Assembly: GCA_965228895.1 (NCBI GenBank)
Contig: OZ245842.1
Span: forward strand, 640,001-704,000
Reading direction: 5' to 3'
DNA length: 64,000 bases
Source: Alphaproteobacteria bacterium
GTDB lineage: Bacteria > Pseudomonadota > Alphaproteobacteria > SP197
Shown here: one piece after another, positions 1 through 64,000 of the stretch
How positions within the stretch are numbered: the stretch's first letter is position 1
How the letters are laid out: every line of letters begins with the position of its first letter
Translations under genes and position numbers: made by a program
Notes under the pieces: model-generated
The model's database searches: none
Told to the model about the DNA's origin: nothing
The model's input: the letters and a program-made list of their open reading frames with translations, nothing else

Positions 1-1
1 T

Positions 2-859
2 CGCGACCTCGTTATCGGCTATGACGGCAACGACATGCTGTTTGGCCGGGAGGGAGACGACCAGCTGTTCGGCGATGCCGGCAACGACAGGCTCTATGGT
101 CAGGACGGCAACGACATACTGGAAGGTGGCGATGGCAGGGATCAGCTGTTCGGCGGCGATGGAGACGACCTGCTGAAGGGTGATGCCGGCAACGACACGA
201 TCCATGGCAATGACGGCGACGACACGGCCTTTGGCGGTGCTGGCGATGACCGCATGTATGGTGGCGACGGCAACGATACGTTAATCGGCCAAAGCGGCGA
301 TGACCAGGCGTATGGCGGTGACGGCGATGATACGATCATGGGCGGATCCGACGACGACAGGCTCTATGGCGGCCGAGGAAACGATGTTGTCATGGGCGAG
401 AGTGGCGACGACGTTGTCTCCGGAGGGTCGGGCGACGACTTGGTCACCGGCGGTTCCGGTGACGATGACGTGCGTGGTGGCAGCGGCGATGACGACGTGC
501 AAGGTGGATCCGGTGACGACAAGGTTTACGGCGATGGCGGTGACGACATCGTTCACGGGGGTACAGGCGACGATATGATGTATGGCGGTTCTGGTGCCGA
601 TACCTTCGTCTTCAACGAAGGCGATGGCGCCGACATCATCATGGATTTCAGTCGCGGTTCGTCCAACGTCATCAAGGTGGATGCGGCCTTGGCATCCGAC
701 TTCTCGGATCTGGACACCACACAGGACAACGTTCTCGATGAGAACGACGATGCTATCAGTGTCAGTCGTGGCCGCCTGACCATTGACTTCGGCGAGGGTG
801 ACACCCTTACCGTCGTGGGCGTTCAGTCGCTGGCCGATGACGACATCACGTTCGGCTAG
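2..859 (+). CDS. RTX/hemolysin-type calcium-binding repeat protein, 5'-truncated by the window edge
   Basis: About 20 GGxGxDxLx nonapeptide repeats followed by a DTFVF..GADIIMDF C-terminal region typical of type I-secreted proteins; frame is open back to position 2. Confidence 0.9.
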   Translation, partial: RDLVIGYDGNDMLFGREGDDQLFGDAGNDRLYGQDGNDILEGGDGRDQLFGGDGDDLLKGDAGNDTIHGNDGDDTAFGGAGDDRMYGGDGNDTLIGQSGDDQAYGGDGDDTIMGGSDDDRLYGGRGNDVVMGESGDDVVSGGSGDDLVTGGSGDDDVRGGSGDDDVQGGSGDDKVYGDGGDDIVHGGTGDDMMYGGSGADTFVFNEGDGADIIMDFSRGSSNVIKVDAALASDFSDLDTTQDNVLDENDDAISVSRGRLTIDFGEGDTLTVVGVQSLADDDITFG

Positions 860-1110
860 CAGCGTCTGTCGTCAGAGCACGCGGGAGGGAGCTTAGCCCG
901 CCAAGGAGCGTTGTTAGGCTGCTGTACATGAAGGTGAAGGGCCGCATGCTGCGCACGTCCGTGTGGCCGCGTCCTTCGCCAGCCATAAAAAGTGGACGCG
1001 CATACAACTGAAACAATTATGCGCGGCTGCTGACACCGAACTGAAATTTCGGATCACAATCTTTCCTACCGTAGGACAACTTTTCGTGCGCTCGCCGCAC
1101 TTTCTTACGG

Positions 1111-1914
1111 ATGGAGATTGCCATGACCCATTGTAAATCAGTCCTTATCGCTCTTGTTGCCGCCGCTGGACTTTCGCTCGGCAGTGTGTCGAGCGCTCAG
1201 GCGGTACAGAGTACGTCGGAGGAGATTCCCCTCATCGAATGGGACACGACACTGGTCACGTTCCAGTTCGACAACGACAAGTTCCTCGGTCAGCGTTTCA
1301 CCGCCAAGTGCAAGCCGGCCAATGTCGACGACATGGACGAGACCGTCTATGGCACCGATGTCTATCCCAGCAACAATTCGATCTGCGTCGCCGCCGTGCA
1401 CGCTGGTCTGGTTGACCGGGACGGCGGCGTTGTCACCGTTCAGCTCAATCCCGGCGCCGAAGAGTACGTTGGCAGCAGCCGTAACGGCATTGATACACAG
1501 AGCCTGCCTGGAACACAGCGCAGCATGGTCTTTGTGACCGGACCCGAGGCTGGCGCCATCGATCAGGTGCTGCTCGACAACGTGCAGAGGATCGACTGGG
1601 ACACCAAGTTTACCCGCACAGGCCTTGCCTATGAGCAGTTGATCGGTCAGCACTTCGTCTTCAGCTGCCCGGAAGCGCCGAGCAATCTCAACTCCCGTCG
1701 GGTTGTCGGCACGGACTCCTATGCCTTTGACAGCATGATCTGCCGCGCCGCGGTCCATGCCGGTGCCATCACCACCGACGGTGGGCTGGTGACCGTCCAG
1801 ATGGATTCGGGCAAGGAGCGGCTGGTCGGCAGCATCCGCAACGGCATCGAGACCAAGGACGGCCCCGGCGGCCACCGCACGCTCTCGTTTGTCGAAGCGA
1901 CGACACAGAACTAG
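1111..1914 (+). CDS. Secreted protein with two tandem LCCL domains
   Basis: Signal peptide (..SSAQA); two LCCL motifs, VYGTDVYPSNNSICVAAVHAG and VVGTDSYAFDSMICRAAVHAG; start may be the ATG at 1123. Confidence 0.8.
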   Translation: MEIAMTHCKSVLIALVAAAGLSLGSVSSAQAVQSTSEEIPLIEWDTTLVTFQFDNDKFLGQRFTAKCKPANVDDMDETVYGTDVYPSNNSICVAAVHAGLVDRDGGVVTVQLNPGAEEYVGSSRNGIDTQSLPGTQRSMVFVTGPEAGAIDQVLLDNVQRIDWDTKFTRTGLAYEQLIGQHFVFSCPEAPSNLNSRRVVGTDSYAFDSMICRAAVHAGAITTDGGLVTVQMDSGKERLVGSIRNGIETKDGPGGHRTLSFVEATTQN

Positions 1915-1929
1915 TGTCGGGCAGCCGCG

Positions 1930-1961
1930 AAAAGGGCCGGTTTCTCACCGGCCCTTTTTTT
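1930..1961 (+). terminator. Rho-independent terminator
   Basis: aaaagggccggt-ttctc-accggccc-ttttttt directly after the LCCL stop. Confidence 0.9.
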
Positions 1962-1965
1962 GCGT

Positions 1966-2105
1966 CTAGAGCGGATCGTGCTTAGGTGGAACCGGTTGAC
2001 GGTTCCACCTAAGCACGTGAATCCGCCCTTTATCGATGAGTAGAGCAGATTCACCCGTCTTGATGGCATCGCAAAGCGATTCCATCAAAACGGGATCTGC
2101 TCTAG
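1966..2105. repeat. 140-bp CTAG-bounded double-hairpin intergenic element (CIR/RIME/MITE-like)
   Basis: Terminal inverted repeats ctagagcggatc / gatctgctctag (1 mismatch); perfect 18-bp internal stem 1977-1994/2000-2017; second imperfect hairpin 2042-2103. Confidence 0.75.
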
Positions 2106-2197
2106 GCCGTGGCAAATTGCCAAGTTGACAGTGCCGTTGACGACTTTGCCGTTGTAGAGTGAAGCCCCGAACCGGCTTCACAGAGATGATACGGCAG

Positions 2198-2980
2198 ATG
2201 GCAGGACACAACCTACTGCATGGCAAGCGCGCGCTCGTTACGGGAGCGGGAAGTGGCATCGGGCGGGCGATCGTGCACGCGTTCGCGCGTGAAGGCGCGC
2301 AGATTGCCGTCAGCGACGTCGACTTGGATCGTGCAAAGGCCGTCGCCGGCGAGATCGGTTCGGCGGGATCGCCGTTTCGCCTTGATGTCACCGATGCCGC
2401 GGAGACCAGGTCGGTCGTCGAGGCGGCTGTCGAGCAACTTGGCGGCCTGGATCTGGTGGCCGCGAATGCCGGGATTTCGACCATGAACGCTGTGGTCGAC
2501 CTGACCGAGGAGGAATGGGATGCCAACATGGCGGTCAACGCCAAGGGCGTCTTCCTGACCAACCGCGAAGCCGTGCGCCAATTCCTGGCGACGGGCACCA
2601 AGGGTGTCATCGTCAACACCGCGTCGCTTGCCGCCAAGATCGGGGCACCGTTCCTGGCCCACTACGCAGCCAGCAAGTTTGCCGTTGTCGGCTTTACCCA
2701 GTCGCTGGCCAAGGAGGTCGGCGAACATGGCATCCGCGTGAACGCTGTGTGTCCGGGCTACGTGCGGACATCCATGCAAGAGCGGGAACTCGCCTGGGAA
2801 GGCAAGCTGCGCGGGATGACGCCGGAGGCGGTCTATGACGAATACATCGCGACGACACCGCTGGGCCGCATCGAGGAACCGGAGGATGTCGCCGAGATCG
2901 TGGTCTTCCTGGCCAGCGACCTCTCGGGCTTCCTGACCGGTGAAGCGATCAACGCCAGCGGTGGCGTGTTGATGGATTAG
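2198..2980 (+). CDS. SDR-family NAD(P)-dependent oxidoreductase (polyol/sugar dehydrogenase-like)
   Basis: TGAGSGIG, NAG and YAASK motifs. Confidence 0.9.
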   Translation: MAGHNLLHGKRALVTGAGSGIGRAIVHAFAREGAQIAVSDVDLDRAKAVAGEIGSAGSPFRLDVTDAAETRSVVEAAVEQLGGLDLVAANAGISTMNAVVDLTEEEWDANMAVNAKGVFLTNREAVRQFLATGTKGVIVNTASLAAKIGAPFLAHYAASKFAVVGFTQSLAKEVGEHGIRVNAVCPGYVRTSMQERELAWEGKLRGMTPEAVYDEYIATTPLGRIEEPEDVAEIVVFLASDLSGFLTGEAINASGGVLMD

Positions 2981-3002
2981 TTCTCTTCTTTGGGGGATAT
3001 CG

Positions 3003-3812
3003 ATGGGTTGGTTGAAGGATCTGTTGGGCAGCGATAAGCCGGTCATTGCGATGGCGCATCTGCCGCCGCTGCCGGGCTCACCGCTGTATGATGCCAAGGG
3101 CGGCATGAACGCGATCGTCGATTATGTCTCGCGTGATATCGAGGCGCTGCAGGCCGGCGGCGTCGATTGCATCATGTTCGGCAACGAGGGCGATCGTCCT
3201 TATCTTCTGAAGGCCACACCGGAGAGCCTGGCAGCAATGACCTCGGCGGTCGCGGCGGTGAAGAACCAGATAATGGTGCCGTTCGGCGTCAACTATCTGT
3301 GGGATCCCGTCGCCACGGTGGCCCTGGCGGTCGCGACCGGTGCCGTGTTCGCACGCGAGATCTTCACCGGTGTCTATGATTCCGACATGGGCCTGTGGGC
3401 GCCCGATGCGGCAAGCGCCCTGCGTTTACGTCACGACCTCGGGCGCGACGACCTTAAGCTGCTGTTCAACATCAATGCCGAGTTTGCTGCGCCGGTCGGC
3501 GACCGGCCGATCGAAGCGCGCGCCAAGAGTGCCGTTTTCTCGTCACTCGCCGATGCGGTTTTGGTGTCCGGCCCCATGACCGGCCAGCCGGTTGATCAGT
3601 CTAACCTGCAGCGGGTCAAGGAAGCCGTCGGCGACACACCGGTCTTCGCCAACACCGGCTGCAACATCGACAACATCGCCGACATCCTGTCGACAGCCGA
3701 CGGATGCGTGATCGGGACCCATTTCAAGGTCGATGGCGACACCTGGAATCCTGTCGATTCCGACCGGGTGCGGCGTTTCATGGAGGTCGTGGCGAAGGTC
3801 CGCAACCCGTGA
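3003..3812 (+). CDS. BtpA/SgcQ-family TIM-barrel protein
   Basis: MAHLPPLPGSP, NEGDRPY, GVNYLWD, VSGPMTG, GTHFKVDG motifs. Confidence 0.85.
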   Translation: MGWLKDLLGSDKPVIAMAHLPPLPGSPLYDAKGGMNAIVDYVSRDIEALQAGGVDCIMFGNEGDRPYLLKATPESLAAMTSAVAAVKNQIMVPFGVNYLWDPVATVALAVATGAVFAREIFTGVYDSDMGLWAPDAASALRLRHDLGRDDLKLLFNINAEFAAPVGDRPIEARAKSAVFSSLADAVLVSGPMTGQPVDQSNLQRVKEAVGDTPVFANTGCNIDNIADILSTADGCVIGTHFKVDGDTWNPVDSDRVRRFMEVVAKVRNP

Positions 3813-5332
3813 GCCTGTTGCTCGGGCTGGATATCGGGACGACATCGACCATCGGTATTTTCATCGACACCGATGGCGTCGTCGTCGCGACGGCATCGCG
3901 TCCGAGCGAGCTGATTTCCAAGCACGCCAATTGGGCTGAGGAAGATCCTGCGCTCTGGTGGTCGAACGTCTGCGCCATCGTGCCCGAGCTCCTGGCGGCA
4001 ACGGGCGCTAAAGCTGATCAGATTGCCGCCGTCGGCGTCACCGGCATGGTGCCGACCGTGATCTTGCTGGATGAGGAGAATGAGCCGCTGCGCTACTCGA
4101 TCCAGCAGAACGATGCGCGCGCGATTGACGAAATCGACGCAATGAAAACCGCGATCGATCCCGACGACTACTTTGCGCGGACCGGCGGCAGCATCAACCA
4201 ACAGCTTGTCGCGCCGAAGCTGCGCTGGTTGGAACATCACGAACCCGACCACATGGCTCGGGCAAAAACGGTGTTGGGTTCCTATGACTACATCACCGCG
4301 CGCCTGACCGGCTCCCTTTCGGTCGAGCAGAATTGGGCGCTGGAAGCGGGGTTCCTGGATCTTGGTGGCGGCCGTCTTGATGACAGGTTGATTAACCTTG
4401 GCGGCATCACGCCAGACCACCTGCCGCCACTGCGCGCCTCCCACGATGTCGTCGGTGAGGTGACGGGGGACGCCGCGGCGCAAACCGGCTTGGCCGCCGG
4501 GACGCCAGTTGTGGCCGGGTGCGCCGATCATATCGCGTCGGCGTTTGTTGCCGGCGCATCGCGGGACGGCGATCTCGTGGTTAAGTATGGGGGCGCCGGC
4601 GATATCATGCTGTCGACAAGCCGCGCGGTCACCGATCCCCGCATGTTTATCGACTACCACATCGTGCCCGGCCTTTTTTTCACCAACGGCTGTATGGCTG
4701 CCAGCGGCAGCGTGCTGAACTGGATCGCTGCCCATCTCGCCAAGGCCGAGGCGGACGAGGCGCGGGCGGCCGGCCAGTCCGTGCACGCTTATCTGGACGA
4801 CCAGGCGCAAGCGCTGCCGCCCGGCGCCGGTGGTATTGTTTTGCTGCCCTATTTCCTGGGCGAAAAGACGCCGCTGCACGACCCCCACGCGCGCGGCACC
4901 CTGGTCGGCCTCGGCCTGCACCACGGGTTGCCCAATATCTGGCGATCCGCGCTCGAATCCGTCGCCTTCGGTTTTCGTCACCATACCGAGGTGTTTGCCG
5001 AGATGGGGCAGGATGTCGGGCGGGTTCTCGCCTGCGATGGCGGCGCGGCGAGCGATCTGTGGGTGCAGATCACGGCCGATGTTTTGGATAAACCGATCGA
5101 GCGCCTGCTGTCACACCCCGGTTCCAGTCTGGGCGCGGCCTTTGTCGCGGGCATGGGTGTAGGCGCACTCGACGATTGGGCGGCAATCACCGCCTATGTC
5201 GAGCCGGACCGGACTTTCGAGCCCGACGCCCGCAACGTTGAGATCTATCGCGATGCCTACGGTCTCTATCGCGAGACCTACGAACGGCTCAAGACGCTCT
5301 ATCCGCAGATCGGTGGTTTGCCCGCAGGCTGA
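3809..5332 (+). CDS. FGGY-family carbohydrate kinase (xylulokinase-like)
   Basis: LGLDIGTTS, PYFLGEKTP, DGGAAS motifs; GTG start overlaps upstream TGA. Confidence 0.9.
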   Translation: MSLLLGLDIGTTSTIGIFIDTDGVVVATASRPSELISKHANWAEEDPALWWSNVCAIVPELLAATGAKADQIAAVGVTGMVPTVILLDEENEPLRYSIQQNDARAIDEIDAMKTAIDPDDYFARTGGSINQQLVAPKLRWLEHHEPDHMARAKTVLGSYDYITARLTGSLSVEQNWALEAGFLDLGGGRLDDRLINLGGITPDHLPPLRASHDVVGEVTGDAAAQTGLAAGTPVVAGCADHIASAFVAGASRDGDLVVKYGGAGDIMLSTSRAVTDPRMFIDYHIVPGLFFTNGCMAASGSVLNWIAAHLAKAEADEARAAGQSVHAYLDDQAQALPPGAGGIVLLPYFLGEKTPLHDPHARGTLVGLGLHHGLPNIWRSALESVAFGFRHHTEVFAEMGQDVGRVLACDGGAASDLWVQITADVLDKPIERLLSHPGSSLGAAFVAGMGVGALDDWAAITAYVEPDRTFEPDARNVEIYRDAYGLYRETYERLKTLYPQIGGLPAG

Positions 5333-5337
5333 ACCGG

Positions 5338-6441
5338 TCAGTTGCCGGCAATCGCCTGACCGGTTTCGGCATCAAAGAAATGGGCGCGGTCGAGGTCGGC
5401 ATAGAGCTGAAGGTCGGAACCGGCGGATGCCGCGAAATCACGGCTTAGTCGCGCCGAAAGTTCCTGGCCGTTTGCCATGCTTGCGACGAGAACCACCTCT
5501 GGCCCCAAGGCTTCGACCGCGATCACATTGATCGCAATGGGGGCGTGGGCGGCGCTCGGCGGATCGACATAGAGATCCTCGGGACGAACGCCGAAGGTGA
5601 TCTTTGAACCCTTGTGGTTTGCCAAGGCCGCTTGCCGTTGCGACGGGATCGGTAGCTTGACGGGGCCAAGGTCCACCTCGTCGATGCCGTTGGGACCGCC
5701 AAGCTGGGCGTCGAGAAGGTTCATCGGCGGGCTTGCCAGGAAACCGGCGACAAAGGTGTCGACGGGGTTGCGGTAGACGTCGAGCGGCGGGCCGACCTGG
5801 ACGATTCTGCCGTCGCGCATGACGCAGATACGCTCACCCATCGTCATGGCTTCCACCTGGTCGTGGGTGACATGGACGACGGTGCGGCCGAGTTCTCGAT
5901 GGATCTTGATCAGTTCCGTGCGCATGGCCGCACGCAGCTTGGCGTCCAGGTTGGACAGCGGTTCGTCGAACAGGAAGGCCACGGGGTCGCGCACCAGGGC
6001 GCGGCCGAGCGCGACGCGCTGCTGCTGGCCGCCGCTCAGCTCCTTTGGGCGGCGCGCCAGCAGCTCCTCGATGCCCAACATGGTCGCGGTCTGCTTGATC
6101 CGCCGGTCGATTTCATCGCGCTCGACCTTGCGCAGCTTAAGGCCGAACGCCAGGTTACCGGAGACGGTCATATGCGGATAGAGCGCGTAGTTCTGGAACA
6201 CGACGGCAAGGTCCCGGTCGGCCGGATCGACGTTGTTGACGACCTTGCCGTCGATCGACATCTGGCCGGATGTGATCTCCTCAAGGCCCGCGATCATACG
6301 AAGCGTCGTCGACTTGCCGCAGCCCGACGGACCCAGAAGCACCATGAACTCGCCGTCCATGATCTCCAGGTCGATGTTGTCGACCGCCACGACATCCTGG
6401 CCGTAGATCTTGGTTATGCCCTCTAGAGTAATCTGCGCCAC
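5338..6441 (-). CDS. Carbohydrate ABC transporter ATP-binding protein (MalK/UgpC-like)
   Basis: GPSGCGKST, LSGGQQQR, DEPLSNLD, C-terminal TOBE-like region. Confidence 0.95.
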   Translation of the reverse strand: MAQITLEGITKIYGQDVVAVDNIDLEIMDGEFMVLLGPSGCGKSTTLRMIAGLEEITSGQMSIDGKVVNNVDPADRDLAVVFQNYALYPHMTVSGNLAFGLKLRKVERDEIDRRIKQTATMLGIEELLARRPKELSGGQQQRVALGRALVRDPVAFLFDEPLSNLDAKLRAAMRTELIKIHRELGRTVVHVTHDQVEAMTMGERICVMRDGRIVQVGPPLDVYRNPVDTFVAGFLASPPMNLLDAQLGGPNGIDEVDLGPVKLPIPSQRQAALANHKGSKITFGVRPEDLYVDPPSAAHAPIAINVIAVEALGPEVVLVASMANGQELSARLSRDFAASAGSDLQLYADLDRAHFFDAETGQAIAGN

Positions 6442-6453
6442 GGTGGCGAACTC

Positions 6454-7344
6454 CTATTTCAACGAACGCATGTAGCGGTAGAGGTAGGTGGTCAACACCA
6501 GGACAATGACCAGCAGCCCGACCGACATGGCCGACGCGCGTCCGATATCCAGGCCGAAGAACGCGGCGCGGTAGATGAAGTAGCTGATCAGGTCGGTTGC
6601 CGTACCCGGTCCGCCTTTCGTCATGATGAAGATGATGTCGAACGTCTTGATCGCGAAGATCAGGCGCAAGAGCAGGGCGACCATGATCACCGGCCGCATC
6701 AACGGCAGCGTGATGTGGATGAAACACCGTAGCGCGGACGCACCGTCCATCCGCGCGGCTTCATAGGGTTCGCGCGGCAGGGCAGCCAGCCCAGCCAGAA
6801 GCAGGATCGCCATGAACGATACCTGATGCCAGATGTCGACCATCACGACGGTCCAGAACGCATTCGTCGCGTTGCCCAGCCAGTTGACAGGACTGATGCC
6901 GGCAAGTCCGATCGCATAGTTGACGATGCCGAGCTCGGAATGCAGCAGCATGCGCCACAACAGGCCAACGACAACCGGGTTGACCAGAAGCGGCGCCAAC
7001 AAGATCAGGTAGTAGATCGTCTTGAAACGTTCGACCTTGTTAAGCGCCAGCGCGACCGAGAAACCGATGATGAACTCGATGACGACGGAGGCCAGCACGA
7101 ATTTGACCGTGACCCACATGGATCCCGGCAAGTACTCCTCGTCCGCCGCCTCTTCGTAGTTCTCCAAGCCGACAAAGTCCTCATGGACCGGCGTCAGCAG
7201 GGTGTAGTCGTAGAAACTGGTAAAGAGGGCAAAGATCAGCGGGAACATGATGACAAGCATCAACGCGGCAAGACCGGGCGCCGTGAGCCAATACCCAAAG
7301 CGCCGGTCCCGCCGCGCGAGCGTCAGCGTGTCAGCCGTTGCCAA
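6454..7344 (-). CDS. Carbohydrate ABC transporter permease (MalF-like)
   Basis: Hydrophobic helices, EAARMDGA loop; TTG start. Confidence 0.9.
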   Translation of the reverse strand: MATADTLTLARRDRRFGYWLTAPGLAALMLVIMFPLIFALFTSFYDYTLLTPVHEDFVGLENYEEAADEEYLPGSMWVTVKFVLASVVIEFIIGFSVALALNKVERFKTIYYLILLAPLLVNPVVVGLLWRMLLHSELGIVNYAIGLAGISPVNWLGNATNAFWTVVMVDIWHQVSFMAILLLAGLAALPREPYEAARMDGASALRCFIHITLPLMRPVIMVALLLRLIFAIKTFDIIFIMTKGGPGTATDLISYFIYRAAFFGLDIGRASAMSVGLLVIVLVLTTYLYRYMRSLK

Positions 7345-7368
7345 CGTTCTGAATCCGCTGTCTTACCG

Positions 7369-8649
7369 TTATTCCGAGATCTTGCCGTCTTTAACCAGCA
7401 AGGCTCGGAGTTCTTCTTGGGCGTCCGCCATGGCTTCGGGCACCGGTTTTTCGCCGGTCGCCGCCAGGTTCAACTCACGGCCGACTTCCTCGACGAACTC
7501 GGTCGTATAGGTGAAGACCGGGAAGTCCTGGGTGCCGGCAAGGATCTCACCCAAGATCGGATAATAGGGGCGCGCGGCCACCACATCCGGATCGGTGAAG
7601 ATCTGTGCCTGGGTCGGCGCGCCGCCCAGAAGCGCCCGCTCCTTGGCGATCTCCTGTGACTCCGCCCACTTGATGAACTCCCAAGCCGCGTCCTTGTTCG
7701 GGCTGGAATTGGGGATCGCCCAGCCCCAACCGCCATTCAGGCCACCGCCCGGATTGGGCGCGATGCCGACCTTGCCGGCGACCGTCGAGGCTTCCGGATC
7801 CTCGAATCCGGCATAGAGAATGTTGAACGTGACAAAACTATAGGCCTTGCCCTGGGCCATCACGTTGAACGCCTCGTCGAAACAATAGGCTTCCGAACCC
7901 GGAGGACTGTAGTTCTCCACGGCTTCGCGATAGTACTCCATCGCCCGGATCGCCTCGTCACTGTCGAGCAGCGGGTTCCAGTTCTCGTCGTGATAACGGC
8001 CACCCTGGGAATAGAGGTAGTTCGCCCACTGCATGGAGATGCAGTCGCCGCGCTGACCCTGGATGACAGTGCCGAAGAAGTCGCGTTCGCCGTCGCCGTT
8101 TTCGTCACGGGTGAAGAACTCGACCTGCTTCCAGTATTCGTCCCACGTCTCGGGAACCCTCAAGTCGATACCGTAGGCTTCCTTGAACGCCGCCTGTTCG
8201 GCGGGATCGTCGATCAGATCCTGACGATAGATGACGGCCATGGAGTAGTTATAGAACGGCAGCATATAGAGCGTGCCGTCGACGCGGCCGACCAGATCCA
8301 TCAGCTTGGGCACATAGACGTCGACATCGACGCCGTCGCGTGCGACCAGGTCGTCCAGCGGCATCAGCCAGCCGGCCTTGGTGAACTCGCCGACCCAATA
8401 GAAGTCAACGACGATCAGGTCGTAGCTGCCTTCCGGCGCGATGAGCTGGGGCACCAGCTTCGAATGCATGTCGATATAGCTGATCGCCTCGATCTCGACG
8501 TCGATGCCGGTTTCTTCCACGAACTGCGGCAACAGTTCCTGGATGTAACGGGTGTCCGGCACCGTTTCCATAAGGATACGGATGGTCTCCGCCTTGGCGA
8601 CACTGACGCTCAGCGCCAATGCCGCGATTACCGCTAGGACAAACTTCAT
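7369..8649 (-). CDS. Sugar/polyol ABC transporter substrate-binding protein
   Basis: Signal peptide (..VAKA), family-1 SBP motifs PETWDEY and GGWGWAIP; RBS gagga. Confidence 0.9.
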   Translation of the reverse strand: MKFVLAVIAALALSVSVAKAETIRILMETVPDTRYIQELLPQFVEETGIDVEIEAISYIDMHSKLVPQLIAPEGSYDLIVVDFYWVGEFTKAGWLMPLDDLVARDGVDVDVYVPKLMDLVGRVDGTLYMLPFYNYSMAVIYRQDLIDDPAEQAAFKEAYGIDLRVPETWDEYWKQVEFFTRDENGDGERDFFGTVIQGQRGDCISMQWANYLYSQGGRYHDENWNPLLDSDEAIRAMEYYREAVENYSPPGSEAYCFDEAFNVMAQGKAYSFVTFNILYAGFEDPEASTVAGKVGIAPNPGGGLNGGWGWAIPNSSPNKDAAWEFIKWAESQEIAKERALLGGAPTQAQIFTDPDVVAARPYYPILGEILAGTQDFPVFTYTTEFVEEVGRELNLAATGEKPVPEAMADAQEELRALLVKDGKISE

Positions 8650-8734
8650 AACTCACGTCCTCCCTGTTTGAAGTTTTGCTCCACGTGTGCCCGGCCATGG
8701 ATCGTCCCGTCCCCGGCCAGGCGAACTCGTTAAG

Positions 8735-9553
8735 TCATTTCAGCGCCCCCAGTGAGAGTCCCTTGATGAGATAGCGCCGCATGAAGGGCAGCAGGATGAA
8801 GACTGGCAGGATGGCACAGATGGTCGCGGCCGAAAGCAAAGCGATATCGACGCCGCGATGGGTCTGGAATGATGACAGACCGACTGGCAGCGTGTTGGTT
8901 GACGGCCCACTGATGATCAACGCGAACAGGAACTCGTTCCAGCTCAAGATGAAGGACAACAGGCCGGCAGCCAGGATTCCGGGCGCCGCAACCGGCAAGG
9001 TGATGCGCAGGAAAGCCTGGAAGCGCGACGCGCCGTCGATCCTTGCGGCTTGTTCCAAAAGCGCGACATCGCCTTCGAAGAAGGCCACCAGAAGCCAGGC
9101 CAGGAACGGCAAGCTGATCGTCATGTGGGCGATGATCAGGCCGGGCAATGTGTTCAGGAGCGAAGCCTTCAAGAACAACGTGAACAACGGCAGCACCAGG
9201 ATCACCGGCGGCAGCATCTGACTCGACAAAACGAACAGGCGCAGAGGCAGGCCGCCGGTGTTGTAGCGCGCGAACGCATAGGCAATCGACGCCGCCATCG
9301 GCAGCGCGATGATCGTCGCGCCAAGCGCGACCGTGACGCTGTTCAGAAAGTAGTTGAAGAACGGGTAACCGGTGAAGATCTCGACAAAATTAGCAAGGCT
9401 GGCCTGGCCCCATTCCGGCGGTATCTTATAGGCCGTCAGCTTGTCGGTAAGCGCGACGCGAAGTAGCCATAGGAGCGGCAACAGGATGGTTGCGCTGAAG
9501 GCGATCAGAACACCATGCGGCAAAAGCCATGACAACACCCCCCGACCGCGCAT
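8735..9553 (-). CDS. Carbohydrate ABC transporter permease (MalG-like)
   Basis: EQAARIDGA, SWNEFLFA, TLPVGL motifs. Confidence 0.9.
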   Translation of the reverse strand: MRGRGVLSWLLPHGVLIAFSATILLPLLWLLRVALTDKLTAYKIPPEWGQASLANFVEIFTGYPFFNYFLNSVTVALGATIIALPMAASIAYAFARYNTGGLPLRLFVLSSQMLPPVILVLPLFTLFLKASLLNTLPGLIIAHMTISLPFLAWLLVAFFEGDVALLEQAARIDGASRFQAFLRITLPVAAPGILAAGLLSFILSWNEFLFALIISGPSTNTLPVGLSSFQTHRGVDIALLSAATICAILPVFILLPFMRRYLIKGLSLGALK

Positions 9554-9781
9554 TGCCTATCCCCAAGACAAAAACAGCGTTACCGATGACCGGTGATGGT
9601 CACCAAAAAGGGCATTCCCCACGTTCACCTATCACCCCGATCCACCCCGTCGCCCGGTTCATGACACGTGCATTCAGGCGCTGGGTGATTTGCTAAATGT
9701 CAACAGGTAAGATCTCTTGTCATCCTAGCGCAATGGCAGGGCAGCACAAGGCGATACGTCACTTCTGAGGATCCAAATACG

Positions 9782-12049
9782 ATGAATAAATCACCGTCGG
9801 CCAACCGATGGAAACGCTACGACGTGTGGGATGACCGTCCCTTGCGCCTCGACGGATTTGCACCCGATAGCCCCGAGGACGGGTTCCGTGCAACCGACAG
9901 CCCGACCGACCCGTCACCCTCACTGCGTATCGATGATGGCGCGGTCGTCGAGATGGATGGCGTGGAGGCCGACCGCTTCGATATGATCGACGCCTTCATT
10001 GCGCGCTATCACCTTGATCTCGAGGTGGCGGAGGAAGCGATGGCCGTCGAGAGCGCGGATTTCGCCCGCCGCCTGATCGACGTCAATGTACCGCGTGATG
10101 ACGTTATCCGGTTGGCGCGCGGCATGACGCCGGCGAAACTGTGCGAGGTCATGGCGTGCCTGAACACGCTGGAGCTTTCGTTTGCGCAGACCAAACTTCG
10201 CGCGCGCAAGGCGCCGGGCAATCAGGCGCACGTGACCAACGCGAAGGATGATCCCGTGCAGATGGTTGCCGATGCGGCGACGGCGGCGGCCATGGGATTT
10301 GATGAAGTCGAGACCACCATGCGGGTCGCGCGCAATTCATGGTCCAATGCGCTTGCCTGTTTGATCGGCGCGACGGTCGGCAAACCGGGAACCCTTGTGC
10401 AGTGCGCCTGCGAAGAAGCCGAAGAGCTTAAGCTTGGCATGGCAGGCCTCACCTCCTATGCCGAGACCATCTCGGTCTATGGCACCGAGGGGTCGTTCAT
10501 CGACGGCGATGATACGCCGTGGTCGAAGGCGTTTTTGATTGCGGCCTATGCGTCGCGCGGCATCAAGTCGCGGTGCACGTCCGGTGGCGGCTCCGAACTC
10601 CTGATGGGGTTCCACGATGCCAAGTCACTGCTGTACCTCGAAGCGCGATGTCTTTGCGTACAGCGCGGCATGGGTGTTCAGGGTACGCAAAACGGCGGCA
10701 TAGACGGCGCGCCGGTAACGTCGTCGATCGCCGGCGGCATGCGCGAAATCCTGGCTGAAAACGTTCTGGCCGCTTTGTTGGACCTGGAATGCGCGTCTGG
10801 CAACGACACGCGTATCAGCGAGTCGGAGATCCGCGTCGGCGCCAAGATCATGCCCCATCTCATGTCCGGCACCGACTTCCTTTGCTCCGGTTTCGGGTCG
10901 GTGCCGGCTTACGACAACTCGTTCGCTGCGTCGCTGTTCAACGCCGAGGAGATCGAGGATTTTCTGACACTGCAACGCGATTTCGAGTTGGACGGCGGTC
11001 TGCGGCACATGCCGGAAGATGATGTCATGACATTGCGCCGCCGCGCTATTGATGCGTTGAAAGCCGTCTATGGCGAGCTGGGCCTTGCCGAGCTGAGCGA
11101 GCAACAAAAGACAAGCGCGTGTTATGCCAGCGGCTCCCAAGACACCGTGGCGTTTCGTTTCACGGAAGTCGGCCGGATCTCCGAACAGATCCGCGACCGC
11201 GGTATCACCTTGATCGACGTCATCGGCGCGTTGGCGCGAAGCGGGTTTGAAGATGTCGCGGAAAACCTGCTGGCACTGTGGCGCCAGCGCGTCAGCGGCG
11301 ATTATCTGCAGACAGCGGCGATCGTACGGGATGGCGTGGTCGTCAGCGCCGTCAACGATCCCAACGACTATGCCGGACCGCAGACGGGCTATCGCCTTTC
11401 ACCGGACCGCCACCAAGAGATCGCCCGGGTACGCGGCATCATGACCAAGGATCAGATCGTCGAGCTGGAGGAGCGCCATGCGACAGCGGAACGGCGGCGC
11501 TACCACATGGAGCCGGTCGGTCCGGCCGCAAAGGGCAATGGCGTTAACGAGGTTGTCATCGGGCTCAGCCCTGCCTTCGGAGAACGCCTGCACCGCACGA
11601 CATCGGGACTCTATCTGTCGCAAGTGCTGGCGGCCTTGGTCGACGGTATCAAGGAAGGTGGCGGGACAGCCCATGTGGTCCGCATACGCCACACCGCCGA
11701 CACATCGTTCCTGGGCCTGACGGCGGCTAGACTTTCCAACTCCGGAATCGGTATCGGCATTCAGGCGAAGGGAACGGCCGTCATTCACACCGCGCAGGAT
11801 GAACCGCATATGAACCTTGAGCTTTTTTCCCAGGCGCCGATTACGACTCTCGACCATTATCATGGCATGGGCCGCAATGCTGCCGCCTATGCGCAGGGTC
11901 TCGATCCCGAGCCGATCAGTATTCCCTATCGCGGCGAGGCATTGGGCGCGCGCTATCATGTTCAGACGTCGCTGATCTATGCCATCGAAACGGCGATGTT
12001 GGACCCCGACGCCGAACCGCAAACGTTGGAGGTGACGTTTCATGGCTGA
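9782..12049 (+). CDS. Adenosylcobalamin-dependent diol/glycerol dehydratase homolog, large (alpha) + medium (beta) subunit fusion
   Basis: PduC motifs QAHVTN, YAETISVYGTE, DGDDTPWSKAFL, SAVNDPNDYAGP, then in-frame PduD motifs EVVIGLSPAFG, GIGIGIQAKGT, NLELFSQAP. Confidence 0.9.
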   Translation: MNKSPSANRWKRYDVWDDRPLRLDGFAPDSPEDGFRATDSPTDPSPSLRIDDGAVVEMDGVEADRFDMIDAFIARYHLDLEVAEEAMAVESADFARRLIDVNVPRDDVIRLARGMTPAKLCEVMACLNTLELSFAQTKLRARKAPGNQAHVTNAKDDPVQMVADAATAAAMGFDEVETTMRVARNSWSNALACLIGATVGKPGTLVQCACEEAEELKLGMAGLTSYAETISVYGTEGSFIDGDDTPWSKAFLIAAYASRGIKSRCTSGGGSELLMGFHDAKSLLYLEARCLCVQRGMGVQGTQNGGIDGAPVTSSIAGGMREILAENVLAALLDLECASGNDTRISESEIRVGAKIMPHLMSGTDFLCSGFGSVPAYDNSFAASLFNAEEIEDFLTLQRDFELDGGLRHMPEDDVMTLRRRAIDALKAVYGELGLAELSEQQKTSACYASGSQDTVAFRFTEVGRISEQIRDRGITLIDVIGALARSGFEDVAENLLALWRQRVSGDYLQTAAIVRDGVVVSAVNDPNDYAGPQTGYRLSPDRHQEIARVRGIMTKDQIVELEERHATAERRRYHMEPVGPAAKGNGVNEVVIGLSPAFGERLHRTTSGLYLSQVLAALVDGIKEGGGTAHVVRIRHTADTSFLGLTAARLSNSGIGIGIQAKGTAVIHTAQDEPHMNLELFSQAPITTLDHYHGMGRNAAAYAQGLDPEPISIPYRGEALGARYHVQTSLIYAIETAMLDPDAEPQTLEVTFHG

Positions 12050-12473
12050 CAAACGCGATCAGGTCGAAGCGCTCTATCCGGCCAGCGAAAAACAGCAGGA
12101 TCGATTGACCACACCCGGCGGCCACACACTCAGCGATCTGACACTGCCGAACGTGTTGGCGGGAGGGCTTGGGACCGGTGATCTCGGTATCTCACCGGAT
12201 GCCTTGCGCCTGCAACGCGATGTCGCCGAGGCGACCGGCCGGTCTTGTTTGGCAGAGAACTTCGAGCGCGGTGCGGAACTGACCGGTGTCTCTCAGGACG
12301 AGATCTTCGCGACCTACAATCTGTTGCGTCCGGGACGCGCCGAAAGCAAACAGGAGCTTCTCGACCTCGCGCGGCGCTATCGTGACGAACACAACGCGCC
12401 CGAGATCGCCGGTCTGATCGAAGACGCCGCGGAAACGTACGAGAGACGTGGGCTGTTTCGTACCCGCTACTAG
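12042..12473 (+). CDS. Diol/glycerol dehydratase small (gamma) subunit
   Basis: YP..EK, TPGG..L..LTL, LAENFERGAEL, YNLLRP, AAETYERRGL; overlaps the upstream gene. Confidence 0.9.
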   Translation: MADKRDQVEALYPASEKQQDRLTTPGGHTLSDLTLPNVLAGGLGTGDLGISPDALRLQRDVAEATGRSCLAENFERGAELTGVSQDEIFATYNLLRPGRAESKQELLDLARRYRDEHNAPEIAGLIEDAAETYERRGLFRTRY

Positions 12474-12534
12474 TTAGCGAGGGCGCCGACGACGCCTATC
12501 AATTGCCCAACATCAACGTCTGGGGAGGAAACCG

Positions 12535-12936
12535 TTGGTTACGCATGAGAGTTTCACCAAGTGGCTCGACGCCTATGGCAGTGCCTGGGTTAACCAGAAC
12601 CCGGACGGCACCCTGGCTCTCTTCACCGATGACGCCACCTATATGTACACGCCGTTCCACAAGATCATGAAAGGCAAGGACGAGATTCGCCGCTACGTCG
12701 AGAAGGGCGCCGTTGGTCTACAGGAGGATATCGAATTCGACTACGAGGTCCTGGCCGTCACGGACGCGTACGGTATTAACCGATGGAAAGCGGCCTTGAC
12801 GTGGAAGGAGACCGGCGAGCGCCTCCACTTTGACGGCATCTATCAGGTCTTCTTGAACGACGACAACCTATGCCATCGCTTCGACGAGTGGTGGCATGCA
12901 AATCCACCGCTACCCGAAGACAACGCACCGGAATAG
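12535..12936 (+). CDS. SnoaL-like/NTF2-fold protein
   Basis: WLDAYGSAW, LFTDDATY, G.DEIRRY, FDEWW pattern; RBS gagga before TTG. Confidence 0.75.
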   Translation: MVTHESFTKWLDAYGSAWVNQNPDGTLALFTDDATYMYTPFHKIMKGKDEIRRYVEKGAVGLQEDIEFDYEVLAVTDAYGINRWKAALTWKETGERLHFDGIYQVFLNDDNLCHRFDEWWHANPPLPEDNAPE

Positions 12937-12971
12937 GGACTTTCGGCTGGTGATGCCGCGTTACAATGCAC

Positions 12972-14504
12972 TCAAGCGATCGCGCCGACGACGCGTACGC
13001 GGGCGCGCAGGCTGTTGCCCGGCATATAGGCAAGCGGCAGGTCCTCAACCTCGACCAACTCCAGGCTTTCGGCATCCGCGCCCGCCTCGACCGCACGTCT
13101 TTCGGCGATACCACGCGCCTCGGCGATAGCGTCTTCGCGCGACAGACCTTGAAAGATCTGGTCGCACTCACCGGAGATCTGGGCAATCGCAGCGCCGACC
13201 GCATTGGCGACCTCGCCGTGTTCGACATGGATGACGTCGCTGACGCCGGCAATCTGATCAGGCACCAGAAAGGCGCCGCCGCCGACGGCAATGACCGGCA
13301 CGTCGCCGGCTTCGGTCTTCATGCGGTCAATTGCGACCGCGGTCATCTCGCGCATGGCCGCTATTGTTTCCTCGACCATCGCCTTGGGCAGGTCATCGAC
13401 CTTGTCGCGATCACCCAGGTCAATCAGGCCCTGGGCAACGGCGATGTCGGTTGCCGTCAGGTCGGGCCCGCCAAAGACGAGCCCGCGCTCGGTCAGCCGG
13501 TAGCCCGTACTCTCGGGGCCGATGGTGAGGGGATCTCTACCAATGAGCGTGCCGCCGCCGAGCGCGATGGAAAGTAGATCCGGCATCCGGAACAAGGTTC
13601 TGACACCGCCAATCTCGACGACGTTGTTGGCTTCGCGCGGAAAACCCGATTTCAGCATGCCGATATCGGTCGTTGTGCCGCCGACATCGACGACCATGGC
13701 GTCGGAAAGCCGGGACAGGAATGCCGCGCCGCGCATACTGTTGGTCGGGCCTGAAGCGAAACTGAACACCGGATACTTTTCGGCGACGTCGGCCAGCATC
13801 ACCGTGCCGTCGTTCTGGGTCAGGTAAAGCTGCGCTGTGATACCGCTGGTTTCGATCGCTTTGGTGAAGGCGGCTGTCGTCTTCTTGGCGAGGTCCTGCA
13901 GGCTGGCGTTCAGCAACGTGGCGTTCTCGCGTTCCAAGAGCCCGATGCGACCGAGCGCGCTGGAGCGGGTAACCGCGACGTCCGGACATTCCTCGGCAAG
14001 GATCGCGGCGGCCTGGTCCTCCAACTCGCTCGTCAGCGGTGAAAAAACAGAGGTGACGCCGACAGCCGTATAGCCGGCATCGCCAATGCGCTTTGCCGCC
14101 TCGCGCATGCCGGCTTCGTCAAACGGGGCAATGGGACGGCCGTCATACTCGTGGCCGCCCTGCAGCATGACGATCTCGCCCCGGACCTCCTCAGCGAGAT
14201 CGTCCGGCCAATCGATGAACGGCTCCAATGATGCGCTGGCCGGCAGGCAGATGCGAATGGCCGCGACCTTCGCGACGTCGCGCCGCTGGGCAACGGCGTT
14301 GGTGAAATGCGTGGTGCCGATCATGACGGCATCCAGGCCGGTCGGGTCGGCCGATGTCTGGGCCAAGACCTGCTTCAGGGCCTTGGTAATGCCCGACATC
14401 ACGTCTTCGGTCGTCGGCGTCTTGACCGAGCCGACGATGACATCGTCCTCGACCAGGACCGCGTCCGTGTTGGTGCCGCCGACGTCGATGCCGATGCGTT
14501 TCAT
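12972..14504 (-). CDS. Hydantoinase/oxoprolinase A-family protein (short type usually linked to DUF917)
   Basis: GIDVGGTNTD, SGPTNSMRGA, VDVGGTTTD, VANAVGAA. Confidence 0.9.
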   Translation of the reverse strand: MKRIGIDVGGTNTDAVLVEDDVIVGSVKTPTTEDVMSGITKALKQVLAQTSADPTGLDAVMIGTTHFTNAVAQRRDVAKVAAIRICLPASASLEPFIDWPDDLAEEVRGEIVMLQGGHEYDGRPIAPFDEAGMREAAKRIGDAGYTAVGVTSVFSPLTSELEDQAAAILAEECPDVAVTRSSALGRIGLLERENATLLNASLQDLAKKTTAAFTKAIETSGITAQLYLTQNDGTVMLADVAEKYPVFSFASGPTNSMRGAAFLSRLSDAMVVDVGGTTTDIGMLKSGFPREANNVVEIGGVRTLFRMPDLLSIALGGGTLIGRDPLTIGPESTGYRLTERGLVFGGPDLTATDIAVAQGLIDLGDRDKVDDLPKAMVEETIAAMREMTAVAIDRMKTEAGDVPVIAVGGGAFLVPDQIAGVSDVIHVEHGEVANAVGAAIAQISGECDQIFQGLSREDAIAEARGIAERRAVEAGADAESLELVEVEDLPLAYMPGNSLRARVRVVGAIA

Positions 14505-15607
14505 GCTGCGTCCTTCCCATTCGTCAGGGGGTGAGGGGAGTGATAGTCCATGTCATAGCCGAACGCCCGTGGCCCGACCACTTTGAGGGCGTGGGGCGTG
14601 GTCAGGACCGGTGCGGCGGGCAGTGAGACGATGACGACACGCTGGCCGTAGCGGATCGATTCCGTGCCGATCGCTTCGCCGTTGACCGCATCCAGAATGC
14701 AAATCAGATCGGGCACCATGACGCGGATCTCATTGTCGATGCTGCCGATCGTGAACTCGTTTTGAAAGTCGACGTCGAAGGTCTGACCGGCATAGCCGTC
14801 ACTTCCCGCGATGCGTGCCTTGCCCCGCACGAAGCCGTCCGTCGTGCGCCGGGCGACATCGACCACCTTGCCGCTGAACAAACGTAGACCGGCTTCGGCA
14901 TCAAGTACCGCATCACTGGGGTCCAGGTGACGACGCCGGGCCTCGGTGACCGCGCGGCCCAGGCGTATGGCGCGGCTGATGGAGCCGATGACGGCGTGGT
15001 CGCGAATCTGACGGCCGGTGCGCGGCGGTTTGCAGGTCGCGATCATCGCGCCGGTTTCCGTACAAAGCTTTCGGCCGATCCGCTCGGTCCATCGCGCGCT
15101 CGCGGTCTTCAGCAGCAGGACCTCGTTGTCACGGATGTCGGCCATGGCGATCGGATAAAGCGGCAGGTCGGCAATGACGAAGCTGGACATCTGCATTTCC
15201 GGGAAGGCGCGCCCGCGCGGGTCGGCGTCAAGCAGAGGAATATCCAACAGGGCCGCAACGACCAGAGGCAGAATGCCGTTTTCACCACCGATCTCCGACG
15301 ACATGACGGCGCGGAACGGCCGGCCCGTCAGATCCTGCATCATCTCGATAGGCCGGCAGATCTGCGCGGGATCGGGCAGTCGTTCCTTGGTGACCAGCGG
15401 CGCACCCATGAAACCGACCTCGGCGACCAGATCGTCGTTATCGAGGTCACATGGCTCGATCATTCCGACCCGCTTGCCCTCGCCGTAGAGTTTCTGAATG
15501 TTCAGCAGCTCGAGATAAGGATGGGTCCCACCACCGGTCCCCAAAATGCCCGTGCCGATCGCCAGAGCGGGCAGGTCATCGGCTTCGATGGGACGACGGC
15601 CCGTCAT
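14501..15607 (-). CDS. DUF917-family protein (paralog 3)
   Basis: GTGGG, MGAP, EIGGENG, DADPRGRAFPE, FQNEF, VPDLIC, VGPRAFG. Confidence 0.85.
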   Translation of the reverse strand: MTGRRPIEADDLPALAIGTGILGTGGGTHPYLELLNIQKLYGEGKRVGMIEPCDLDNDDLVAEVGFMGAPLVTKERLPDPAQICRPIEMMQDLTGRPFRAVMSSEIGGENGILPLVVAALLDIPLLDADPRGRAFPEMQMSSFVIADLPLYPIAMADIRDNEVLLLKTASARWTERIGRKLCTETGAMIATCKPPRTGRQIRDHAVIGSISRAIRLGRAVTEARRRHLDPSDAVLDAEAGLRLFSGKVVDVARRTTDGFVRGKARIAGSDGYAGQTFDVDFQNEFTIGSIDNEIRVMVPDLICILDAVNGEAIGTESIRYGQRVVIVSLPAAPVLTTPHALKVVGPRAFGYDMDYHSPHPLTNGKDAA

Positions 15608-16698
15608 GGGTCTGTTCCGAACAGCGACACGTAGTCGATGTCGTATCCGAAGGCGCGCGGGCCAACGAAGCTGAGACCGGCGTCGGAGGTCAGGATATCG
15701 GCGGCGGCAATCGCAACGATGCCAACGCGCAAACCATACCGAATGGTCTCGGTCCCGATCGCTTCGCCGGTATCGGCATCGAGGATGCAGATGAGGTCGG
15801 GCACCATCACCTTCAGCGCGCTATCGATCCAGGCGATGGTGAACTCGTTCTGAAAATCAACGTCGAAGATCTGACCTTCAAAATCATCCTGACCTTCAAT
15901 CCGGGCGCGCCCGCGCACGAAACCTGCCGTGGTTTGCCGCGCGACATCGACGACCTTGCCGCGGAACAGCAACAGGCCGTCTTCGGACTCCATGACCGCG
16001 GCGATGGGATCCGTGTGGGCCTTGCGTGCGCGGCGCACGGCACCGCCCAGCCGAATGGCGCGGCTGACGGTGCCGTGAACCGCATGGTCCTTGATCTCGC
16101 GCCCGGTTCGCGGCGGCCGGCACGTTGCGGCGATCGCACCCATCTCGGTGCAGAGGCGCCGGTTGATGCGCTCGACCCAGAGCGGCCCGCCGGCCTTCAT
16201 CATCAGGACCTCATTGTCGCGGATATCGGCCATGGCGAAGGGATAGAGCGGCAGGCCGCGAATCACGAAGCTCGACATCTGCATTTCGGGGAAGGCCCTG
16301 CCCATGCAATCGGCATCGACCACCGGGAGGTTCAGGAGAGCGGCGACCAGGAATGGCAAGACGCCGTTCTCCGCGCCGACTTCGCCCGCCATGACCGCAC
16401 TGAAGGTGGCGCCGGTCGCCTGGCGCATCATCTCGACCGGCCTGAGCGTGTGATGGGGATCGGGAAGGCGTTCCTTGGTGACCAGCGGCGCACCCATGAA
16501 GCCGAGTTCGGCAACGTGGTCATTGTCGTTGAGGTCATCGGGCGCAATCAGCGAAACACTGCGACCGGCGCGATAAAGCTTCTCGATGTTCAGCAGCTCG
16601 AAATAAGGATGGGTACCGCCGCCGGTTCCCAGAATGCCCGTCCCGATAGCGAGACTTCGCAAGTCATCGAAGGCCACAGGCGTGGTTGTCGCCATCAT
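15604..16698 (-). CDS. DUF917-family protein (paralog 2)
   Basis: Same motif set (DADCMGRAFPE); start ATG overlaps upstream TGA. Confidence 0.85.
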   Translation of the reverse strand: MMATTTPVAFDDLRSLAIGTGILGTGGGTHPYFELLNIEKLYRAGRSVSLIAPDDLNDNDHVAELGFMGAPLVTKERLPDPHHTLRPVEMMRQATGATFSAVMAGEVGAENGVLPFLVAALLNLPVVDADCMGRAFPEMQMSSFVIRGLPLYPFAMADIRDNEVLMMKAGGPLWVERINRRLCTEMGAIAATCRPPRTGREIKDHAVHGTVSRAIRLGGAVRRARKAHTDPIAAVMESEDGLLLFRGKVVDVARQTTAGFVRGRARIEGQDDFEGQIFDVDFQNEFTIAWIDSALKVMVPDLICILDADTGEAIGTETIRYGLRVGIVAIAAADILTSDAGLSFVGPRAFGYDIDYVSLFGTDP

Positions 16699-17780
16699 CA
16701 GCCGCCGTGAAGCGAGACGTAGTCGAGGTCGTAGCCGAAGGCGCGCGGTCCGACCCACTCAAGTCCTTCCGGCGACCGCTGCAGGGGATCGGCGGCCAAT
16801 GACAGGACGTCGACACGCTGGCCATAGCGAATGGTCTCGGTGCCCAGGGCCTCGCCGGTCACGCTGTCGAGAATGCAGATCAGATCGGGCACGGTGACGA
16901 CAACGTCGCCGTCACGCCAGCCGATCGAAAATTCGTTCTGGAAGTCGACGTTGAAAACCGATCCGGCAAAATCATCCAGACCGTCGATCTTGGCATAGCC
17001 GCGGACAAAGCCGTCGGTCATGCGCCGTGCGACGTCGGCCACTTTGCCGCGAAACAGCGCCACACCGTTTTCCGCCTGAAGCACAGCCTGGATCGGGTTT
17101 TCATGCCGCCGCCGCGCCGCGCGCACTGCCGCACCGAGCCTGAGCGCCCGTGATACCGAGCCCAGTATGGCGTGGTCCTTGATCTCACGTCCGGTGCGTG
17201 GCGCCGAACAGGTCGCGGCAATCGAGCCGACCTCGATGCAGGCCTGGCGTCCCAGCCGTTCCGTCCAGGTCGGGCTGGCGGTTTTGGTGAGGATGAGGTC
17301 GTTATCGCGGATATCACACATGGCAAATGGCGCCATGGAGAGGCCGCGAATGGCAAAGCTCGCCATCTGCGCTTCGGGAAACGCGCGGCCCATGGCATCC
17401 GCATCGACCATCGGCATGCCGGTGAGCGCACCGATGAGGAGCGGCAGCATCGAGTTTTCGCTGCCGATCTCGATCGACATGACGGCCTTGAAGGGCTTGC
17501 CCGTGAACGCCTCCATCAAGTGCAGAGGACGCACGGCGTGATCGGGATCGGGCAGACGTTCCTTGGTCACCAGCGGTGCGCCCATGAAACCAACCACCGC
17601 GATTGTGTCGTCGTCTTCCAGGTCCTGTGGGTCGACCATCGTGACGCGCTTGCCTTCGCCGTAGAGTTTCTGGATGTTGAGCAGCTCAAGATAGGGGTGA
17701 GTGCCGCCGCCGGTGCCGAGCACGCCCGCACCTGTCGCGAGGTCTTCGAGTTCGTCGGCTGTTATCTCGCGCAATGACAA
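16698..17780 (-). CDS. DUF917-family protein (paralog 1)
   Basis: Same motif set (DADAMGRAFPE); TTG start with ggagg RBS. Confidence 0.85.
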   Translation of the reverse strand: MSLREITADELEDLATGAGVLGTGGGTHPYLELLNIQKLYGEGKRVTMVDPQDLEDDDTIAVVGFMGAPLVTKERLPDPDHAVRPLHLMEAFTGKPFKAVMSIEIGSENSMLPLLIGALTGMPMVDADAMGRAFPEAQMASFAIRGLSMAPFAMCDIRDNDLILTKTASPTWTERLGRQACIEVGSIAATCSAPRTGREIKDHAILGSVSRALRLGAAVRAARRRHENPIQAVLQAENGVALFRGKVADVARRMTDGFVRGYAKIDGLDDFAGSVFNVDFQNEFSIGWRDGDVVVTVPDLICILDSVTGEALGTETIRYGQRVDVLSLAADPLQRSPEGLEWVGPRAFGYDLDYVSLHGG

Positions 17781-17789
17781 GGCGGCCTC

Positions 17790-18383
17790 CTAATCCAGTT
17801 TTTCGCCGCGGGACCAGCGTCGGGTCGCGGCAGCGACGCGGTGGCCGAACAAACGCGCCGTCAATCGATCGGTTTCGGGCGGCGAGGCGGGCGTCACCGC
17901 CTTGCCATCGGAATCCGCCATGGCGCCCAGGTAGCCGCCCTGGATGTTGTAACCTTCGGGCTTGCCCTGGCCGGTTCGGATGTCATTCATGGGATCCATA
18001 CCGACCCAGACCATGGCGTGCTGGGCGGCATAGACGGAGAGCGCCATCAAGACGCTTTGTTTGTCGCCGCTGGGTTCGCCGGCACAGGTGAAGCCGGCCG
18101 CGATCTTGTCGCGCCAACGCATGTCACCCCAGAAGGCGTCGGTCGCGTCCAGAAAAGCTTTCAGTTCGGCCGAGATGCCGCCGAAGTGGGTCGGACAGCC
18201 AAAGACGATGGCGTCGGCCTCGAACAGGCTGTCCCAGGGGACCGGATCGACGGCGACATCAACCAAAAGCGTCCTGACATCGCCGCCGTTCTCGGCGCCT
18301 TCTGCGATTTCCTTGGCGATGGCGGCGGTGTGACCCTTGCCGCTGTGAAAGCAGATGGCGATTGTGGTTTTTGCTTCGGCCAT
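17790..18383 (-). CDS. Flavodoxin-fold WrbA-like NAD(P)H oxidoreductase
   Basis: HSGKGHT, FGCPTHFGG, SGDK motifs. Confidence 0.85.
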   Translation of the reverse strand: MAEAKTTIAICFHSGKGHTAAIAKEIAEGAENGGDVRTLLVDVAVDPVPWDSLFEADAIVFGCPTHFGGISAELKAFLDATDAFWGDMRWRDKIAAGFTCAGEPSGDKQSVLMALSVYAAQHAMVWVGMDPMNDIRTGQGKPEGYNIQGGYLGAMADSDGKAVTPASPPETDRLTARLFGHRVAAATRRWSRGEKLD

Positions 18384-18391
18384 GGCAGGCG

Positions 18392-19471
18392 CTAGAGCAC
18401 GACGGCTGAGTCTGGCGCCCAGGTAAGACCGACCGACTGTCCCTGGGCAGGAACGGCGTCACCGGCATTGACGTTGACCTGCAGGCGTGAGCCGTCGGTG
18501 ACCGCAACGGTGACCTTGGCGACGGCGCCGGAAAAGACGACCTCGTCGATGGTGCCGTGAACGCCTTTGAAGCTGTCATCGGGGTTGCTGACAACCGTGA
18601 TGTTTTCGGGACGCACCACGAGGCGGACTTCGTCGCCCGATGCCAGTTTCCGGTGTTCGAAGTTGCGCGCCGCGAACACGTCGCCCGCCTGATTGCGCAC
18701 GGTCACTTGGTCGCCATCGATCCCGTCAACCGTGCAGATCAGCATGTTGGCTTCGCCCACGAAGTCGGCGACAAAGGCGCTTGCCGGGCGCTTGTAGACT
18801 TCTTCCGGTCCGGCAAGCTGCTCGACCTTGCCGAGGTTCATGACCGCGATCCGGTCGGACATGGTTAGCGCTTCTTCCTGATCATGGGTGACGTAGATGA
18901 ACGTGATGCCGACCCGACGCTGGATCTGCTTGAGCTCCGACTGCATTTGTTTGCGCAGCTTGAAGTCGAGCGCGCCCAGAGGTTCGTCGAGCAGAAGTAC
19001 GGCCGGTTCGACGATCAGCGCGCGGCCTAGCGCGACGCGCTGCTGTTGGCCGCCGGAAATCTCGCTGATGCGCCGCACGCCCATGCCCGGTAGGCCCAAG
19101 AGGTCGAGCATTTTTTCGACCCGTTCGGCGATTTCAGCTTTCCCCGTCTTGCGCATGCGCAACCCGAACGCAAGGTTCTGCGCCACGGTGCGGTGAGGGA
19201 AGAGGGCGTAGTCCTGAAACACCATGGACGTGTTGCGCTGATAGGGCGGCACGCCCAGAACCGATTGACCATGCAGGCGGATGTCCCCGGAGGTCGGCTC
19301 CAGGAAACCGCTGATCATCCGCAGCAAGGTCGACTTGCCGCAGCCTGACGGCCCCAGCAGCGTGACGAACTCGCCCTCCGCGATATCGATGCTGACATCG
19401 TCGACCGCGAGCACGTCATCGTAATACTTGACCACGTTCTCGACCGCGACGGCGGCCGTTGCTTCAACCAT
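18392..19471 (-). CDS. PotA-like ABC ATP-binding protein
   Basis: GPSGCGKST, ISGGQQQR, DEPLGALD, VTHDQEEA. Confidence 0.93.
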   Translation of the reverse strand: MVEATAAVAVENVVKYYDDVLAVDDVSIDIAEGEFVTLLGPSGCGKSTLLRMISGFLEPTSGDIRLHGQSVLGVPPYQRNTSMVFQDYALFPHRTVAQNLAFGLRMRKTGKAEIAERVEKMLDLLGLPGMGVRRISEISGGQQQRVALGRALIVEPAVLLLDEPLGALDFKLRKQMQSELKQIQRRVGITFIYVTHDQEEALTMSDRIAVMNLGKVEQLAGPEEVYKRPASAFVADFVGEANMLICTVDGIDGDQVTVRNQAGDVFAARNFEHRKLASGDEVRLVVRPENITVVSNPDDSFKGVHGTIDEVVFSGAVAKVTVAVTDGSRLQVNVNAGDAVPAQGQSVGLTWAPDSAVVL

Positions 19472-20327
19472 CGGCCTTGCCCTTCTGCGGCACGGTGTTG
19501 CGCATCTGACGCAGCATCCAGAGTTGGGCGGTTACGCTGAGCGTGATCGAGACGACCATGATAATGGTCGCGATGGCGTTGATTTCCGGCGACAACATGA
19601 AACGCAGACTGGTCCAGATTGCGATCGGCAACGTTTCATCGAACCCGGCGACAAACCACGCGACGATGAACTCGCCGAATGACTCGGTGAAGACCAGCAG
19701 AACGACGGCGATGATCGCCGGCGTCGTCATGGGCAGGATGATCTCGAAGAAGACACGCAGTTCGGACGCACCGAGATCCATCGCCGCCTCGATCAATGAC
19801 CGGCGAAAGCCCAGCAGACGCGAATAAAAGATCATCACGGCAAAACACAGCGTCAGCGTCGTGTGGGCGATGACGACGCCGATGCCGCCCATGAGCTCCG
19901 GAGAAAAGCGGAACAAAAGCAGCAGGCTGATGCCGATGACCATCTGGGGAATGATGATGGGTGAGAGGATCAGACCGAACACGATCGCCTTGCCGCGGAA
20001 CGGCCGCCACGCGAGCACCATGGCGGCGGGCATGCCGATGGCTGTCGCGACGACTGCCGTCACCAAGGCGATCCATGTGCTCAGCCACAGCGACTCCATC
20101 AGCGGCTCGTCGTTGAGCGCTTCGTCGAACCAGCCGAGTGTCAGGCCCTCGATCGGCAGCGCCGGGATCTGCTTGTCATTGAACGCAAAGAGGATGATCA
20201 CGAAGATCGGCAAATAGAAGAAAATATAGATCAGCGACACATAGGAAATGCCGAGAACGCGGCCGGTCTTGCCGCCGCCCGAACGATCGCCGCGGCGCGG
20301 CGAGGGGTTGTGATCGATGACCGCCAT
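19464..20327 (-). CDS. PotC-like ABC permease
   Basis: EAAMDLGA, TLP motifs; likely start MAVIDH at 20327 overlapping upstream stop. Confidence 0.88.
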   Translation of the reverse strand: MAVIDHNPSPRRGDRSGGGKTGRVLGISYVSLIYIFFYLPIFVIILFAFNDKQIPALPIEGLTLGWFDEALNDEPLMESLWLSTWIALVTAVVATAIGMPAAMVLAWRPFRGKAIVFGLILSPIIIPQMVIGISLLLLFRFSPELMGGIGVVIAHTTLTLCFAVMIFYSRLLGFRRSLIEAAMDLGASELRVFFEIILPMTTPAIIAVVLLVFTESFGEFIVAWFVAGFDETLPIAIWTSLRFMLSPEINAIATIIMVVSITLSVTAQLWMLRQMRNTVPQKGKADG

Positions 20328-21238
20328 CAGACCACATCCTCCATCTTCACCCACCGGAAGAGCGCGGCCAGGATCGCGAGAATGATGACCAGCAGAACGA
20401 CGGAAAGCGCCGCGCCGCCGGGCCAGTTCTGCGACGTCTCGAACTCCATGATGATGGCTTGCGAGATCAGCAGGTCCTTGCCACCGCCAAGCAGCTGCGG
20501 CACGACAAAGTCGCCGACCGAAAAAATGAAAGTGAAGACGGCGCCGACCACGAGCCCGGGAATGCAGAGCGGGAAGGTGACTTCGAAAAAGGCGCGCAGC
20601 CGGGTGGCGCCCAGGTCGGTCGCCGCGTCGAGCCACGAATCCTGCACCTTGTCGATGCTGGTATAGAGCGGCAGGATAAAGAAGGGCAGGAACGAATAGA
20701 TCAACCCGATGGCCGTCGCGACGGGCGAATAGAGCAGGAACGACAGGGGTTCATCGAGCACGCCGCCCAGCACCATGCCGGAATTGATGAACCCGCGCTC
20801 GCCGAGCAGCAGTTTCCAGGCGTAGGCGCGCAGGATGAGGCTGGTCCAGAACGGGATGATCACCATGATCAACAGCAACACGCGCCACGCGCCCGACTTC
20901 TTGGCGATGAAGTAGGCGATGGGGTAGGCGAGGATGGCGCAGACAATGGTGACGGCGACGGCGACTTCGAGCGACAGAATCAGCGCGTTGAACAGCAGCG
21001 GGTTTTCGAAGATCTGGGCGTAGTTGTAGAGCGTGAACGTGTAATCCATGCGGTAGTCGATCAGACGCCAGAAGCTGTAGATCGACAGCATGCCCATGGG
21101 CACCACGAAGAAGATGATCTGCCACAGAACGACGGGTCCAAGGCCCATCACGGACTTGAACCAGCCGCGCGCCAGAAGTGATCGGCGGGCCTGCGGTCGC
21201 GCCGCCGTGTCCGGCGCTGCTGCGTCTACCGTGCTCAT
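20327..21238 (-). CDS. PotB-like ABC permease
   Basis: PFWTSLILRAYAW, DAATDLGA, PQLLGG. Confidence 0.9.
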   Translation of the reverse strand: MSTVDAAAPDTAARPQARRSLLARGWFKSVMGLGPVVLWQIIFFVVPMGMLSIYSFWRLIDYRMDYTFTLYNYAQIFENPLLFNALILSLEVAVAVTIVCAILAYPIAYFIAKKSGAWRVLLLIMVIIPFWTSLILRAYAWKLLLGERGFINSGMVLGGVLDEPLSFLLYSPVATAIGLIYSFLPFFILPLYTSIDKVQDSWLDAATDLGATRLRAFFEVTFPLCIPGLVVGAVFTFIFSVGDFVVPQLLGGGKDLLISQAIIMEFETSQNWPGGAALSVVLLVIILAILAALFRWVKMEDVV

Positions 21239-21252
21239 GGACCTATGCTGCC

Positions 21253-21990
21253 CTAGGCGGCGTCGAAGCGATACTCCGCCCGCGCGTTGGGCGGTGTTGG
21301 ATAGGCGATCTTGCTGTGCCGCATGCCGGTCGAGACCAGCGCCTCGGTCAGCTTCATGGTCGCCTTCACCGGATCAATCACGGGGACATAAGCGCCGAGC
21401 CGCTGCTTCAGCGATTCCTCGATCTTCGCGGCCATGTCGACGCCGGTGCCCGTGCAGCCCATGACGATGACCTCCGCGCCGTCGTCTTCGACCGCCGCGA
21501 CCGCCTGGTCGACCGCCTTGGGCACGCGGTCGAGCCCGAAATCGAGGACGCCGGCGCCGACCTCGCGAACCGAGGCCAGCCGTTCACCCATGCCGACCTG
21601 GGCGGCAAGCTTGCGCATCATGGGGAACAGCTCGCGCTGGGTGATCATGATGGTGAAGCGGCCACCCAGGAGGCTCGCCATATGCAACGCGGCTTCGCCT
21701 TCGCCGACCACGGGGATCGACACCAGCTCCTTGGCGCCGGCGGCACCGGGATCGCCGAAACAGGTGATCATGCAGCCGTCGGCGCCATCGGCCTCGGCGT
21801 CGCGGATCAGACGCATGACCTCAGGCTGGGCGAGCGCCATGTCGTATTCGGACTCGATGCTGTTGGTCCCGTTCGCAACACAAGCGACCGTCAAGTCGAC
21901 GCCCGGAGAGGCGCAGGCTTGATATTCAAGCCTGGCCTTCTCCGCGAGAGCATCGGAGTGGAGGACCGGGACAACGATACGGATGTCCAT
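21253..21990 (-). CDS. Asp/Glu/hydantoin racemase-family protein (copy 1)
   Basis: Catalytic Cys motifs CFGDPG and MGCTG, VPVIDP; start MDIRIV with gagga RBS. Confidence 0.88.
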   Translation of the reverse strand: MDIRIVVPVLHSDALAEKARLEYQACASPGVDLTVACVANGTNSIESEYDMALAQPEVMRLIRDAEADGADGCMITCFGDPGAAGAKELVSIPVVGEGEAALHMASLLGGRFTIMITQRELFPMMRKLAAQVGMGERLASVREVGAGVLDFGLDRVPKAVDQAVAAVEDDGAEVIVMGCTGTGVDMAAKIEESLKQRLGAYVPVIDPVKATMKLTEALVSTGMRHSKIAYPTPPNARAEYRFDAA

Positions 21991-22006
21991 GGTTTCCTCC
22001 GACCGA

Positions 22007-23131
22007 TCAGGCAGCCTTGAACGTCTGCCAGGCCAAACGCCAGGCCTCTTCGTCGACCGGCGCGCGGTTGAGTTTGGACCGCAGGCCCCACTCGTCGATC
22101 TTGTCGAGGTTGAGGATGCGGAACTGCTCGGCGGTAATGTAGTCGGCCACCTTGGCGTTGCAGACCGCAATCTTCTGGCGGCCCCAGGCGAACTTGGAGA
22201 GCGCCTCGGCGCTGGTCATGTAGTTCAGGTACTGCTTGGCCGCGTCGACGTTTTGCGAACCCTGAACAATCTGCAGCGACTCCGTCCACATCGCGCCGCC
22301 CTGCTCGGGGATCGTCAGCGCGATGTCGTAACCGGCTTCCTGGACCGCAATCGACGTCTGATTGCTGCTGCTGCCCCACACGATCCACGCATCCTGGTTG
22401 GCAAGGTCGGTCTTGCCGGCGCCGACCTCGTTGTGGATGGCGCGCAGGTTGGGTTTGATCTCAACCAATCGTGCGACGATCTCATCAAGGGCTTCACCGC
22501 TTGCTTCTTCCGGTTTCTCCATGCCCAACCATTGGCCGGCCTGCCACAGGTAGAGCTCGCCCCAGTCGATGATGCTGATGCGATCGGCAAACTTGGAATC
22601 CCAGATGACATTGGCATCTAGAGCGTCGGCTTCCGACAGTTTGTCGCGCCAATGGACGATGCCGTTGATGCCCCAGCGTGTCGTGACGCCATAGAGCTGG
22701 TCGCCGACCAAACAATCGTAACAGTCCTTGAACGGCTCGAACATTTCCTCGAGGTGCGGAAAGTCGGCCCGGTCAAGCGGCATGGTCAGTCCGCTTTGGG
22801 CAAACTTGTCGGTCCACACGGTGTCCGGGTTGACGACATCGAACTGAATCGCGCCGGCGCGAAGCTGATCGAGCTGGTTGGCGTTGCTGCTCGCCGTCTT
22901 CACGTTGACGGTGATGCCGGTCGCCTCCTCGAACGGGCGCACGATGTCGGGATCGTCATAGCCCTCCCACGCCAGGACGTTGACGACACCTTCGGCGCGT
23001 GCCGGCGCCGGCCGGCCGACTTGGGATGCGATGGCGGCAAACATCGCGGCATTGGCGCCGTCGCGCATCAGGTGCCGGCGCGACAGCCGCTTCTTCAACA
23101 GGTCACGAAGCTCTTTTGTGCTGGATGCCAT
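22007..23131 (-). CDS. PotD/PotF-like ABC substrate-binding protein, Tat-exported
   Basis: SRRHL Tat motif, AWEGY, FEEATGI, PEQG. Confidence 0.88.
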   Translation of the reverse strand: MASSTKELRDLLKKRLSRRHLMRDGANAAMFAAIASQVGRPAPARAEGVVNVLAWEGYDDPDIVRPFEEATGITVNVKTASSNANQLDQLRAGAIQFDVVNPDTVWTDKFAQSGLTMPLDRADFPHLEEMFEPFKDCYDCLVGDQLYGVTTRWGINGIVHWRDKLSEADALDANVIWDSKFADRISIIDWGELYLWQAGQWLGMEKPEEASGEALDEIVARLVEIKPNLRAIHNEVGAGKTDLANQDAWIVWGSSSNQTSIAVQEAGYDIALTIPEQGGAMWTESLQIVQGSQNVDAAKQYLNYMTSAEALSKFAWGRQKIAVCNAKVADYITAEQFRILNLDKIDEWGLRSKLNRAPVDEEAWRLAWQTFKAA

Positions 23132-23287
23132 GTGTGTCTCTCCCCCTGGTCAGATAACGCCGCCCGGGAATCGGGCAGACCGCTGACATTCTCGCCCGGT
23201 CCGAACAACCATCTGCGGTTGCTCTACGGAGCGATTCCCGGCCTGATTTCGAAGACCGGTTCGCCGGTCAACCGGTCGGAACTGCGC

Positions 23288-23303
23288 TACAAAGCGCTTT
23301 GTA
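23288..23303. promoter_or_regulatory. Putative LacI-family operator
   Basis: Perfect palindrome TACAAAGCGCTTTGTA with LacI-type AAnCGnTT core, between the lacI-like gene and the SBP operon. Confidence 0.7.
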
Positions 23304-23413
23304 TTGGTGAATTGTTTGATCCAACTTGCAAGGCTGTCAAGGATTCTTGCAATTCTCTCGCGCCACGTGGTCGTTCGGCACCGGCGCCAACGGCCAAGGA
23401 CGAAGGTTTCGTT

Positions 23414-24424
23414 CTACATGCGGCTCGCGCCCCGTCGGTCGGTGCTCGCGCGCACCACAAGCTCGACGGAGACCAGTTTTGCACGTTCGCCGCCGCCGTC
23501 ATTCACGAGGTCGAGCAGCATCTCGACCGCCAGGTCTCCCAGCCTATCGGGAAAGACGCGAATGCTGGTCAGCGGCGGAATTGAACTGGCGGCAAGCACG
23601 GTCTCGCCTTCGCCGACCACGCCGAGGTCATCGGGTATGGCGATGCCGAGGTCGCTGGCCGCCTGCAGAACAGAAAGCGCCAGACTGTCTGTGCTGGCGA
23701 TGATGACATCGGGTCGTTCCGCGGCAGTCAATATCTCACGGGCGACGTCATAGGTTTTCTGGCTGAAAAAGTTGTCGCACCAAACGACCCGGCCCGGCAT
23801 CCCCCGCGCTTCGGTTTCTTTGCGAAATGCCTGCTCAACATCCGACTCGTAAGAGATAGTCGGTTCCTTGGTGAGCAGGAGTGGTCGCCGGTAACCCTGT
23901 TCGTCGAGATGCACGAAAAGGTCCGTGATCGCCTTGGTGTGGTCGTTGTCGACCCAGGGGATGTCTTTGCGATCCATCCAACGTCCGACCGTGATGACGG
24001 GCAGGTCGCGGTCGAGAAAGGCTGCGAGCCGCGCGTCGTTTGCGGCCGGATCGGCAACGATGACACCGTCGAGTTGCCCGAGCAATTCACCCTGGGCGAC
24101 GCCATTCTCGCCAAGCGCGTTGGGGATGAGAAGAAAGCCATACCCGACCTTGCCGGCGGCAGCGGACAGACCTTCGAGCAGCGCTGGGAAGTAAGGGTTG
24201 CGGTGCAGCAAGCTGCCTTCGGCTGGAAAACACACACCCAGGATCATCGAGCGCCCGGTCGCCAGCGCCTTGGCGCTCAGCCGGGGGCTGTAATCGAGAT
24301 CCCTGGCGGCCTCCATGACCCGCGCGACCGTATCCGCCGCCACGTGCCGGTTGCCCGAATAGACATGGGACACCGTGGTGATCGAAACGCCGGCCGCTGC
24401 CGCGACGTCATAGATGCTGGCCAT
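23414..24424 (-). CDS. LacI-family transcriptional regulator
   Basis: SIYDVAAAAGVSITTVSHV HTH, PPLTSI. Confidence 0.93.
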   Translation of the reverse strand: MASIYDVAAAAGVSITTVSHVYSGNRHVAADTVARVMEAARDLDYSPRLSAKALATGRSMILGVCFPAEGSLLHRNPYFPALLEGLSAAAGKVGYGFLLIPNALGENGVAQGELLGQLDGVIVADPAANDARLAAFLDRDLPVITVGRWMDRKDIPWVDNDHTKAITDLFVHLDEQGYRRPLLLTKEPTISYESDVEQAFRKETEARGMPGRVVWCDNFFSQKTYDVAREILTAAERPDVIIASTDSLALSVLQAASDLGIAIPDDLGVVGEGETVLAASSIPPLTSIRVFPDRLGDLAVEMLLDLVNDGGGERAKLVSVELVVRASTDRRGASRM

Positions 24425-24575
24425 AGTCCGGGCACCTTGCCCCGGTGATGCTCAAATGTCTAACCGAGGTATCCGACCCCGACTCGACACTCACGCAAGC
24501 GGCTGGACTCGCCGGTCGGACCCGTGTTGAGGTGGTCGCACGCACCGGTAGAACGGTGACACGAGGGAGGGTGTG

Positions 24576-25325
24576 ATGCGAATTCGCGTACTGGTTCCCG
24601 TCCTCTATTCCGACGCATTGGTGAAGAAAGCGGCCGATGAATACCGCGCTGCCGCGGCGCCGGGAACGGAGATATCGGTGGCCGCGCTGGCGAATGGGAC
24701 GCGTACCATCGAGGCCGATTTCGACATTAGTCTTGCCGAGCCGGACACCATGCGTTTGACCGAGGTCGCCGAAAGAGACGGCATCGACGCGTGCACCGTC
24801 GCCTGTTTCAGCGACCCCGGCGTTGCCGGTGCGCGTGAGCTGGTGAGTATCCCGGTTATCGGAGAAGGTCAGGCGTCACTGACCCTCGCAAGTCTGCTCG
24901 GCACGCGCATCTGCGTGGTGACGACCTGGAATCAGTGTGTGCCGCGCATCAAGCGGCTGGTCGGCCAGCACGGCTTTGCCGAGAAGGTCGCCGCGATAAG
25001 GGCGGTCAATCTCGGTGTCATGGAACTCGACGAAACGTCGGTGCCCAGGATTGTCGCCATGACGGCCGATGCCGTGCGCACCGATGGCGCCGATGTCGTC
25101 GTCATGGGTTGCACGGGTACGGGCCTGGACATGGCCGGCGCCGTCGAATGTGGACTCGAAGAAGCGGTTGGTGCCCGCGTTCCGGTAATCGATCCGGTCA
25201 AGGCCGCGATCAAACTCGCCGAAACCTGTGTCGCGACGGACATGCGCCATAGCAAGACTGCCTGGCCGACGCCACCCCATGACCGACAAGAGTATCGTCA
25301 TCTCACGGCCGAGGCGGCCGCTTAG
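24576..25325 (+). CDS. Asp/Glu/hydantoin racemase-family protein (copy 2)
   Basis: CFSDPG, MGCTG, VPVIDP; ggagg RBS. Confidence 0.88.
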   Translation: MRIRVLVPVLYSDALVKKAADEYRAAAAPGTEISVAALANGTRTIEADFDISLAEPDTMRLTEVAERDGIDACTVACFSDPGVAGARELVSIPVIGEGQASLTLASLLGTRICVVTTWNQCVPRIKRLVGQHGFAEKVAAIRAVNLGVMELDETSVPRIVAMTADAVRTDGADVVVMGCTGTGLDMAGAVECGLEEAVGARVPVIDPVKAAIKLAETCVATDMRHSKTAWPTPPHDRQEYRHLTAEAAA

Positions 25326-25328
25326 GTC

Positions 25329-26453
25329 ATGCCGGCAGGCCGACTGTCATCGCGTGAGGATATCGAGGACTTCACCCGGGGCACCGACTTTCTGTCCGCT
25401 TCGGGCGGTGGGCCGACAACGGAAGCGCGCGGGTTTCTGGGTGAGCTGCTGGAGCAGGGAACATCGATTGCCTGGTGCGACATCGACGCCATCGACGATG
25501 ACGCGCGGGTGTGTTGCACGTTCTTTTCTGGGTCGGTGGCACCAAGCCGCTATGACCGAAGCGGACCGGAACGCGAGTTCGGCATCACCACGACGGATCC
25601 CCATCCGACGGTCTTGGCGGTCTTGGAACTGGAACGCCAACTTGGTCATGAGTTTGATGTCATCGTGCCGATCGAAATTGGCGGCAACAACACAGGCCAC
25701 GCCCTGGCGACCGCTGCGGCACTCGGCAAAACGGTGCCTGATGGCGACTTCGCCGGACGTGCGATTCCAGAAGCGACCTGCATCACCCCGCACATAGCCG
25801 GCCTCGCCATGACGCCGCTGGCGTGCGCGAACTACTACGGCAACCGCGTCTTTCTTCGTTCGTCCCAGAACAACGAAATGGCGGAACGCGTGACCAAGCA
25901 GCTGGCGGTCGCGTCATTCGGCTGTGTCGGTTGCGCCGCGTTTCCCATGTCAGGCAAGGACGCGAAGAAACTGGCGGTGCCCGGCACGTTGACACGGTCA
26001 CTGCTGATCGGCCAGGCCATCCGCGAGGCGCAAACGGCCGGGCGCGATCCGCTGGACGAAGTCGCATCGCGGGTCGACGGTGTCCACGTGTTGTTTCGCG
26101 GCCAGATCGTCAAACGATGGTGGGAAAGCCGAGACGGCTACATGTGGGGCGAGCATGTGTTGGCTGGTCTCGACGCCAGCGAAGGCCACGAACTGAAGCT
26201 GTGGTTCAAGAACGAAAACCATGTCTCCTGGCTCGACGGTGAGCCTTGGGTCAGCGGACCGGACGTTCTCGAACTGGTCGATCTCGGCAGCGGCGAGCCC
26301 GTCGTCAACAGCTTTGCCGAGGAAGGCCAGAAGGTCGGCGTCATGGGTGTTCGGCGCTGTGCCCAATTTGGTGGTGAGGCGGGCATCGCAGCGCTCGGCC
26401 CGCGCCATTGGGGTTTCGACTGGGACTACCGGCCGATCGAGGACCTAATCTGA
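25329..26453 (+). CDS. DUF917-family protein (divergent subfamily)
   Basis: SGGG, IEIGGNN, DGDFAGRAIPE, WFKNEN, LGPRHWG. Confidence 0.82.
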   Translation: MPAGRLSSREDIEDFTRGTDFLSASGGGPTTEARGFLGELLEQGTSIAWCDIDAIDDDARVCCTFFSGSVAPSRYDRSGPEREFGITTTDPHPTVLAVLELERQLGHEFDVIVPIEIGGNNTGHALATAAALGKTVPDGDFAGRAIPEATCITPHIAGLAMTPLACANYYGNRVFLRSSQNNEMAERVTKQLAVASFGCVGCAAFPMSGKDAKKLAVPGTLTRSLLIGQAIREAQTAGRDPLDEVASRVDGVHVLFRGQIVKRWWESRDGYMWGEHVLAGLDASEGHELKLWFKNENHVSWLDGEPWVSGPDVLELVDLGSGEPVVNSFAEEGQKVGVMGVRRCAQFGGEAGIAALGPRHWGFDWDYRPIEDLI

Positions 26454-27362
26454 CGCGCTCAAGAAGCGCGACAACGTGTCGTAGTAGGCATCGGGTTCCT
26501 CGAAAAAGGGGATGTGACCGCTCTCCTCGAAGACGGTTAGTTGTGCGTGCGGCAATGCATCGGCGATTAGACCCGCTTCGTGCGGCGTGCACCAGCCGTG
26601 CCGTCCGACCATAACGCAAGCCGGTACGTCGAGGGCCGCGAGCCGGTCTAGACATGACCAGCCGGCGATGACGCCGGTGAAGCGGAACTCGTTGGGTCCC
26701 TGCAGGTGGTCATAGAGCGGTTTGTTGAGCGACTCTACGGAGTGGCGGAACGGCTCCGGCCACGGGTCAAGCCGGCAAACATGGCGCGCGAAGATTTCCA
26801 TCATCGCGGCGTCGTAGTCCGGGTGGTCCGTCGTGCCGTCGGCTTCGCGGCGCTTCATCATCGCGACCGTCTCCGGCGCGAGCGCACCACGGAGGCGTTC
26901 CGCCTCATCCAGATGCACATTGATGTCACCGATGGCCGTCAGGACGATCAAGCTCTTGAGGTTCACTCGCCGAACAAACGCTGCTTCGATGGCCAGCATG
27001 GCGCCCCAGTCCTGGCCCAAAAGATGTATGTCGCCGAGTTCGAGCGCGGTGCGCACCGCGTCGATCTCATCGGCATAACGTTCGAGCGTCCAAAGCGACG
27101 GATCTGCTGGGTTGTCGGATTGACCGCATCCCAACTGGTCCCAGGACACGACCCTTCGGCCCCGGTCCGCGATCGGGCGGTGGCCTTCGAACAGGGCCTC
27201 GCACGACCACCCGGGACCGCCGGAGACCAGCATCAGCACCGGTCCGGATCCGCCGGTGTCGTAAACCGCGACCTTACCGCCGGGCACGTGCACGAAGCCT
27301 GATGGCGTCACGCTTCCAATCCTCACCCCATCCTGTGGCCCTTGGGGTGGAAGGATTGGCAT
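26445..27362 (-). CDS. Proline iminopeptidase/L-amino acid amidase-like alpha/beta hydrolase with atypical catalytic residues
   Basis: GGPG, DQLGCGQS, GPNEF, SGHIPFFEEP; nucleophile elbow reads GQDWG. Confidence 0.8.
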   Translation of the reverse strand: MPILPPQGPQDGVRIGSVTPSGFVHVPGGKVAVYDTGGSGPVLMLVSGGPGWSCEALFEGHRPIADRGRRVVSWDQLGCGQSDNPADPSLWTLERYADEIDAVRTALELGDIHLLGQDWGAMLAIEAAFVRRVNLKSLIVLTAIGDINVHLDEAERLRGALAPETVAMMKRREADGTTDHPDYDAAMMEIFARHVCRLDPWPEPFRHSVESLNKPLYDHLQGPNEFRFTGVIAGWSCLDRLAALDVPACVMVGRHGWCTPHEAGLIADALPHAQLTVFEESGHIPFFEEPDAYYDTLSRFLSASD

Positions 27363-27541
27363 CAATTCTCGTGAACGTCCATGGTGTCGGCCGCAACGAG
27401 AGTCGCATCAACTGCCGGCTGGCGCTTCCGCCGGCTTGACTCGGGAACCAGACACGAAAGAGATTGGGCCATGGTGACTAGAACGAACCGATGGGACACA
27501 CGGCGCGACGGCGCCGCTGTGATCCCGAATTGTGTGCTGAG

Positions 27542-28846
27542 ATGACGGTAAGCGCTCGATCCCAGGACTTGATCGACCGGCGGCGGCGTCTGCTCGGCCC
27601 GAACGTCTCGACGTTTTATGAGGAGCCGGTCCATCTGGTGAAAGGTGAAGGCGTCTGGGTGTGGGATGCCGACGGCCGCAAGTATCTGGATTGCTACAAC
27701 AACGTGCCCCATGTCGGACACTGTCATCCCCGCGTTGTCGAGGCCATCTGCCGTCAGGCGGGGACGCTGAACACGCATACGCGCTACCTGCACGAAACGA
27801 TCCTGGACTATGTCGAGCGGCTGACGGCGACCTTCGACGATCCGTTCTCGACCATGATCATGACCTGCACGGGATCGGAAGCGAACGACATCGCGCTTCG
27901 CATGGGCGAGGCGGTAACCGGCAAACGGGGTGTCATCGCGACCGATCACACCTATCACGGCAACACCGCGACGGTGGCGCAGTTAAGCCGCACCAACCCG
28001 CCCAAGACCGGGGATGGTTCGCATATCCGCCATGTGCCGGCGCCGGACAGCTACCGGCCTTTGGGCGGTGAAGCAGGCGCGGCCCATGCTCACGCTTTTG
28101 CGGCCGCCGTCGAGGCCGCCATTCAGGAGCTCGAAGCGTCAGGGCACGGTTTCTCGTCCCTGATCATCTGCCCGTTCTTCGCCAACGAGGGGTTCCCGAC
28201 CTTGATCGACGGATTCCTGGCCGAGACCGAAGCGATCGTGCGCAAGGCCGGCGGGGTCATCATCGCCGACGAGGTCCAGCCGGGTTTCGGTCGCATCGGG
28301 ACCCACATGTGGGGCCATCACAAGATCGGCCTGACACCCGATATCGTGACGCTCGGCAAACCCATGGCGAACGGCCATCCGGTCGCGGGCGTCGTGACAA
28401 CGCCGGAGATCATGGCCGCGTTCCGCACGTCGTTTCGCTACTTCAACACCTTTGGCGGCAACCCGGTGTGCGCCGCCGCGGCGCTTGCCACGCTGGAGGT
28501 GGTCCAGGACGAAGGGTTGATGGAAAACGCGCGTGTCGTCGGCGACTACGCGCGCGACGGTCTGGGCACTCTCGCCGACCGTCACGGTGTTATCGGCGAC
28601 ATCAGAGGGTCCGGCCTCTTTTTCGGCGCGGAACTGGTGCTCGATCGTGCGACCAAGGAACCGGCGACGGCTTACGCGGCGAAGATCGCCAACGCGATGA
28701 GGGATCGCGGTGTTCTGCTCAATGTCTTGGGTATCCATTACAATACGCTAAAGATTCGCCCGCCGCTGCCGTTCTCCCAGGAGAACGCCGATGTTCTGTT
28801 GGAAGCACTCGACGACGCCTTGACGAACGTCCCCGTGAGCTCATGA
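27542..28846 (+). CDS. Class-III PLP aminotransferase-like protein (ETNPPL/PHYKPL phospho-lyase-like)
   Basis: [46 protein letters not shown]. Confidence 0.85.
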
Positions 28847-29790
28847 CGAGCGACCTTGTTCGTGCGGCGGCGTCGCGCTGGCGGCTCTCCTCAGACACCC
28901 TCGACCTGGTCGCGGAGCGTGAGAACAAGATCTACAGCGCGCTCGACACGAACGGGCAGAGGTTCGCGCTTCGCCTGCATCGCGACGGCTACGTTACGGA
29001 GCAGGAGATCCTCTCCGAACTCGCCTGGGTCGATGTGCTGAGTGCCGATGGCGTTGCGGTTCCGTCGCCTCTCGCATCGGCAAGCGGCCGGTTCGTTGAG
29101 AGCATCGAAGGGCGGCTGTTTAGCGCGCTCTCGTGGATGCCGGGCAGGCCCATGGGCGAGGGTGGTGCGCCGCTGGAGCTCGATAATCGCCAGGACGTGT
29201 TTCGAAACATCGGCGTCGCGCTGGCGCAGATGCATACGAGCTCCGATAGCTGGTCACCCCCGGCATCGTTCGAAAGACGGTCATGGGATCTTGATGGGCT
29301 GTTGGGCGAGGCACCGGTGTGGGGCAGGTTCTGGGAGAATCCCTATTTGAACGACGACGACCTTACGGTGATCACGCAGGCGCGTGCCGCGACCCGTGCG
29401 ATCCTCGAGGCGGTCGGTCCGTCGCTCGACTATGGTTTGATCCACGCGGATGCCCTGCGCGAGAACGTCCTGGTTGATGGGAACGACGTCATCCTCATCG
29501 ACTTTGATGACAGCGGATATGGGTTCCGTCTGTTCGAGATCGCGACGACACTGCTGCGCAACAACGACGAGCCCGATATCGCCGACCTCGAGCGCGCACT
29601 GTTGGCGGGTTATCGAAGCGTACGGCCGCTCGACACGACCTACCTGCCGCTCTTCATGGTGCTGCGCGCCTTCACCTATCTGGGATGGATCGTGCCCCGT
29701 ATCGACGAGCCGGAAGGGCATGAACGGTGCGAACTGTTCGTGCGTGAGGCCGTGGGTTTCAGCCGTCAGTTTCTCGAGACGCACAGGTAG
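28843..29790 (+). CDS. APH/homoserine kinase type II-family phosphotransferase
   Basis: ALRLHR, GLIHAD, N, IDFDDSG; ATGA overlap with the upstream gene. Confidence 0.85.
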   Translation: MTSDLVRAAASRWRLSSDTLDLVAERENKIYSALDTNGQRFALRLHRDGYVTEQEILSELAWVDVLSADGVAVPSPLASASGRFVESIEGRLFSALSWMPGRPMGEGGAPLELDNRQDVFRNIGVALAQMHTSSDSWSPPASFERRSWDLDGLLGEAPVWGRFWENPYLNDDDLTVITQARAATRAILEAVGPSLDYGLIHADALRENVLVDGNDVILIDFDDSGYGFRLFEIATTLLRNNDEPDIADLERALLAGYRSVRPLDTTYLPLFMVLRAFTYLGWIVPRIDEPEGHERCELFVREAVGFSRQFLETHR

Positions 29791-29809
29791 TCGTCAGAGA
29801 ACGAGGGGT

Positions 29810-30253
29810 TCACGCGGATTGAAGGTTGGACAACCTTCGCAAGACGTTCGCGAGAACCTTCGACTCCTCGGCCGTCAGGTCGGCCGTCAGTCTGTCGTTG
29901 TAGGCGCTGGCTTGTGACTTCAGGTCTTCGAACGCTTCCCGGCCGATCTCCGTCAGTTCCAGATTCTCGCGCCGGCGATCCTCGGTATCGGTCTTACGGA
30001 CCAGGAAGCGGCGTTCGGCCAGTTTCTGAACGGCGCGGCTGACCTTGGTTTTGTGGGTCTTGGCGCGCAACGAAATCTCGTTCGCGGTCATCACGCCGTA
30101 GCGCCCTAGATGAAACAGAACCCGCCACTCGGTGCGCGTCATGCCGTAGCGTGATTTGTAGGTTTCCCTAAACGCCAGACTGCATTCCTCGGCCGCCTGG
30201 TTCAGCAGATAGGGGAGAAAGTTGATCAAATCGAAATCGCTTTTCTTCGCCAT
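29810..30253 (-). CDS. MarR-family regulator divergent from the homogentisate operon
   Basis: FLPYLL, EWRVL, KVSRAV, DRR..L.LT.G; start MAKK at 30253. Confidence 0.88.
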   Translation of the reverse strand: MAKKSDFDLINFLPYLLNQAAEECSLAFRETYKSRYGMTRTEWRVLFHLGRYGVMTANEISLRAKTHKTKVSRAVQKLAERRFLVRKTDTEDRRRENLELTEIGREAFEDLKSQASAYNDRLTADLTAEESKVLANVLRRLSNLQSA

Positions 30254-30274
30254 GAGGTCACAATAACGCTTGTT

Positions 30275-30290
30275 AGTTACAGATGCAACT
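30275..30290. promoter_or_regulatory. Putative MarR operator
   Basis: Imperfect palindrome AGTTACAGATGCAACT followed by a second GTTACAGA half-site in the marR/hmgA gap. Confidence 0.5.
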
Positions 30291-30324
30291 GTTACAGAAG
30301 ATACCAGTTGAATGAGGACGTGCG

Positions 30325-31692
30325 ATGAACGACCAAAGCTCTGTCCAAACGACCCATACGGACTCCGCGACGGATCGCGGGTCCGAAGGCTACATGCCGG
30401 GGTTCGGCAATGACTTCGAGACCGAGGCGTTGCCCGGCGCCTTGCCGAAAGGCATGAACAGCCCACAGAAATGTCCCTACGGCCTTTATGCCGAACAGTT
30501 ATCGGGCACGCCCTTTACCGCGCCACGCGGCCAGAACGAGCGGGTGTGGTGCTACCGCATTCGGCCGTCGGTCAAACACACCGGTCGTTTCACCAGGATC
30601 GACCTGCCCCGTTGGAAGAGCGCGCCCTGCGTTGACCCCGACGTCATCAGTCTCGGCCAATACCGTTGGGATCCTGTGCCGCACACGCGCGAGACGCTGA
30701 CCTTCATCAGCGGCATGCGCACGATGACGACAGCGGGCGATGTCAACGCGCAGGTCGGCATGGCCGCGCACATCTACCTGGCGACCGCGTCGATGGAGGA
30801 CGAATACTTCTATTCGGCCGACAGCGAATTGCTCGTCGTGCCGCAGGAAGGACGTCTGAGGTTCTGCACCGAACTTGGCATCGTCGACCTGGAACCCAAG
30901 GAAGTCGCCATCCTGCCGCGCGGCATGGTGTTCCGTGTCGAACTGATCGACGGGCCGGCGCGCGGTTTCGTCTGCGAGAACTACGGTCAGAAGTTCGACC
31001 TGCCGTCACGCGGACCGATCGGCGCCAACGGTCTGGCCAACCCTCGGGATTTCAAGACACCGGTCGCCGCCTTCGAGGACCGCGAGGCCAAATCGCGCCT
31101 GATCGTCAAGTGGTGTGGTCAGTTCCACGAAACATCGATCGATCACTCGCCGCTGGATGTTGTCGCCTGGCACGGCAACTACGCCGTCTGCAAGTATGAC
31201 CTCAGCACCTTCAGCCCCGTCGGCTCGATTCTGTTCGATCATCCCGACCCGTCGATCTTCACGGTGCTGACAGCGCCGTCAGGCGTCGAGGGCACGGCGA
31301 ATATCGACTTTGTGCTGTTCCGCGAACGCTGGATGGTCGCCGAGGATACGTTCCGTCCGCCGTGGTATCACAAGAACATCATGTCCGAGCTGATGGGCAA
31401 CATCTACGGTATCTATGACGCTAAACCTCACGGGTTCGTCCCCGGCGGCATGTCGCTGCACAACATGATGCTGCCCCACGGGCCCGACGAGGCGGCCTTC
31501 GAAGGCGCGTCGCGCGCTGAGCTGAAACCCGAGAAGTACGAGGACACCATGTCTTTCATGCTCGAGACCCGGTTTCCCCAGCACGTGACGGCCTTCGCGG
31601 CCAAGGAAGCGCCGCTGCAGAGCAACTATCCCGACTGCTGGACGGGGCTGAAGAAACGTTTCGACGGGTCGCGGGAAGGCGACTGGTCATAA
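30325..31692 (+). CDS. hmgA: Homogentisate 1,2-dioxygenase
   Basis: [43 protein letters not shown]. Confidence 0.96.
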
Positions 31693-31702
31693 GGGAGAAC
31701 GT

Positions 31703-32950
31703 ATGGGCCTGGTGACATCGTGGGTCGCGTCCGCCAACGAAACTGATAGCGACTTTCCGCTCAACAATCTGCCCTTCGGCGTCTTCTCCGACGGCAGGCC
31801 GGCGCGCTGCTGCACGGCGATCGGAGATCAGGCGCTCGATCTGGCGGCGCTCGAAACCGCCGGCCTCATGCCGGTCATGGGGTTCGATGAGGATGGTCTT
31901 AACACGTTCATGGCCAAAGGCAGCGACGCGTGGGATCAGGTCCGCGAGACCCTGACCGCACTGCTCGCCGAAGGTTCTGGCGATCAGGACAAGGTCGCCC
32001 CGGCCCTGCATCCGATGGCCGACGTTAGCCTGCACCTGCCGTTCCGCGTTGCCGAGTACACGGACTTTTACGCCGGGAAACACCACGCATCGAATGTCGG
32101 CACGATGTTCCGCGGGCCAGAAAATGCGCTGCCGCCAAATTGGCTGCACATTCCGATCGGCTATAACGGCCGATCCTCGACGGTCATCGTCAGTGGCACC
32201 GATGTTCGCCGGCCTTTAGGCCAGACCAAGGCGCCGGATGCGGACGCGCCGTCTTTTGGTCCGTGCAAACGTCTGGATATTGAGTTGGAGATGGGTGCGG
32301 TCGTAGGGTTGCCATCGCCAATGGGCGAACCGGTCAGCGTCGACCAAGCCGACGAGATGATCTTCGGCTACGTGCTCCTGAACGATTGGTCGGCGCGCGA
32401 CATTCAGGCCTGGGAATATCAGCCGCTCGGCCCGTTCCAGGCCAAGGCGTTTGCCACGTCGATCAGCCCCTGGGTCGTTACCAAGGCGGCGCTGGCGCCG
32501 TTTCGTGCTTCGACACCGGCGCGCGAAAAACCGTTGCTGCCATATCTGCGGGAATCCGGACCAATGCTCTATGACATCGATTTAGCGGTCACCATGCAGC
32601 CTGCGGGCGTGGCAAGACCGACGACCATCTGCCGCACGAACTATCGCGAGATGTACTATTCGGCTGCCCAACAGCTTGCCCACCATGCCAGCTCCGGCTG
32701 CGCCATGAACACTGGCGACTTGTTGGGATCCGGTACGATATCAGGCGCCGACAAGGCCAGTTTCGGCTCGCTGCTGGAACTGTCGTGGGGCGGCAAAGAA
32801 CCGCTGACGCTGGATACCGGAGAAACGCGGAGTTTTATCGAAGACGGCGATACACTGACGCTCAGCGGCTATGCCCAGGGCGACGGCTATCGCGTGGGGT
32901 TCGGGACCTGCACCGGTACCATCCGGCCTGCCCTCGACAACAAGACATAG
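31703..32950 (+). CDS. fahA: Fumarylacetoacetase
   Basis: YTDFY, YNGRSS, LDIELE, NDWSARDIQAWEY, GSGTISG. Confidence 0.95.
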   Translation: MGLVTSWVASANETDSDFPLNNLPFGVFSDGRPARCCTAIGDQALDLAALETAGLMPVMGFDEDGLNTFMAKGSDAWDQVRETLTALLAEGSGDQDKVAPALHPMADVSLHLPFRVAEYTDFYAGKHHASNVGTMFRGPENALPPNWLHIPIGYNGRSSTVIVSGTDVRRPLGQTKAPDADAPSFGPCKRLDIELEMGAVVGLPSPMGEPVSVDQADEMIFGYVLLNDWSARDIQAWEYQPLGPFQAKAFATSISPWVVTKAALAPFRASTPAREKPLLPYLRESGPMLYDIDLAVTMQPAGVARPTTICRTNYREMYYSAAQQLAHHASSGCAMNTGDLLGSGTISGADKASFGSLLELSWGGKEPLTLDTGETRSFIEDGDTLTLSGYAQGDGYRVGFGTCTGTIRPALDNKT

Positions 32951-32962
32951 GGAGACACAACC

Positions 32963-33913
32963 ATGGCCGTTGCATTCGCCTCTCAAGGCGACCTGGAAGA
33001 AAAAACCATCAGCTTCACCGAAGTCGGCGAGGGCCTGTGGGCGTTCACCGCCGAGGGCGATCCGAACTCCGGCGTCATCATCGGTGACGACAGCGTCATG
33101 GTGGTCGAGGCCCAGGCGACGCCGCGTCTGGCCAACATGGTGATCGAGAAGGTGCGCAGCGTGACCGACAAGCCGATCACCCACCTTGTGATGACGCATT
33201 ATCACGCTGTCAGGGTGCTTGGCGCGTCGGCGTATGCCGCTGACCAGGTCATCATGGGCGAAAGGGCGCGCGCCATGGTCGCCGAGCGTGGCCAGGAAGA
33301 TTGGGATAGCGAGTTTCAGCGCTTTCCCCGCCTGTTCGAGGGCTATGAAAGCATTCCCGGCCTGACCTGGCCGAACACCACTTTCGACAACCGCATGACG
33401 GTCTTCCTAGGCAAGCGCCGGGTTGATCTGATGCATCTGGGCCGCGCCCACACGGCCGGTGATGTCGTCGTCCACGTACCCGACGAGAACGTCATGTTCA
33501 CAGGCGACATCGTCGAATACCACTCCGCCTGTTATTGCGGCGACGGTCACTTCGGTGACTGGGGCACGACGCTCGACAAGATCAAGGCGTTCGATCTGAC
33601 GGCTATTTCGCCGGGCCGCGGTGACGCGTTGGTCGGCACCGACATGGTGAACGCCGCCTTGGACAACACCCGTGATTTCGTCGAGAGCACCTACCGGCCG
33701 GCGGCCCAGGTCGCGGCGCGCGGCGGGTCGCTTAAGGAGGCGTGGGATGCGGTGCGCGCTGCATGCGATCCCAAATTTGCCGACTACGCGATCTACGAAC
33801 ACTGTCTGCCTTTCAATGTCGCGCGCGCCTATGACGAGGCCAACGGCATCGACACGCCCAGGATTTGGACCGCCGAGCGCGATCTGGAAATGTGGGCGCA
33901 ACTGCAGGGCTGA
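32963..33913 (+). CDS. MBL-fold metallo-hydrolase-like protein of the hmg cluster
   Basis: THYHAVR, AHTAGD, FTGD motifs. Confidence 0.8.
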   Translation: MAVAFASQGDLEEKTISFTEVGEGLWAFTAEGDPNSGVIIGDDSVMVVEAQATPRLANMVIEKVRSVTDKPITHLVMTHYHAVRVLGASAYAADQVIMGERARAMVAERGQEDWDSEFQRFPRLFEGYESIPGLTWPNTTFDNRMTVFLGKRRVDLMHLGRAHTAGDVVVHVPDENVMFTGDIVEYHSACYCGDGHFGDWGTTLDKIKAFDLTAISPGRGDALVGTDMVNAALDNTRDFVESTYRPAAQVAARGGSLKEAWDAVRAACDPKFADYAIYEHCLPFNVARAYDEANGIDTPRIWTAERDLEMWAQLQG

Positions 33914-33935
33914 CCGCGCACGCGGCAGGTGATTT

Positions 33936-35561
33936 ATGACACGTTATGTTTACAAGCAGTTTGACTATGTCGTACCGCCCGGCCTGACGGAGGCGGAACC
34001 GCGCCATCCGGTGGTCATAGTCGGAGCCGGACCCATCGGTCTGGCGATGGCGATCGATCTTGCCCAGCGCGGCATCGCCAGTGTCGTCTTGGACGACAAC
34101 AACGTCGTTTCGGTCGGCTCGCGGGCGATCTGCTGGGCCAAGCGCACGCTGGAGATCTTCGACCGGCTGGGTGTCGGCGAACGCATGCTCGAGAAAGGCG
34201 TCACCTGGAAGGTCGGCCGCCTGTTCCACGGCGACGCCGAGGTCTACAACTTCGATCTCTTGCCGGAGGAAGGCCACAAATACCCCGCCTTCATCAATCT
34301 GCAGCAGTACTATGTTGAGCAGTATCTGGTCGAGCGGGCGCGCGAGTTTCCGGACCTCATCGACCTCAGGTTCAAGAACAATGTCACGGCGCATGAGGAT
34401 CGCGGCGATCATGTCGTGTTGACTGCCGAGACGCCGGATGGTTCCTATCAACTGGAAGCCGGCTATTACTTGGCTTGCGACGGCGCGAAGTCGCCGACCC
34501 GCGAGCGCATGGGTTTGGCGTTCGAAGGCCAGACCTTCGACGAGCACTTTCTCATCGTCGATGTGGAGATGGAGCAAAGCCCGTTCGAAACCCAGGAGCC
34601 GGAGCGCTGGTTCTGGTTCGATCCAACCTTTCATAACGGGCAGTCGGCGCTGCTGCACAAACAGCCGGATAACATCTACCGTATCGATCTGCAGCTCAGG
34701 CCGGAGACCGACCTGGAAGCTGAAGCGAACGAGGAACGGGTGATCCCGCGCATCAAGGCCGTGGTCGGCGACACACCCTTCACCCTCGACTGGATGAGCA
34801 TCTATCAGTTCCGTTGCGCGATGCTGAACCGGTTCGTCCACGGCCGCGTTCTCTTCATCGGTGACAGCGCCCATGTCGTGTCGCCGTTCGGCGCACGCGG
34901 CGGCAATGGCGGGATCCAGGATGTCGATAACCTGAGCTGGAAACTCGCCGCCGTTCTGCGCGGTGATGCCACGGAGGCATTGCTTGAGACCTATGACGCC
35001 GAACGCCGTCACGGCGCGGCCGAGAATCTCATGAACTCCTCGCGCGCGACCCACTTCATGACGCCGAAGTCTCCGATCGAAACGCTGTTTCGCGGTGAGG
35101 TGCTGAGGCTTGCCCGCGACATGCCGTTCGCGCGTAAATTGATCAACTCCGGCAGATTGTCCGTGCCGTGTTCTCTGGCAGGCCAGGAGTTGCAAGGCGA
35201 GGGGCAAGGGGCGGTTCCGCCGGGCACGGCCATGCCCGATGCGCCGTTGTCGGGCCCCGATGGCGACACGTGGATGATCTCGGAGATTCAGGGCGCCTTT
35301 ACGCTCGTCGGGCTCGGCGACGTGGCGTTGCCGCGCATCGACGGCGTGCGCCGGATCGGCATCGATCAACAACCGGGCGACTATCCGGTGTTTGCCGACA
35401 AAGGCGGGTTCGCCCGAAAACACTACGGCACTGCGATGGCCTATCTCTTCCGTCCCGATGGCCATGTCGCCGCCGTCTTTGATAAGCCCGATGCGGCCCG
35501 CGTGCACGGCGCGCTTGCGCGCGCATCCGGCCAGACATTGATGCAGGAGGTCGCGGAATGA
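33936..35561 (+). CDS. FAD-dependent aromatic monooxygenase (MhaA/MhpA-like)
   Basis: GAGPIG, CDGAKS, GDSAH..PFGARGGN, RPDGHV. Confidence 0.88.
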   Translation: MTRYVYKQFDYVVPPGLTEAEPRHPVVIVGAGPIGLAMAIDLAQRGIASVVLDDNNVVSVGSRAICWAKRTLEIFDRLGVGERMLEKGVTWKVGRLFHGDAEVYNFDLLPEEGHKYPAFINLQQYYVEQYLVERAREFPDLIDLRFKNNVTAHEDRGDHVVLTAETPDGSYQLEAGYYLACDGAKSPTRERMGLAFEGQTFDEHFLIVDVEMEQSPFETQEPERWFWFDPTFHNGQSALLHKQPDNIYRIDLQLRPETDLEAEANEERVIPRIKAVVGDTPFTLDWMSIYQFRCAMLNRFVHGRVLFIGDSAHVVSPFGARGGNGGIQDVDNLSWKLAAVLRGDATEALLETYDAERRHGAAENLMNSSRATHFMTPKSPIETLFRGEVLRLARDMPFARKLINSGRLSVPCSLAGQELQGEGQGAVPPGTAMPDAPLSGPDGDTWMISEIQGAFTLVGLGDVALPRIDGVRRIGIDQQPGDYPVFADKGGFARKHYGTAMAYLFRPDGHVAAVFDKPDAARVHGALARASGQTLMQEVAE

Positions 35562-35764
35562 CCGCCAAGACATTCGGCGACGACAAACTCGGTGCCGCCG
35601 GCGACACCGTCTATGGCGCTCTAACCGCGATCCACGAGGGCCTCAGCGAAGGCGAAAGCCATGCCCTGAATGCGCGGCTGGTCTTGCTCATGGCCAATGA
35701 GATTGGCGACGGCGAGCGGGTGACGGCGTTGTTTGAAGCGGCACGGCGTTACAGCGATGGCTGA
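35558..35764 (+). CDS. Small DUF2783-like protein (possible MhaB-type coupling protein)
   Basis: D..Y..L...H.GL.......LNARLVLLMAN.IGD; translationally coupled to the monooxygenase. Confidence 0.75.
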   Translation: MTAKTFGDDKLGAAGDTVYGALTAIHEGLSEGESHALNARLVLLMANEIGDGERVTALFEAARRYSDG

Positions 35765-36392
35765 CGTCACGCTCTACGATTTCTGGCGGAGTTCAGCGAG
35801 TTATCGCGTTCGTATCGCGCTGAACCTGGCCGGCATCGCCTATGACGCCGTCTCCGTCGATCTCGCGGCGAAGGCCAACCGGGAACCTGACCATCTGGCC
35901 CGCAATCCCCAGGGTCTGGTACCGGTTTTGGAGATCGACGGGCAACGTCTCACGCAGTCCCTCGCGATGATCGAGTACCTGAACGAGACCCGCGGTCTCG
36001 GATGGTTGCCCGAGAATCCGGTCGAACGCGCGAGGGTGCGCGCGCTGGCCTACAGTGTTGCCGTCGACGTTCATCCCATCTGCAACGTGTCGGTCGCGGC
36101 CCATGTTTCGGAACTCATGGGTGGTGCCGAAGGTGCGCGAAAGGCCTGGATGCAACATTTCATCGGCCCGGGTCTCGGCGCTTTCGAGCAGCTTCTCGCC
36201 GGCTTCGAGCAAACGCCTTACTGCACGGGCGACACGCCATCCCTGGCCGATATCTGTCTGGTGCCCCAGGTCTACAACGCCGAGCGGTGGGATGTCGATC
36301 TGACGTCATTCGCGCGCATTCGCGCGGTGACCGAAATCTGCCGCGCCAACCCGGCCTTCGCGGCAGCCTATCCCGATATCGTTAAGCCGTAA
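35757..36392 (+). CDS. maiA: Maleylacetoacetate isomerase (GST zeta)
   Basis: WRSSASYRVRIALNL, NPQGLVP, HPICN. Confidence 0.92.
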   Translation: MADVTLYDFWRSSASYRVRIALNLAGIAYDAVSVDLAAKANREPDHLARNPQGLVPVLEIDGQRLTQSLAMIEYLNETRGLGWLPENPVERARVRALAYSVAVDVHPICNVSVAAHVSELMGGAEGARKAWMQHFIGPGLGAFEQLLAGFEQTPYCTGDTPSLADICLVPQVYNAERWDVDLTSFARIRAVTEICRANPAFAAAYPDIVKP

Positions 36393-36419
36393 TCTCGGCT
36401 TGCGTGCTCTTGCGCTGCG

Positions 36420-37901
36420 TCAGGGTGCGACAAACAGGGCTGGTGTCGCCGTTTGCGCGAGATCATCACCGATGTCGGCAAGCATAGCCACGGTCCGCCG
36501 TATGTCGTCTTCCGTGGTGCGCGGGTTGATTGTGCAAAGGCGCAAGACCGTTTGACCACGCAGTTCCGTCGATGTCACGACCGCCTCACCGCTGGCCAGG
36601 ATGGCACGCGCGATGTCACGGTTGATACCGTTGACCATGTCGTGGCTCATCTGTTCGTTGCCGGTGTAGCAGAACGTCACCACGCCGAGGCAGGCCGGCG
36701 ACGTCAGAGTTAACCGGGCATCGCTGTGGATCTCGGCCTCTGCCAGCTCGGCGAGCTCAATGCCGCGGTCGACGGCTTGTTTGACGGCGTCCAGACCGAA
36801 ACATTGCAGGGTCATCCATAGTTTTAACGCGCGGAAACCACGGCTTAGCTGGATGCCGTAATCGCAGAAGTTGACCTCGCCGCCCTCGGTCACCGTGTCT
36901 TGCATGTAGTCGGCCTCGACCTTGAAGGTGTCGGCCAAGAGCATTTTGTCGCGCACCAGGACCGCGCCGATTTCGAACGGCTGAAACAACCACTTGTGGG
37001 GATCGAGCACGAGCGAGTCGGCGTGGGAAAGGCCATCCAGCAGTTGGTCCGAACGGTTACCGAGTGCCGCGGACGCGCCATAGGCGCCGTCGATGTGGAG
37101 CCACATGCCGGTCTCACCGCAAAAATCGGCGAGCGCGTTCATCGGGTCGACCGCACCGGTGTTGGTGGTGCCCGCATTGGCAACGACGCAGAACGGGCGG
37201 CGTCCGCTTTCGCGATCCTCGTTGACGGCGCGGCGGAGGCTCGCCGGATCGAGCCGGAACGCATCATCGCAATCGAGTCGGCGCAGCTGGTGTTTGGCAA
37301 ACCCGAGCAAAAAGAGCGCCTTGTCGACGGATGCGTGAACCTGATCGGAGCAATAAACAACCGCATCGTCTGTCTTGTCGTTGAGCACGGCGTGTCGGGC
37401 GACCGCCAACCCCGTCAGGTTGGCGACGGAACCGCCACTGACAAACAGACCGCCGGCGCCATTGGGAAGACCGGTCATCCGGCACATCCATTCGATCATG
37501 GCGAGCTCCAGCGATGCCGGACCGGAACTCTCAAGCCAGGAGCCCGTGAAGACGTTGAAGCCGGATGCCAGTGTGTCGGCAAGCACGCCATAGAAATTGC
37601 TCGGGCCGGGTACGAACGCGAAGTAGCGCGGATGGTTACACAGCAGGCTGTTGCCGAAGACATCGCGCTGAACCTGTTCGAGCACCTGATCGAACGGGCG
37701 GCCTCTCGCGGGTGGTTCGCCGGCAAAGAGCTTCGCGAGCTCGTCTTGATCGCCGACATGGCCGACGGGCTCGTCCTTGAGCGTGGCGAGATGGTCTACC
37801 ACGGCATCGATAGCGGCATGCCCATCGGTCCGCATGCGTTCAAGGTCAGGTTCGAGCCGCTTGTCGGCACCTGATGGTGGGGGAGCCGCGCGGTCGTTCA
37901 T
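36420..37901 (-). CDS. Group II PLP-dependent decarboxylase (aromatic amino acid/DDC-like)
   Basis: HPRYFAF, SGGS.AN, HIDGAYG, DPHKW, SRGFRALKLW. Confidence 0.9.
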   Translation of the reverse strand: MNDRAAPPPSGADKRLEPDLERMRTDGHAAIDAVVDHLATLKDEPVGHVGDQDELAKLFAGEPPARGRPFDQVLEQVQRDVFGNSLLCNHPRYFAFVPGPSNFYGVLADTLASGFNVFTGSWLESSGPASLELAMIEWMCRMTGLPNGAGGLFVSGGSVANLTGLAVARHAVLNDKTDDAVVYCSDQVHASVDKALFLLGFAKHQLRRLDCDDAFRLDPASLRRAVNEDRESGRRPFCVVANAGTTNTGAVDPMNALADFCGETGMWLHIDGAYGASAALGNRSDQLLDGLSHADSLVLDPHKWLFQPFEIGAVLVRDKMLLADTFKVEADYMQDTVTEGGEVNFCDYGIQLSRGFRALKLWMTLQCFGLDAVKQAVDRGIELAELAEAEIHSDARLTLTSPACLGVVTFCYTGNEQMSHDMVNGINRDIARAILASGEAVVTSTELRGQTVLRLCTINPRTTEDDIRRTVAMLADIGDDLAQTATPALFVAP

Positions 37902-39355
37902 GAAGCGGTACCCAGGATGTCATCGAGCCGTGCTTTCAAGCCGTCGACCAGGGTGGTCGCGCCGGCCTCGTGCCACATGTCGACATCGGAGCGGGCAAAA
38001 AGCGACGGCAGCCACATTTCGTTCAGGTAGCGACCATGGGTGTGTTCGTCAGTCAGAAAACTGTTGTCCTGGGCGGCACGGGCGATGACATCGACGGCCA
38101 GGCTGGCTTCATCGACGGTGATTCCGGCGGCAAACCGGCTTGCCATGCCGGCCAATTCGTCGGCCAGCACGAGCATTTCGAGCGAACCGGTCCGTCCGGC
38201 CGAGAGATAACCGAGATTGTGCACAAAGGAGGTGCCGGAGAGGACCGCTGTCGTCATGTTCGACGCAGCCTCGGCCGCAGCCTGTTGATCGACCACATGG
38301 GCATCGCTGCAGCCGGCCGCGACCCAACTGGGCAGGCCGAGATGGGCGAAGAACTCGGCGGCACCGAGCCCGGCCTGGCTATACTCCGGCGACCCATAGG
38401 CGAGATCGGCGCGGCGCATGTCCATAGGCAGGATCGCCGTGCCGGACATCAGCGGCGCGCCCGGCCGCTCGTCCTGATGAATAACCAGACCGGCCAAGGT
38501 CTCTGCCGTCGATTGGGCAATCGATCCGGCCAATGTGATCGGCCCGGACATGCCGGGAAAAAGCGCGGGATAGCAGACGATCGGCAGGGACAGGCGTGCG
38601 GCGTCGCGTAATCGGCGGCAGGTCTCGCTTCCCAGCTTCAGGGGCGACACCGGTCCGACCAGATCAATGCCGGTGGGCTTGTCCGCGAGCGCATCGTCGC
38701 CGCCGGCGATGTCACTTAGATGACGCCAGATACGCCGGGTGACCGTCTCGTCATGGCCGGTAAACGCGACCGGCTTGACGGTGTTCTCGACCAGGGTGCT
38801 GACGGTAATGACGGCTTCATCCTCCGGCGGCACGTCGCTTGGAAAACCGAGGGATGCCGCGACATCGATATTGGCCAGGGCTTCACAGACCTTGCCCGTG
38901 GCGGCGATGTCGTCGAGAACGCATGGCCGGTGCTCGCCGGTGCGATGGTCGAGGGTCTTGATGCAGTTAACCCCTGGGCCGAAGCGCGGCACCGCGTCCG
39001 ACGTATCCATCGCCAGGCGCCCGTTTCGGTCGTAGAGCATGACGTTGGAGGGCGCGCTCTCCAGCGCTGCCTCGACAAGATCGGTCATCATCAGCAACCG
39101 CCCGGCATCGCCTTCGCGGCAGCCTGGCCGCGCCAGCAGGATATCCCGGGTCTCATCATCTTCGACGATGACTCCGACCTTCTCCAGGATCGCAAGCGTC
39201 GCCGCACGCAACAGGTTGAGGTCACTCTCGTTGAACAGCCGCAGGCGCAGGGTCGTGGCAAAGCGGCTGGCCGGTGGCGGTGTTTCCTTTTTGCGACGTC
39301 GCCTCCGAGGCTGCGCCTCCGGTGCTTGTTCGATACCGGTTTGTTGTACGGTCAT
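37898..39355 (-). CDS. Trimethylamine methyltransferase (MttB) superfamily protein, non-pyrrolysine
   Basis: PVSPL, GPITLAG, YGSPE, DQQAAAE, FLTDEHT; no in-frame TAG. Confidence 0.85.
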   Translation of the reverse strand: MTVQQTGIEQAPEAQPRRRRRKKETPPPASRFATTLRLRLFNESDLNLLRAATLAILEKVGVIVEDDETRDILLARPGCREGDAGRLLMMTDLVEAALESAPSNVMLYDRNGRLAMDTSDAVPRFGPGVNCIKTLDHRTGEHRPCVLDDIAATGKVCEALANIDVAASLGFPSDVPPEDEAVITVSTLVENTVKPVAFTGHDETVTRRIWRHLSDIAGGDDALADKPTGIDLVGPVSPLKLGSETCRRLRDAARLSLPIVCYPALFPGMSGPITLAGSIAQSTAETLAGLVIHQDERPGAPLMSGTAILPMDMRRADLAYGSPEYSQAGLGAAEFFAHLGLPSWVAAGCSDAHVVDQQAAAEAASNMTTAVLSGTSFVHNLGYLSAGRTGSLEMLVLADELAGMASRFAAGITVDEASLAVDVIARAAQDNSFLTDEHTHGRYLNEMWLPSLFARSDVDMWHEAGATTLVDGLKARLDDILGTAS

Positions 39356-39951
39356 GCTGCCGTTGTCCCACCGCCATAGCGGCCGATGGTCTCCCCGCCG
39401 ATCTGAATGCCAAGGGCGTTGATGATGCGCGCCCAGTAGGCAAAGCAGGCGGCGGCCTGGGCGGTCTCCAGGATCTCGACATCGCTGGCGCCGGCATTGC
39501 GGGCCGCAGCGACGTCCTGTTCCGTCATGTCGCCGGGAGTTTGGTTCAGCTTGTGGGCATAGGTGACGAGGGCGGCGAGCTTGGCGTCCAGAACATCCGC
39601 GTGCTTGCCGGCGACGGTGGCATCCAGCATGGCGTCCGCCTTGGCAGCGTCACCGACCAGGTCGCGCAGGTTGGCCGCGTGATGGGTCGTCGCGTAGTGG
39701 CAGTCGCAAAGCCGCGCGACCATGGTGCCGACCAGTTCCAGGAACCAGTCGGGCATGTCGCTGTCGGGATTGTGGAGAATGGCGCGGTAGTGGCCGTCGG
39801 CCCACAGAATGGGCTCCGGCCGCAACGACATCGCCTTATAAAGATTATGCACGGAACCGTCCGCACGGCGGATCTTTTCATACGTCTCGGCAAGAGCGCC
39901 CTCGGCGTCCTCCGGTTCTACGACATCGAGCCAACAGATCGCTTCGGCCAT
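39352..39951 (-). CDS. AhpD/carboxymuconolactone decarboxylase-like peroxidase-related protein
   Basis: C..Y...H motif (CDCHYATTHH), VHNLY..SLRP, ARIINALG. Confidence 0.75.
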   Translation of the reverse strand: MAEAICWLDVVEPEDAEGALAETYEKIRRADGSVHNLYKAMSLRPEPILWADGHYRAILHNPDSDMPDWFLELVGTMVARLCDCHYATTHHAANLRDLVGDAAKADAMLDATVAGKHADVLDAKLAALVTYAHKLNQTPGDMTEQDVAAARNAGASDVEILETAQAAACFAYWARIINALGIQIGGETIGRYGGGTTAA

Positions 39952-40040
39952 GGCACAGTTCCTCCCGGCGGCCCGCCTGGACTCCCTGGCCGGCGGGCTC
40001 TGATCCGTCAGCCTAAGAACCGATCCGGTCACCCGTCAAG

Positions 40041-40054
40041 ACTGTGATCACAGT
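40041..40054. promoter_or_regulatory. GntR-type operator candidate 1
   Basis: Perfect palindrome ACTGTGATCACAGT upstream of the ahpD-mttB-decarboxylase operon. Confidence 0.75.
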
Positions 40055-40062
40055 TTTGCGGA

Positions 40063-41133
40063 TCAAAGGCCGATTTCCCAGCACGGCTCGAAGGCGCGGG
40101 CGGCGCCGGCATGGCTGTCGCGCAGGGCAACCATGTCGTCACGGTCGAGAAACGCAAACCGGCCGTCCTGCCACAGGGGCTCGCCTTCGAACGTGATCGT
40201 GGCGTCGATCAGCACCGGTGAGATTTCGCCCGGCGGGTAGTCGCCGCAGGTATGAAAATGTGTATAGCGCGGGCTGTTGAAAGCGACCGTGCCCCAGCGG
40301 GTCAGCGAGTCGGCGACGCGCTGGTCGTACCACGTCTTCGGGTGGATGCCTGCGTGCCAGGAATGGACGTTCCGGCCGTCGATTCCGAACAGCCCGGCGA
40401 CGTAGTCGTAATGGTTCTCGACTCGTTTGGCCTCGGGCCCGGTGAAGCCTGAGATACGGCCGCCGTCGATCTCCAGAACGACCGGTTCATCGACGACGAA
40501 TCCGGCGGGCTCATAGACCCGGTTGAGCGTCGGGCTGATCCAGCGTGTCGCCAGGCGTCCAGCCATGTCGCCGGCGCCGAGCGGGCGGAAAACCCCGATG
40601 GGGAACAGTCCCACGGTGAAATCGCCGTCCTGGCTGTCGGGTTCGAACGGCGCTGACGTGGCCTCAAGATCGGTGCCCATGGGGCATGTGATGTGCCAAG
40701 TGCCGCCCTTCGCGATGCGCTTGTTGAGACGGTCCAGGACATCGGCCATCAGGCCGTGGGGCACCCGGCAGAAGTCGGATCCCAACAGGTCGAGATTGAG
40801 CGCGTAGGTCATGGTTTTGCTGCAATGGCCGGGCGTCTCGCAGAACCGGAACTGATCGCCGATCCGGGCGAAAAAGACCGTGTGATCGACCGCCTGCATG
40901 GCCTCGGCCACCGAATCGGGGAAGTGTTGCGGGCCATCCAGGGCGGGCGCCATCAGGGTTTCGGCCTGGCATCCGATGTCTGCTGCAACGCCGCTCACAA
41001 AGTCAGCGACCGACGGATCGTAGTCATCGCCACCGTCGCTCTTCACCACCAGCACGCGGTCGCCGGCAGCGGCCCCAATACAGGCCTGAAGCAGGTTGAG
41101 AGCGCCGGCCTCGGCCCTTGCCTGATTATCCAT
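40063..41133 (-). CDS. Uncharacterised metalloprotein, possibly peptidase M29/NicX-like fold
   Basis: ITCPMGTDL, EPVVLEIDGGRI, His-rich HSWHAGIHP and HFHTCG, DATITFEG. Confidence 0.5.
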   Translation of the reverse strand: MDNQARAEAGALNLLQACIGAAAGDRVLVVKSDGGDDYDPSVADFVSGVAADIGCQAETLMAPALDGPQHFPDSVAEAMQAVDHTVFFARIGDQFRFCETPGHCSKTMTYALNLDLLGSDFCRVPHGLMADVLDRLNKRIAKGGTWHITCPMGTDLEATSAPFEPDSQDGDFTVGLFPIGVFRPLGAGDMAGRLATRWISPTLNRVYEPAGFVVDEPVVLEIDGGRISGFTGPEAKRVENHYDYVAGLFGIDGRNVHSWHAGIHPKTWYDQRVADSLTRWGTVAFNSPRYTHFHTCGDYPPGEISPVLIDATITFEGEPLWQDGRFAFLDRDDMVALRDSHAGAARAFEPCWEIGL

Positions 41134-41159
41134 GGCACCTTGCCTCCTTATCATCGGAG

Positions 41160-41177
41160 AATCTGTGATCACAGATT
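41160..41177. promoter_or_regulatory. GntR-type operator candidate 2, overlapping a possible -35 box
   Basis: Perfect 18-bp palindrome AATCTGTGATCACAGATT; TTGACA at 41176-41181. Confidence 0.8.
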
Positions 41178-41218
41178 GACATACATGCCTCCGCCTGAGC
41201 AAATTGCCGTTGAATACT

Positions 41219-42475
41219 ATGACCGGCTACTCCTTCTTTCGCCTCGCGGCAAGCGCCTTGGGCGTCGCCCAATCCGACGGTCCCGTCTTCGGTCGAGCGG
41301 TGCCCAAGCCGCGCTATGACGTGGTCATCGTCGGTGGCGGCGGTCATGGGCTGGCGACCGCGTACTATTTGGCCAAGCAACACGGCATCACCGATGTCGC
41401 GGTGATCGAGAAGGGCTGGCTCGGCGGCGGCAACACCGGACGCAACACCACGATCGTGCGCGCCGACTATCTGTTGCCGGGCAACCGGGAATTCTTCGGC
41501 CACGCGCTTGCCATGTGGCCCGGTCTGTCGCGCGAGCTCAACTTCAACATCATGTTCAGCCCGCGCGGTTATCTCGATCTCGCCCACACCGACGGCCAGC
41601 TCGACCACTTCATCCGCCGCGCCAACGGCTTGCGGCTCAACGGCATCGAGGCGCGTATTGTCGACCTCAAGACCTTGCGCGACTTGGAACCGGCCCTGGC
41701 GATCGGGCCGGAGCCGCCGGTCCCGGTCCTCGGTGGCTTGGTGCAGGACGGTGCGGGAACCGCGCGCCACGATGCCGTGGCCTGGGGTTATGCGCGCGGT
41801 GCCCACGGGCTCGGGGTCGACATCGTTCAGAACTGCGAGGTCACCGGCTTCAAGTTCGCGAGCGGGCGCATCGCCGGTGTCGAGACCGATCGCGGCACCA
41901 TCGCGACCGATACGGTCGTGGTCTCCGTCGCCGGTCATTCCAGCCGGGTAGCTGCCTTGGCCGGCCTTGCCCTGCCGATCGAAACCTACGCGGTGCAGGC
42001 CTTTGTCAGCGAACCGCTGAAGCCCGTTCTGCGGCGCGTCACCAACATGAATATCGGCTTTGCCTATGCCAGTCAGACCGACAAGGGCGAGATCGTCATG
42101 GGCGGCAACCTCGAGCCCTTGGCGAGCTATGCCCAGCGCGGCAGCATCGTGCGCGTCGGTGAGGTCGCGGCGAAGCTGGTGCACATCCTGCCGTTCCTCA
42201 GCCGCGTGCGCCTGATGCGCGCATGGAGCGGCATCGCCGATATCGCGGCGGACGGCAGCGCCATCGTCGGACCGACGCCGGTCGGCGGCCTCTATCTGAA
42301 CGCCGGATGGGGGTACTCGGGCTTCAAGGCAACGCCGGCGGCGGGCTGGTGCATGGCCCACACGGTGGCGAGCGGCAAGCCCCATCCCCTAATCGAACCT
42401 TTCTGCCTTGACCGGTTCGCGACCGGTGCCCTGCTCGACGAAGGCGGCACCGGCCCCTACACCTGGCTGCACTGA
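41219..42475 (+). CDS. soxB: Heterotetrameric sarcosine oxidase-like beta subunit
   Basis: GGGGHGL, NTGRNTT, ARHDAVAWGYA, GFKATP. Confidence 0.85.
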   Translation: MTGYSFFRLAASALGVAQSDGPVFGRAVPKPRYDVVIVGGGGHGLATAYYLAKQHGITDVAVIEKGWLGGGNTGRNTTIVRADYLLPGNREFFGHALAMWPGLSRELNFNIMFSPRGYLDLAHTDGQLDHFIRRANGLRLNGIEARIVDLKTLRDLEPALAIGPEPPVPVLGGLVQDGAGTARHDAVAWGYARGAHGLGVDIVQNCEVTGFKFASGRIAGVETDRGTIATDTVVVSVAGHSSRVAALAGLALPIETYAVQAFVSEPLKPVLRRVTNMNIGFAYASQTDKGEIVMGGNLEPLASYAQRGSIVRVGEVAAKLVHILPFLSRVRLMRAWSGIADIAADGSAIVGPTPVGGLYLNAGWGYSGFKATPAAGWCMAHTVASGKPHPLIEPFCLDRFATGALLDEGGTGPYTWLH

Positions 42476-42484
42476 GGCCGCGCG

Positions 42485-42742
42485 ATGCTGATCATCCCTT
42501 GCCCCTGGTGCGGCGCGCGCGACGAAAGCGAGTTCAGCTATGGCGGTACAGCGCAACCCCTGCCACCGCTCGATGCGGACGCCGCTGCTTGGCAGCGCGC
42601 ACTTTATGTCCACGACAATCCCAAGGACTGGCACGAGGATCTGTGGTTTCACGCGTTCGGTTGCGAACGCTGGTTTGTCGTGCGCCGCCACACGGTGACC
42701 CAGGAGATCGCCGGTAGCGCACCGCCGGGGAACCGGCCATGA
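42485..42742 (+). CDS. soxD: Sarcosine oxidase-like delta subunit
   Basis: CPWCG, EFSYGG, W.H..GC Zn ligands. Confidence 0.88.
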   Translation: MLIIPCPWCGARDESEFSYGGTAQPLPPLDADAAAWQRALYVHDNPKDWHEDLWFHAFGCERWFVVRRHTVTQEIAGSAPPGNRP

Positions 42743-45708
42743 GCGCGGGGTATCAGAGGTTCCGTCTGGCGGAGGGCGGTCTGATCGACCGGACCCGGCC
42801 GCTCTCGTTCACCTTCAATGGCCGCCATCTGACCGGTTATGCCGGCGACACGCTGGCTTCGGCCCTAATGGCGAACGGCATCGATGTGGTGGCGCGCAGT
42901 TTCAAATACCACCGTCCGCGCGGCGTCATGACCGACGGGCCGGAGGAGCCGAACGCCGTCGTCACCGTGGGTGAGGGGCCATTGCGTACGCCTAACCTCA
43001 AGGCGACGGAGGTCCTTCTATCAGACGGTCTTGCTGCCCAGTCGCAGAACTGCTGGCCGTCGGTTGATCGCGATCTCGGCGCCATTGCCGGCCTTGCCGC
43101 ACCACTGCTCGGTGCCGGCTTTTACTACAAGACCTTCATGGCGCCGCGCGCCGCCTGGCCGTTGTTGTATGAGCGGTTAATCCGTCACGCAGCAGGCATG
43201 GGGAAGGCGCCTGAAGGTCCCGACACCGGTGCCTATGAACACAAGCATGTCACGTGCGACGTGTTGGTGATCGGCGCCGGTCCGGCAGGCCTGATGGCGG
43301 CACGAAACCTGGTGCAAGCCGGCCTGCGGCTCATCCTGTGCGACGAACGGCCACGGCCCGGCGGCGCGCTGACCGGGACCTTGGATGCCATCGACGGTGA
43401 GCCCGGCGCCACATGGGCTGCCCGTGTTGCCGATGACCTCGCGGCCATGCCGTCGGCGTCGGTCTTGGCGGACACGACCGCCGTATGGCTGGGCGACCAC
43501 CGGCTGGTGACGTTGGTCGAGCGGCGAAGTCACGGTGCCGAACGGCTCTGGCTGGTTCGTCCGCGCCATATTGTCCTGGCCACTGGCGCCATCGAAAGAC
43601 CTCTCTGTTTCCCCGGCAACGACCGGCCGGGCGTCATGCTGGCATCGGCGCTGGGTGCCTATGTTCATCGCTATGGGGTCGCGCCCGGTCGACGTGCCGT
43701 CCTCCATGCCAACAACGACTCCGGTTACGCCTCCCTCGAGGCTCTGCGTCATGCCGGGATCACGGTCGCGGGCGTGGTCGATCTGCGCCCGCGCGAGATG
43801 ATTGGTAAGGCCGCACTGGAGAAGGCGCGAGGATTGGACATCCTGGACGGCCACAGGGTTGCCGCGACGGCCGGCCGGCACCGCCTTCACCATGTCAACG
43901 TCGCGCGGCTCGACGATGACCGTACAGCCGAGCGGTTCGAAGCCGATCTGCTGTGTCTCGCCGGTGGTTGGTCGCCGACCCTGCACCTGCTGGCCCATCG
44001 CGGCGTGGCCATGCGCTATGACCGCCAGCGCGCGGCCTATGTTGCCGATGCGCCGGGCGACGACGTGACAGTCGCCGGTGCCGCGGCAGGGGTGGCCGGT
44101 CTTGCCGATTGTCTTGCCGACGGTGCCAAGGCGGCGGTCGCGACGCTGGGTGTCTTGGGTCGTGGCGCTAGGCCCCCCGAAACTCCCGAAGTCGCGGCGG
44201 AGACAGGATTGCCGCCTGGCGGGATCGGCGGGCCCTGGTGCAGCGCGCGCACCGGTAAACGCCGGCGAAAAGCCTTTGTCGACTTCCAGAACGATGTGAC
44301 TGCCGGTGATCTTGCGAGCGCGGTCGACGAGGGCTATGGCGCGATCGAGCACCTAAAGCGCTACACGACCGCCGGCATGGGCACCGATCAGGGCAAGCTC
44401 GGCAATGTCGTGGCCATCGGCGTGGTGGCCGAGCTGACCGGACACCCGATCGACCAGGTGGGCCACACCACCTTTCGCCCGCCCTATACGCCTGTCACCT
44501 TGGGTGCGCTTGTCAGCCACGCCAAGGGCGAGCATCTGTTCGCCACCCGGCAGACGCCGTTTCATGATCGTCATCTGGCCGCTGGCGCGCTGATGGAGCT
44601 GTCGGGTGCCTGGCATTACCCAAAGTACTATCCGCGTGACGGTGAGACGATGGAGGCGGCCATTGCCCGCGAGGTCAGCGCCGTCCGGAGCCGTGTCGGG
44701 TTTGTCGATATGTCGACGCTCGGCAAGGTCGAGCTTTATGGGCCCGACGCCGGCCAGTTCCTGGACCGCGTCTATGCCAACCGTCTTTCGACCTTGGCCG
44801 AGGGGCGTTGTCGTTACGCGTTGATGTTGCGCGAGGACGGCATGGTCTATGACGACGGCACGGTGACGCGCATGGCGAAGGACCGCTGGCACATCACCGC
44901 GTCGACCGCCCATGCCGACGGCGTCCTGCGCCATCTTCACCGCTTGCACCAAGTTGAATGGCCGAACCTTGATGTCGCACTGCTCGACGTGACCGAACAA
45001 TGGGCCGGCCTTGCGCTTGCCGGTCCCAGCGCGCGAGATGTGCTGAGCCAACTGTTGCCCGAACTCGACACGTCTCAGGCGGCCTTGCCCTTCCTGGGTT
45101 ATCGGGAGACCAGCCTTGGCGGGCAGGTCCTACGTATCTTCCGTATCACTTATTCGGGCGAACTCGCCTACGAAATCTATGTCGGCGCACACCATGCGGA
45201 CGTGTTGTGGGATGCGGTTGTTGCAGCGGGTCGGCCCCATGGCATCACGCCTTATGGGGTCGAGGCGCTGGATGTCATGCGCATTGAGAAGGGCCATGTT
45301 GCCGGCAGCGAGATTGACGGTCACACGACGCCGGGCGACTTGGGCCTTGGCCGCATGGTGAAGCGCGACACGCCGTTCCTGGGCAGTGCTCTGCTCAATC
45401 GGTCGGGCGTGAGTGAGGCCACCCGCCACGTGCTGGTTGGTTTGGTGTCGGCAGACGGACGCACGGCCATTCCGCGCGGCGCGCTGCTGGTTGCCGAAAC
45501 AGCCAGGTCGCAAGCGCTCGGCCATGTCACCGCGTCCGTCTTCAGTCCGACGCTCGACAAACCCATCGCGCTCGCCATGCTGAGCAGTGCCGAGGCCCAT
45601 GACTCCGCCCGGCTGCGCGCGGTGTCGCCTTCGGCTGGCCTCGATGTGGCGGTCACCTTAGCCGCGATGCCGTTCTATGATGCTGCGGGTGAACGGATGC
45701 GCGCATGA
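42739..45708 (+). CDS. soxA: Sarcosine oxidase-like alpha subunit
   Basis: RSFKYHRPRG, GFYYKTFM, FVDFQNDV, KRYTT.GMGTDQGK, GcvT-like folate-binding domain. Confidence 0.9.
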   Translation: MSAGYQRFRLAEGGLIDRTRPLSFTFNGRHLTGYAGDTLASALMANGIDVVARSFKYHRPRGVMTDGPEEPNAVVTVGEGPLRTPNLKATEVLLSDGLAAQSQNCWPSVDRDLGAIAGLAAPLLGAGFYYKTFMAPRAAWPLLYERLIRHAAGMGKAPEGPDTGAYEHKHVTCDVLVIGAGPAGLMAARNLVQAGLRLILCDERPRPGGALTGTLDAIDGEPGATWAARVADDLAAMPSASVLADTTAVWLGDHRLVTLVERRSHGAERLWLVRPRHIVLATGAIERPLCFPGNDRPGVMLASALGAYVHRYGVAPGRRAVLHANNDSGYASLEALRHAGITVAGVVDLRPREMIGKAALEKARGLDILDGHRVAATAGRHRLHHVNVARLDDDRTAERFEADLLCLAGGWSPTLHLLAHRGVAMRYDRQRAAYVADAPGDDVTVAGAAAGVAGLADCLADGAKAAVATLGVLGRGARPPETPEVAAETGLPPGGIGGPWCSARTGKRRRKAFVDFQNDVTAGDLASAVDEGYGAIEHLKRYTTAGMGTDQGKLGNVVAIGVVAELTGHPIDQVGHTTFRPPYTPVTLGALVSHAKGEHLFATRQTPFHDRHLAAGALMELSGAWHYPKYYPRDGETMEAAIAREVSAVRSRVGFVDMSTLGKVELYGPDAGQFLDRVYANRLSTLAEGRCRYALMLREDGMVYDDGTVTRMAKDRWHITASTAHADGVLRHLHRLHQVEWPNLDVALLDVTEQWAGLALAGPSARDVLSQLLPELDTSQAALPFLGYRETSLGGQVLRIFRITYSGELAYEIYVGAHHADVLWDAVVAAGRPHGITPYGVEALDVMRIEKGHVAGSEIDGHTTPGDLGLGRMVKRDTPFLGSALLNRSGVSEATRHVLVGLVSADGRTAIPRGALLVAETARSQALGHVTASVFSPTLDKPIALAMLSSAEAHDSARLRAVSPSAGLDVAVTLAAMPFYDAAGERMRA

Positions 45709-46187
45709 CGAAACTCGCGGAACACACGCTGCTCGCTGTACTGCGCCTGCGCGGGCGGGAGACAGGTGACGGTCCGCCAGCAGGGATCGATCTGCCGTTG
45801 CCGCCAGATGTTGGTCAGGCCGGCCATCAAGGCGCCCGCAGTGTTGTTAAGGTCGAACCGGGTGAGTGGCTTGTCGTACAGCGCAACCACGAGTCGGAAC
45901 CGGCGTCGTCAGGCTTTCCCGGCGAGGTGGCCGCCTTCGATGAAAGTGGCGCCTGGCGATTACTCAGTCTGGAAGGCAGCGCGGCCCGCGATGTCGTCGC
46001 GCAATTCTGCCCGATCGATTTCCAGACGACAGGGATGGATGAGGTATGCGGCTTTGCAACACAGCTCAGCGGCCATCCCGTTGTGGTCTTTCCCCGCTCT
46101 GGCGCGCTGATCGAAATCCTGGTTCGCCGCAGCTATGCGGCGTCGCTAGTGGCGTTGATCAACGACGCGATCGTCCGGTCTCCTTGA
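45705..46187 (+). CDS. soxG: Sarcosine oxidase-like gamma subunit (short, divergent)
   Basis: PGEWLV, D.SG, CPIDF, VRRSYA; position after soxA. Confidence 0.7.
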   Translation: MTKLAEHTLLAVLRLRGRETGDGPPAGIDLPLPPDVGQAGHQGARSVVKVEPGEWLVVQRNHESEPASSGFPGEVAAFDESGAWRLLSLEGSAARDVVAQFCPIDFQTTGMDEVCGFATQLSGHPVVVFPRSGALIEILVRRSYAASLVALINDAIVRSP

Positions 46188-46866
46188 CTTTTGTCGGTCG
46201 GTCGTCGCTGGCCGGATCGCTGCCATCGGCGAGCTGGTCGTAGACTTTGGTGCCCCAGCCGATGTCCTGCTCGACAAGTTCGCGGGCCAGCTTGGCGTTG
46301 CGCACGCGGATCGCCTCGGCAATGCGGGCATGCAACAGGCGCCAGTCTTCCGTCGTCTCCATGACGCGGACGACGTCGGCCAGATAGGGGCCGGACTGCG
46401 CCCACAGCCCCTCGATGATCGAGGTCAGCTCCGGGTTGCCGGCGCCGGTATAGATGGTGAAGTGGAAACTGTAGTTGTCAGCCAGATAGTCGCGCCGGAC
46501 GCCGTCCTTGATGTGCTCGTTGGTCTGATGGGCCAGCCGTTCGAGCTCGTCGATCTGGGCGGCGGTCATGCGTGGTGTGGCAAGTTCCGTCGCCGCGCCC
46601 TCCAGGTTGGCGCGCAGGAAGAACAAGTCCGATACGCGCTTGGGATCGAGCCTGGGCACACGAAACGAGCGGTTGGCCGACGAGACAAGCGCCCGTTCCG
46701 ATGCCAGGCGTTTCAGCGCTTCGCGCACGGGCATCATGCTGGTGCCCATCTTCTCCGCCACCGTGCGGATCGAGAGCGCACTGTCGGGCCCATGCTCGCC
46801 GACGATCAGCGACCACTTGAGTTGCTGGTAGATCTGCTCGCTGAGCGTTGCCTCGCTTCGCGCCAT
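46159..46866 (-). CDS. GntR (FadR/FCD)-family regulator
   Basis: GTSMMPVREALKRL HTH, N.SFH FCD motif. Confidence 0.9.
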   Translation of the reverse strand: MARSEATLSEQIYQQLKWSLIVGEHGPDSALSIRTVAEKMGTSMMPVREALKRLASERALVSSANRSFRVPRLDPKRVSDLFFLRANLEGAATELATPRMTAAQIDELERLAHQTNEHIKDGVRRDYLADNYSFHFTIYTGAGNPELTSIIEGLWAQSGPYLADVVRVMETTEDWRLLHARIAEAIRVRNAKLARELVEQDIGWGTKVYDQLADGSDPASDDRPTKVKETGRSRR

Positions 46867-48515
46867 CAGTTGCCTGCCGCCCGCTGTCCGGTTTGACGCC
46901 GATACTCCATGACCTCCTCGAGCCAGCCGACCCTGAGATCAGGCACCGAGCTCAAGAGCAGATCAGTATAGGCGTGATGAGGTGGCCGCAGCACCTCTGC
47001 GGTCGGCCCGGCTTCAACGACCTCGCCATAGCGCATGACCGCAACCTTGTCGGCGATACGCGCGATGGTCGAGATGTCGTGCGAGATAAAGACATAGGCG
47101 ACATTCAGGCGTTCCTGCAGTTCGTCGAGCAGTTCCAGAATCGATTCGGCCACCACCGTGTCGAGGGCCGAGGTGATTTCGTCGCAGATGATCAACTTCG
47201 GATCAGCAGCCAGCGCACGGGCTAGGTTGACGCGCTGCTTCTGGCCGCCGGAAAGCTCGCGCGGGAAACGTCTGGCGAAAGATGGGTCGAGCCCGACCAG
47301 TTCCAGGAGTTCCTCGACTCGCTGATCGGCGGTCTTGCGGTTGGCGCCGAAGTAGAACGCCAGCGGACGGCCCAGGATCTTTGCGATCGTATGGCGCGGG
47401 TTGAGCGCCACGTCGGCCATCTGGAAGACAATCTGGACCTCGCGCAACTCATCACGCGTGCGTTGCTTCAGCGAGCCGGCCAGCGGGCGTCCATCCAGCA
47501 TGACCTCGCCCTCCCAGGGCGTCATCAGGCCGCTGATCACCCGTCCCAAGGTCGACTTGCCAGAGCCGGACTCACCGATGACGCCGACCGTTTCCGATGC
47601 TGAGACGTCGATCGACACGTCTTTGAGCGCGGGAACCTCGCGCTGGGCGCCGTAACCCGAGAAGACGTTCCTGACCTCAAGAAGGGGCTTGCCGCCTTGC
47701 GATGGACGCTGCATCACCTCCACAGGCATCACGTGGGCGGCATCGATCAGTTCCTTGGTGTAGCTTTCTTGTGGGTTGCCGATGATTGTTTCAGTTGGGC
47801 CGTACTCGACCATACGTCCGTCCTTTAGGACCAGGATCTCGTCGGCGATCTGGGCGACGACGGCGAGGTCGTGGCTGACATAGATGGCCGAGGTCTGGTT
47901 CTCGTGGACCAGGTTCTTGAACGCCTGCAGCACCTCGATCTGGGTCGTGACGTCGAGCGCCGTGGTCGGCTCGTCGAGGATCAAGAGCCGGGGACTGCAC
48001 ATCATCGCCATCGCCGCCATCAGGCGCTGCAACTGGCCGCCGCTGACCTGATGGGGATAGCGCTGGCCAATGGTCTCCGGTGACGGCAGGTCCAGTTCGC
48101 CATAGAGCACGGCGGCTTTCTTGGTCGCGTCCTCACGGCTCATCAGGCCGCGGATCAGCGGAATCTCGGTGACCTGCCGGTTGATCGACAGCGCGCCGTT
48201 GAACGAAGCCGCCGCGCTTTGGGCGACATAGGAGATGTTGACACCGCGCATCTGCTGACGCCCGACGAGGTCGAGTTGCAACACGTCCTTGCCGTCGAGC
48301 AGGATTTCGCCGCCTTTGAAGGCGCAGCCCGGACGGGTATAGCCGAGGCAGCCGAGCGAAATCGTCGTCTTGCCCGAGCCGGATTCGCCGATCAGCGCGA
48401 CGACCTTGCCGGGCGCGACAGAGAACGAGATGTCTTCGACGATCGGCGTGTGTTCACCGCGCCGGCCGACGGCGTCGACCGACAGGTTGCGGATATCGAT
48501 GACATTGCCGGTCAT
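46866..48515 (-). CDS. Dpp/Opp-type ABC ATP-binding protein with two ATPase domains
   Basis: Two GESGSGK Walker A motifs, SGGQ signatures. Confidence 0.93.
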   Translation of the reverse strand: MTGNVIDIRNLSVDAVGRRGEHTPIVEDISFSVAPGKVVALIGESGSGKTTISLGCLGYTRPGCAFKGGEILLDGKDVLQLDLVGRQQMRGVNISYVAQSAAASFNGALSINRQVTEIPLIRGLMSREDATKKAAVLYGELDLPSPETIGQRYPHQVSGGQLQRLMAAMAMMCSPRLLILDEPTTALDVTTQIEVLQAFKNLVHENQTSAIYVSHDLAVVAQIADEILVLKDGRMVEYGPTETIIGNPQESYTKELIDAAHVMPVEVMQRPSQGGKPLLEVRNVFSGYGAQREVPALKDVSIDVSASETVGVIGESGSGKSTLGRVISGLMTPWEGEVMLDGRPLAGSLKQRTRDELREVQIVFQMADVALNPRHTIAKILGRPLAFYFGANRKTADQRVEELLELVGLDPSFARRFPRELSGGQKQRVNLARALAADPKLIICDEITSALDTVVAESILELLDELQERLNVAYVFISHDISTIARIADKVAVMRYGEVVEAGPTAEVLRPPHHAYTDLLLSSVPDLRVGWLEEVMEYRRQTGQRAAGN

Positions 48516-48517
48516 GA

Positions 48518-49372
48518 TCAAAGGTCGTCCGGCAGACTGGCATCGTTGCGCCGGAGATACCAGTCGACCAGCAGGTTGATGCTGATCGTGATGGCGGCGA
48601 TGCAGAGCGCCGGGTAGATCGGCGCGAAGGTACCGTAGAGCAGGCCCTGCATGTTCTCGCGGATCAGGACGCCCAGATCGGCTTGCGGCGGCTGGACGCC
48701 CAGACCCAGGAAACTGAGGGCGGAGATGAAGAGAATCGCGTAAGTAAAGCGGATACCGAACTCCGCCGCCAACGGCACCAGGGCATTGGGCAGGATCTCA
48801 TGCCACATCAGCCAACCGAATTTCTCACCGCGCACGGTCGCCGCCTCGATGTAGTCCTGGACCACGATGTCGACGCCAAGCGCGCGCGCAACACGGAACA
48901 CCCGCGTCGAGTCGATAAAGGCGATGGTGATGATGAGCACCGGGATCGACGGCCCGAGCGCGGTGAGCACGATCAACGCCAGCATGATCGACGGGAAGGC
49001 GATGAGGGCATCGACCAGACGGCTGATCAGCATGTCGAAGCGGCCACCGAAGACGGCGGCCAGGAACCCCAGGCTGCAGCCGACAAAAAATGCCAGGAAC
49101 GCGATCGCCAGCGAGACCGCAACAGTCAACCTGAGACCATAGAACAGCCGCGAGAATAGATCGCGGCCCAGATAGTCGCTGCCCAGCAGCAGGCCATCGC
49201 CGGGCGCTGCGAAACTGCTGTTGGTCAGGATCTCGCCTTCGCGATAAGGCGCCAGCCAGGGTGCGAGGATGGCTGCCAGCAGGATCAACAGAATGACGAG
49301 CAGGCATACGGCCGCTGTCGGCGTCAGATCACGCCTGAACTCGCGAAAGGCTATGGCGGCCCGCGTCGCCAT
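48518..49372 (-). CDS. DppC-like ABC permease
   Basis: LLGSDYLGRD, SFLGLGVQPP. Confidence 0.92.
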   Translation of the reverse strand: MATRAAIAFREFRRDLTPTAAVCLLVILLILLAAILAPWLAPYREGEILTNSSFAAPGDGLLLGSDYLGRDLFSRLFYGLRLTVAVSLAIAFLAFFVGCSLGFLAAVFGGRFDMLISRLVDALIAFPSIMLALIVLTALGPSIPVLIITIAFIDSTRVFRVARALGVDIVVQDYIEAATVRGEKFGWLMWHEILPNALVPLAAEFGIRFTYAILFISALSFLGLGVQPPQADLGVLIRENMQGLLYGTFAPIYPALCIAAITISINLLVDWYLRRNDASLPDDL

Positions 49373-50326
49373 CTACTTCGGATGCCTAATGCGCGGGCTG
49401 GCGATTAGCGACACAATGTCCGCCGCCATGTTGAGCACCACATAGGTCGAGCAGAAGATCATTGCTGCGGCCTGGACCAGCGGAATATCGCGTGTTGTCA
49501 CGCCCTCGACCATCAGCTTGCCGACGCCGGGGAAGTTGAACATGGTCTCGATCACCACGATGCCGCTGATCAGGTAAGCGAGATTGAGGGCGACCACGTT
49601 GACGATTGGCGCGATTGCGTTGGGCAGGGCGTGGACCAGGATGATCCGCCATTTCGGCACGCCCTTCAGAATCGCCATCTCGATCGGCGACGACGTCAGG
49701 ACATTCAACACGGCGCTGCGCGTCATGCGCGCCATATGCGCCATCACGGTGAAGGAAAGCGCGGTGACCGGCAGGGCCAAGACACGCGCATACTCCATGA
49801 ACCCGTCGACCCGGTTCAGATTGGCAATGGCCGGCAACCAGCCGAGTTGGACGGCAAACAGAGACACCAGCAGGACGGCGATGAGAAAATCCGGCACCGA
49901 GATGAGCGCCAGCGTCGACGTCGAGATCAGCCGGTCGGTCGTGCCGTTGGGCCGGGTCGAGGCAATAAGCCCCAGCATGATCGAAAGCGGCACAGCGATG
50001 GCAGCCGTTACCGATGCCAACAGGACGGTGTTGCCGATACGCTCGCCGATGACCTCGTTCAGGTCGGCGCCGTTGGCCAACGAGGTGCCGAGATCACCGC
50101 GTAGCAGGTCAGCCAGCCAGGCGAGGTAACGCAGATAAGCGGGTTCATCGAGGCCAAGCCGCTCGCGGATGTTGGCGACCAGTTCCGGCGTCGCGCCCTG
50201 ACCCAGGATCGCATAGGCAACGTCGCCGGGCAGGATTTCGGTGCCGGCAAAGACCAGGATCGAGACGATAAGCACGGTCAGCACACCCAGACCCAGGCGC
50301 TGCAACACGACACCGAGGATGGTCAT
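49373..50326 (-). CDS. DppB-like ABC permease
   Basis: LPGD, GDLGTS, HALPNA, RDIPLVQ. Confidence 0.92.
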   Translation of the reverse strand: MTILGVVLQRLGLGVLTVLIVSILVFAGTEILPGDVAYAILGQGATPELVANIRERLGLDEPAYLRYLAWLADLLRGDLGTSLANGADLNEVIGERIGNTVLLASVTAAIAVPLSIMLGLIASTRPNGTTDRLISTSTLALISVPDFLIAVLLVSLFAVQLGWLPAIANLNRVDGFMEYARVLALPVTALSFTVMAHMARMTRSAVLNVLTSSPIEMAILKGVPKWRIILVHALPNAIAPIVNVVALNLAYLISGIVVIETMFNFPGVGKLMVEGVTTRDIPLVQAAAMIFCSTYVVLNMAADIVSLIASPRIRHPK

Positions 50327-50437
50327 GGGAGACGGTTTCCGGTCATCGGAAGCATGGCATCAACGAGTACCATGAACGGGCCGCCGCGAGAGCACTCTCC
50401 CGCGGAGGCATAGCGTTCAGGCTGAGACCCGATGCCT

Positions 50438-52036
50438 TTAGCTCTGGGCGCCCTCGATCCACGCGGTACGCGCAAACTGGTAGAAACCAAGCGGACCGGA
50501 CGGATGAGGCGTGATGCCCTGGACCTCGGAACGACCGGCGTCCAGGTAGTCGATGAAGGCCATGGTGATGTGACCGCCATCGTCCTGGATCATGCGCTGG
50601 AGCTGGCAATACATCTCCTTGCGCTTGTCGAAATCGGTGACGCCGCGGGCTTCGACCATGATCTTGTCGAAGTCCTCGTTGTTCCACGCGGTTTCGTTGT
50701 AGGCCGCGCCGCCGGCAAAGGCGATCGACAGGATGAGATCGGGAACCGGACGGCCGTCCCAGCCGGACACACATGCCGGTTTCGCCATCCACGCTGTCTG
50801 CCAATAGGTGTCGGCCGGCGGCTGAACGATGTTGAGGTCGATGCCGGCCGCCCGTGCGGATTCCTGGAACACCTGGGCGCTGGCCAGGCCGCCCTGGCCG
50901 GGCACGTCAGAGGCATAGAAATCGATCGGTGTGCCGGACAAGCCCGTCTTCTCGAAGTGGAACTTGGCCTTATCGGGATCATAGGCACGCTGTTCGATAT
51001 CGCTGCAGTAATAGGGATCAATCGGCGAAATCGGGTGATCGTTGCCGACATGACCGAAACCCTTCATCACGTTGTTGACGATCGCGTCGCGATCGATGGC
51101 GTACTTCATCGCCATGCGGAAGTCGGGATCGTTTGTCGGCTCGCGGTCCAGCATCATGGCGACGTTCAGGAACGAGGCGCTCCTGGCGTTCAGCACATTG
51201 ACGTCGTCGCGCTGATCGATCAGGTCGACGGCCTTCGGATCGAGATAAAGCAGCAGGTTGATGTCGTCGGACAACAGCGCGTTGGTGCGCGCCGTCGGGT
51301 CGCCGATACCCACGGTCTCGATCTCGTCGACATAGGGCCCGTCATCGCCCCAATAGTCGTCGTTGCGTTCGAAGATATAGGTCGAACCGGCTTTGAACTC
51401 CTTGACCTTGTAGGGCCCGGTGCCCGACGTGTTGGTCGAGAAGTCGGTCCAGCCGTCCTGGACGATCTGTACGCGTGTATCGCTCAATACAATCGGAAAA
51501 TCCGCGTTGGGCGATGACAGCATGAACTTGACGACGTTGTCGCCGTCCTTGGTCATCTCCGTGATCTGGTTCAGGTACGCCTTGGCCGGCGATTCGGACT
51601 CTTCCGCCAGATGGCGATTGAACGAATAGATGACGTCATCGGCGCTGAAGATCTTGCCGCTGTGGAAGGTGACGCCGTCGCGCAACTGGAACGTCCATTC
51701 CGTCGCGTCCGCGCTGGGTTCCCAGCTGGTCGCGAGCCACGGTATCGGACGCAGGTCTTCGCCGCGATTGACCATCAGGTCGTACACCGTGAAGCCACGC
51801 AGCAGATCGGCGGTCGAATAGAACCCCGTCGGGTCGAGCGTGTCGATGTTCAGCGCCGACTCGACACCGACCGTGATGCGTCCGCCCATTTCCGGCGATT
51901 GCGCCTTGGCGGCGCTGGTGATCAAGCCAGGCAGGACCGCGGCGCCGACACCGGCCGCTGCCAGGCGGCCGGAGAACTCGCGCCGCGAGATGCGCCGCTT
52001 GATGAACAGATCCGTCAGATACTTGATTTGCGACAT
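50438..52036 (-). CDS. DppA-like (family 5) substrate-binding protein, Tat-exported
   Basis: SRREF Tat motif, LRDGVTFH, GTGPY; start MSQIK with gagg RBS. Confidence 0.9.
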   Translation of the reverse strand: MSQIKYLTDLFIKRRISRREFSGRLAAAGVGAAVLPGLITSAAKAQSPEMGGRITVGVESALNIDTLDPTGFYSTADLLRGFTVYDLMVNRGEDLRPIPWLATSWEPSADATEWTFQLRDGVTFHSGKIFSADDVIYSFNRHLAEESESPAKAYLNQITEMTKDGDNVVKFMLSSPNADFPIVLSDTRVQIVQDGWTDFSTNTSGTGPYKVKEFKAGSTYIFERNDDYWGDDGPYVDEIETVGIGDPTARTNALLSDDINLLLYLDPKAVDLIDQRDDVNVLNARSASFLNVAMMLDREPTNDPDFRMAMKYAIDRDAIVNNVMKGFGHVGNDHPISPIDPYYCSDIEQRAYDPDKAKFHFEKTGLSGTPIDFYASDVPGQGGLASAQVFQESARAAGIDLNIVQPPADTYWQTAWMAKPACVSGWDGRPVPDLILSIAFAGGAAYNETAWNNEDFDKIMVEARGVTDFDKRKEMYCQLQRMIQDDGGHITMAFIDYLDAGRSEVQGITPHPSGPLGFYQFARTAWIEGAQS

Positions 52037-52097
52037 GGATGCCTCCCCTTCGTCACGGTTGGCCCCGTGGGGGCCATGGTTTCCCATTTACGTCAAA

Positions 52098-52108
52098 CTG
52101 TGATCACA
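52098..52108. promoter_or_regulatory. GntR-type operator candidate 3
   Basis: CTGTGATCACA upstream of the dppA-like gene. Confidence 0.7.
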
Positions 52109-52173
52109 CATTCTAGGCGCTTGCTGGAACGATTCAAGGCCGCTTGATCACCCGGCCTGCCCGTCGGAGCAAA

Positions 52174-53730
52174 TCACGCCCCGGTTCGCGCGATCTCCTC
52201 CTTGCGCTGCGCCATGTAGTCGCGCAGTTCTTCGTCGATCGCCGGGTCGAGGGCCGGCGGCTCATAATTTGCCAACAGCGATTTCCAGATGCTGTTGGCG
52301 CGCTTGGCGGTGTCTTCGGAACCGCGCTCTTTCCAGCTCTCGAAGTTGTCCCAGTCCGACAAAAGCGGTGCGTAGAACGCATTTTCGTAACGCGCCAGCG
52401 TATGAGCCGCGCCCAGGAAGTGGCCGCCGGGGTCAACCTCGGCAAACGCGGCGGCGCCTAGTTCGTCGGGGCTTGTAACGATCGGCACCAGGGTCTCGGC
52501 CATCATCTGCAGCATCTCGGCGTCCAGGATCAGTTTCTCGAACGAGCAGACGAGGCCGCCCTCGAGCCAGCCGGCGGCGTGCAGAACCAGATTCGTGTGG
52601 GCGAGAATGCAGCCCCATAACGACATGCCACTCTCATAAGCAGCTTGGCCGTCGACAGCCTTTGACGCGGTCGTGTTGCTGGAGCGAAAGGCGCAGCCGT
52701 AGCGGCGTGCCATCTGCGCCGTCGCCAGAGTCAGTTTGACGTATTCGGGTGTCCCGAATGCGGGCGCGCCGGTCTTCATGTCGACATTGGTGGCGAAGTG
52801 ACCGTAGATCACCGGCACGCCCCGTCGTACCGCCTGAACCAGCACGGCGCCCAGCAGAAATTCGGCGTTCTGCTGGACCAGCGTAGCGGCCAGGGTCGCC
52901 GGGCTCATGGCACCGGCCAGCGTGAACGGGGTCAGGCAAACCGGCTGTCCAAGCCGCGCCAGCTCTATCATGCCCTCGGCCATGGCGCCGTCCAGGACCA
53001 GCGGCGAGTTGGTGTTGACGCCCGACATGATGGTCGGTGTCGCGGCCAAGGTGTCGTGATCCATGCCCAAACCGATGCGCGTCATCTCGAAGACATCGCG
53101 GGCGCGCGGGCCGCTGTTGAGCCAGCAAGGATGCCATGACTTATCGGTCAACGTGATCTGCGCGTACATCATGTCCATGTGACGCGATTCCGGCGGCAGA
53201 TCGAGCGGTTCGAAACCGGCGCCGCCGTCGAAATGCAGAATATTGAGCGACTGGACCAGGCGCACGACATCGCACATCTCGCGATAGGTGCCGGCACGCC
53301 GGCCGTTGTCGAGATCGCTGACGAACGAGGGGCCGCAGACCGATGCGAAGGTGATGGCATCGCCGCCGACCTCGATCGACTTGGCGGGGTCGCGGGCGAT
53401 CGCCGTGTAACCGCCAGGCAGGCCGGTCATGGTTTCGTCGATCAGTGCGGGATCGAACCTGACCCGGCCGTCCTCGTCGTCGACGTCCGCTCCCAGGCAG
53501 CGCAGGTGATCGCGTGACGGCGGATCCAGCACGACCATGCCGACATCGCGCAGCAGGTCGAGCGAGGCGCGATGAATGTCCTCGATCTGGTCATCGCTCA
53601 AGATCGCGACCGGCGGATAGGGATTGCGGACGGTCTTGAACGGTATCTGCGCGATGGTGTCCTGGTCCTGGCGGCGCCGGTTGCGTCGATCACGGCCGCG
53701 CTGGCGGACTTTACCTGTCGATGCACCCAT
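52174..53730 (-). CDS. MttB-superfamily methyltransferase (alphaproteobacterial MtgB-like), non-pyrrolysine
   Basis: NTNSPL, TPFTLAGAMSP, GAPAFGTPE, HAAGWLEGGL, GGHFLG. Confidence 0.9.
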   Translation of the reverse strand: MGASTGKVRQRGRDRRNRRRQDQDTIAQIPFKTVRNPYPPVAILSDDQIEDIHRASLDLLRDVGMVVLDPPSRDHLRCLGADVDDEDGRVRFDPALIDETMTGLPGGYTAIARDPAKSIEVGGDAITFASVCGPSFVSDLDNGRRAGTYREMCDVVRLVQSLNILHFDGGAGFEPLDLPPESRHMDMMYAQITLTDKSWHPCWLNSGPRARDVFEMTRIGLGMDHDTLAATPTIMSGVNTNSPLVLDGAMAEGMIELARLGQPVCLTPFTLAGAMSPATLAATLVQQNAEFLLGAVLVQAVRRGVPVIYGHFATNVDMKTGAPAFGTPEYVKLTLATAQMARRYGCAFRSSNTTASKAVDGQAAYESGMSLWGCILAHTNLVLHAAGWLEGGLVCSFEKLILDAEMLQMMAETLVPIVTSPDELGAAAFAEVDPGGHFLGAAHTLARYENAFYAPLLSDWDNFESWKERGSEDTAKRANSIWKSLLANYEPPALDPAIDEELRDYMAQRKEEIARTGA

Positions 53731-53808
53731 GCTCCGCAGCTCCCAGATGGCCCCGGTCACCCGACCCTTTTCGAGGACTCGACACCTCACCAGCTTTGGC
53801 CGATGATG

Positions 53809-53824
53809 AACTGTGATCACAGTT
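53809..53824. promoter_or_regulatory. GntR-type operator candidate 4
   Basis: Perfect palindrome AACTGTGATCACAGTT in the divergent mttB/TMADH-like gap. Confidence 0.8.
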
Positions 53825-53859
53825 GCCGTCAAGCGGTCTGGTGTGGCAATGGGGCTGCC

Positions 53860-55950
53860 ATGACATCGAGTTCACCTTCATCGACGTCGCGCGATCCGCG
53901 CTATGACATTCTGTTCGAACCGGTTCAGATCGGTCCGGTGACCGCGAAGAACCGTTTCTATCAGGTTCCTCATGCGACGGGCACCGGTTCGGCGATGCCG
54001 AACACCCGTGCCGGTATCCGCGAGGTAAAGGCCGAGGGCGGTTGGGCTGTCGTATGCACGGGCTATTGTTCCATCCATCCGACGTCGGACGACCGCCACT
54101 ATCCGTTTTCCAGCCTATGGAACGATGCCGATATCAACGCGCAGGCGGTCATGGTCGATGCGGTTCACCGCCATGGCGCGCTGGCCGGCGTCGAGCTGTG
54201 GCACGGCGGCGGCGTGGTCGCCAACAAGGTGACGCGTGAGTCGCCGATTTCGCCGTCCGGCCTTGGCGAGCCGGTCTGGGTGACCCACCCCATTCAGCCG
54301 CGCGCCATGGACAAGGCCGATATCGACGACCTGCTGACATGGCAGAAAGAAGCCGCCCTGCGGGCGCGCTCGGCCGGGTTCGATATCGTCTATGTCTACG
54401 CCGGCATGGGTTACCTGCCGTTCCAATTCCTGGTGTCGCGCTACAACAAACGCACGGACACCTATGGCGGTACGTTCGAGAACCGTGCCCGGCTGTTACG
54501 CGAGATGATCGAGGTGACGCGTGATGCGGTCGGTCCGGACTGCGCCGTCGCCGTTCGTTTGACCGCCGAGGAGAATATGGGCGCCCAAGGTTTTCGAGGC
54601 GAGGTCGAGGGCGAGGCGCTGCTCGACCTGATCGGCGACATGCCGGACCTGTGGGATGTCAAACTGGGGTTCACCGGCGATGGCGTGACCTCACGTTTTG
54701 CCGATGAGGCCTATCACGAGCCCTTCGTGCGCTACGTCAAGGCCAAGACCGGGAAGCCGGTTGTCGGTGTCGGCCGTTTTACATCGCCCGATACCATGGT
54801 GCGCCAGATCAAGAGTGGCGTGCTCGACCTGATCGGCGCGGCGCGGCCGTCGATCGCCGACCCGTTTCTGCCCCAGAAGATCGAACAGGGCCGGATCGAC
54901 GAGATCCGCGAGTGCATTGGCTGCAACGTCTGTGTCGCGACTTATGCGGAAGGCGTGCCGATCCGCTGTACCCAGAACCCGACCATGGGCGAGGAATGGC
55001 GACGCGGCTGGCATCCCGAACGGATCGCGACGCGCGGCAGCGACGACAGCGTGCTGGTGGTCGGGTCGGGGCCGGCAGGCCTGGAATGTGCGCGCGCGCT
55101 GGGCCAACGCGGCTATGACGTGACATTGGCCGAAGCAGGTGGTGAGCTCGGCGGACGCGTGACCAGGGAAAGCCGTCTGCCGGGCCTGGCCGCCTGGGCA
55201 CGCGTGCGCGACTGGCGGCTGGGCCGGCTCGACACCATGCCCGGCGTCGAGATCTATCGCGACAGCCGCCTGACCGCCGCGAATGTCGTGGAACTGGCGC
55301 CCCAGCGCGTTGTGCTGGCGACCGGCGCGCGTTGGAAGACGGAACTGCCTGAAGGTCTGGAAGGCGTGCCGGAGATCGCGTCCGGCATCACCGTCATGAC
55401 ACCCGATGATGTCATGGACGGTAGGGCGCCATCCGGCGACGTCCTCGTCCTGGATTTGGATCCCTACTACATGGGCGGCGTGATCGCCGAAAAATTGGCG
55501 CGTGACGGCCATGCTGTCCGCCTTGTCACGCCCAACACGGCGATCTCGCCATGGACGGCGCTGACCGAAGAACAGCATCGGATCATGGTTCGCCTGCTGG
55601 AACTCGGTGTCGATGTCGTCACGACCCATCATCTGCTGGGCCTCGACGGTGGCGGCGCTCGCATCGCGTCCGTGTACGACGGCAAGGTACAGGCGTTGCC
55701 TTGCGACACGCTGGTCCTCGTCGGCACCCGCGCACCGGTCGACGGATTGGCGCGCGCGTTGGAGGAACGCAGCGGCGATGTCGCGGCCGCGGGCATCCGT
55801 GACATCACGCGCATCGGTGATGTTTATGCCCCCGGCGCGATTGTCCACGCTGTCGCGTCAGGTCACCGCTATGCACGAGAACTGGATGCCAACGATCTCA
55901 CCGTACGCATCGAACCGGGTGGCGGCTCCTATGAAGCAAGGAGGGTGTGA
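53860..55950 (+). CDS. Trimethylamine/histamine dehydrogenase-family iron-sulfur flavoprotein
   Basis: RDPRYDILFEP, KNRFYQVPH, KAEGGW, 4Fe-4S motif CIGCNVC...CTQNP, GEEWRRGWHPE. Confidence 0.88.
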   Translation: MTSSSPSSTSRDPRYDILFEPVQIGPVTAKNRFYQVPHATGTGSAMPNTRAGIREVKAEGGWAVVCTGYCSIHPTSDDRHYPFSSLWNDADINAQAVMVDAVHRHGALAGVELWHGGGVVANKVTRESPISPSGLGEPVWVTHPIQPRAMDKADIDDLLTWQKEAALRARSAGFDIVYVYAGMGYLPFQFLVSRYNKRTDTYGGTFENRARLLREMIEVTRDAVGPDCAVAVRLTAEENMGAQGFRGEVEGEALLDLIGDMPDLWDVKLGFTGDGVTSRFADEAYHEPFVRYVKAKTGKPVVGVGRFTSPDTMVRQIKSGVLDLIGAARPSIADPFLPQKIEQGRIDEIRECIGCNVCVATYAEGVPIRCTQNPTMGEEWRRGWHPERIATRGSDDSVLVVGSGPAGLECARALGQRGYDVTLAEAGGELGGRVTRESRLPGLAAWARVRDWRLGRLDTMPGVEIYRDSRLTAANVVELAPQRVVLATGARWKTELPEGLEGVPEIASGITVMTPDDVMDGRAPSGDVLVLDLDPYYMGGVIAEKLARDGHAVRLVTPNTAISPWTALTEEQHRIMVRLLELGVDVVTTHHLLGLDGGGARIASVYDGKVQALPCDTLVLVGTRAPVDGLARALEERSGDVAAAGIRDITRIGDVYAPGAIVHAVASGHRYARELDANDLTVRIEPGGGSYEARRV

Positions 55951-55953
55951 ACC

Positions 55954-57201
55954 GTGGCCTATGCTGACCCCTTCCATGTTGCCAAGAAAACGCCGGGTGC
56001 CGGACTCAAGGATTTCGAGCCGCAGATCGACATGCACCGCATGCGGCGCTACCGCCTTGACCGCGTGCGCCAGGAGCTGGCACGGCGCGATATCCCAGCC
56101 TGCGTACTCTATGACATGGCGAACATCCGTTATGCGACCGGCACCCGAAACATGGCGGTCTTCACCGGGCACTATCCGACACGTTATGTCTTCGTCGCCG
56201 CCGATGGACCGGTCATTCTGTTCGACAACGAATCAGGCCCGAGCCCGGCTGACTTCTCCGGTACCGTCGACGAGCTGCGACCCGCCAAACAGTGGTATTA
56301 CGAGGCTCATGGCGAACATGTCGCCGACGCGGCAAAAGCCTGGGCCGACGAGATCAACGATCTCTTGAGTCAGTTTGGCGGCGCCAGCCGCCGGCTCGCC
56401 GTCGATCGGCTGGGCGCCATGGGTTTCGTGCCGCTGGCCGCCCATGGCATCGAAATTTGTGACGGCCAGGCAGTGCTCGAACTGGCGCGGGTCATCAAGT
56501 CGCCCGATGAAATCGCCTGCATGTGCGTTTCGGTCGCGGTTTGCGAGATTGGCGTCGCCCGCATGCGCGAGGCCATGCGGCCCGGCATGTCGGAGCAGCA
56601 GCTCTGGTCTGTCATGGCCAACGTCAACAACGAGATGGGCGGCGAGTGGATGGAGACGCGGCTGCTGACGTCCGGCGGCCGCACCAATCCGTGGTATCAG
56701 GAATGCGGCGAGAAACTGATCAGGAGCGGCGAGCTTGTCGCCTTCGACACCGACATGATCGGGCCGTTCGGCTATTGCTGCGACATCTCCAGGACCTTCC
56801 TGTGCGGGCCGTCGAAACCGACCGATGAGCAGAAACGGCTCTACGGCTTGGCCCATGCGCAGGTCGAACACAACATCGCGCTTCTGAAACCCGGCGTAAC
56901 ATTCCGCGAACTCAGCGACCAAGGCTTCAAGGTGCCCGACGCGTTCTTAGCCAATCGCTATTCCTGTTTGATGCACGGTGTCGGCCTGGTCGACGAATAT
57001 CCGGACGTCGTCCATCCGCTCGATTGGCACGAATTCACCGCCGATGGTGTGATCGAGGAAGATATGGTCCTGAGTGTCGAAAGCTATATCGGCGAAATCG
57101 GTGGCTCCGAAGGCGTCAAGCTGGAAGAGCAGGTTCTGGTGACCGCCGATGGTGTCCAGCGCCTCTCCATGTTCCCCTTTGAGGACGACCTGCTGGCATG
57201 A
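55954..57201 (+). CDS. M24-fold protein resembling DMSP lyase DddP
   Basis: NIRYATG..NM, ETRLLTSG.RTNPWYQE, FDTD, DISRT, MHGVGLVDEYP, VES, KLEEQV. Confidence 0.78.
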   Translation: MAYADPFHVAKKTPGAGLKDFEPQIDMHRMRRYRLDRVRQELARRDIPACVLYDMANIRYATGTRNMAVFTGHYPTRYVFVAADGPVILFDNESGPSPADFSGTVDELRPAKQWYYEAHGEHVADAAKAWADEINDLLSQFGGASRRLAVDRLGAMGFVPLAAHGIEICDGQAVLELARVIKSPDEIACMCVSVAVCEIGVARMREAMRPGMSEQQLWSVMANVNNEMGGEWMETRLLTSGGRTNPWYQECGEKLIRSGELVAFDTDMIGPFGYCCDISRTFLCGPSKPTDEQKRLYGLAHAQVEHNIALLKPGVTFRELSDQGFKVPDAFLANRYSCLMHGVGLVDEYPDVVHPLDWHEFTADGVIEEDMVLSVESYIGEIGGSEGVKLEEQVLVTADGVQRLSMFPFEDDLLA

Positions 57202-57863
57202 CCTACCGCCTCTACCTCGCACCCAATACCTACGCCTTGACGGTCCAAGCGTTGCTCGAGGAACTGGCCGTGCCCCATGAGCTCGTCTGGGTCGGGATCT
57301 TCCAGGACACACCGGACCCGGTGCTCCAAGAGCGCAGCCCCCATCTCAGGGTTCCCGCGCTGGAAGGCGATGGTCTCGTCGTTGTCGAAACGGGTGCAAT
57401 CGCGCTCTATGTCGCCGAACGTCACGGTGACGGCGCGTTAGTGATCCCGCCAGGCGAACCCGACCGGGCGCGATTTCTGCAGTGGCTGCACTACCTGGCG
57501 AGTACGCTCCAGCCCGATGTCTTGATCCAGTTCCATCCGGAGTTCTATGCCGAGGACAAGCCGACGCAGGATCGGATCATGAAGGCGTCAATGGCGCGCC
57601 TGGAAGGTGTCTTCGATGTGCTCAATGACGCGCTTGATCCCGGCCCATATTTTTTTGGCGAGAGACTGACGGTGCTCGATTTTCTGTTCGGCATGCAGGC
57701 GACGTGGCCGGAAATCTATCCGCGCCCCATTGAGGCTTATCCCAACCTGCTGCGCCACCAACAGACCATGCTGGCACGCACGGCGGTGCGCCGAACGCTT
57801 GACATTCACGCCGCCAAACTGCGCGAGCAGGGGCGGTCATTGGAGCTGGCGCTGCCACTTTGA
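57198..57863 (+). CDS. Glutathione S-transferase family protein
   Basis: RVPAL, ETGAIALY, FLQWL, YFFGE..T..D. Confidence 0.85.
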   Translation: MTYRLYLAPNTYALTVQALLEELAVPHELVWVGIFQDTPDPVLQERSPHLRVPALEGDGLVVVETGAIALYVAERHGDGALVIPPGEPDRARFLQWLHYLASTLQPDVLIQFHPEFYAEDKPTQDRIMKASMARLEGVFDVLNDALDPGPYFFGERLTVLDFLFGMQATWPEIYPRPIEAYPNLLRHQQTMLARTAVRRTLDIHAAKLREQGRSLELALPL

Positions 57864-57907
57864 CAAGACACCCCTGGCTGCGGCGCACAACGAGGGAGAG
57901 ACCCGCG

Positions 57908-59230
57908 ATGGCATCCAATCTGCGTTACACCGGCTATTACGAAACACAAGACGCCGGCATTGACGAGGAACTCGCGCGGGTCGGCCGTGGGACGCCATGC
58001 GGCGAATACATGCGCCGCTTCTGGCACCCCGTCGCCATGACGTCCCAGGTCAAGGACGTGCCGCTTCTGATCCGTCGCTTCGGCGAGGACCTCATCCTGT
58101 TCCGCGATAAGCAGGGACGTTATGGGCTGGTGCATCGCCACTGCCCCCATCGCAACGCGTCGCTGGAGTACGGCATCCCGACCGAATGTGGCATCCGTTG
58201 CTGCTATCACGGCTGGCACTTCGACGTCGACGGCACGTTGTTGGAAGCGCCCGCCGAGGCCGATGATACGAAAATCAGGCAGCAAGTGCGGCTGGGCGCC
58301 TATCCGGTGCGCGAGTACCGTGGCCTCGTCTTCGCCTATATGGGTCCGCCGGAGGAGGAGCCGGCGTTTCCGATCTACGATACCTTCGAGATTGAAGACG
58401 GCGAGCTCGTCCCTTACGAGGTCACGCAGCCCTGCAACTGGCTGCAGATCGCCGAGAACTCGTGCGATCCCATGCATGTCGTCTTCCTGCACACGCGCGT
58501 CAACATCGTGCAGTTCACCGAAAAACTGGGCTATTGGCCGGTCATGGACTGGCGCGAACGCCCGATCGGCCTGTTCTATACGAAGGCGCGGCGGGTCAAC
58601 GATTACATCTGGATCTCGACCAACGACGTCATCCTGCCGAACTTCACCCAGGCCGGCGCGGTCTATGAGAACACCGACGGTACCGAACCCAAATACTTCG
58701 GCCGCTGCTCGTTCACCCGCTGGGTCGTGCCGATCGACGACACGCATACGACAATTCTGGCCTACCGCCATTTCAACAAACGCGCAGAGACCGCGCGCGA
58801 CGAATGGCGGACGCCCGAGGCACTCGAGAAGATCGACATCGGCGAGTTGAGGAGCCGCCCCTACGAGGAACGCCAGCGCAACCCCGGCGACTACGAGGCG
58901 TTCGTCGGTCAGGGACCGATCTCACCGCACAAACGTGAGAACCTCGTGACATCCGACAAGGGTGTCGCGATGTACCGCCTGCGGCTGCGCAACGAGATCA
59001 AGAAACTCCAGGCCGGAGAGGCACCTCTTCAACCGGCGGCCTACGTCGATAACCCGATCCCGACCTATGGCAGCGACACGGTCATTCGCTTGCCGGAGTC
59101 AGACGACGACGAGGACGCGATTGCGGCGCTGCAACGCAAGGTCGGCGATGTCTACGAGTCGGCGGACAAGATCAAAGGAGAGGCCCGCTACGACTATCTC
59201 GCCGAACACCTCGCGCTGCTCAACACCTAG
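57908..59230 (+). CDS. Rieske non-heme iron oxygenase alpha subunit (phthalate dioxygenase-like group)
   Basis: Rieske CPHR...CCYHGW; mononuclear Fe EN..DPMHVVFLH; SDKG. Confidence 0.9.
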   Translation: MASNLRYTGYYETQDAGIDEELARVGRGTPCGEYMRRFWHPVAMTSQVKDVPLLIRRFGEDLILFRDKQGRYGLVHRHCPHRNASLEYGIPTECGIRCCYHGWHFDVDGTLLEAPAEADDTKIRQQVRLGAYPVREYRGLVFAYMGPPEEEPAFPIYDTFEIEDGELVPYEVTQPCNWLQIAENSCDPMHVVFLHTRVNIVQFTEKLGYWPVMDWRERPIGLFYTKARRVNDYIWISTNDVILPNFTQAGAVYENTDGTEPKYFGRCSFTRWVVPIDDTHTTILAYRHFNKRAETARDEWRTPEALEKIDIGELRSRPYEERQRNPGDYEAFVGQGPISPHKRENLVTSDKGVAMYRLRLRNEIKKLQAGEAPLQPAAYVDNPIPTYGSDTVIRLPESDDDEDAIAALQRKVGDVYESADKIKGEARYDYLAEHLALLNT

Positions 59231-59529
59231 GGCGTTTCGGTCTTCTCTAGCTCTTCGATCGGGATCGGGATCGCTAGGTTACAGGCGTGGACGCCCATGG
59301 CGGTGGTGAGCTGGATTGTCTCCGGGATTTCTTCCTTGGTCGCGCCAGCCTTCGAGGCGTTCCGCATGTGGCGAAGACGAACTATTTCCACAAACAGTGA
59401 CGGATGTCCGCACGGTCCGCGCTTGTAGAGTCAAACAGACCGGCGCGACTGCGGCCATCAACCTGCTCCAGATTTGAACGCCCTCATGACGGTCACCGCC
59501 TGACCGTCAACATCATGCGCTGCTCAAAC

Positions 59530-59545
59530 TGTATACATTATACAT
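59530..59545. promoter_or_regulatory. Putative GntR/FadR operator (TGTATACA type)
   Basis: TGTATACA-TTATACAT in an AT-rich patch upstream of the SBP; second TGTATACA at 60867-60874. Confidence 0.55.
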
Positions 59546-59665
59546 CATACTGTACAAGACCGAGAAAGTGGTTCAAGGTTGGGGAGAGCTTGGCCGCGCC
59601 GACCTGCGTGGCTTGGCGACAAACGGTCGGTCGGACAAACGGCCGCTCACGAGGGGAGATCAGTC

Positions 59666-60775
59666 ATGAAACAGAGTGGGAAGCAGATGTTTGCCCGTAC
59701 GGATCGGCGATCCATGCTTGGCGCAATGGCGGCCGCCGGGGTCGTGCCGGTCGTGGCAGGCGGGTTGGCGCAGACGGCGAAGGCGGCAAGCGACCTTGTT
59801 GTCTTTGACTGGACGGGCTACGAGATTCCGGAGCTGCACCAGGAGTATATTGAGAAGTACGGTACGTCGCCGGACGTCGCCGTCTATGCCGATGTGCACG
59901 AGGCCTTCAACAAGATCCAGGCGGGATTCCGTTGCGACATCGTGCATCCGAACATCTGGGACGTCAGGCGCTTCTACGATGCCGGCCTGTTGCAGCCATG
60001 GGATACGTCGCGGCTGGATCACTGGGGCGATGTCTTCCCGCAGTTCCCGACCATGGCTGGCGCACAGTACGATGGCGAACAGTATCTGATCCCGACTGAT
60101 TGGGGCATCAACGCCTTGATCGTTCGTTCCGACCTTGTCGATCTCGAATCCGCCGAGCCGAGCTGGACCATGCTGTGGGACAGCCAATACGCCGGGCGCC
60201 TTTCGATGAACGCGGAGATGGAAGCGGCGGTCAAGACAACAGCGCTCATCCTGGGCATCGATGACCCATACAACGCGACCGAGGATGAGGTCGCCGCGAT
60301 CCGTGACAAACTGGCTGAACAGCGCGAACTCATCCGGTTCTATTGGTCGGATCCCACCGAGCTTTCACAGGCCATTGCCGCCGGCGAGGTCGTTGCCGCC
60401 TGGGCCTGGCCCCAAGTCTACGGCGATTTGCTGAAGGAAGGCGTTCCCGTCGCCTATCTGACGCCGAAGGAGGGTGTCAACAGCTGGGCCACCGGCTTTG
60501 TTCGTCTTGCCGAGGCGCCGGGCAAGGAGCAGAACGCCTATGACTATGTGGACGCGTGGTTAGCGCCGGGAACCGGCAAGTGGCTGATTGAGAATTATGG
60601 TTACGGCCACACCAATCGGAAGTCCTTCGAAATGGTCTCGCCAGAGGTTTTGGACGAAAAGGGTCTTGCCGATCCCGACGCGATGATCGCCGGCGCCCGT
60701 GCCGGATCCGAGTTCGAACCTCAACTGCGCGACCAACTGGTCAATATGTATGAAGAGATCAAGGCCGGGTTCTGA
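59666..60775 (+). CDS. PotD/PotF-like substrate-binding protein, Tat-exported
   Basis: DRRSML Tat motif, FDWTGYE, PTDWG, PKEG. Confidence 0.88.
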   Translation: MKQSGKQMFARTDRRSMLGAMAAAGVVPVVAGGLAQTAKAASDLVVFDWTGYEIPELHQEYIEKYGTSPDVAVYADVHEAFNKIQAGFRCDIVHPNIWDVRRFYDAGLLQPWDTSRLDHWGDVFPQFPTMAGAQYDGEQYLIPTDWGINALIVRSDLVDLESAEPSWTMLWDSQYAGRLSMNAEMEAAVKTTALILGIDDPYNATEDEVAAIRDKLAEQRELIRFYWSDPTELSQAIAAGEVVAAWAWPQVYGDLLKEGVPVAYLTPKEGVNSWATGFVRLAEAPGKEQNAYDYVDAWLAPGTGKWLIENYGYGHTNRKSFEMVSPEVLDEKGLADPDAMIAGARAGSEFEPQLRDQLVNMYEEIKAGF

Positions 60776-60866
60776 TAGCGCCTGACGTTTCCATGGGTGA
60801 ACCACACAGTCAGCGCGCCGTGCAATTGCAATCTAGGTCAAGGAACTTGTACTCGGTTTTGCACTC

Positions 60867-60874
60867 TGTATACA
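60867..60874. promoter_or_regulatory. Putative GntR autoregulatory site
   Basis: TGTATACA palindrome upstream of the gntR-like gene. Confidence 0.45.
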
Positions 60875-60970
60875 TCGGCCCGACGTTTGAGGCGCCGCCT
60901 GCCCCTGTTGCAGTCGGCGCCTCAACGGTGGCCAGGGCCAACCGTTGGGGGTTTCGTGAGCAGATCTGAT

Positions 60971-61735
60971 ATGGCGTCGGTGACCAAGACGCGGCCTGAC
61001 GGTCACAAAACGTCGGCAGACAAGCCGACTTTCACGCGCATCAAGCCGGCAAGCCTGGCCGATGAAGTTGTCGAGCAGATTGTCGAGGCGATCGCCAATG
61101 GCGTCTTGCCGCCTGGTGAACGGCTGATCGAGACCGAGATCGCCAAGCAGCTCCACGTCAGTCGGGTGCCCGTGCGCGATGCGCTCCGCGCGCTGGAGAA
61201 ACAGGGTATCGTGGTTGTGACGCCGCATCGCGGCGCGCGTGTCATGGACATCGATCTCGATCTTTACCGGCAGGTTCAGGAGGTGCGCCTGGACCTGGAG
61301 CTTCGCGCCATCGCTGACTTTTGCGCTCGCCTTGCCGAGGATCCGGCGTACAGCAAGGAACTCGATAGGCATCTGGCTGAACTCGATGCCACGGTGGCCG
61401 CCAATGACCGCGATCATTACAACCAGCTTGACATCGAGTTCCACCGCTGGATTTGCCAATGCGCGCGCAATCATGTCGTCGCCACCCTGTGGGAGGCGTT
61501 GTCGCGACATTTGACGATCCTGCTCGGCCTGATGACAGAGGACTGGCAGGACATCAGGAAGTCACAGGGCGATCATCGAAAACTGGCGCGGCTGATGAAG
61601 GCCAACGATGTTGAGCGCGTCCGCGATCTGATGACCGATCACTTCTTCAAGGATATCGAGCGCGTCGACTACGATCCCGTCATCCACCGATTCACCATGC
61701 GTCCCGCGAAACGGCGGGCAAGACGTGGCCGGTAA
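60971..61735 (+). CDS. GntR (FCD)-family regulator
   Basis: PGERLIE, VSRVPVRDAL, D.EFH. Confidence 0.9.
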   Translation: MASVTKTRPDGHKTSADKPTFTRIKPASLADEVVEQIVEAIANGVLPPGERLIETEIAKQLHVSRVPVRDALRALEKQGIVVVTPHRGARVMDIDLDLYRQVQEVRLDLELRAIADFCARLAEDPAYSKELDRHLAELDATVAANDRDHYNQLDIEFHRWICQCARNHVVATLWEALSRHLTILLGLMTEDWQDIRKSQGDHRKLARLMKANDVERVRDLMTDHFFKDIERVDYDPVIHRFTMRPAKRRARRGR

Positions 61736-61742
61736 GGAAACG

Positions 61743-62585
61743 ATGACGTCTCTTTCAGGCAAGGTCGCGTGGGTGACCGGCGGTGGGACGGGGATGGGCC
61801 GGGCCACCGCGTTGAGGCTCGCCGAGGCGGGCGCCAACGTCGCCATCGGTTCATTGACGGAAGATCTTCGCGGCAACCTGGCCTCGGACCGTCAAACAGC
61901 CCTGACGCCATCCGTTGATCAGCTCACCGATACGGCCGCCGATCTGGAACGTCACGGGGTTCGCGCCTTGGCCATGCCGCTTGACGTGACCGACGATGCC
62001 TCGGTGCGCGACAGTTTCGACGCAGTTGTTCGGGAATTCGGCCCGGTCGACATCCTGATCAACGCCGCCGGAAATTCCGGCCGGCACCCGATCGTCGATC
62101 ATCCCGATACACTCTGGCACGCCATGCTGGATGTAAACCTGACGGGCCCTTACCGCACCACGAAGCTCTGCCTCCCCGGCATGATCGAGCGCGGTTGGGG
62201 GCGGGTCGTCAACTTCTCCTCGACTGCTGGATTGGTCGGCTCGCTCAACCACGCGGCTTATTGCGCGGCCAAATCCGGCTTGCTCGGCCTGACACGCTGT
62301 GTGGCGCAGGAGGGTGCGCCCCACGGCGTCACGTGCAACGCGATCTGTCCGGGTTGGGTGGCGACGGATCAGAACTACGTCGCCAGTTGTCAGGAGATGG
62401 AACTTGCCGGGGTCAAGGAGAAGACCGTTGAAGAGTTCCGCCAGATGATGGTCGAGAAGTGGGTGCCGCAGCGCCGCTTTCTGGAGACCGAGGAGGTTGG
62501 CGCCTTAGTGTCATTCCTGTGCGGCGAGGACGCGCGCGGCATAACTGGTGAGTCCTTGCGCATCTCCGGCGGTTCGCTTTGGTGA
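61743..62585 (+). CDS. SDR-family oxidoreductase
   Basis: TGGGTGMG, NAAG, YCAAK. Confidence 0.9.
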   Translation: MTSLSGKVAWVTGGGTGMGRATALRLAEAGANVAIGSLTEDLRGNLASDRQTALTPSVDQLTDTAADLERHGVRALAMPLDVTDDASVRDSFDAVVREFGPVDILINAAGNSGRHPIVDHPDTLWHAMLDVNLTGPYRTTKLCLPGMIERGWGRVVNFSSTAGLVGSLNHAAYCAAKSGLLGLTRCVAQEGAPHGVTCNAICPGWVATDQNYVASCQEMELAGVKEKTVEEFRQMMVEKWVPQRRFLETEEVGALVSFLCGEDARGITGESLRISGGSLW

Positions 62586-62663
62586 TATGATTTACGCCGC
62601 GAACAACGAAGGCGATTGCCACGTGCTGTTGGAGGTATTCCGTCAGCTATGCGATCGAAGACG

Positions 62664-63830
62664 ATGAACATCACTGGCATCGAAACCTTCTGTCTCGCCT
62701 GGCGCATGCCCTATCCGATCACCTATGCCAAGGGCGAGTACCAGGATCGCGAGGCGGTACTGGTCAAGGTAACGACCGACGATCCCGACATCGTCGGCTG
62801 GGGCGAGTCCGCCATGTGGGGTGGGCCGCACCCGGCGACCGTCGCCGTTATCGAACGGGAGATCGCGCCGCTCGTCATCGGCGAAGATCCACGCCGGCCC
62901 GAGCTGATCTGGGATAAGGTTTATCACGCGACCTACATGCACGGGCGCAAGGGCATGGTGATCGCCTGCCTTTCCGGCATCGACATCGCGTGCTGGGATA
63001 TCATGGGCAAGGCCGCCGGCCTGCCGCTTTGGCGCTTGCTGGGCGGTTATGGCAAGCCGATCACCTCCTATGCCTCCTCAGGCTACTACCGGCGCGACCA
63101 GTCGCTTGACGCTTTTGCCGCCGTTGTCGCGCAAGCACGCGACGAGGGTTTTCGCGGCTTCAAGATGAAGATTGGCAACATTCCCCAGGTCAACCACCAC
63201 GATGATGTGCCGTTGCGCCATTCGTTCGACGAGGACGTCGCGCGAATCCGCGCTGCGCGCGAGGCTATCGGCGCCGACCGCAATCTGATGGTCGACGGCA
63301 ACTGCGCACTGAACCCGCGTGTCGCGATGCGTTATGCGGAAGAACTGGAGCGGCTGAATGTCCGCTGGTTTGAGGAACCGGTTGAGCCGGAGAATGTTGC
63401 GGGATGTGTCGAGCTCGCGTCACGCACCCGCGTGCCGATCGCCGGTTTCGAGACCGAGACAACGGCCAAGACCTTCGCGCGTCTGATGGATGCCGGCGCA
63501 GTTCAGGTTGCCCAGCCCGACGTCGTGCAAGTCGGTGGTCTGACCGAGATGCGTAAGATCGCTGCCTACGCCCAGATGCGGCACCTCCCCGTGACCGGCA
63601 AGAACTACAGCACGTCACTCGGCCAGGCGGCGACACTTGCCGTGCTGCTGGCGGTGCCCAACGGTGACTATTTCGAATGGGAGTACGATCCGCTGCCATG
63701 GCGCGGCGAGGGTTTTCTGAAGGCGCCGTTCTTCGCCATCGATGATGGCTTGGTGACCGGCGTCGAAACGCCGGGGCTGGGCATTGATGTCGACGAGGGT
63801 AAACTCGCCGCCTGGCGCGTGACGCCCTAG
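62664..63830 (+). CDS. Mandelate racemase/muconate lactonizing (enolase superfamily) enzyme
   Basis: GWGE, KMKIG, MVDGN, FEEP, QPD, PGLG; start could be 62649. Confidence 0.88.
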   Translation: MNITGIETFCLAWRMPYPITYAKGEYQDREAVLVKVTTDDPDIVGWGESAMWGGPHPATVAVIEREIAPLVIGEDPRRPELIWDKVYHATYMHGRKGMVIACLSGIDIACWDIMGKAAGLPLWRLLGGYGKPITSYASSGYYRRDQSLDAFAAVVAQARDEGFRGFKMKIGNIPQVNHHDDVPLRHSFDEDVARIRAAREAIGADRNLMVDGNCALNPRVAMRYAEELERLNVRWFEEPVEPENVAGCVELASRTRVPIAGFETETTAKTFARLMDAGAVQVAQPDVVQVGGLTEMRKIAAYAQMRHLPVTGKNYSTSLGQAATLAVLLAVPNGDYFEWEYDPLPWRGEGFLKAPFFAIDDGLVTGVETPGLGIDVDEGKLAAWRVTP

Positions 63831-63853
63831 ATTAGACCCGAAGAGAGGGAACG

Positions 63854-64000
63854 ATGAGACTTGCCTTCTGGCTGATAGCCGATAGCCAGGTTGCTTGCGA
63901 GGTCGCAGCCAAATGCGGTTATGACATCGTTTTGCTCGACTTGGAGCACGGCGTGTTGGACGTCCAGGCGCTCGACCGGCTGGTGCCGTTCTGTCGGGCG
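63854..64000 (+). CDS. HpcH/HpaI aldolase-family protein, 3'-truncated by the window edge
   Basis: Hand translation MRLAFWLIADSQVACEVAAKCGYDIVLLDLEHG with GYD...D.EHG motif; gaggga RBS. Confidence 0.75.
   Translation, partial: MRLAFWLIADSQVACEVAAKCGYDIVLLDLEHGVLDVQALDRLVPFCRA

Follow-up and report, generated by a model that had tools for sequence, protein, structure and literature searches.

Gene organization of the locus

The window analysed here is a stretch of 64,000 nucleotides from an alphaproteobacterial genome, and the features considered are listed in Table 1. Genes for an SDR, a BtpA-family protein and an FGGY kinase lie on the plus strand and converge on the genes of a CUT1 ABC importer on the minus strand, the stop codons of the two operons being 5 nt apart. 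A fused alpha-beta dehydratase gene and its gamma gene are transcribed divergently from the importer across a spacer of 228 nt. This gene set and arrangement had been described in an earlier note made from the sequence alone, and examination of ORFs, Pfam and NCBIfam matches confirmed every gene that it named and the position given for each. As a whole, the window is a patchwork of catabolic clusters that are unrelated to one another.

Table 1. Features of the dehydratase locus, with the matches on which each assignment rests
Feature	Position	Strand	Evidence
SDR oxidoreductase	2198..2980	+	Pfam adh_short_C2 at 2e-59; NCBIfam match
BtpA/SgcQ-family TIM barrel	3003..3812	+	PF03437 at 3.4e-80; TIGR00259 at 273 bits
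FGGY-family sugar kinase	3809..5332	+	FGGY_N and FGGY_C domains (Pfam); xylulokinase closest
ABC ATPase, MalK/UgpC type	5338..6441	-	ABC_tran, OB_MalK, TOBE_2; UgpC subfamily 462 bits
ABC permease, UgpA/MalF-like	6454..7344	-	BPD_transp_1
CUT1-type periplasmic solute-binding protein	7369..8649	-	SBP_bac_1 at 3e-42
ABC permease, MalG-like; first gene of the importer operon	8735..9553	-	BPD_transp_1
Divergent intergenic region, importer/dehydratase	9554..9781	none	sequence read
AdoCbl diol/glycerol-dehydratase homologue, fused alpha-beta, 755 aa	9782..12049	+	PF02286 746 bits; PF02288 82 bits
Dehydratase gamma (small) subunit	12042..12473	+	PF02287 at 1.4e-36, 126 bits
SnoaL-like small protein	12535..12936	+	SnoaL_2 at 1.2e-9

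The reading frame of the SDR opens with GTG at 2159, and the ATG at 2198 is its likely start. The GTG start of the kinase overlaps the stop of BtpA (GTGA), and the gamma gene overlaps the alpha-beta gene by 8 nt. In the divergent intergenic region we found neither a sigma-70-like site nor an Rfam element, and this region is poorly conserved with respect to the related loci L006 and L078. Membership of the SnoaL-like gene in the system is doubtful; no counterpart adjoining the dehydratase was found in any related locus.

Importer, SDR, kinase and BtpA-family protein

The importer is complete in its parts, with an SBP_bac_1 protein, two BPD_transp_1 permeases and a MalK-type ATPase. The solved chains nearest to its binding protein are 1eu8 (trehalose/maltose), 5iai (sugar) and 4rya (a sorbitol binder, E 2.4e-33), a likeness that, judging from these matches, is too distant to fix the ligand; the protein is also 40% identical to the binding protein of an Agrobacterium operon that encloses a dehydratase. 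Entry of glycerol solely via facilitators, a premise of the earlier note, is not known to be general for rhizobia. The SDR scores 223 bits against the NCBIfam glucose 1-dehydrogenase subfamily (cut-off 215) and has orthologues of 57–93% identity in related loci, and the kinase scores 300 bits against the XylB model, under the cut-off of 380, and matches PDB 3ifr with an E value of 6e-146.

The BtpA-family protein scores 270 bits with PF03437 and lies well above the TIGR00259 cut-off of 153 bits, and its 169 bits against the equivalog for photosystem I biogenesis BtpA fall short of the cut-off of 400. No relatives were found by phmmer in the PDB. With its profile, a weak match was obtained to the C-terminal, phosphate-binding portion of tryptophan synthase alpha (E 2.7e-4) and a weaker one to heptaprenylglyceryl-phosphate synthase (E 0.09). 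Full-text literature searches found no biochemical function for the BtpA/SgcQ family.

Polyol catabolic clusters of the sorbitol/mannitol, ribitol/arabitol and erythritol types consist of a CUT1 ABC importer, an SDR polyol dehydrogenase and an FGGY ketose kinase. The window resembles them in its sorbitol-binder-like binding protein, its SDR and its xylulokinase-like kinase, but it differs in having, besides these, a BtpA-family protein and a B12 radical dehydratase, and in containing no classical epimerase or isomerase.

Catalytic core and pocket of the dehydratase

The window dehydratase carries the large, medium and small subunit domains, all above the Pfam cut-offs, and aligns with glycerol dehydratase structures over 743 residues (E 2.6e-222). 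To compare individual residues, we aligned the window protein and 120 relatives to Salmonella PduC. Every catalytic or metal-binding residue (Gln141, His143, Glu170, Glu221, Gln296, Asp335 and Ser362, with roles as given in PMC7674605) is retained in the window protein, and Q141, H143, E170, E221, Q296, D335, S362 and F374 are invariant in all 120 relatives as well.

The pocket around substrate C3 carries the replacements S301D, C302G, I303A, Q336T, T337R and M373S in the window protein. The first three are found in 120/120 relatives, T337R and M373S in 117/120 each, and position 336, Gln in the classical enzymes, is occupied by Ala in 65 relatives, by Thr in 54 and by Ser in one. According to PMC7674605, Ser301 and Gln336 of the classical enzyme contact the C3-OH of glycerol; neither is kept in the window protein, which has Asp301 and Thr336. 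At least one further fused cluster, P0242, keeps Ser301 and Cys302, and therefore the alpha-beta fusion and the pocket signature are separable. On this alignment, the window enzyme is a relative of the diol/glycerol dehydratases with its catalytic residues intact and its C3 pocket rebuilt.

PduCDE, PddABC and DhaB123 share all three subunit families and the catalytic residues with the window enzyme, which differs from them in the alpha-beta fusion, the altered C3 pocket and a genome lacking the reactivase; its cluster, free of shell and aldehyde dehydrogenase genes, has an ABC importer, an SDR, a kinase and BtpA as neighbours instead. Alpha-beta fusions also occur naturally in Mesorhizobium loti and Mycobacterium smegmatis, as pointed out by Liu et al. 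2010 (cited in PMC7674605), and the M. smegmatis genes are listed in PMC8088520; as described from sequence, they have the same two-gene architecture of alpha-beta and gamma.

Reactivase, shell and accessory genes in the genome

The window genome (5.53 Mb, a single contig, 98.7% complete) holds one dehydratase only, that of the window, and the reactivase domain PF08841 is absent from the whole of it. Including this genome and four others, none of five genomes with the two-gene form of the dehydratase carries the reactivase, and PF08841 adjoins the triple-fused form in G399. No microcompartment shell protein or acylating aldehyde dehydrogenase was found by Pfam in positions 1–20636 of the window, nor did any window ORF scanned with Pfam match an aldehyde dehydrogenase. 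The earlier statement that reactivase, shell and aldehyde dehydrogenase genes are missing here has thus held, for the reactivase genome-wide and for the other two locally. Two BMC-domain genes lie about 3.5 Mb from the locus and qualify the statement on shells: the region is free of them, the genome is not. Adenosyltransferases of both the PduO and CobA types and a canonical glycerol kinase are encoded elsewhere in the genome.

Recurrence of the gene set in other genomes

We surveyed 66 distinct related dehydratase loci, 31 of which have at least 10 kb of flank. In this gene-neighbourhood check, of a kind proposed in the earlier note, SDR/BtpA/FGGY/ABC genes recur beside the dehydratase elsewhere, in several gene orders, in 10 of the 66 loci and in 7 of the 31 well-flanked ones, the other 24 having no such module. 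One locus (L006) shows full synteny with the window at 72–87% identity. In L049/L050 and L082, the genes form an operon in the order SDR, BtpA, FGGY, dehydratase and gamma, with a gap of about 16 nt between kinase and dehydratase, and the dehydratase is just 64–66% identical to that of the window, as against 78–81% for BtpA. The importer, dehydratase and gamma genes of L085 are co-directional with a gap of about 13 nt, and further arrangements of module and dehydratase are found in L044, L054, L070, L078 and L089. In P0024, a single reading frame of 1269 aa runs from the kinase (68% identical to that of the window) into the dehydratase (66%), and on an Agrobacterium plasmid the dehydratase genes lie within a homologous permease-SBP-permease...ATPase operon. 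A quick ML tree places the window-type context in two separate, well-supported dehydratase clades. Its recurrence in other organisms shows that the gene set of the window is not a chance arrangement: the genetic coupling of the dehydratase to the ABC importer and the SDR/BtpA/FGGY genes is real and conserved. DeoR regulators adjoin the module in L027 and L044.

At the genome level, a BtpA orthologue occurs in 10 of the 11 dehydratase-bearing genomes of the order and in 9 of the 22 without dehydratase, a co-occurrence whose significance is overstated by Fisher's test (p = 0.009) because the genomes are related. In a sample of the class, 6/7 dehydratase-bearing genomes also carry the orthologue, and within the genus of the window both modules are present in two genomes and both absent in one. 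None of five Anaerolineales genomes with the dehydratase has a BtpA orthologue, paralogues of 30–36% being found in three. Of 19 genomes of the order with BtpA, 9 have the module without the dehydratase, and several of these 9 are complete; in one genus the module is a self-contained operon at a separate locus. The dehydratase is therefore an add-on and not the core step, and on this sequence evidence it is most readily understood as an accessory branch or entry point that would widen the substrate range of the module.

These data also bear on the view that no functional link exists and that a variable catabolic island simply happens to house both the dehydratase and the SDR/BtpA/FGGY/ABC genes. 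The mosaic nature of the window agrees with this view, as do the distance of 1.9 Mb between module and dehydratase in G426, their wide separation in another family, and L026, where an intact module stands beside a mere 252-residue remnant of a dehydratase. We nevertheless regard it as improbable, in the face of recurrence in several gene orders, shared operons, one fusion, two separate tree clades and co-occurrence at the genome level.

Proposed pathway and alternative substrates

We favour, with a probability of roughly 0.4, the reading that the region may constitute one catabolic system, in which import of a polyol-like solute, a reactivase-independent fused AdoCbl diol dehydratase and processing by SDR, kinase and BtpA are combined. 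The importer would take up a polyol-like solute bearing a terminal vicinal diol, and the dehydratase would convert -CHOH-CH2OH to -CH2-CHO on the free solute or on a phosphate ester made by the kinase, giving a 2-deoxy sugar or its phosphate. The SDR would carry out a redox step, the FGGY kinase would provide a phosphate handle, and BtpA, resembling a phosphate-binding barrel, would convert the phospho-intermediate in the direction of central metabolism; both this sequence of steps and the part given to BtpA are guesswork. The coupling hints at a catabolic route, so far undescribed, for a polyol-like nutrient. A more specific version, tentative and in our estimation unlikely, is that in aerobic alphaproteobacteria the reactivase-free dehydratase forms a 2-deoxy sugar from a sugar alcohol that the cell has taken up, or from the phosphate of that alcohol, and that BtpA/SgcQ cleaves or isomerises the resulting phospho-deoxy sugar. 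The polyol or sugar pathway of the earlier note is partly supported, by the coupling in other lineages, by the lack of reactivase in the five genomes and by the replacement of the C3-OH contacts in 120/120 relatives; the module alone in 9/19 genomes and the coupling in just 7/31 loci speak against a strict joint pathway.

B12 diol dehydratases are among the textbook examples of radical enzymes. In the usual view, their substrates are C2-C3 diols, they depend on a reactivase, and they mostly operate inside microcompartments in anaerobic metabolism. The fused clade appears to depart from all three habits, with an alternative but conserved pocket, and some of its members are genetically coupled to a sugar-type importer, a kinase and a BtpA/SgcQ protein. 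If true, the 2-deoxy-sugar reading would give diol dehydratases their first substrate class other than C2/C3, and the BtpA reading would give that family its first biochemical function; the clade might also show by what means aerobes keep a B12 radical enzyme working when no repair partner is there. The analysis yields defined proteins for expression and a handful of candidate substrates.

Dehydratase loci without the module carry other sets, and the same pocket signature is found beside a glycerol-kinase-like kinase with a 2-hydroxyacid dehydrogenase, beside an amino-alcohol kinase with a class III aminotransferase, and in a microcompartment locus (L047), whose other branch should presumably end in propanal. 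Since one signature spans such different contexts, a common small diol fits it equally well as a polyol. The enzyme would then be an ordinary dehydratase of glycerol, 1,2-propanediol or ethylene glycol, encoded by a modular gene pair beside varied carbohydrate or amine clusters, and its pocket would avoid suicide inactivation, making a reactivase unnecessary, rather than admit a larger substrate. Glycerol-linked neighbours are frequent (a GlpK-like kinase in the L004 type, a true GlpK with a GlpA-like gene in L062, a glycerophosphodiesterase in L010). PMC7674605 describes slower inactivation with glycerol for the S301A and Q336A mutants of the classical enzyme, which agrees with the reactivase-free genomes, and dehydration of ethylene glycol by a B12 enzyme is reported for an aerobic Mycobacterium (PMC12214560). 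We nonetheless judge a small diol somewhat unlikely: the xylulokinase-like kinase and BtpA, coupled to the dehydratase in tight operons and one fusion, have no obvious role after 3-hydroxypropanal, propanal or acetaldehyde, the dehydratase lies inside or directly behind sugar-type importer operons, the window genome already has its canonical glycerol kinase, and five pocket positions shift to smaller or charged residues, beyond the two tied to inactivation.

An amino-diol or other charged diol, its charged group bound by Asp301, is a further candidate, for which the sugar-type neighbours in the window would be secondary. The Asp is universal among the 120 relatives. Several relatives adjoin an APH-type kinase and a class III aminotransferase-like enzyme, and the neighbours of others include Pot-type ABC importers, an amine oxidase, a PuuD-like amidotransferase and an arginase-family gene. 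We consider this reading very improbable: in the window, positions 2198–12936 hold no amine-handling gene and the binding protein resembles sugar/polyol binders; part of the amine context, moreover, is a neighbour from arginine catabolism (5-guanidino-2-oxopentanoate decarboxylase) and may be unrelated. Microcompartment loci for amino alcohols (aminoacetone/1-amino-2-propanol) occur in actinobacteria, and the dehydratase relatives in L047 and on the Agrobacterium plasmid resemble them in having an SDR, an APH-type kinase, a class III aminotransferase-like enzyme, an aldehyde dehydrogenase and a shell protein, whereas the window cluster carries none of these amino-alcohol genes. Thousands of database hits show the dehydratase clade to be widespread, with members from Chloroflexota as well as from alphaproteobacteria of soils and the sea.

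Gene organization of the cluster

The earlier note proposed a B12-radical pathway of sugar or polyol catabolism at 2198..12936 of the window, and all the genes that it named are present where it placed them (see the table). The importer is transcribed in the order permease, binding protein, permease and ATPase; its end lies 5 bases from the kinase stop, and a 228-nt spacer separates it from the dehydratase. Because no relative has the SnoaL-like gene adjoining the dehydratase, we set this gene aside as a pathway member. At threshold, no Rfam element, cobalamin riboswitch included, was found in 1-20000 of the window. Simple scans of 1900-13100 gave no sigma-70-like promoter and no convincing terminator-like site, such sites showing no excess over shuffled sequences, and no operator was demonstrable in the divergent spacer, whose conservation among three loci was too poor.

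Features of the window, the host genome (G000) and selected loci with a dehydratase relative (L025, L026, L047); window genes from the SDR to the SnoaL-like gene were assigned by ORF listing and family scan
Feature	Sequence	Position	Strand
RTX calcium-binding repeat protein, open at the left end	window	35-859	+
Protein with two LCCL domains, after the RTX gene	window	1111-1914	+
SDR	window	2198/2159-2980	+
BtpA/SgcQ-family protein	window	3003-3812	+
FGGY kinase, closest to xylulokinases	window	GTG start 3809, overlapping the BtpA stop	+
MalK/UgpC-type ATPase of CUT1-type ABC importer	window	5338-6441	-
Importer permease	window	6454-7344	-
Importer binding protein	window	7369-8649	-
Importer permease, first gene in transcription order	window	8735-9553	-
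Dehydratase, large and medium subunit domains of the B12 diol/glycerol dehydratases in one 755-residue protein	window	9782-12049	+
Dehydratase small (gamma) subunit	window	12042-12473	+
SnoaL-like gene	window	12535-12936	+
Hydantoinase-A-like gene, three tandem S-Me-THD/DUF917 paralogues, ABC importer	window	12972-19471	-
Fourth DUF917 gene, Asp/Glu/hydantoin racemase	window	24573-26453	+
Homogentisate pathway	window	30325-32950	
MTTB-family methyltransferase gene near sarcosine-oxidase-like genes	window	37898-39355; 41204-45708	-; +
Second BtpA-family paralogue	G000:C1	3955918-3956673	-
Two BMC-domain genes	G000:C1	4151527-4152749	
Alpha-beta-gamma triple fusion (913 residues), then reactivase pieces and aldehyde dehydrogenase	L025	9204-15378	+
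Dehydratase remnant, same-family relative	L026	9923-10678	-
Fused dehydratase gene string	L047 (metagenome contig)	283-12259	+

The host genome is a single contig of 5.53 Mb, 98.7% complete, with one copy of the dehydratase, both kinds of cobalamin adenosyltransferase and a canonical glycerol kinase encoded elsewhere. The reactivase reported as missing by the earlier note is indeed encoded nowhere in this genome, as judged by its domain. The two BMC-domain genes are located some 3.5 Mb away from the dehydratase cluster, and the second BtpA-family paralogue is distant, with 36% identity.

Active-site residues of the dehydratase

The dehydratase can be aligned to glycerol dehydratase structures over 743 residues. 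When it was aligned with Salmonella PduC (taken from the record of a named plasmid), 120 relatives from the database and those of the fetched loci, Gln141, His143, Glu170, Glu221, Thr222, Gln296, Asp335, Ser362 and Phe374 were invariant, and the catalytic residues as well as those binding the metal and both substrate hydroxyls are retained. Around the substrate C3, Ser301 is replaced by Asp, Cys302 by Gly and Ile303 by Ala in 120/120 relatives; Gln336 is replaced by Ala (65), Thr (54) or Ser (1), and Thr337 by Arg and Met373 by Ser in 117 of the 120 each. Written as a motif, the signature is GIDGA / D(T/A)R. The reactivase is missing in all five tested genomes with the two-gene form, in which gamma is encoded separately from the fused alpha-beta protein. 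The dehydratase truly belongs to the diol-dehydratase fold; its radical machinery is intact, its altered pocket is conserved, and a reactivase is lacking.

According to a review (PMC7674605), both Ser301 and Gln336 make contact with the glycerol C3 hydroxyl, and Ala at either position reduces suicide inactivation by glycerol; the title of the mutant study that it cites also claims activity on longer-chain 1,2-diols. Taken with these data, the altered C3 residues may mean either that the substrate is a different and larger one or that the enzyme resists inactivation. The second possibility underlies the main rival explanation, in which the substrate is still glycerol, propanediol or ethylene glycol and the pocket change provides freedom from the reactivase, and the uniformity of the pocket signature across very different neighbourhoods is in its favour.

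A second alignment of 30 sequences comprised 25 of the 150 listed 50%-identity cluster representatives (length at least 480 residues), PduC, the window protein and three locus proteins. P0242, the representative of another fused cluster, retains Ser301 and Cys302, and a third group of representatives has Asp301 with Leu337, showing that the alpha-beta fusion and the pocket are separable traits. The triple-fused relative of genome G399, with alpha, beta and gamma in one protein, has reactivase and aldehyde dehydrogenase genes adjoining. The triple fusion of L025 is flanked by PuuA-like and PuuD-like genes upstream and by FHA, PP2C and penicillin-binding genes downstream.

The fused alpha-beta architecture itself is already known from sequence surveys: natural fused dehydratases in Mesorhizobium and Mycobacterium were noted in silico (Liu et al. 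2010, cited in PMC7674605), and M. smegmatis is described as having three such fused-type genes, of roles not known (PMC8088520, PMC4881515). Our literature searches found no experimental work on the substrate of fused dehydratases or on BtpA/SgcQ function, nor did they find publications on the pocket signature that is conserved here, on the lack of reactivase across the family or on the coupling of the dehydratase to ABC importer, kinase and BtpA.

Gene neighbourhoods of dehydratase relatives

We collected 72 loci with a dehydratase relative, from genome contigs (17), a plasmid (1), the class sample (6), the order (4) and metagenomes (44), of which 66 were distinct at 98% nucleotide identity. 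Neighbours were regarded as of the window type at identities of at least 50% to the window SDR, BtpA or FGGY kinase or at least 55% to its ABC proteins. The neighbourhood analysis called for by the earlier note bore out its grouping in part: such neighbours stand beside the dehydratase, in several layouts, in 10/66 distinct loci (7/31 of those with at least 10 kb of flank), but other partners occur elsewhere. Loci with window-type context fell into two separate clades (SH-aLRT 99) of a 49-row tree from a quick maximum-likelihood run.

The layout of the window recurs in L006, L078 and a same-genus contig, L086. In L049/L050 and L082, and in part in L054 and L070, SDR, BtpA, FGGY, dehydratase and gamma form a single operon, with a kinase-dehydratase gap of about 16 nt, followed by a TPP enzyme and a convergent importer. 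In L085 the importer, dehydratase and gamma are co-directional, with about 13 nt from ATPase to dehydratase and SDR-BtpA-FGGY nearby, and in L089 importer and dehydratase are 4.8 kb apart. L044 has dehydratase, gamma, SDR and importer in one direction, a convergent kinase and SDR and an upstream DeoR regulator; BtpA was not found there. One 1269-residue frame, P0024, joins a kinase (68% identity to that of the window) through a short linker to a dehydratase (66%), in the gene order of the operon form, although the stop codon may have been missed through a sequencing error. A plasmid of Agrobacterium cucumeris has a homologous importer (40% identity in the binding protein) with the dehydratase genes placed after its second permease and before its ATPase; the dehydratase genes are followed by those for an SDR, a kinase of APH type and an enzyme resembling class III aminotransferases. 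The dehydratase is hence recurrently and genetically coupled to one set of importer, SDR, kinase and BtpA.

The joining of the dehydratase to BtpA and a pentulose-type kinase by operon and fusion argues for a joint pathway for a polyol-type substrate, to which we assign a probability of about 0.4, and against glycerol, propanediol or ethylene glycol as the substrate, which we regard as somewhat less likely. The remaining weight is shared between an amino-diol as the substrate and the absence of any functional link between dehydratase and module (the SDR, BtpA, FGGY kinase and importer genes). In the joint pathway, the solute of the importer, or its phosphate, would bear a vicinal diol to be dehydrated by the dehydratase, and the product would join the SDR/kinase/BtpA route.

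In L026, where the module is intact, the dehydratase is a remnant of its first 252 residues within a 9.7-kb insert, which also carries esterase, TPP enzyme, amidohydrolase, Rieske oxygenase and formamidase genes and separates SDR-BtpA-FGGY from the importer. An IolD-like identity of the TPP enzyme near some relatives was dropped, since its score is acetolactate-synthase-like; that of one locus scores as 5-guanidino-2-oxopentanoate decarboxylase, and the window has no such TPP enzyme.

The most constant partner of the dehydratase in proteobacterial loci is a nearby SDR. In six loci (L002-L004, L007, L017 and L072) there are a second sugar-type importer, an SDR directly after gamma, a 2-hydroxyacid dehydrogenase and a glycerol-kinase-like FGGY (491 bits, under the 590 cut-off), and L062 has a true glycerol kinase and a GlpA-like dehydrogenase. 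Other partners include Pot-type importers, PuuD-like amidotransferase, isochorismatase, amine oxidase and an arginase-family gene; in L047 the dehydratase is strung with permeases, SDR, APH kinase, class III aminotransferase-like gene, aldehyde dehydrogenase and a BMC shell protein. L010, of Anaerolineales, carries an Opp-type importer, glycerophosphodiesterase, GFO/IDH/MocA oxidoreductases and a xylose-isomerase-like barrel, and a BtpA orthologue is missing in 5/5 Anaerolineales genomes.

Occurrence of dehydratase and module by genome

In the window's order (33 genomes, all of one family), the dehydratase was found in 11 and a BtpA orthologue in 19: both in 10, the dehydratase only in 1, BtpA only in 9 and neither in 13 (Fisher p = 0.009, which overstates the association because the genomes are kin). 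In the class sample of 401 genomes, 6 of the 7 with a dehydratase have a BtpA orthologue (69-71% identity or more); only the triple-fused, reactivase-linked form lacks one. Of the genomes in the window's genus, two carry dehydratase and module together and one carries neither.

The module occurs without the dehydratase in nine genomes of the order, several of them complete, and a bare BtpA-FGGY pair without it in further families. Elsewhere in the window's own family, a genus has them 1.9 Mb apart, and in a genus of a different family the module forms an operon, SDR-permease-SBP-permease-ATPase-BtpA-FGGY, accompanied by a DeoR regulator, while the dehydratase is encoded at another locus. Like the other partners of the dehydratase and the Anaerolineales genomes without a BtpA orthologue, these occurrences speak against a strictly joint pathway. 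As the module stands alone in many genomes, we regard the dehydratase as an accessory branch.

Binding protein, kinase and BtpA

The solved chains nearest to the binding protein bind trehalose/maltose, an unnamed sugar and sorbitol, respectively. The kinase very closely resembles 3ifr, a structural-genomics FGGY kinase of unknown substrate, and its best model is xylulokinase, with a score under the cut-off. BtpA had no PDB relative by phmmer; a profile of 25 members of its family matched tryptophan synthase alpha weakly, in the phosphate-binding part at its C terminus (E 2.7e-4), and heptaprenylglyceryl-phosphate synthase even less well (E 0.09). These profile matches fit a barrel that may hold a phosphorylated substrate, such as the product of the kinase.

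Other genes of the window

The LCCL gene is next to the SDR also in a same-genus genome, with 89% identity. The cluster downstream of the dehydratase, with its hydantoinase-A-like gene and DUF917 paralogues, is unrelated and looks like one for an N-heterocycle or thiohydantoin-like compound; the fourth DUF917 gene and the racemase lie a few kb beyond. The MTTB-family and sarcosine-oxidase-like genes, together with the homogentisate pathway, make the window a mosaic of catabolic clusters.

Follow-up and report, generated by a model that had tools for sequence, protein, structure and literature searches.

What is taken up and broken down by the products of a gene cluster that joins four DUF917 proteins, two hydantoin-type racemases and a hydantoinase-type ATPase to an ABC importer? 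The cluster lies in a 64,000-nucleotide stretch of an alphaproteobacterial contig (OZ245842.1, 0.640-0.704 Mb; hereafter the window), and the first-pass annotation had read it as a LacI-centred module for the uptake and stereo-convergent breakdown of (thio)hydantoins or related heterocycles.

Gene content and borders of the cluster

Profile searches of the window with Pfam and NCBIfam models recovered all genes of the LacI-bearing locus where they had originally been placed, and the earlier gene list (four DUF917 genes, a HyuA-type gene, two racemases, a flavoprotein, a Pot-like importer, LacI and an odd hydrolase) proved right. Three ORF starts, those of DUF917b, the PotC-like permease and RacA, were overlong in that list and are corrected here:

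12535..12936 (+), SnoaL-like (NTF2-fold) protein, PF12680, convergent with HyuA
12972..14504 (-), short HyuA-type (ASKHA) ATPase of 510 aa, HyuA-short, PF05378 and PF01968, without a HyuB partner
14501..15607 (-), DUF917a, PF06032 and PF20906, its stop overlapping the HyuA start by 4 nt
15604..16698 (-), DUF917b, PF06032 and PF20906, start corrected to the ATG at 16698
16698..17780 (-), DUF917c, PF06032 and PF20906
17790..18383 (-), flavodoxin-fold FMN protein, WrbA-like, PF03358 (54.3 bits)
18392..19471 (-), ABC ATPase of the PotA subfamily, TIGR01187 (377.5 bits; cut-off 355.6)
19464..20327 (-), PotC-like ABC permease, PF00528 (PotC model 191.5 bits; cut-off 326), start corrected to the ATG at 20327
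20327..21238 (-), PotB-like ABC permease, PF00528 (PotB model 215 bits; cut-off 348)
21253..21990 (-), RacA, two-cysteine hydantoin/allantoin-type racemase, PF01177, start corrected
22007..23131 (-), periplasmic substrate-binding protein (SBP) with a PotD/PotF-like fold, PF13416, RR-type signal
23288..23303 (no strand), perfect 16-bp palindrome TACAAAGCGCTTTGTA between the LacI and SBP genes, candidate operator upstream of the SBP operon
23414..24424 (-), LacI-family regulator, PF00356 and PF13377
24573..25325 (+), RacB, second two-cysteine racemase, PF01177
25329..26453 (+), DUF917d, divergent subtype, PF06032 and PF20906
26445..27365 (-), alpha/beta hydrolase of the proline-iminopeptidase family, TIGR01250 (233.7 bits; cut-off 167.65)

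From SBP to HyuA, ten genes either overlap or are separated by no more than 16 nt; transporter and enzyme genes thus form one tightly packed operon. Another study supplied a second strain, colinear with positions 9001-29000 at about 97-99% identity, and an assembly error can therefore not account for this gene order. An ORF at 27362-27958 (-) has no family match and overlaps the 5' end of an aminotransferase gene; it is unlikely to be a real gene. The WrbA-like flavoprotein named earlier is present, as WrbA-like only: it scores 71 and 61.9 bits against WrbA models with cut-offs of 141 and 132.5.

Conservation of the module and the place of LacI

The window cluster is a real, conserved gene module. 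The genes for the SnoaL-like protein, HyuA, DUF917a/b/c, the flavoprotein, PotA/C/B, RacA and SBP, and the divergent RacB and DUF917d, recur gene for gene in a genome of another alphaproteobacterial family (G115), at protein identities of 53-83%. The DUF917 copies of the two genomes are pairwise orthologous, with tree supports of 99/96 for a, 88/92 for b and 99/98 for c. Parts of the module are also found in metagenome contigs L133-L135 and in a locus of a Pseudoxanthobacter MAG (L052). The SnoaL-like orthologue adjoins HyuA in G115 (83%), in the sister species G002 (89%) and in L052 (66%), and in metagenome locus L132 its neighbour is a gene of the DUF917d type; as it belongs to the module, the left border shifts outward. 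Orthologues of the flavodoxin-like protein occur in G115 (56%) and L135 (59%), and those of DUF917d in two of 401 genomes of the class and in 11 metagenome loci.

The unit running from SnoaL to DUF917d is conserved without LacI, and the description of the module as LacI-centred is not supported. In the sister species G001 and G002, LacI orthologues (87-89%) stand divergently beside an aminotransferase-kinase pair (AT3-APH), with the module genes absent there. None of 80 related loci (those found with DUF917c) contains LacI, and in G115 and the metagenome contigs the module is accompanied by TetR, which, judging by gene neighbourhoods, appears to be its usual regulator elsewhere. LacI thus seems to be a resident gene and a local neighbour rather than a conserved module part, and it would regulate the adjoining aminotransferase-kinase operon. 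Beyond that, it may at most have been co-opted locally for the module. The palindrome between LacI and SBP is unique in the 5.5-Mb genome, where its 14-bp core has a single copy; the spacers between LacI and the aminotransferase in the sister species lack it.

The 'atypical amidase' of the first-pass annotation is indeed an odd hydrolase, of the proline-iminopeptidase family and with a replaced catalytic Ser and Asp: in an alignment to four solved proline iminopeptidases the nucleophile Ser is Asp and the catalytic Asp is Gly, changes seen in none of 13 homologues. The altered hydrolase was found neither in G115 nor in the 80 related loci and appears to be specific to the lineage of the window. 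With its triad changed and no conservation with the module, it lends a dipeptide product no support.

The short HyuA-type ATPase and its predicted DUF917 partners

HyuA proteins are typically about 690 aa long. The window protein covers positions 1-176 of the 291 of the PF01968 profile, has N-methylhydantoinase 7hk5 as its closest solved relative (E 1.4e-23), and also matches acetophenone and acetone carboxylase subunits. Its ATPase motif looks intact, since D7, G9, T11, T13, D14, D273, G275 and G276 are invariant in 58 orthologues. A Pfam search of the window between 9 and 30 kb detected no HyuB (PF02538).

HyuA-short and DUF917 are linked and fused across relatives. The two genes adjoin in 71 of the 80 loci (70 at stricter limits), which come from Proteobacteria, Chloroflexota, Actinomycetota, Gemmatimonadota and one archaeon, and all 37 longer homologues of DUF917a, from fungi, sea cucumber and clam, carry PF01968 together with PF06032. 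The linkage is not obligatory, because HyuA orthologues of the window's own family are often solitary (a full DUF917 is adjacent in four of 16 loci and a remnant in one more) and the genome's fifth DUF917 is paired with an alpha/beta hydrolase instead of HyuA.

A complex of HyuA with DUF917a was predicted with an ipSAE of 0.82 (three runs: 0.82, 0.84 and 0.81), the best of three controls giving 0.00. The runs share at least 90% of contacts, and partner pLDDT is at least 87. Among solved complexes 116 of 157 attain the ipSAE mark, and among mismatched pairs two of 215, a calibration that applies only roughly to a prediction built on our own alignments. The predicted interface includes the (nearly) invariant DUF917 residues P70 and E75 and HyuA residues E119, D121, F154 and G188. 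DUF917a, b and c are 64-67% identical to one another, and in the model b and c each keep 23 of the 27 interface positions of a (overall identity 66% and 62%), whereas DUF917d, 27% identical to a and with an 11-residue insert in the 69-81 loop, keeps six, so that its predicted surface differs there. A single ATPase would then be common to three DUF917 subunits. It is tempting to place DUF917 in the position of HyuB, but this is a functional guess, since structure comparison revealed no fold likeness between the two: for DUF917, 2o3i was the sole match (Z 40.4), the next best reaching only Z 5.1. The AF2 model of DUF917a has a pLDDT of 92.3.

Proposed transport and racemisation, and the candidate substrate

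Because an uptake operon is joined to racemases and ring-amide-type enzymes, import and stereo-convergent breakdown of a chiral heterocycle are a reasonable reading, and that part of the original proposal holds in outline; its thiohydantoin substrate is not supported. The scheme that we hold somewhat likelier to be right than wrong is that a chiral cyclic amide is taken up, racemised and then ring-opened by HyuA-short/DUF917 at the expense of ATP, with a peptide-derived ring as the likelier substrate than a hydantoin. A small chiral cyclic amide would be imported by the Tat-type periplasmic SBP and the Pot-like ABC transporter, and its stereoisomers would be interconverted by RacA and RacB, which are 53% identical and both retain the two catalytic cysteines (the RacA motifs TCFGDPG and MGCTGTG align to the catalytic Cys of allantoin racemase). 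HyuA-short would dock with DUF917a, b or c, and the ring would be opened at the cost of ATP, by analogy with oxoprolinases and N-methylhydantoinases, in which HyuB occupies the position that DUF917 may take here. DUF917d may use a related compound or the reaction product as its substrate and probably does so independently of the ATPase, and the flavoprotein and SnoaL-like protein would be accessory.

As to the ring itself, the co-occurrence of hydantoin-type racemases with the pair, here and, in the form of AroM, elsewhere (18 of the 80 loci), suggests that the C-H adjoining a ring carbonyl of the substrate is acidic. Several observations favour a peptide-like ring. An ErtE-type carbamoylase probe (M20 type only) found nothing in any of the 80 loci; peptide-type SBP_bac_5 binding proteins are the commonest transporter partner (22 of 80); and in locus L058 a CDO-like nitroreductase lies beside the HyuA-short/DUF917 pair, together with AroM. 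The same families are reported as enriched in non-CDPS cyclodipeptide-oxidase clusters in the available part of PMC11055893, and OpaE, which belongs to the racemase family of RacA and RacB, acts according to the available part of PMC12661438 as an epimerase of a heterocycle of nonribosomal-peptide origin. We infer that a 2,5-diketopiperazine or an N-substituted lactam is a candidate, and a thiohydantoin is not.

A peptide-derived ring is thus more likely than a classical 5-substituted hydantoin, although the racemases pull the other way: they are closest to solved hydantoin/allantoin racemases at E values of 1e-31 to 1e-32 (3qvj; 2.3e-32 for RacA, 3e-31 for RacB), which favours a hydantoin-like ring. 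HyuA, too, falls in the hydantoinase/oxoprolinase family, next to an N-methylhydantoinase, and the DUF917 family includes thiohydantoin-ring enzymes by NCBIfam name. Import and racemisation of 5-substituted hydantoins might accordingly be followed by ring opening to N-carbamoyl amino acids, which would lose the carbamoyl group elsewhere in the cell. We regard this as unlikely, given that the window between 9 and 30 kb has neither HyuB nor a carbamoylase, that an ErtD-type cyclic amidohydrolase probe hit one of the 80 loci where the M20-type ErtE probe hit none, that carbamoylase families are missing from the 10 Pfam-annotated loci, and that the transporter partners are so often of the peptide type.

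It could also be that the pair has carboxylase, kinase or isomerase activity driven by ATP and that the imported compound is not cyclic. The carboxylase subunits within the HyuA family would fit this, as would a DUF917 fold of its own without a characterised ATP-linked member, and simple hydrolysis leaves the flavoprotein and SnoaL-like partners unexplained. Nevertheless, the pair keeps company with hydantoin-type racemases and elsewhere AroM, and the characterised DUF917 enzymes act, by their NCBIfam names, on hydantoin-type rings, which makes such chemistry unlikely.

Import and desulfurisation of thiohydantoins, whether cross-fed ergothioneine intermediates or isothiocyanate-amino-acid adducts, had been put forward earlier, and the desulfurases of thiohydantoins (NF058529) and S-methyl thiohydantoins (NF058532) do belong to DUF917; all four window proteins match their models weakly (E 1e-8 to 1e-31). 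The equivalog cut-offs, however, are 440 and 450 bits, and the window proteins reach 31.9-109.5. True desulfurases were found in three of the class's 401 genomes; they are set apart in the DUF917 tree by a very long branch (7.47) and have other residues (Q, V, T etc.) where the HyuA-linked clade has E75, E105, D129, E137 and E175. Each of the three has thiourocanate hydratase and an aromatic lyase as neighbours, and one has ErtD/ErtE too; HyuA-short adjoins none of them. The genome of the window has no desulfurase at E <= 1e-80 or above cut-off and no thiourocanate hydratase above cut-off, its single urocanase scoring 698.5 bits against 930. As noted earlier, the window contains no ergothionase or urocanate-hydratase homologue: no aromatic ammonia-lyase or urocanase was found in it, the genome's matches lying at 2.90, 3.39, 3.96 and 3.98 Mb. 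Scores, residues and context together speak against a desulfurase identity for DUF917a-d, and a thiohydantoin route of any kind is very improbable.

An ordinary polyamine importer lying among unrelated enzyme genes is scarcely credible: the PotA-like ATPase clears its subfamily cut-off and the closest solved relatives of the SBP are PotD/PotF-type proteins, but the SBP scores 67.1 (PotF) and 52 bits (PotD) against cut-offs of 636 and 582, both permeases are below theirs, and transporter and enzymes share one operon and recur together in G115 and L133-L135. The SBP does not look like a polyamine binder, because, of the PotF aromatic box and three acidic residues that we take to be the ligand-contact positions, it retains the box and one acidic residue, the other two being replaced.

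Relation to known systems

Like the HyuA/HyuB enzymes (7hk5; 5-oxoprolinase, 6yra; caprolactamase, NF050156), the proposed system has an A-type ASKHA ATPase domain in a predicted two-protein complex, here encoded in an uptake operon. It differs in that the partner is DUF917, with a fold matching only 2o3i, in place of HyuB, in the shortness of the ATPase, and in having one ATPase gene for three partner genes. Typical hyu operons comprise a permease, a hydantoin racemase, a hydantoinase and a carbamoylase. The window likewise combines a transporter, hydantoin-type racemases and a predicted ring-opening enzyme, but lacks a cyclic-amidohydrolase hydantoinase and a carbamoylase, and its importer is an ABC system, not an NCS1 permease. 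With the desulfurases NF058529 and NF058532, the DUF917 proteins share the two-domain PF06032 and PF20906 architecture, and differ in score, at the five positions and in neighbours.

The non-CDPS cyclodipeptide-oxidase-like clusters (Andreas and Giessen, Nat Commun 2024, PMC11055893), as far as the available part of the article goes, also bring together a PF01177 racemase, DUF917 and a transporter, whereas the window region has no CDO-like gene. DUF917 is treated in that part as uncharacterised, and a partnership with HyuA-short is not described in it. The core of the module is this HyuA-short/DUF917 pair, most likely a two-protein, ATP-using enzyme that is so far uncharacterised.

Organization and conservation of the gene module

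The genes named in the first-pass annotation, which had proposed a LacI-centred module for thiohydantoin and hydantoin breakdown, were all found again by ORF listing and searches with Pfam and NCBIfam models. Ten of them form a minus-strand operon, with overlaps or gaps of at most 16 nt, that runs from the gene of a solute-binding protein (SBP) to that of a short HyuA-type ATPase of 510 aa (HyuA-short). Upstream of it lie a LacI gene and a divergent arm encoding a second racemase and a fourth DUF917 protein. ORF starts were shortened for RacA, PotC and DUF917b.

Genes of the region (window coordinates, strand, product), with the amino acid identity of the counterpart in G115, a genome of the same class but another family
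12535–12936, plus: SnoaL-like protein, convergent on HyuA; 83%
12972–14504, minus: short HyuA-type ATPase, operon gene 10; 73%
14501–15607, minus: DUF917a, operon gene 9; 67%
15604–16698, minus: DUF917b, operon gene 8; 70%
16698–17780, minus: DUF917c, operon gene 7; 72.5%
17790–18383, minus: flavodoxin-fold protein, operon gene 6; 56%
18392–19471, minus: PotA-like importer ATPase, operon gene 5; 71%
19464–20327, minus: PotC-like permease, operon gene 4; 67%
20327–21238, minus: PotB-like permease, operon gene 3; 79%
21253–21990, minus: RacA racemase, operon gene 2; 69%
22007–23131, minus: SBP, operon gene 1; 70%
23414–24424, minus: LacI regulator, upstream of the SBP gene on the same strand, 282 bp away; absent
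24573–25325, plus: RacB racemase, divergent from LacI; 53%
25329–26453, plus: DUF917d, divergent from LacI; 63%
26445–27365, minus: alpha/beta hydrolase, convergent on DUF917d; absent

DUF917a, b and c are 64–67% identical to one another, and DUF917d is 27% identical to DUF917a. The GC content is even throughout the region (0.61–0.64). A second strain, known from another study, has contigs that are colinear with window positions 9001–29000 and broken only at the DUF917 repeats, so that the gene arrangement is real; they differ from the window at 189, 45 and 113 positions in pieces of 6410, 1116 and 12530 bases, respectively, and serve as evidence of presence and colinearity only. The flavodoxin-fold protein scores 71 and 61.9 bits against WrbA equivalogs (cut-offs 141 and 132.5, respectively) and among Pfam models passes only families of the flavodoxin-like fold.

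The whole module is kept in G115 with order and orientation unchanged, followed by a convergent TetR gene; the LacI gene between the arms and the hydrolase gene are both absent there. Since the tree pairs the window and G115 copies a with a (99/96), b with b (88/92) and c with c (99/98), the triplication must be old and the three DUF917 copies have been kept distinct. Triple DUF917 genes preceding one HyuA-short gene also occur in Reyranellaceae and Enhydrobacter (L043, L047, L048, L054 and L056), where the tree indicates an independent expansion. At L047, the only one of these five loci annotated with Pfam, AroM, an FMN reductase, an FAD monooxygenase and a Pot-like importer were seen; the FMN-reductase and FAD-monooxygenase probes match all five, the AroM probe L047 only. 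Parts of the module recur on metagenome contigs: SBP, RacB, DUF917d and TetR on L133; DUF917c, the flavoprotein, PotA/C/B, RacA, SBP, DUF917d and TetR on L135; DUF917d and TetR on L139; DUF917d and SnoaL on L132; and, on L134 and L136, contigs that lack HyuA-short, a d-type DUF917 within a Pot-like operon. Genes of related loci were called by a codon-position GC rule suited to GC-rich DNA, which missed some, such as the permeases of L052, a Pseudoxanthobacter MAG locus.

In two sister species (G001 and G002), the DNA matching the window is reduced to four parts, namely the diol dehydratase, HyuA, LacI and the start of the aminotransferase gene, to which G002 adds SnoaL and a DUF917a remnant beside HyuA. 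The stretch with RacB, DUF917d and the hydrolase (about 24470–27428) is absent from both. The G002 remnant (L026, 7095–7268) encodes the last 58 residues of DUF917a upstream of an intact HyuA (93%), next to a retained SnoaL (89%), and marks where the rest of the operon was deleted. Since the HyuA and SnoaL DNA of the sister species is about as similar to the window (82–84%) as are backbone genes (78–86%), the ancestor of the genus probably had the module, most of which the sister species have lost.

Pairing of HyuA-short with DUF917

HyuA-short and DUF917 are linked in genomes, fused in some proteins and predicted to bind each other, and the ATPase motifs of HyuA-short are intact. HyuA-short has the HyuA-type domains PF05378 (131.9 bits) and PF01968 (90.7 bits) and matches 7hk5 at an E value of 1.4e-23, and Pfam detected no family of a HyuB subunit or domain in the 20 ORFs of window 9.8–29.8 kb. 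When DUF917c was used as a query against species-representative genomes, 80 loci were obtained from Proteobacteria, Chloroflexota, Actinomycetota, Gemmatimonadota, Rokubacteria and one archaeon. HyuA-short adjoins DUF917 in 71 of them (70 at stricter limits), and several of the loci without it are short contigs. Among longer DUF917a homologues (645–2000 aa, E ≤ 1e-20), mostly fungal but including a sea cucumber and a clam, PF01968 and PF06032 occur together in all 37 and PF05378 in 36.

The predicted complex of HyuA with DUF917a gave an ipSAE of 0.82 (0.82, 0.84 and 0.81 in three runs), whereas none of three controls scored above 0.00; the runs share at least 90% of their contacts and the partner pLDDT is at least 87. 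Of 157 solved complexes 116 attain this ipSAE mark, as do 2 of 215 mismatched pairs; these counts apply only approximately here, because the prediction used alignments of our own. We know of no solved complex of HyuA with DUF917, and the only PDB entry found for DUF917 is 2o3i. The predicted interface includes residues with little or no variation among the 58 HyuA and 62 DUF917 sequences scored (E119, D121, F154 and G188 of HyuA; P70 and E75 of DUF917). DUF917b and DUF917c each share 23 of the 27 interface positions with DUF917a, a larger fraction than their overall identities of 66% and 62%, respectively; in DUF917d 6 of the 27 are retained, and the main loop of the interface is lengthened by an insert of 11 residues.

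The coupling is not strict, because in the window's own family a full DUF917 adjoins HyuA in only 4 of 16 loci around HyuA orthologues (47–93% identical), with a 58-residue DUF917 remnant beside HyuA at one further locus. Genomes of the family usually carry one DUF917 away from HyuA (a match at E ≤ 1e-40 in 25 of 33). A fifth DUF917 in the window's genome, at 4.499 Mb (C1:4498320–4500358; L109, 8320–10358), shows translational coupling with an alpha/beta hydrolase of the S33 type and has no HyuA-short nearby. This fifth gene is the copy common to most of the family, and its neighbours include amidohydrolase and opine/sarcosine-oxidase-like genes.

Relationship to thiohydantoin desulfurases

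The four DUF917 proteins match both PF06032 (113–172 bits) and PF20906 (165–222 bits) well above the gathering scores (27), and the DUF917a model superimposes on 2o3i with a Z score of 40.4 and an rmsd of 2.2 over 336 aligned residues; fold searches (Foldseek, VIA) found no relatives beyond 2o3i, and no HyuB-like fold was seen. The idea that they act as thiohydantoin desulfurases had to be abandoned, as scores, motif residues and gene context all fail to fit it. DUF917a–d score 31.9–94.8 bits on NF058529 (cut-off 440) and 47.8–109.5 bits on NF058532 (cut-off 450). A sample of 401 genomes of the class yielded true members of NF058529 in 3, and the window's genome has none at E ≤ 1e-80. All three true desulfurases adjoin an above-cut-off thiourocanate hydratase and an aromatic ammonia-lyase, one of them also ErtD and ErtE, and none has a HyuA-type gene nearby. 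Alignment with these three members shows the motifs GQNGxSS and DAVGDxRAHPT in the desulfurases vs EIGGxN and DADxxGRAFPE in the window's copies and other HyuA-linked DUF917 proteins; counterparts of E75 and E175 are absent from the desulfurases, which form a separate tree branch of length 7.47. The earlier observation that the window has no ergothionase or urocanase homologue was borne out, since neither a thiourocanate hydratase nor an ergothionase-type lyase was found there. The sole urocanase of the genome scores 698.5 bits against a thiourocanate hydratase cut-off of 930, and a genome search for ergothionase-type genes placed all aromatic lyases megabases from the window.

Clues to the substrate

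RacA and RacB score 129 and 121.5 bits on PF01177, respectively, and both keep the two catalytic cysteines, which align with those mutated in 3qvk; their nearest solved relatives are allantoin and hydantoin racemases (E values of 1e-31 to 1e-32). Elsewhere the racemase slot is usually taken by an AroM-family protein (18 of the 80 loci). OpaE, of the same racemase family, epimerises nonribosomal-peptide derivatives according to the available parts of two reports (PMC12661438, PMC7530659). AroM–LuxR fusion regulators were detected by a probe at 8 of the 80 loci, and at two (L050, 8932–9879; L058, 13079–14221) the AroM domain, which is racemase-like, is joined to a LuxR/GerE DNA-binding domain; these regulators seem to have adopted the racemase fold as a ligand sensor. 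With an M20 carbamoylase probe (ErtE), none of the 80 loci gave a match; ErtD, a probe for cyclic amidohydrolases, matched one; and no carbamoylase family occurs in the 10 loci annotated with Pfam. The commonest transporter partner is a peptide-type SBP_bac_5 system (22 of 80).

At L058, a nitroreductase like those of cyclodipeptide oxidases (CDO) adjoins AroM, DUF917 and HyuA; Pfam detected no such AlbA/AlbB-like gene in the window region. The arrangement at L058 agrees with the enrichment of racemase, DUF917 and AroM genes in non-CDPS cyclodipeptide-oxidase clusters described in the available part of PMC11055893, which treats DUF917 as uncharacterised.

The importer, previously described as PotABCD-like, is so in its ATPase, which passes the subfamily model, whereas the permeases (PotB 215 vs 348, PotC 191.5 vs 326) and the SBP (67.1 vs 636 for PotF, 52 vs 582 for PotD) fall below their equivalog cut-offs. 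The aromatic box of PotF is kept in the SBP (W37, Y40, W244 and F276 correspond to W, Y, W and W), and PotF E185, D247 and D278, which we take to be the acidic residues holding the amino groups of putrescine, align with L, S and E; the offset of this alignment was verified from PotF chain residues W, Y, S, E, W and D at their expected indices. Because the box is kept and the acidic residues are mostly replaced, a neutral ring ligand suits the SBP better than a polyamine. At its N-terminus (window 22990–23131, minus strand) the SBP has an RR motif, LSRRHLM, followed by a hydrophobic stretch, suggestive of export of the Tat type.

Proposed mechanism

Import, racemase and HyuA-short/DUF917 genes are united in one operon, and an acidic cluster (E105, D127, D129, R133, E137, E175, N283, E284 and D300) is kept in all four DUF917 copies. 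By analogy with HyuA in oxoprolinases, HyuA-short would activate a ring amide with ATP, and DUF917 would perform the hydrolytic step. Known DUF917 enzymes hydrolyse the C–S bond at C2 of (S-methyl)thiohydantoin, a reaction formally like hydrolysis of an O-phospho-imidate, and we infer from this likeness that the pairing may be chemically sensible. The single ATPase would be common to three DUF917 subunits of differing specificity, and the d-type DUF917 seems to be independent of it, so that DUF917d would act alone. The most novel form of this proposal is that HyuA-short and DUF917 constitute a new class of enzyme, an ATP-dependent 2,5-diketopiperazine hydrolase in which one ATPase serves three interchangeable specificity subunits, with DUF917d and the two racemases allowing all stereoisomers to be processed. 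We consider it rather unlikely to be correct as it stands. No published enzyme for diketopiperazine hydrolysis was found in the literature search.

Regulation

LacI, which had been placed at the centre of the module, proved not to be integral to it. It occurs at none of the 80 related loci, a TetR gene is found in its place in G115, L133, L135 and L139, and both sister species have retained LacI in the absence of the module. In these species the LacI orthologue (87–89% identical) is divergent from an aminotransferase–kinase pair (91–92% and 74–75% identical to the window proteins, respectively), with a spacer of about 160–200 bp. From its absence at the related loci and its placement in the sister species, LacI can be regarded as a resident gene. 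In the window the pair lies at 27491–29790 on the plus strand, a class-III aminotransferase followed by an APH-type kinase, resembling the fused PRK06148/PRK06149 proteins; both sister species have this pair as the conserved divergent partner of LacI. A perfect 16-bp palindrome, TACAAAGCGCTTTGTA (23288–23303), lies in the window between the LacI and SBP genes as a candidate operator, and its 14-bp core occurs once in the 5.5-Mb genome. Its AAGCGCTT centre resembles the LacI-family operator type. Searches of the LacI–aminotransferase spacers of G001 and G002 that allowed up to 2 mismatches gave no copy of the core, and sites with 1 mismatch are no commoner than a control across these two genomes; the equivalent spacer of G115 has a different inverted repeat. 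A local recruitment of LacI in replacement of TetR is plausible.

The altered hydrolase and the flanking genes

The protein first described as an atypical amidase passes the proline iminopeptidase (PIP) model TIGR01250 (233.7 bits vs 167.65). Alignment with four solved PIPs shows that its Ser-Asp-His triad is altered: an Asp takes the nucleophile position (GQDWGA where these have GQSWGG or GSSYGG) and the catalytic Asp is replaced by Gly (RHGWCTP vs RHDEATP), with the His kept. None of 13 homologues from 11 other loci (38–49% identical) shares these changes, Ser and Asp being kept in all. An Asp nucleophile is typical of epoxide hydrolases and haloalkane dehalogenases, and the hydrolase may for this reason have a new activity or none. 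The gene is no part of the module elsewhere. Because of the altered triad and the lack of conservation with the module, the hydrolase lends no support to a Pro-X dipeptide product.

On the other side of the module, window 9782–12473 (plus strand) encodes a B12-type diol/glycerol dehydratase with the large and medium subunits in one ORF of 755 aa (PF02286 and PF02288), followed by the small subunit. In G001 the dehydratase is followed by a 2OG oxygenase, a cupin-HTH protein, a desaturase and SBP_bac_5, all absent from the window. At 29810–31692, a MarR-family regulator divergent from homogentisate 1,2-dioxygenase looks unrelated to the module.

Novelty and significance

Among systems already described, the nearest are the lactam-opening enzymes of the HyuA/HyuB type and the non-CDPS CDO-like clusters that have been catalogued, and in the available parts of the sources a DUF917 partner for a HyuA without HyuB is described for neither. 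A literature search that did not extend to many subscription papers found no published characterisation of DUF917 or of the HyuA-short/DUF917 pair. New here are the orthologously conserved layout of three plus one DUF917 genes with one ATPase, a d-type DUF917 that is seemingly ATPase-independent, evidence of a regulator swap of LacI for TetR, and a protein of the PIP family whose catalytic triad has been rebuilt.

The Pfam name 'S-Me-THD-like' is poor evidence for ergothioneine metabolism, and we caution against such a reading. The HyuA-short/DUF917 pair is distributed from archaea to fungi and marine animals, and the window offers a clean bacterial test bed for it, with a single ATPase for three DUF917 partners that are maintained as orthologues, a fourth subtype that probably needs no ATPase, two racemases, a single candidate operator and a dedicated SBP whose ligand would name the substrate. 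If the substrate is a diketopiperazine or a related stable lactam, the pair would supply a missing step in the turnover of very common peptide-derived rings and would stand beside HyuB as another way to drive amide hydrolysis with ATP.

Follow-up and report, generated by a model that had tools for sequence, protein, structure and literature searches.

The window, by which we mean the whole 64-kb stretch of DNA that was analysed, carries between 36.4 and 59.2 kb a block of genes for a regulator, an importer and several families of demethylases. The gene identities assigned in an earlier note on this DNA were all borne out by Pfam and NCBIfam matches, with the exception of one DddP-like label (discussed below) and with the M29-like protein recognised by its fold.

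Genes of the block

The importer operon, on the minus strand, begins with a family-5 solute-binding protein (50438..52036; SBP_bac_5, 275 bits; twin-arginine-type leader), whose start at 52036 was set from the alignment. It continues through permeases of the DppB type (49373-50326) and DppC type (48518-49372), which together span 48518..50326 (BPD_transp_1, OppC_N and BPD_transp_1_N), and a fused DppD/F-type ABC ATPase (46866..48521; two ABC_tran domains and oligo_HPY), and its last gene encodes a regulator with Pfam GntR and FCD domains (46159..46866). When the binding protein is aligned with E. coli DppA, Arg355 falls opposite a gap and Asp408 opposite Arg or a gap, so that, by its sequence, the protein does not qualify as a canonical dipeptide binder.

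Two MttB-family methyltransferases, neither with a pyrrolysine codon, are encoded on the minus strand. MttB1 (37898..39355; Pfam MTTB, 225 bits) branches deeply in the superfamily, and its best PDB matches are a glycine betaine methyltransferase (162 bits) and a trimethylamine methyltransferase (155 bits); MttB2 (52174..53730; Pfam MTTB, 616 bits) looks canonical and matches 4yyc at 353 bits. The two are 25% identical to each other. MttB1 has orthologues of 50-55% identity in 12 related loci and at least 386 relatives, which bear generic names only, and MttB2 has orthologues of 54-61% identity in related loci. A gene for a corrinoid protein or a pterin methyltransferase was found neither in the window nor in the loci scanned, and MttB activity would therefore depend on partners that lie out of sight of these loci. 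There is precedent for such an arrangement: in the aerobic bacterium Ruegeria pomeroyi, the accessible part of one report describes glycine betaine being handled by MttB-family methyl transfer, with MtgC and MtgD encoded in trans (PMC12478193).

A plus-strand sox unit comprises a SoxB-family beta subunit (41219..42475; TIGR01373, 547.5 bits against a cut-off of 529.45), a SoxD-like delta subunit (42485..42742), a SoxA-family alpha subunit (42739..45708; Pfam GCV_T, which is folate-binding, SO_alpha_A3 and Fer2_4; TIGR01372, 1155.7 bits against a cut-off of 1164) and a SoxG-like gamma subunit (45705..46187) that scores 49.7 bits against the TIGR01375 cut-off of 143.95 and was assigned mainly by position. 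The delta gene is an 85-aa ORF between soxB and soxA, and in related loci tblastn aligns it with genes annotated as 'sarcosine oxidase subunit delta'.

The second plus-strand unit opens with an Fe-S flavoprotein (OYE plus FAD) of the TMADH/histamine-dehydrogenase family (53860..55950; PDB, 708 bits to 3k30 and 551 bits to TMADH). It is followed by an M24 'pita-bread' enzyme with a creatinase-type N-domain (55954..57201; Pfam Peptidase_M24 and Creatinase_N), a glutathione S-transferase (GST, 57198..57863; Pfam GST_N and GST_C) and the alpha subunit of a Rieske oxygenase of the phthalate-dioxygenase-like type (57860..59230; Pfam Rieske; PDB 7fhr, 160 bits); NdmA, DdmC and CntA match this subunit less well.

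The remaining genes lie on the minus strand. One of them, which we call Unk (40063..41133), gave no Pfam match even at E<=1, and each of its relatives, at least 817 in number, is named hypothetical. Its nearest ESM Atlas clusters carry NicX/Peptidase_M29, and Foldseek matched its AF2 model (pLDDT 76.9) to the 2,5-dihydroxypyridine dioxygenase NicX (7cn3) at E 7e-15 and then to the M29 aminopeptidases 1zjc, 4ics and 2ayi, so that Unk is predicted to fold like NicX and the M29 aminopeptidases; sequence identity to these structures is 11-16%, and oxygenase and hydrolase are not distinguishable from it. H260, H292 and H294 are invariant in the alignment. An AhpD/CMD-like 'peroxidase-related' gene (39352..40032; TIGR01926, 90 bits against a cut-off of 81.8) likely has its true start near 39951, as seven orthologues align with it from residue 28 onwards; its LCxC-YA--xH stretch contains a single invariant Cys and a single invariant His. 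Together with mttB1 it forms a unit whose final gene encodes a group II PLP-dependent decarboxylase (36420..37901; Pfam Pyridoxal_deC, 228 bits), for which the best NCBIfam match is L-2,4-diaminobutyrate decarboxylase, at 229 bits against a cut-off of 900.

The palindromes and the GntR/FCD regulator

The 10-mer TGTGATCACA occurs exactly four times in the 64-kb window, at 40043, 41164, 52099 and 53812, against an expectation of 0.03, and none of 100 shuffles reached four copies. All four are intergenic, are confined to 40-54 kb and between them cover all transcription units of the 36.4-59.2 kb block, which confirms what the earlier note had observed; the sites it listed are real, but its positions were off by 0 to 3 bases. 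Scanning the window with up to two mismatches gave 19 matches where 24 were expected, so that no cloud of weaker copies surrounds the exact ones. Three of the copies, at 40042, 41163 and 53811, extend without a mismatch to the 12-mer CTGTGATCACAG, and the copy at 52098 reads CTGTGATCACAC.

We treat these copies as candidate operators, to which no strand is assigned. Candidate operator 1 (40042..40053) lies inside the 30-bp gap between the Unk gene and the AhpD-like ORF; candidate operator 2 (41163..41174), in the divergent region between Unk (ATG 41133) and soxB (ATG 41219); candidate operator 3 (52098..52109), 62 nt upstream of the binding-protein ATG; and candidate operator 4 (53811..53822), between the start codons of mttB2 (ATG 53730) and the divergently transcribed TMADH-like gene (ATG 53860). 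A promoter scan returned three promoter-like sites against 0.2 expected, each touching a candidate operator, with hexamers that are weak consensus matches (9/12 positions). Candidate operator 3 sits directly past the -10 of TTGAAT-16-TAGAAT, while candidate operator 4 lies within the spacer of the minus-strand TTGACG-18-CATCAT and also directly past the -10 of the plus-strand TCGACA-17-GATGAT; at candidate operator 2 the scan gave no convincing hexamers.

The palindrome was then compared between 18 related loci, each with a binding protein at least 50% identical to that of the window, and 62 other loci. The exact 10-mer is present in 46 copies in the 268,431 bp of the former and in two copies in the 1,048,652 bp of the latter, both of these upstream of a single 40%-identical binding protein. 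At least one site occurs in 17 of the 18 related loci, and a Leisingera plasmid has five exact sites and one single-mismatch site where 0.45 would be expected; at the locus L018 the binding protein is 53% identical, yet neither the palindrome nor the remaining regulon genes were found. In the relatives the palindromes flank the GntR orthologue, the divergent Unk/soxB region and Rieske genes, and a symmetrised logo of 50 sites gives a 16-bp palindrome, A-W-C-TGTGATCACA-G-W-T. No palindrome was found at a TetR-linked mttB2/TMADH pair of Mesorhizobium, in a LysR/GlxA cluster of S. meliloti or at LysR-linked Unk-GST-sox modules. The GntR orthologue went undetected in the fetched parts of five loci (L003, L014, L016, L018 and L019), several of which are short contigs. 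The cluster's distribution is patchy, and it is often plasmid-borne.

Thus palindrome, regulator and enzyme genes recur together in other genomes, and the motif is missing where TetR or LysR regulators take over, in keeping with the suggestion that the palindromes define one regulon with its GntR/FCD regulator inside it. This regulator is 44% identical to its Leisingera orthologue, and the helix-turn-helix stretch is nearly identical. The link between GntR and operator is drawn from co-occurrence, and on that footing the regulator probably binds the 16-bp palindrome as a dimer, with the four intergenic regions controlling six transcription units, its own operon included. It most likely acts as a repressor, because three of the four palindromes overlap or abut promoter-like hexamers, and its release from the operator would be triggered by a small carboxylate, which may be the substrate itself or an intermediate formed early in the pathway. 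It is very unlikely that another factor, such as a CRP/FNR-type global regulator or a second GntR/FCD protein encoded 1.6 kb past the block (60797-61735), binds these sites instead. The half-sites TGTGA/TCACA are identical to those of the E. coli CRP consensus, but their spacing is 0 rather than 6, and the palindrome is confined to this gene set and follows orthologues of the first GntR; the second GntR, for its part, is 24% identical to the first and has an orthologue in only one (L019) of the 82 loci compared.

The predicted pathway and its substrate

The conserved core consists of the Dpp-type importer, the GntR regulator, two distant MttB proteins, a DMGDH- or TMADH-like demethylase, SoxBDAG, the GST, the AhpD/CMD-like protein and the NicX/M29-fold protein. 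The GST, with orthologues of 49-54% identity in 13 related loci, is a core member of the regulon as judged from these comparisons. We read the block as a single GntR/FCD-repressed regulon through which a betaine-like compound is imported and N-demethylated step by step, a reading to which we assign a probability of about 0.65. Four or five demethylating systems are conserved, which upholds the view that some methylated amine or onium compound is the target and loses its methyl groups one after another.

The earlier note had sketched a fuller route, in which an aromatic amino-acid betaine would be demethylated, decarboxylated and amine-oxidised and then drained into the homogentisate operon. 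A PLP decarboxylase is indeed present in the regulon, the best solved relative of the TMADH-like enzyme is histamine dehydrogenase, and an operon of hmgA, FAH, monooxygenase and GST genes lies directly upstream of the block. However, the decarboxylase, hmgA, FAH and the FAD monooxygenase had no matches in the 82 loci compared, and the hmg operon lacks the palindrome in the window scan. The TMADH-like gene occupies the slot beside mttB2 where relatives have a DMGDH-like demethylase; its alignment retains the four Fe-S cysteines and Tyr60, with Cys30 replaced by Ala, and forms an aromatic Tyr/Phe/Tyr pocket (W264/W267 to Phe, W355/D358 to Tyr), without the polar residues of histamine dehydrogenase at the corresponding positions. 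The enzyme is thus more likely, from its sequence, an N-methyl amine demethylase than a biogenic-amine dehydrogenase. Decarboxylation, amine oxidation and the homogentisate drain accordingly find no support as parts of the conserved route, and we consider the full aromatic route very improbable. The DddP-like lyase label is likewise unsupported: the M24 enzyme scores 384 bits against the 600-bit DddP cut-off, and a nearer relative, at 45.5% identity, is encoded by an M24 gene beside mttB on an S. meliloti plasmid. An orthologue of the window's Rieske protein occurs in L019 only among the 82 loci, and other loci have different Rieske types. The decarboxylase appears to be a lineage-specific addition. 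As for the M24 enzyme, the Rieske type found here and the tie to homogentisate breakdown, each is either restricted to this lineage or unsupported.

That S. meliloti plasmid cluster, which joins mttB (44% identity), the M24 gene and a DMGDH-like gene with a glycine-betaine-type ABC importer, an MR/MLE enzyme and an Ldh-family reductase, raises the case for breakdown of proline or hydroxyproline betaine (stachydrine type), in which demethylation would begin with MttB2 or the Rieske enzyme and be completed by the TMADH- or DMGDH-like enzyme, each taking off one methyl. The S. meliloti StcD enzyme, presumably TMADH-like, would fit such a scheme, as would the published combination of a Rieske enzyme with a flavin demethylase (PMC3950512, as far as its accessible text goes). 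Yet that substrate has only two methyl groups against four conserved demethylating systems, the published regulator HpbR is of the LysR type (same text), no HpbD-type epimerase lies within the regulon, the MR/MLE gene at 62616 is outside it and 24% identical to the S. meliloti one, and the trio of GST, AhpD-like protein and Unk is left unexplained. We regard this route as distinctly improbable.

A plain pathway from glycine betaine through dimethylglycine and sarcosine to glycine, placed under GntR control, is unlikely, although each demethylase family here has a counterpart in known routes (MttB, MtgC, MtgD and gbcAB in the accessible part of PMC12478193). An MtgB-type MttB, DMGDH or a DgcA-like TMADH-family enzyme, and SoxBDAG would carry out the steps, with a GbcA-like Rieske enzyme as the alternative first one. 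MttB2 matches a solved glycine betaine methyltransferase (9yce) at 295 bits, and the best NCBIfam match of the Leisingera Rieske protein is GbcA, at 141 bits against a cut-off of 670. Against this, the importer is of the Dpp type rather than the BCCT or ProU type given for R. pomeroyi in that same text; the core GST, AhpD-like and NicX-fold proteins have no role in glycine betaine breakdown; the divergence of the two MttB proteins and the patchy, often plasmid-borne occurrence also weigh against it, as does a LysR variant that retains Unk-GST-sox-AhpD with a polar amino-acid importer and without adjacent MttB.

For the preferred betaine-like compound, the binding protein and Dpp-type ABC importer would first bring in a substrate other than an ordinary dipeptide. 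The two MttB proteins would then strip a quaternary or tertiary nitrogen of a methyl group and hand it to a corrinoid protein whose gene lies elsewhere, the flavoprotein demethylase (TMADH-like here, DMGDH-like in most relatives) would take the next methyl, and SoxBDAG would transfer the last to folate. As a guess, the Unk metalloenzyme, the AhpD/CMD-like protein and the GST may act on the compound's carbon backbone, or on a thiol or amide group that it carries. The same wiring recurs, by these comparisons, in many marine bacteria, in which it would mark a route for degrading some methylated nitrogen compound.

Comparison with known systems

Literature searches turned up no published pathway or operator matching the block, in agreement with the earlier note; the comparisons below draw on those parts of the cited reports that were accessible. 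The HpbA-HpbD/HpbR system (PMC3950512) shares stepwise N-demethylation, a Rieske enzyme with a flavoprotein and a coupled ABC importer, but differs in its regulator and importer type and, as described there, is without MttB, a Sox complex or the GST/AhpD/NicX-like trio. The homarine operon homABCDER, together with mgdABCD (PMC13236597), is a widely conserved marine osmolyte operon that was recently found and ends in a Sox-like heterotetramer; its gene set (the FAD protein HomA, HomB, a peptidase and an aldehyde dehydrogenase) is unlike that of the block. The same work illustrates that a gene annotated as 'sarcosine oxidase' may in fact encode a dehydrogenase for another N-methyl amino acid.

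DmdR, the FadR-type GntR repressor of DMSP demethylation in Roseobacters (PMC12992908), resembles the window regulator in being a GntR-superfamily protein encoded in or beside catabolic genes of marine alphaproteobacteria, with palindromic boxes at promoters and with autoregulation, which is proposed here. Its target genes and its effector (acryloyl-CoA) are different, and the dmd boxes, TTAAATGTCAGAC, fit the FadR-type consensus NyGTM-N0-1-KACNy given there, unlike the window operator, AWCTGTGATCACAGWT, which has a GT-N4-AC core.

MtgB/MtgC/MtgD of Ruegeria pomeroyi (PMC12478193) have in common with the block pyrrolysine-free MttB-family proteins in an aerobic alphaproteobacterium, corrinoid and pterin partners encoded elsewhere, and subsequent DMGDH-type and Sox-type steps. 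For that system a BCCT transporter is reported, and the accessible text mentions no GntR regulator. In the window, by contrast, there are two divergent MttB proteins, of which MttB1 is equally far from MtgB and from true MttB, and their genes form part of a dedicated regulon that also encodes a GntR protein, an importer of the Dpp type, a GST and the AhpD-like and NicX-fold proteins.

Proposed operator palindrome and its conservation

The 64-kb window contains exactly four copies of the 10-mer TGTGATCACA (at 40043, 41164, 52099, and 53812), where shuffled sequences yield 0.03 copies. Three of the four sites carry the longer form CTGTGATCACAG, and the fourth reads CTGTGATCACAC. A scan of the window at two mismatches returned 19 matches against 24 expected, nothing above chance; the sites are therefore a few near-perfect copies, restricted to 40-54 kb. 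When the surrounding sequence was read with gene starts set by alignment, all four proved to be intergenic. Site 1 (40042..40053) lies between the NicX/M29-like gene (40063..41133, minus strand) and a unit made up of the AhpD-like gene (39352..40032, minus strand), mttB1 (37898..39355, minus strand), and a decarboxylase gene; site 2 (41163..41174) separates the NicX/M29-like gene from soxBDAG. Site 3 (52098..52109) is 62 nt upstream of an operon encoding the binding protein (50438..52036, minus strand), dppBC, dppDF, and gntR, and site 4 (53811..53822) separates mttB2 (52174..53730, minus strand) from an operon of TMADH-like (53860..55950, plus strand), M24 (55954..57201, plus strand), GST, and Rieske genes.

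The operator is a perfect palindrome with GT and AC arms four bases apart (TGT-GATC-ACA), and the symmetrized logo of 50 sites reads A(0.83)-W-C(0.96)-TGTGATCACA-G-W-T. Its half-sites, TGTGA and TCACA, which we take to be those of Escherichia coli CRP, abut with zero spacer. The GATC center falls within a TGATCA (BclI) site in the window operators and in all related sites. Among the matches listed for the 10-mer in the full-text literature, all eukaryotic, viral, or unrelated, none concerned a bacterial operator.

At the DNA level, the 22.8-kb block (36420..59230) gave only short ABC-transporter matches to plasmids, without synteny; relatives were found by protein-level searches. MttB2, searched against plasmids, led to a Leisingera thetidis plasmid that carries soxADB, NicX-like, AhpD-like, GST, binding-protein, gntR, permease, ATPase, mttB2, and Rieske genes, as well as genes for a DAO+GCV_T (DMGDH-like) enzyme and an Asp/Glu-racemase-family protein. 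This plasmid has five exact copies of the 10-mer and a sixth with one mismatch, all of them intergenic, where 0.45 would be expected. A genome scan, using an alignment of two binding proteins as query, returned 80 loci, 18 of which (L003-L019 and L028) encode a binding protein at least 50% identical and constitute the related set. These come from Leisingera, Roseovarius, Albidovulum, Pseudoprimorskyibacter, Rhodospirillales, a Puniceispirillales MAG, and unclassified alphaproteobacteria, and one of them, L019, is 92-93% identical. The exact motif occurs 46 times in the 268,431 bp of the related loci, compared with twice in the 1,048,652 bp of the other 62, both times in L031, just upstream of a 40%-identical binding protein. 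At least one copy was present in 17 of the 18 related loci, the exception (L018) being also without the other genes. According to the gene-order table, the copies in related loci flank gntR, occupy the divergent region between the NicX-like gene and soxB (often as two copies 57-58 bp apart), and stand upstream of Rieske genes. Seven of the 46 sites fell inside ORFs of a crude gene caller, which over-extends starts in high-GC loci; the same seven are intergenic in the homology-based table. A 219-aa ORF at the expected regulator position in L014 had no Pfam match. The earlier note had observed a block marked by four palindromes and proposed cluster conservation as a check; that observation is confirmed and greatly strengthened, with the motif, GntR, and the enzyme genes recurring together in related loci.

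The GntR regulator and variants under other regulators

The regulator (46159..46866, minus strand) matches PF00392 (GntR) at 50 bits and PF07729 (FCD) at 79 bits, both over the cut-off. Its gene is the last of the importer operon in the window, behind operator 3, and orthologs in related loci have motif copies on both sides. The helix-turn-helix stretch is nearly identical between the window and Leisingera regulators, whose whole sequences are 44% identical. This FCD-type GntR protein most likely binds as a dimer to the palindrome. Scans for promoter consensus matches gave three promoter-like sites against an expectation of 0.2, and all three touch an operator: (i) a minus-strand TTGACG-18-CATCAT has operator 4 in its spacer; (ii) a plus-strand TCGACA-17-GATGAT has operator 4 directly past its -10; and (iii) TTGAAT-16-TAGAAT has operator 3 directly past its -10. 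Site 2 gave no convincing promoter match in these scans. Judged by consensus match, this geometry fits repression, and the regulator would repress its own operon as well. Past the block, at 59579-63830, the window encodes an SBP_bac_8 binding protein, a second GntR/FCD regulator, an SDR, and an MR/MLE enolase-superfamily enzyme; the ORF of the second regulator has a long, probably spurious N-terminal extension, and both it and the SBP_bac_8 protein are kept in L019.

The core genes encode the binding protein, the Dpp permeases and ATPase, GntR, GST, MttB2, the NicX-like and AhpD-like proteins, and SoxBDA(G). GST is 49-54% identical in 13 related loci and 79% in L019, and mttB1 is a core member in 12 loci. 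The gene adjoining mttB2 is DMGDH-like in most relatives and TMADH-like in the window, L019, and a Mesorhizobium plasmid. Accessory genes encode a DoeB-like AstE/AspA deacylase, a PRK07475 Asp/Glu-racemase-family protein, PhyH-type dioxygenases, and Rieske oxygenases of three types (GbcA-like, VanA-like, and phthalate-dioxygenase-like). In L003, from a Rhodospirillales MAG, genes for a 4Fe-4S protein, a molybdopterin oxidoreductase, and an Asp/Glu-racemase-family protein (134-3460) take the place that soxBDAG has elsewhere, and this oxidoreductase operon is divergent from the NicX-like gene, behind an operator. The M24 gene and Rieske type of the window are found only in L019, plus one 50% M24 match in L041.

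Related enzyme genes also occur under other regulators. On the Mesorhizobium plasmid, the TMADH-like/mttB2 pair is accompanied by a TetR regulator, and the motif is absent. Plasmids of Ruegeria sp. SCSIO 43209 (L085) and Paracoccus seriniphilus (L086) carry a LysR-controlled variant of the module with a polar amino-acid ABC importer; it comprises NicX-like, soxBDAG, AhpD-like, Rieske, and GST genes (GST annotated in L086 only), and neither locus has a palindrome copy, even at one mismatch. The Paracoccus locus additionally has purU with soxBDAG and a DoeB-like deacylase gene, and no mttB adjoins it. On Sinorhizobium meliloti plasmid pB (L083; NZ_CP141214.1), an mttB 44% identical to MttB2 and an M24 gene 45.5% identical to that of the window lie in a cluster that likewise has no motif copy at up to one mismatch. 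This cluster also encodes a GlxA-type regulator, an isochorismatase, a glycine-betaine-type ABC importer, an MR/MLE enzyme, an Ldh-family reductase, a DMGDH-like protein, a Rieske protein, and a GST, and looks like a proline- or hydroxyproline-betaine-type locus using MttB. The motif therefore follows GntR rather than the enzymes themselves. The AhpD-like-mttB1 pair was seen without the rest of the regulon in L036, L038, L039 (~4.2-6.6 kb), and L031 (68-1495). Its neighbors in L036 encode a TauD-family dioxygenase, a glutamine-synthetase-like protein, a class-III aminotransferase, an N-formylglutamate amidohydrolase, and a rhodanese protein; in L031, a rhodanese gene lies ahead of the two operator copies.

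The block had previously been interpreted as one GntR regulon for an undescribed methylated-amine pathway, and the core of that interpretation is right. Other parts were unsupported or wrong. Decarboxylation had been included as a step, and the PLP decarboxylase of the window has no counterpart in the 82 loci compared. A link to the adjacent homogentisate operon had also been suggested and was set aside; its genes have no counterpart in the 82 loci and no operator, the nearest candidate being a two-mismatch TGAGGTCACA at 30253, which is at chance level. That operon (30325-36392) encodes HmgA, a fumarylacetoacetase, a metallo-beta-lactamase-fold protein, a 541-aa FAD monooxygenase, and a GST.

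Enzymes and importer of the block

Every gene family named in the earlier note was confirmed by Pfam and NCBIfam, with refinements for the NicX/M29-like, TMADH-like, and M24 proteins. MttB2 and MttB1 match PF06253 over the whole protein (616 and 225 bits, respectively) and are only 25% identical to each other; neither gene has an in-frame amber codon, and both ORFs are uninterrupted. MttB1 is about equally far from glycine betaine methyltransferase (162 bits) and true trimethylamine methyltransferase (155 bits), and its relatives, at least 386, have generic names only. Neither the window nor the related loci scanned showed a gene for a corrinoid protein or a pterin methyltransferase. The window encodes another cobalamin-dependent enzyme of this organism, a 755-aa fusion of the large and medium subunits of a B12-dependent diol/glycerol dehydratase (9782-12049). 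Elsewhere it has three S-Me-THD-like (DUF917) paralogs (12972-16758 and 24573-26453), two adjoining a hydantoinase-A-type gene and one an Asp/Glu/hydantoin racemase gene, and a 267-aa protein (1111-1914) with two LCCL domains, a domain known mostly from eukaryotes.

The TMADH-like enzyme has an OYE-type FMN domain and an ADP-binding domain by Pfam, and all four Fe-S cysteines align. It is closest to solved histamine dehydrogenases (708 bits, compared with 551 bits to TMADH). It is without Cys30, which forms the 6-S-cysteinyl FMN link in TMADH, having Ala as do the C30A entry 1djq and 6l6j; a search for the code 6L6J found nothing. At the substrate-bowl positions of TMADH, Tyr60 is kept and the others are Phe and Tyr, giving an aromatic pocket; histamine dehydrogenase presumably has polar residues at these positions. 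A histamine-dehydrogenase role, and with it the amine oxidation that the first interpretation had included, was set aside on the genomic position of the gene and these pocket residues. The M24 protein had been labeled DddP-like, a label that its score does not support: 384.4 bits where the NCBIfam equivalog cut-off for the DddP DMSP lyase is 600.

Pfam gives no match to the NicX/M29-like protein at thresholds up to E=1, and a single-sequence search of PDB sequences found none, while its family profile gave one irrelevant weak match. Its ESM Atlas neighbors have NicX/M29 domains. Foldseek, run on an AlphaFold model built with 10 orthologs (pLDDT 76.9), placed NicX (2,5-dihydroxypyridine dioxygenase, 7cn3) first, with E 7e-15 and TM 0.54-0.58, followed by M29 aminopeptidases (1zjc and 4ics, E ~1e-8). 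The modeled fold is thus that of the NicX / peptidase M29 superfamily. Three His are invariant among the 10 orthologs, and the family counts 817 or more proteins, every one annotated as hypothetical. The AhpD/CMD-like protein has one invariant Cys and one invariant His.

The sox genes of the window are ordered B-D-A-G, with a folate-binding alpha subunit. SoxB is above its NCBIfam cut-off (547.5 against 529.45), SoxA just below (1155.7 against 1164), and SoxG below (49.7 against 143.95). Sox-like sets can be N-methylglutamate dehydrogenases and need not act on sarcosine, according to an excerpt of PMC13236597. The binding protein aligns to E. coli DppA at low identity (132 bits), with a gap at Arg355 and Arg or a gap at Asp408. 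We take these two DppA residues to hold the peptide termini; since the positions are not kept, this is probably no ordinary dipeptide binder.

Candidate pathway, substrate, and comparison with known systems

In Ruegeria pomeroyi, the MttB-family protein MtgB demethylates glycine betaine; the methyl group goes to MtgC, a corrinoid protein that is encoded separately, and MtgD passes it onward to folate, as reported in the available text of PMC12478193. By analogy, MttB1 and MttB2 would remove the first methyl group(s), the DMGDH-like or TMADH-like flavoprotein the next, and SoxBDAG the last; the corrinoid and second methyltransferase partners of MttB could be encoded elsewhere, as they are in R. 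pomeroyi. The trio of NicX-fold, AhpD/CMD-like, and GST proteins would have a compound-specific role, possibly ring/thiol chemistry or amide cleavage.

Methylated nitrogen osmolytes are among the main compounds exchanged between phytoplankton and bacteria. We give a probability of roughly 40% to the regulon encoding the so far missing route by which an abundant marine N-methylated metabolite, one without known degradation genes, is broken down. One candidate substrate is a thiol-histidine betaine of the ergothioneine/hercynine/ovothiol type, which would give roles to GST, the single-Cys AhpD-like protein, and the ring-N-demethylase-like Rieske enzymes; relatives have rhodanese and HutF/HutG-like genes as neighbors, and literature searches found no report of MttB together with ergothioneine or hercynine. 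Another candidate is an N-terminally methylated small peptide or amide. In that case, the pathway would start with a new deep-branching MttB subfamily (MttB1), would include a NicX-fold enzyme family that is itself new and has over 800 members, and would be switched as a whole by a new GntR-operator pair. The regulon is sharply bounded by an almost invariant operator, is kept in several alphaproteobacterial lineages, including cultured strains (Leisingera, Roseovarius, and Ruegeria plasmids), and joins cobalamin- and flavin-dependent demethylation to three proteins without an assigned role. Once the substrate is identified, two large families of unnamed proteins would gain a function, marine nitrogen and C1 cycling would gain a step that requires cobalamin, and the regulator with its operator would be a ready biosensor for the compound. 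Likely misannotations could also be corrected, namely “trimethylamine methyltransferase”, “sarcosine oxidase”, “DMSP lyase-like”, and “dipeptide transporter”.

Breakdown genes have recently been found for glycine betaine (MtgBCD, in 2025; PMC12478193, in part) and for homarine (in 2026; PMC13236597, in part). Searches of the literature on the motif, MttB with sarcosine oxidase or GntR, MttB in aerobes, and MttB with roseobacter betaine genes or ergothioneine found no description of this gene set. Plain glycine betaine catabolism is the simplest rival explanation, and the block does resemble the known betaine demethylation routes in its mode of working; however, this explanation fits poorly, as the importer, unlike those of the known routes, is not of the betaine type, and the glycine betaine scheme has no place for the NicX-fold/AhpD-like/GST trio. 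Nor is there a place for the trio in the proline betaine scheme or the homarine scheme, as far as the excerpts of PMC3950512 and PMC13236597 set them out, and the homarine operon homABCDER, as given in the latter, was rejected as a match on comparison. In its regulation, the block resembles other catabolic divergons under GntR control, such as the DmdR system in the portion of PMC12992908 available, but its operator, with arms four bases apart, differs from the FadR-type consensus NyGTM-N0-1-KACNy quoted there.
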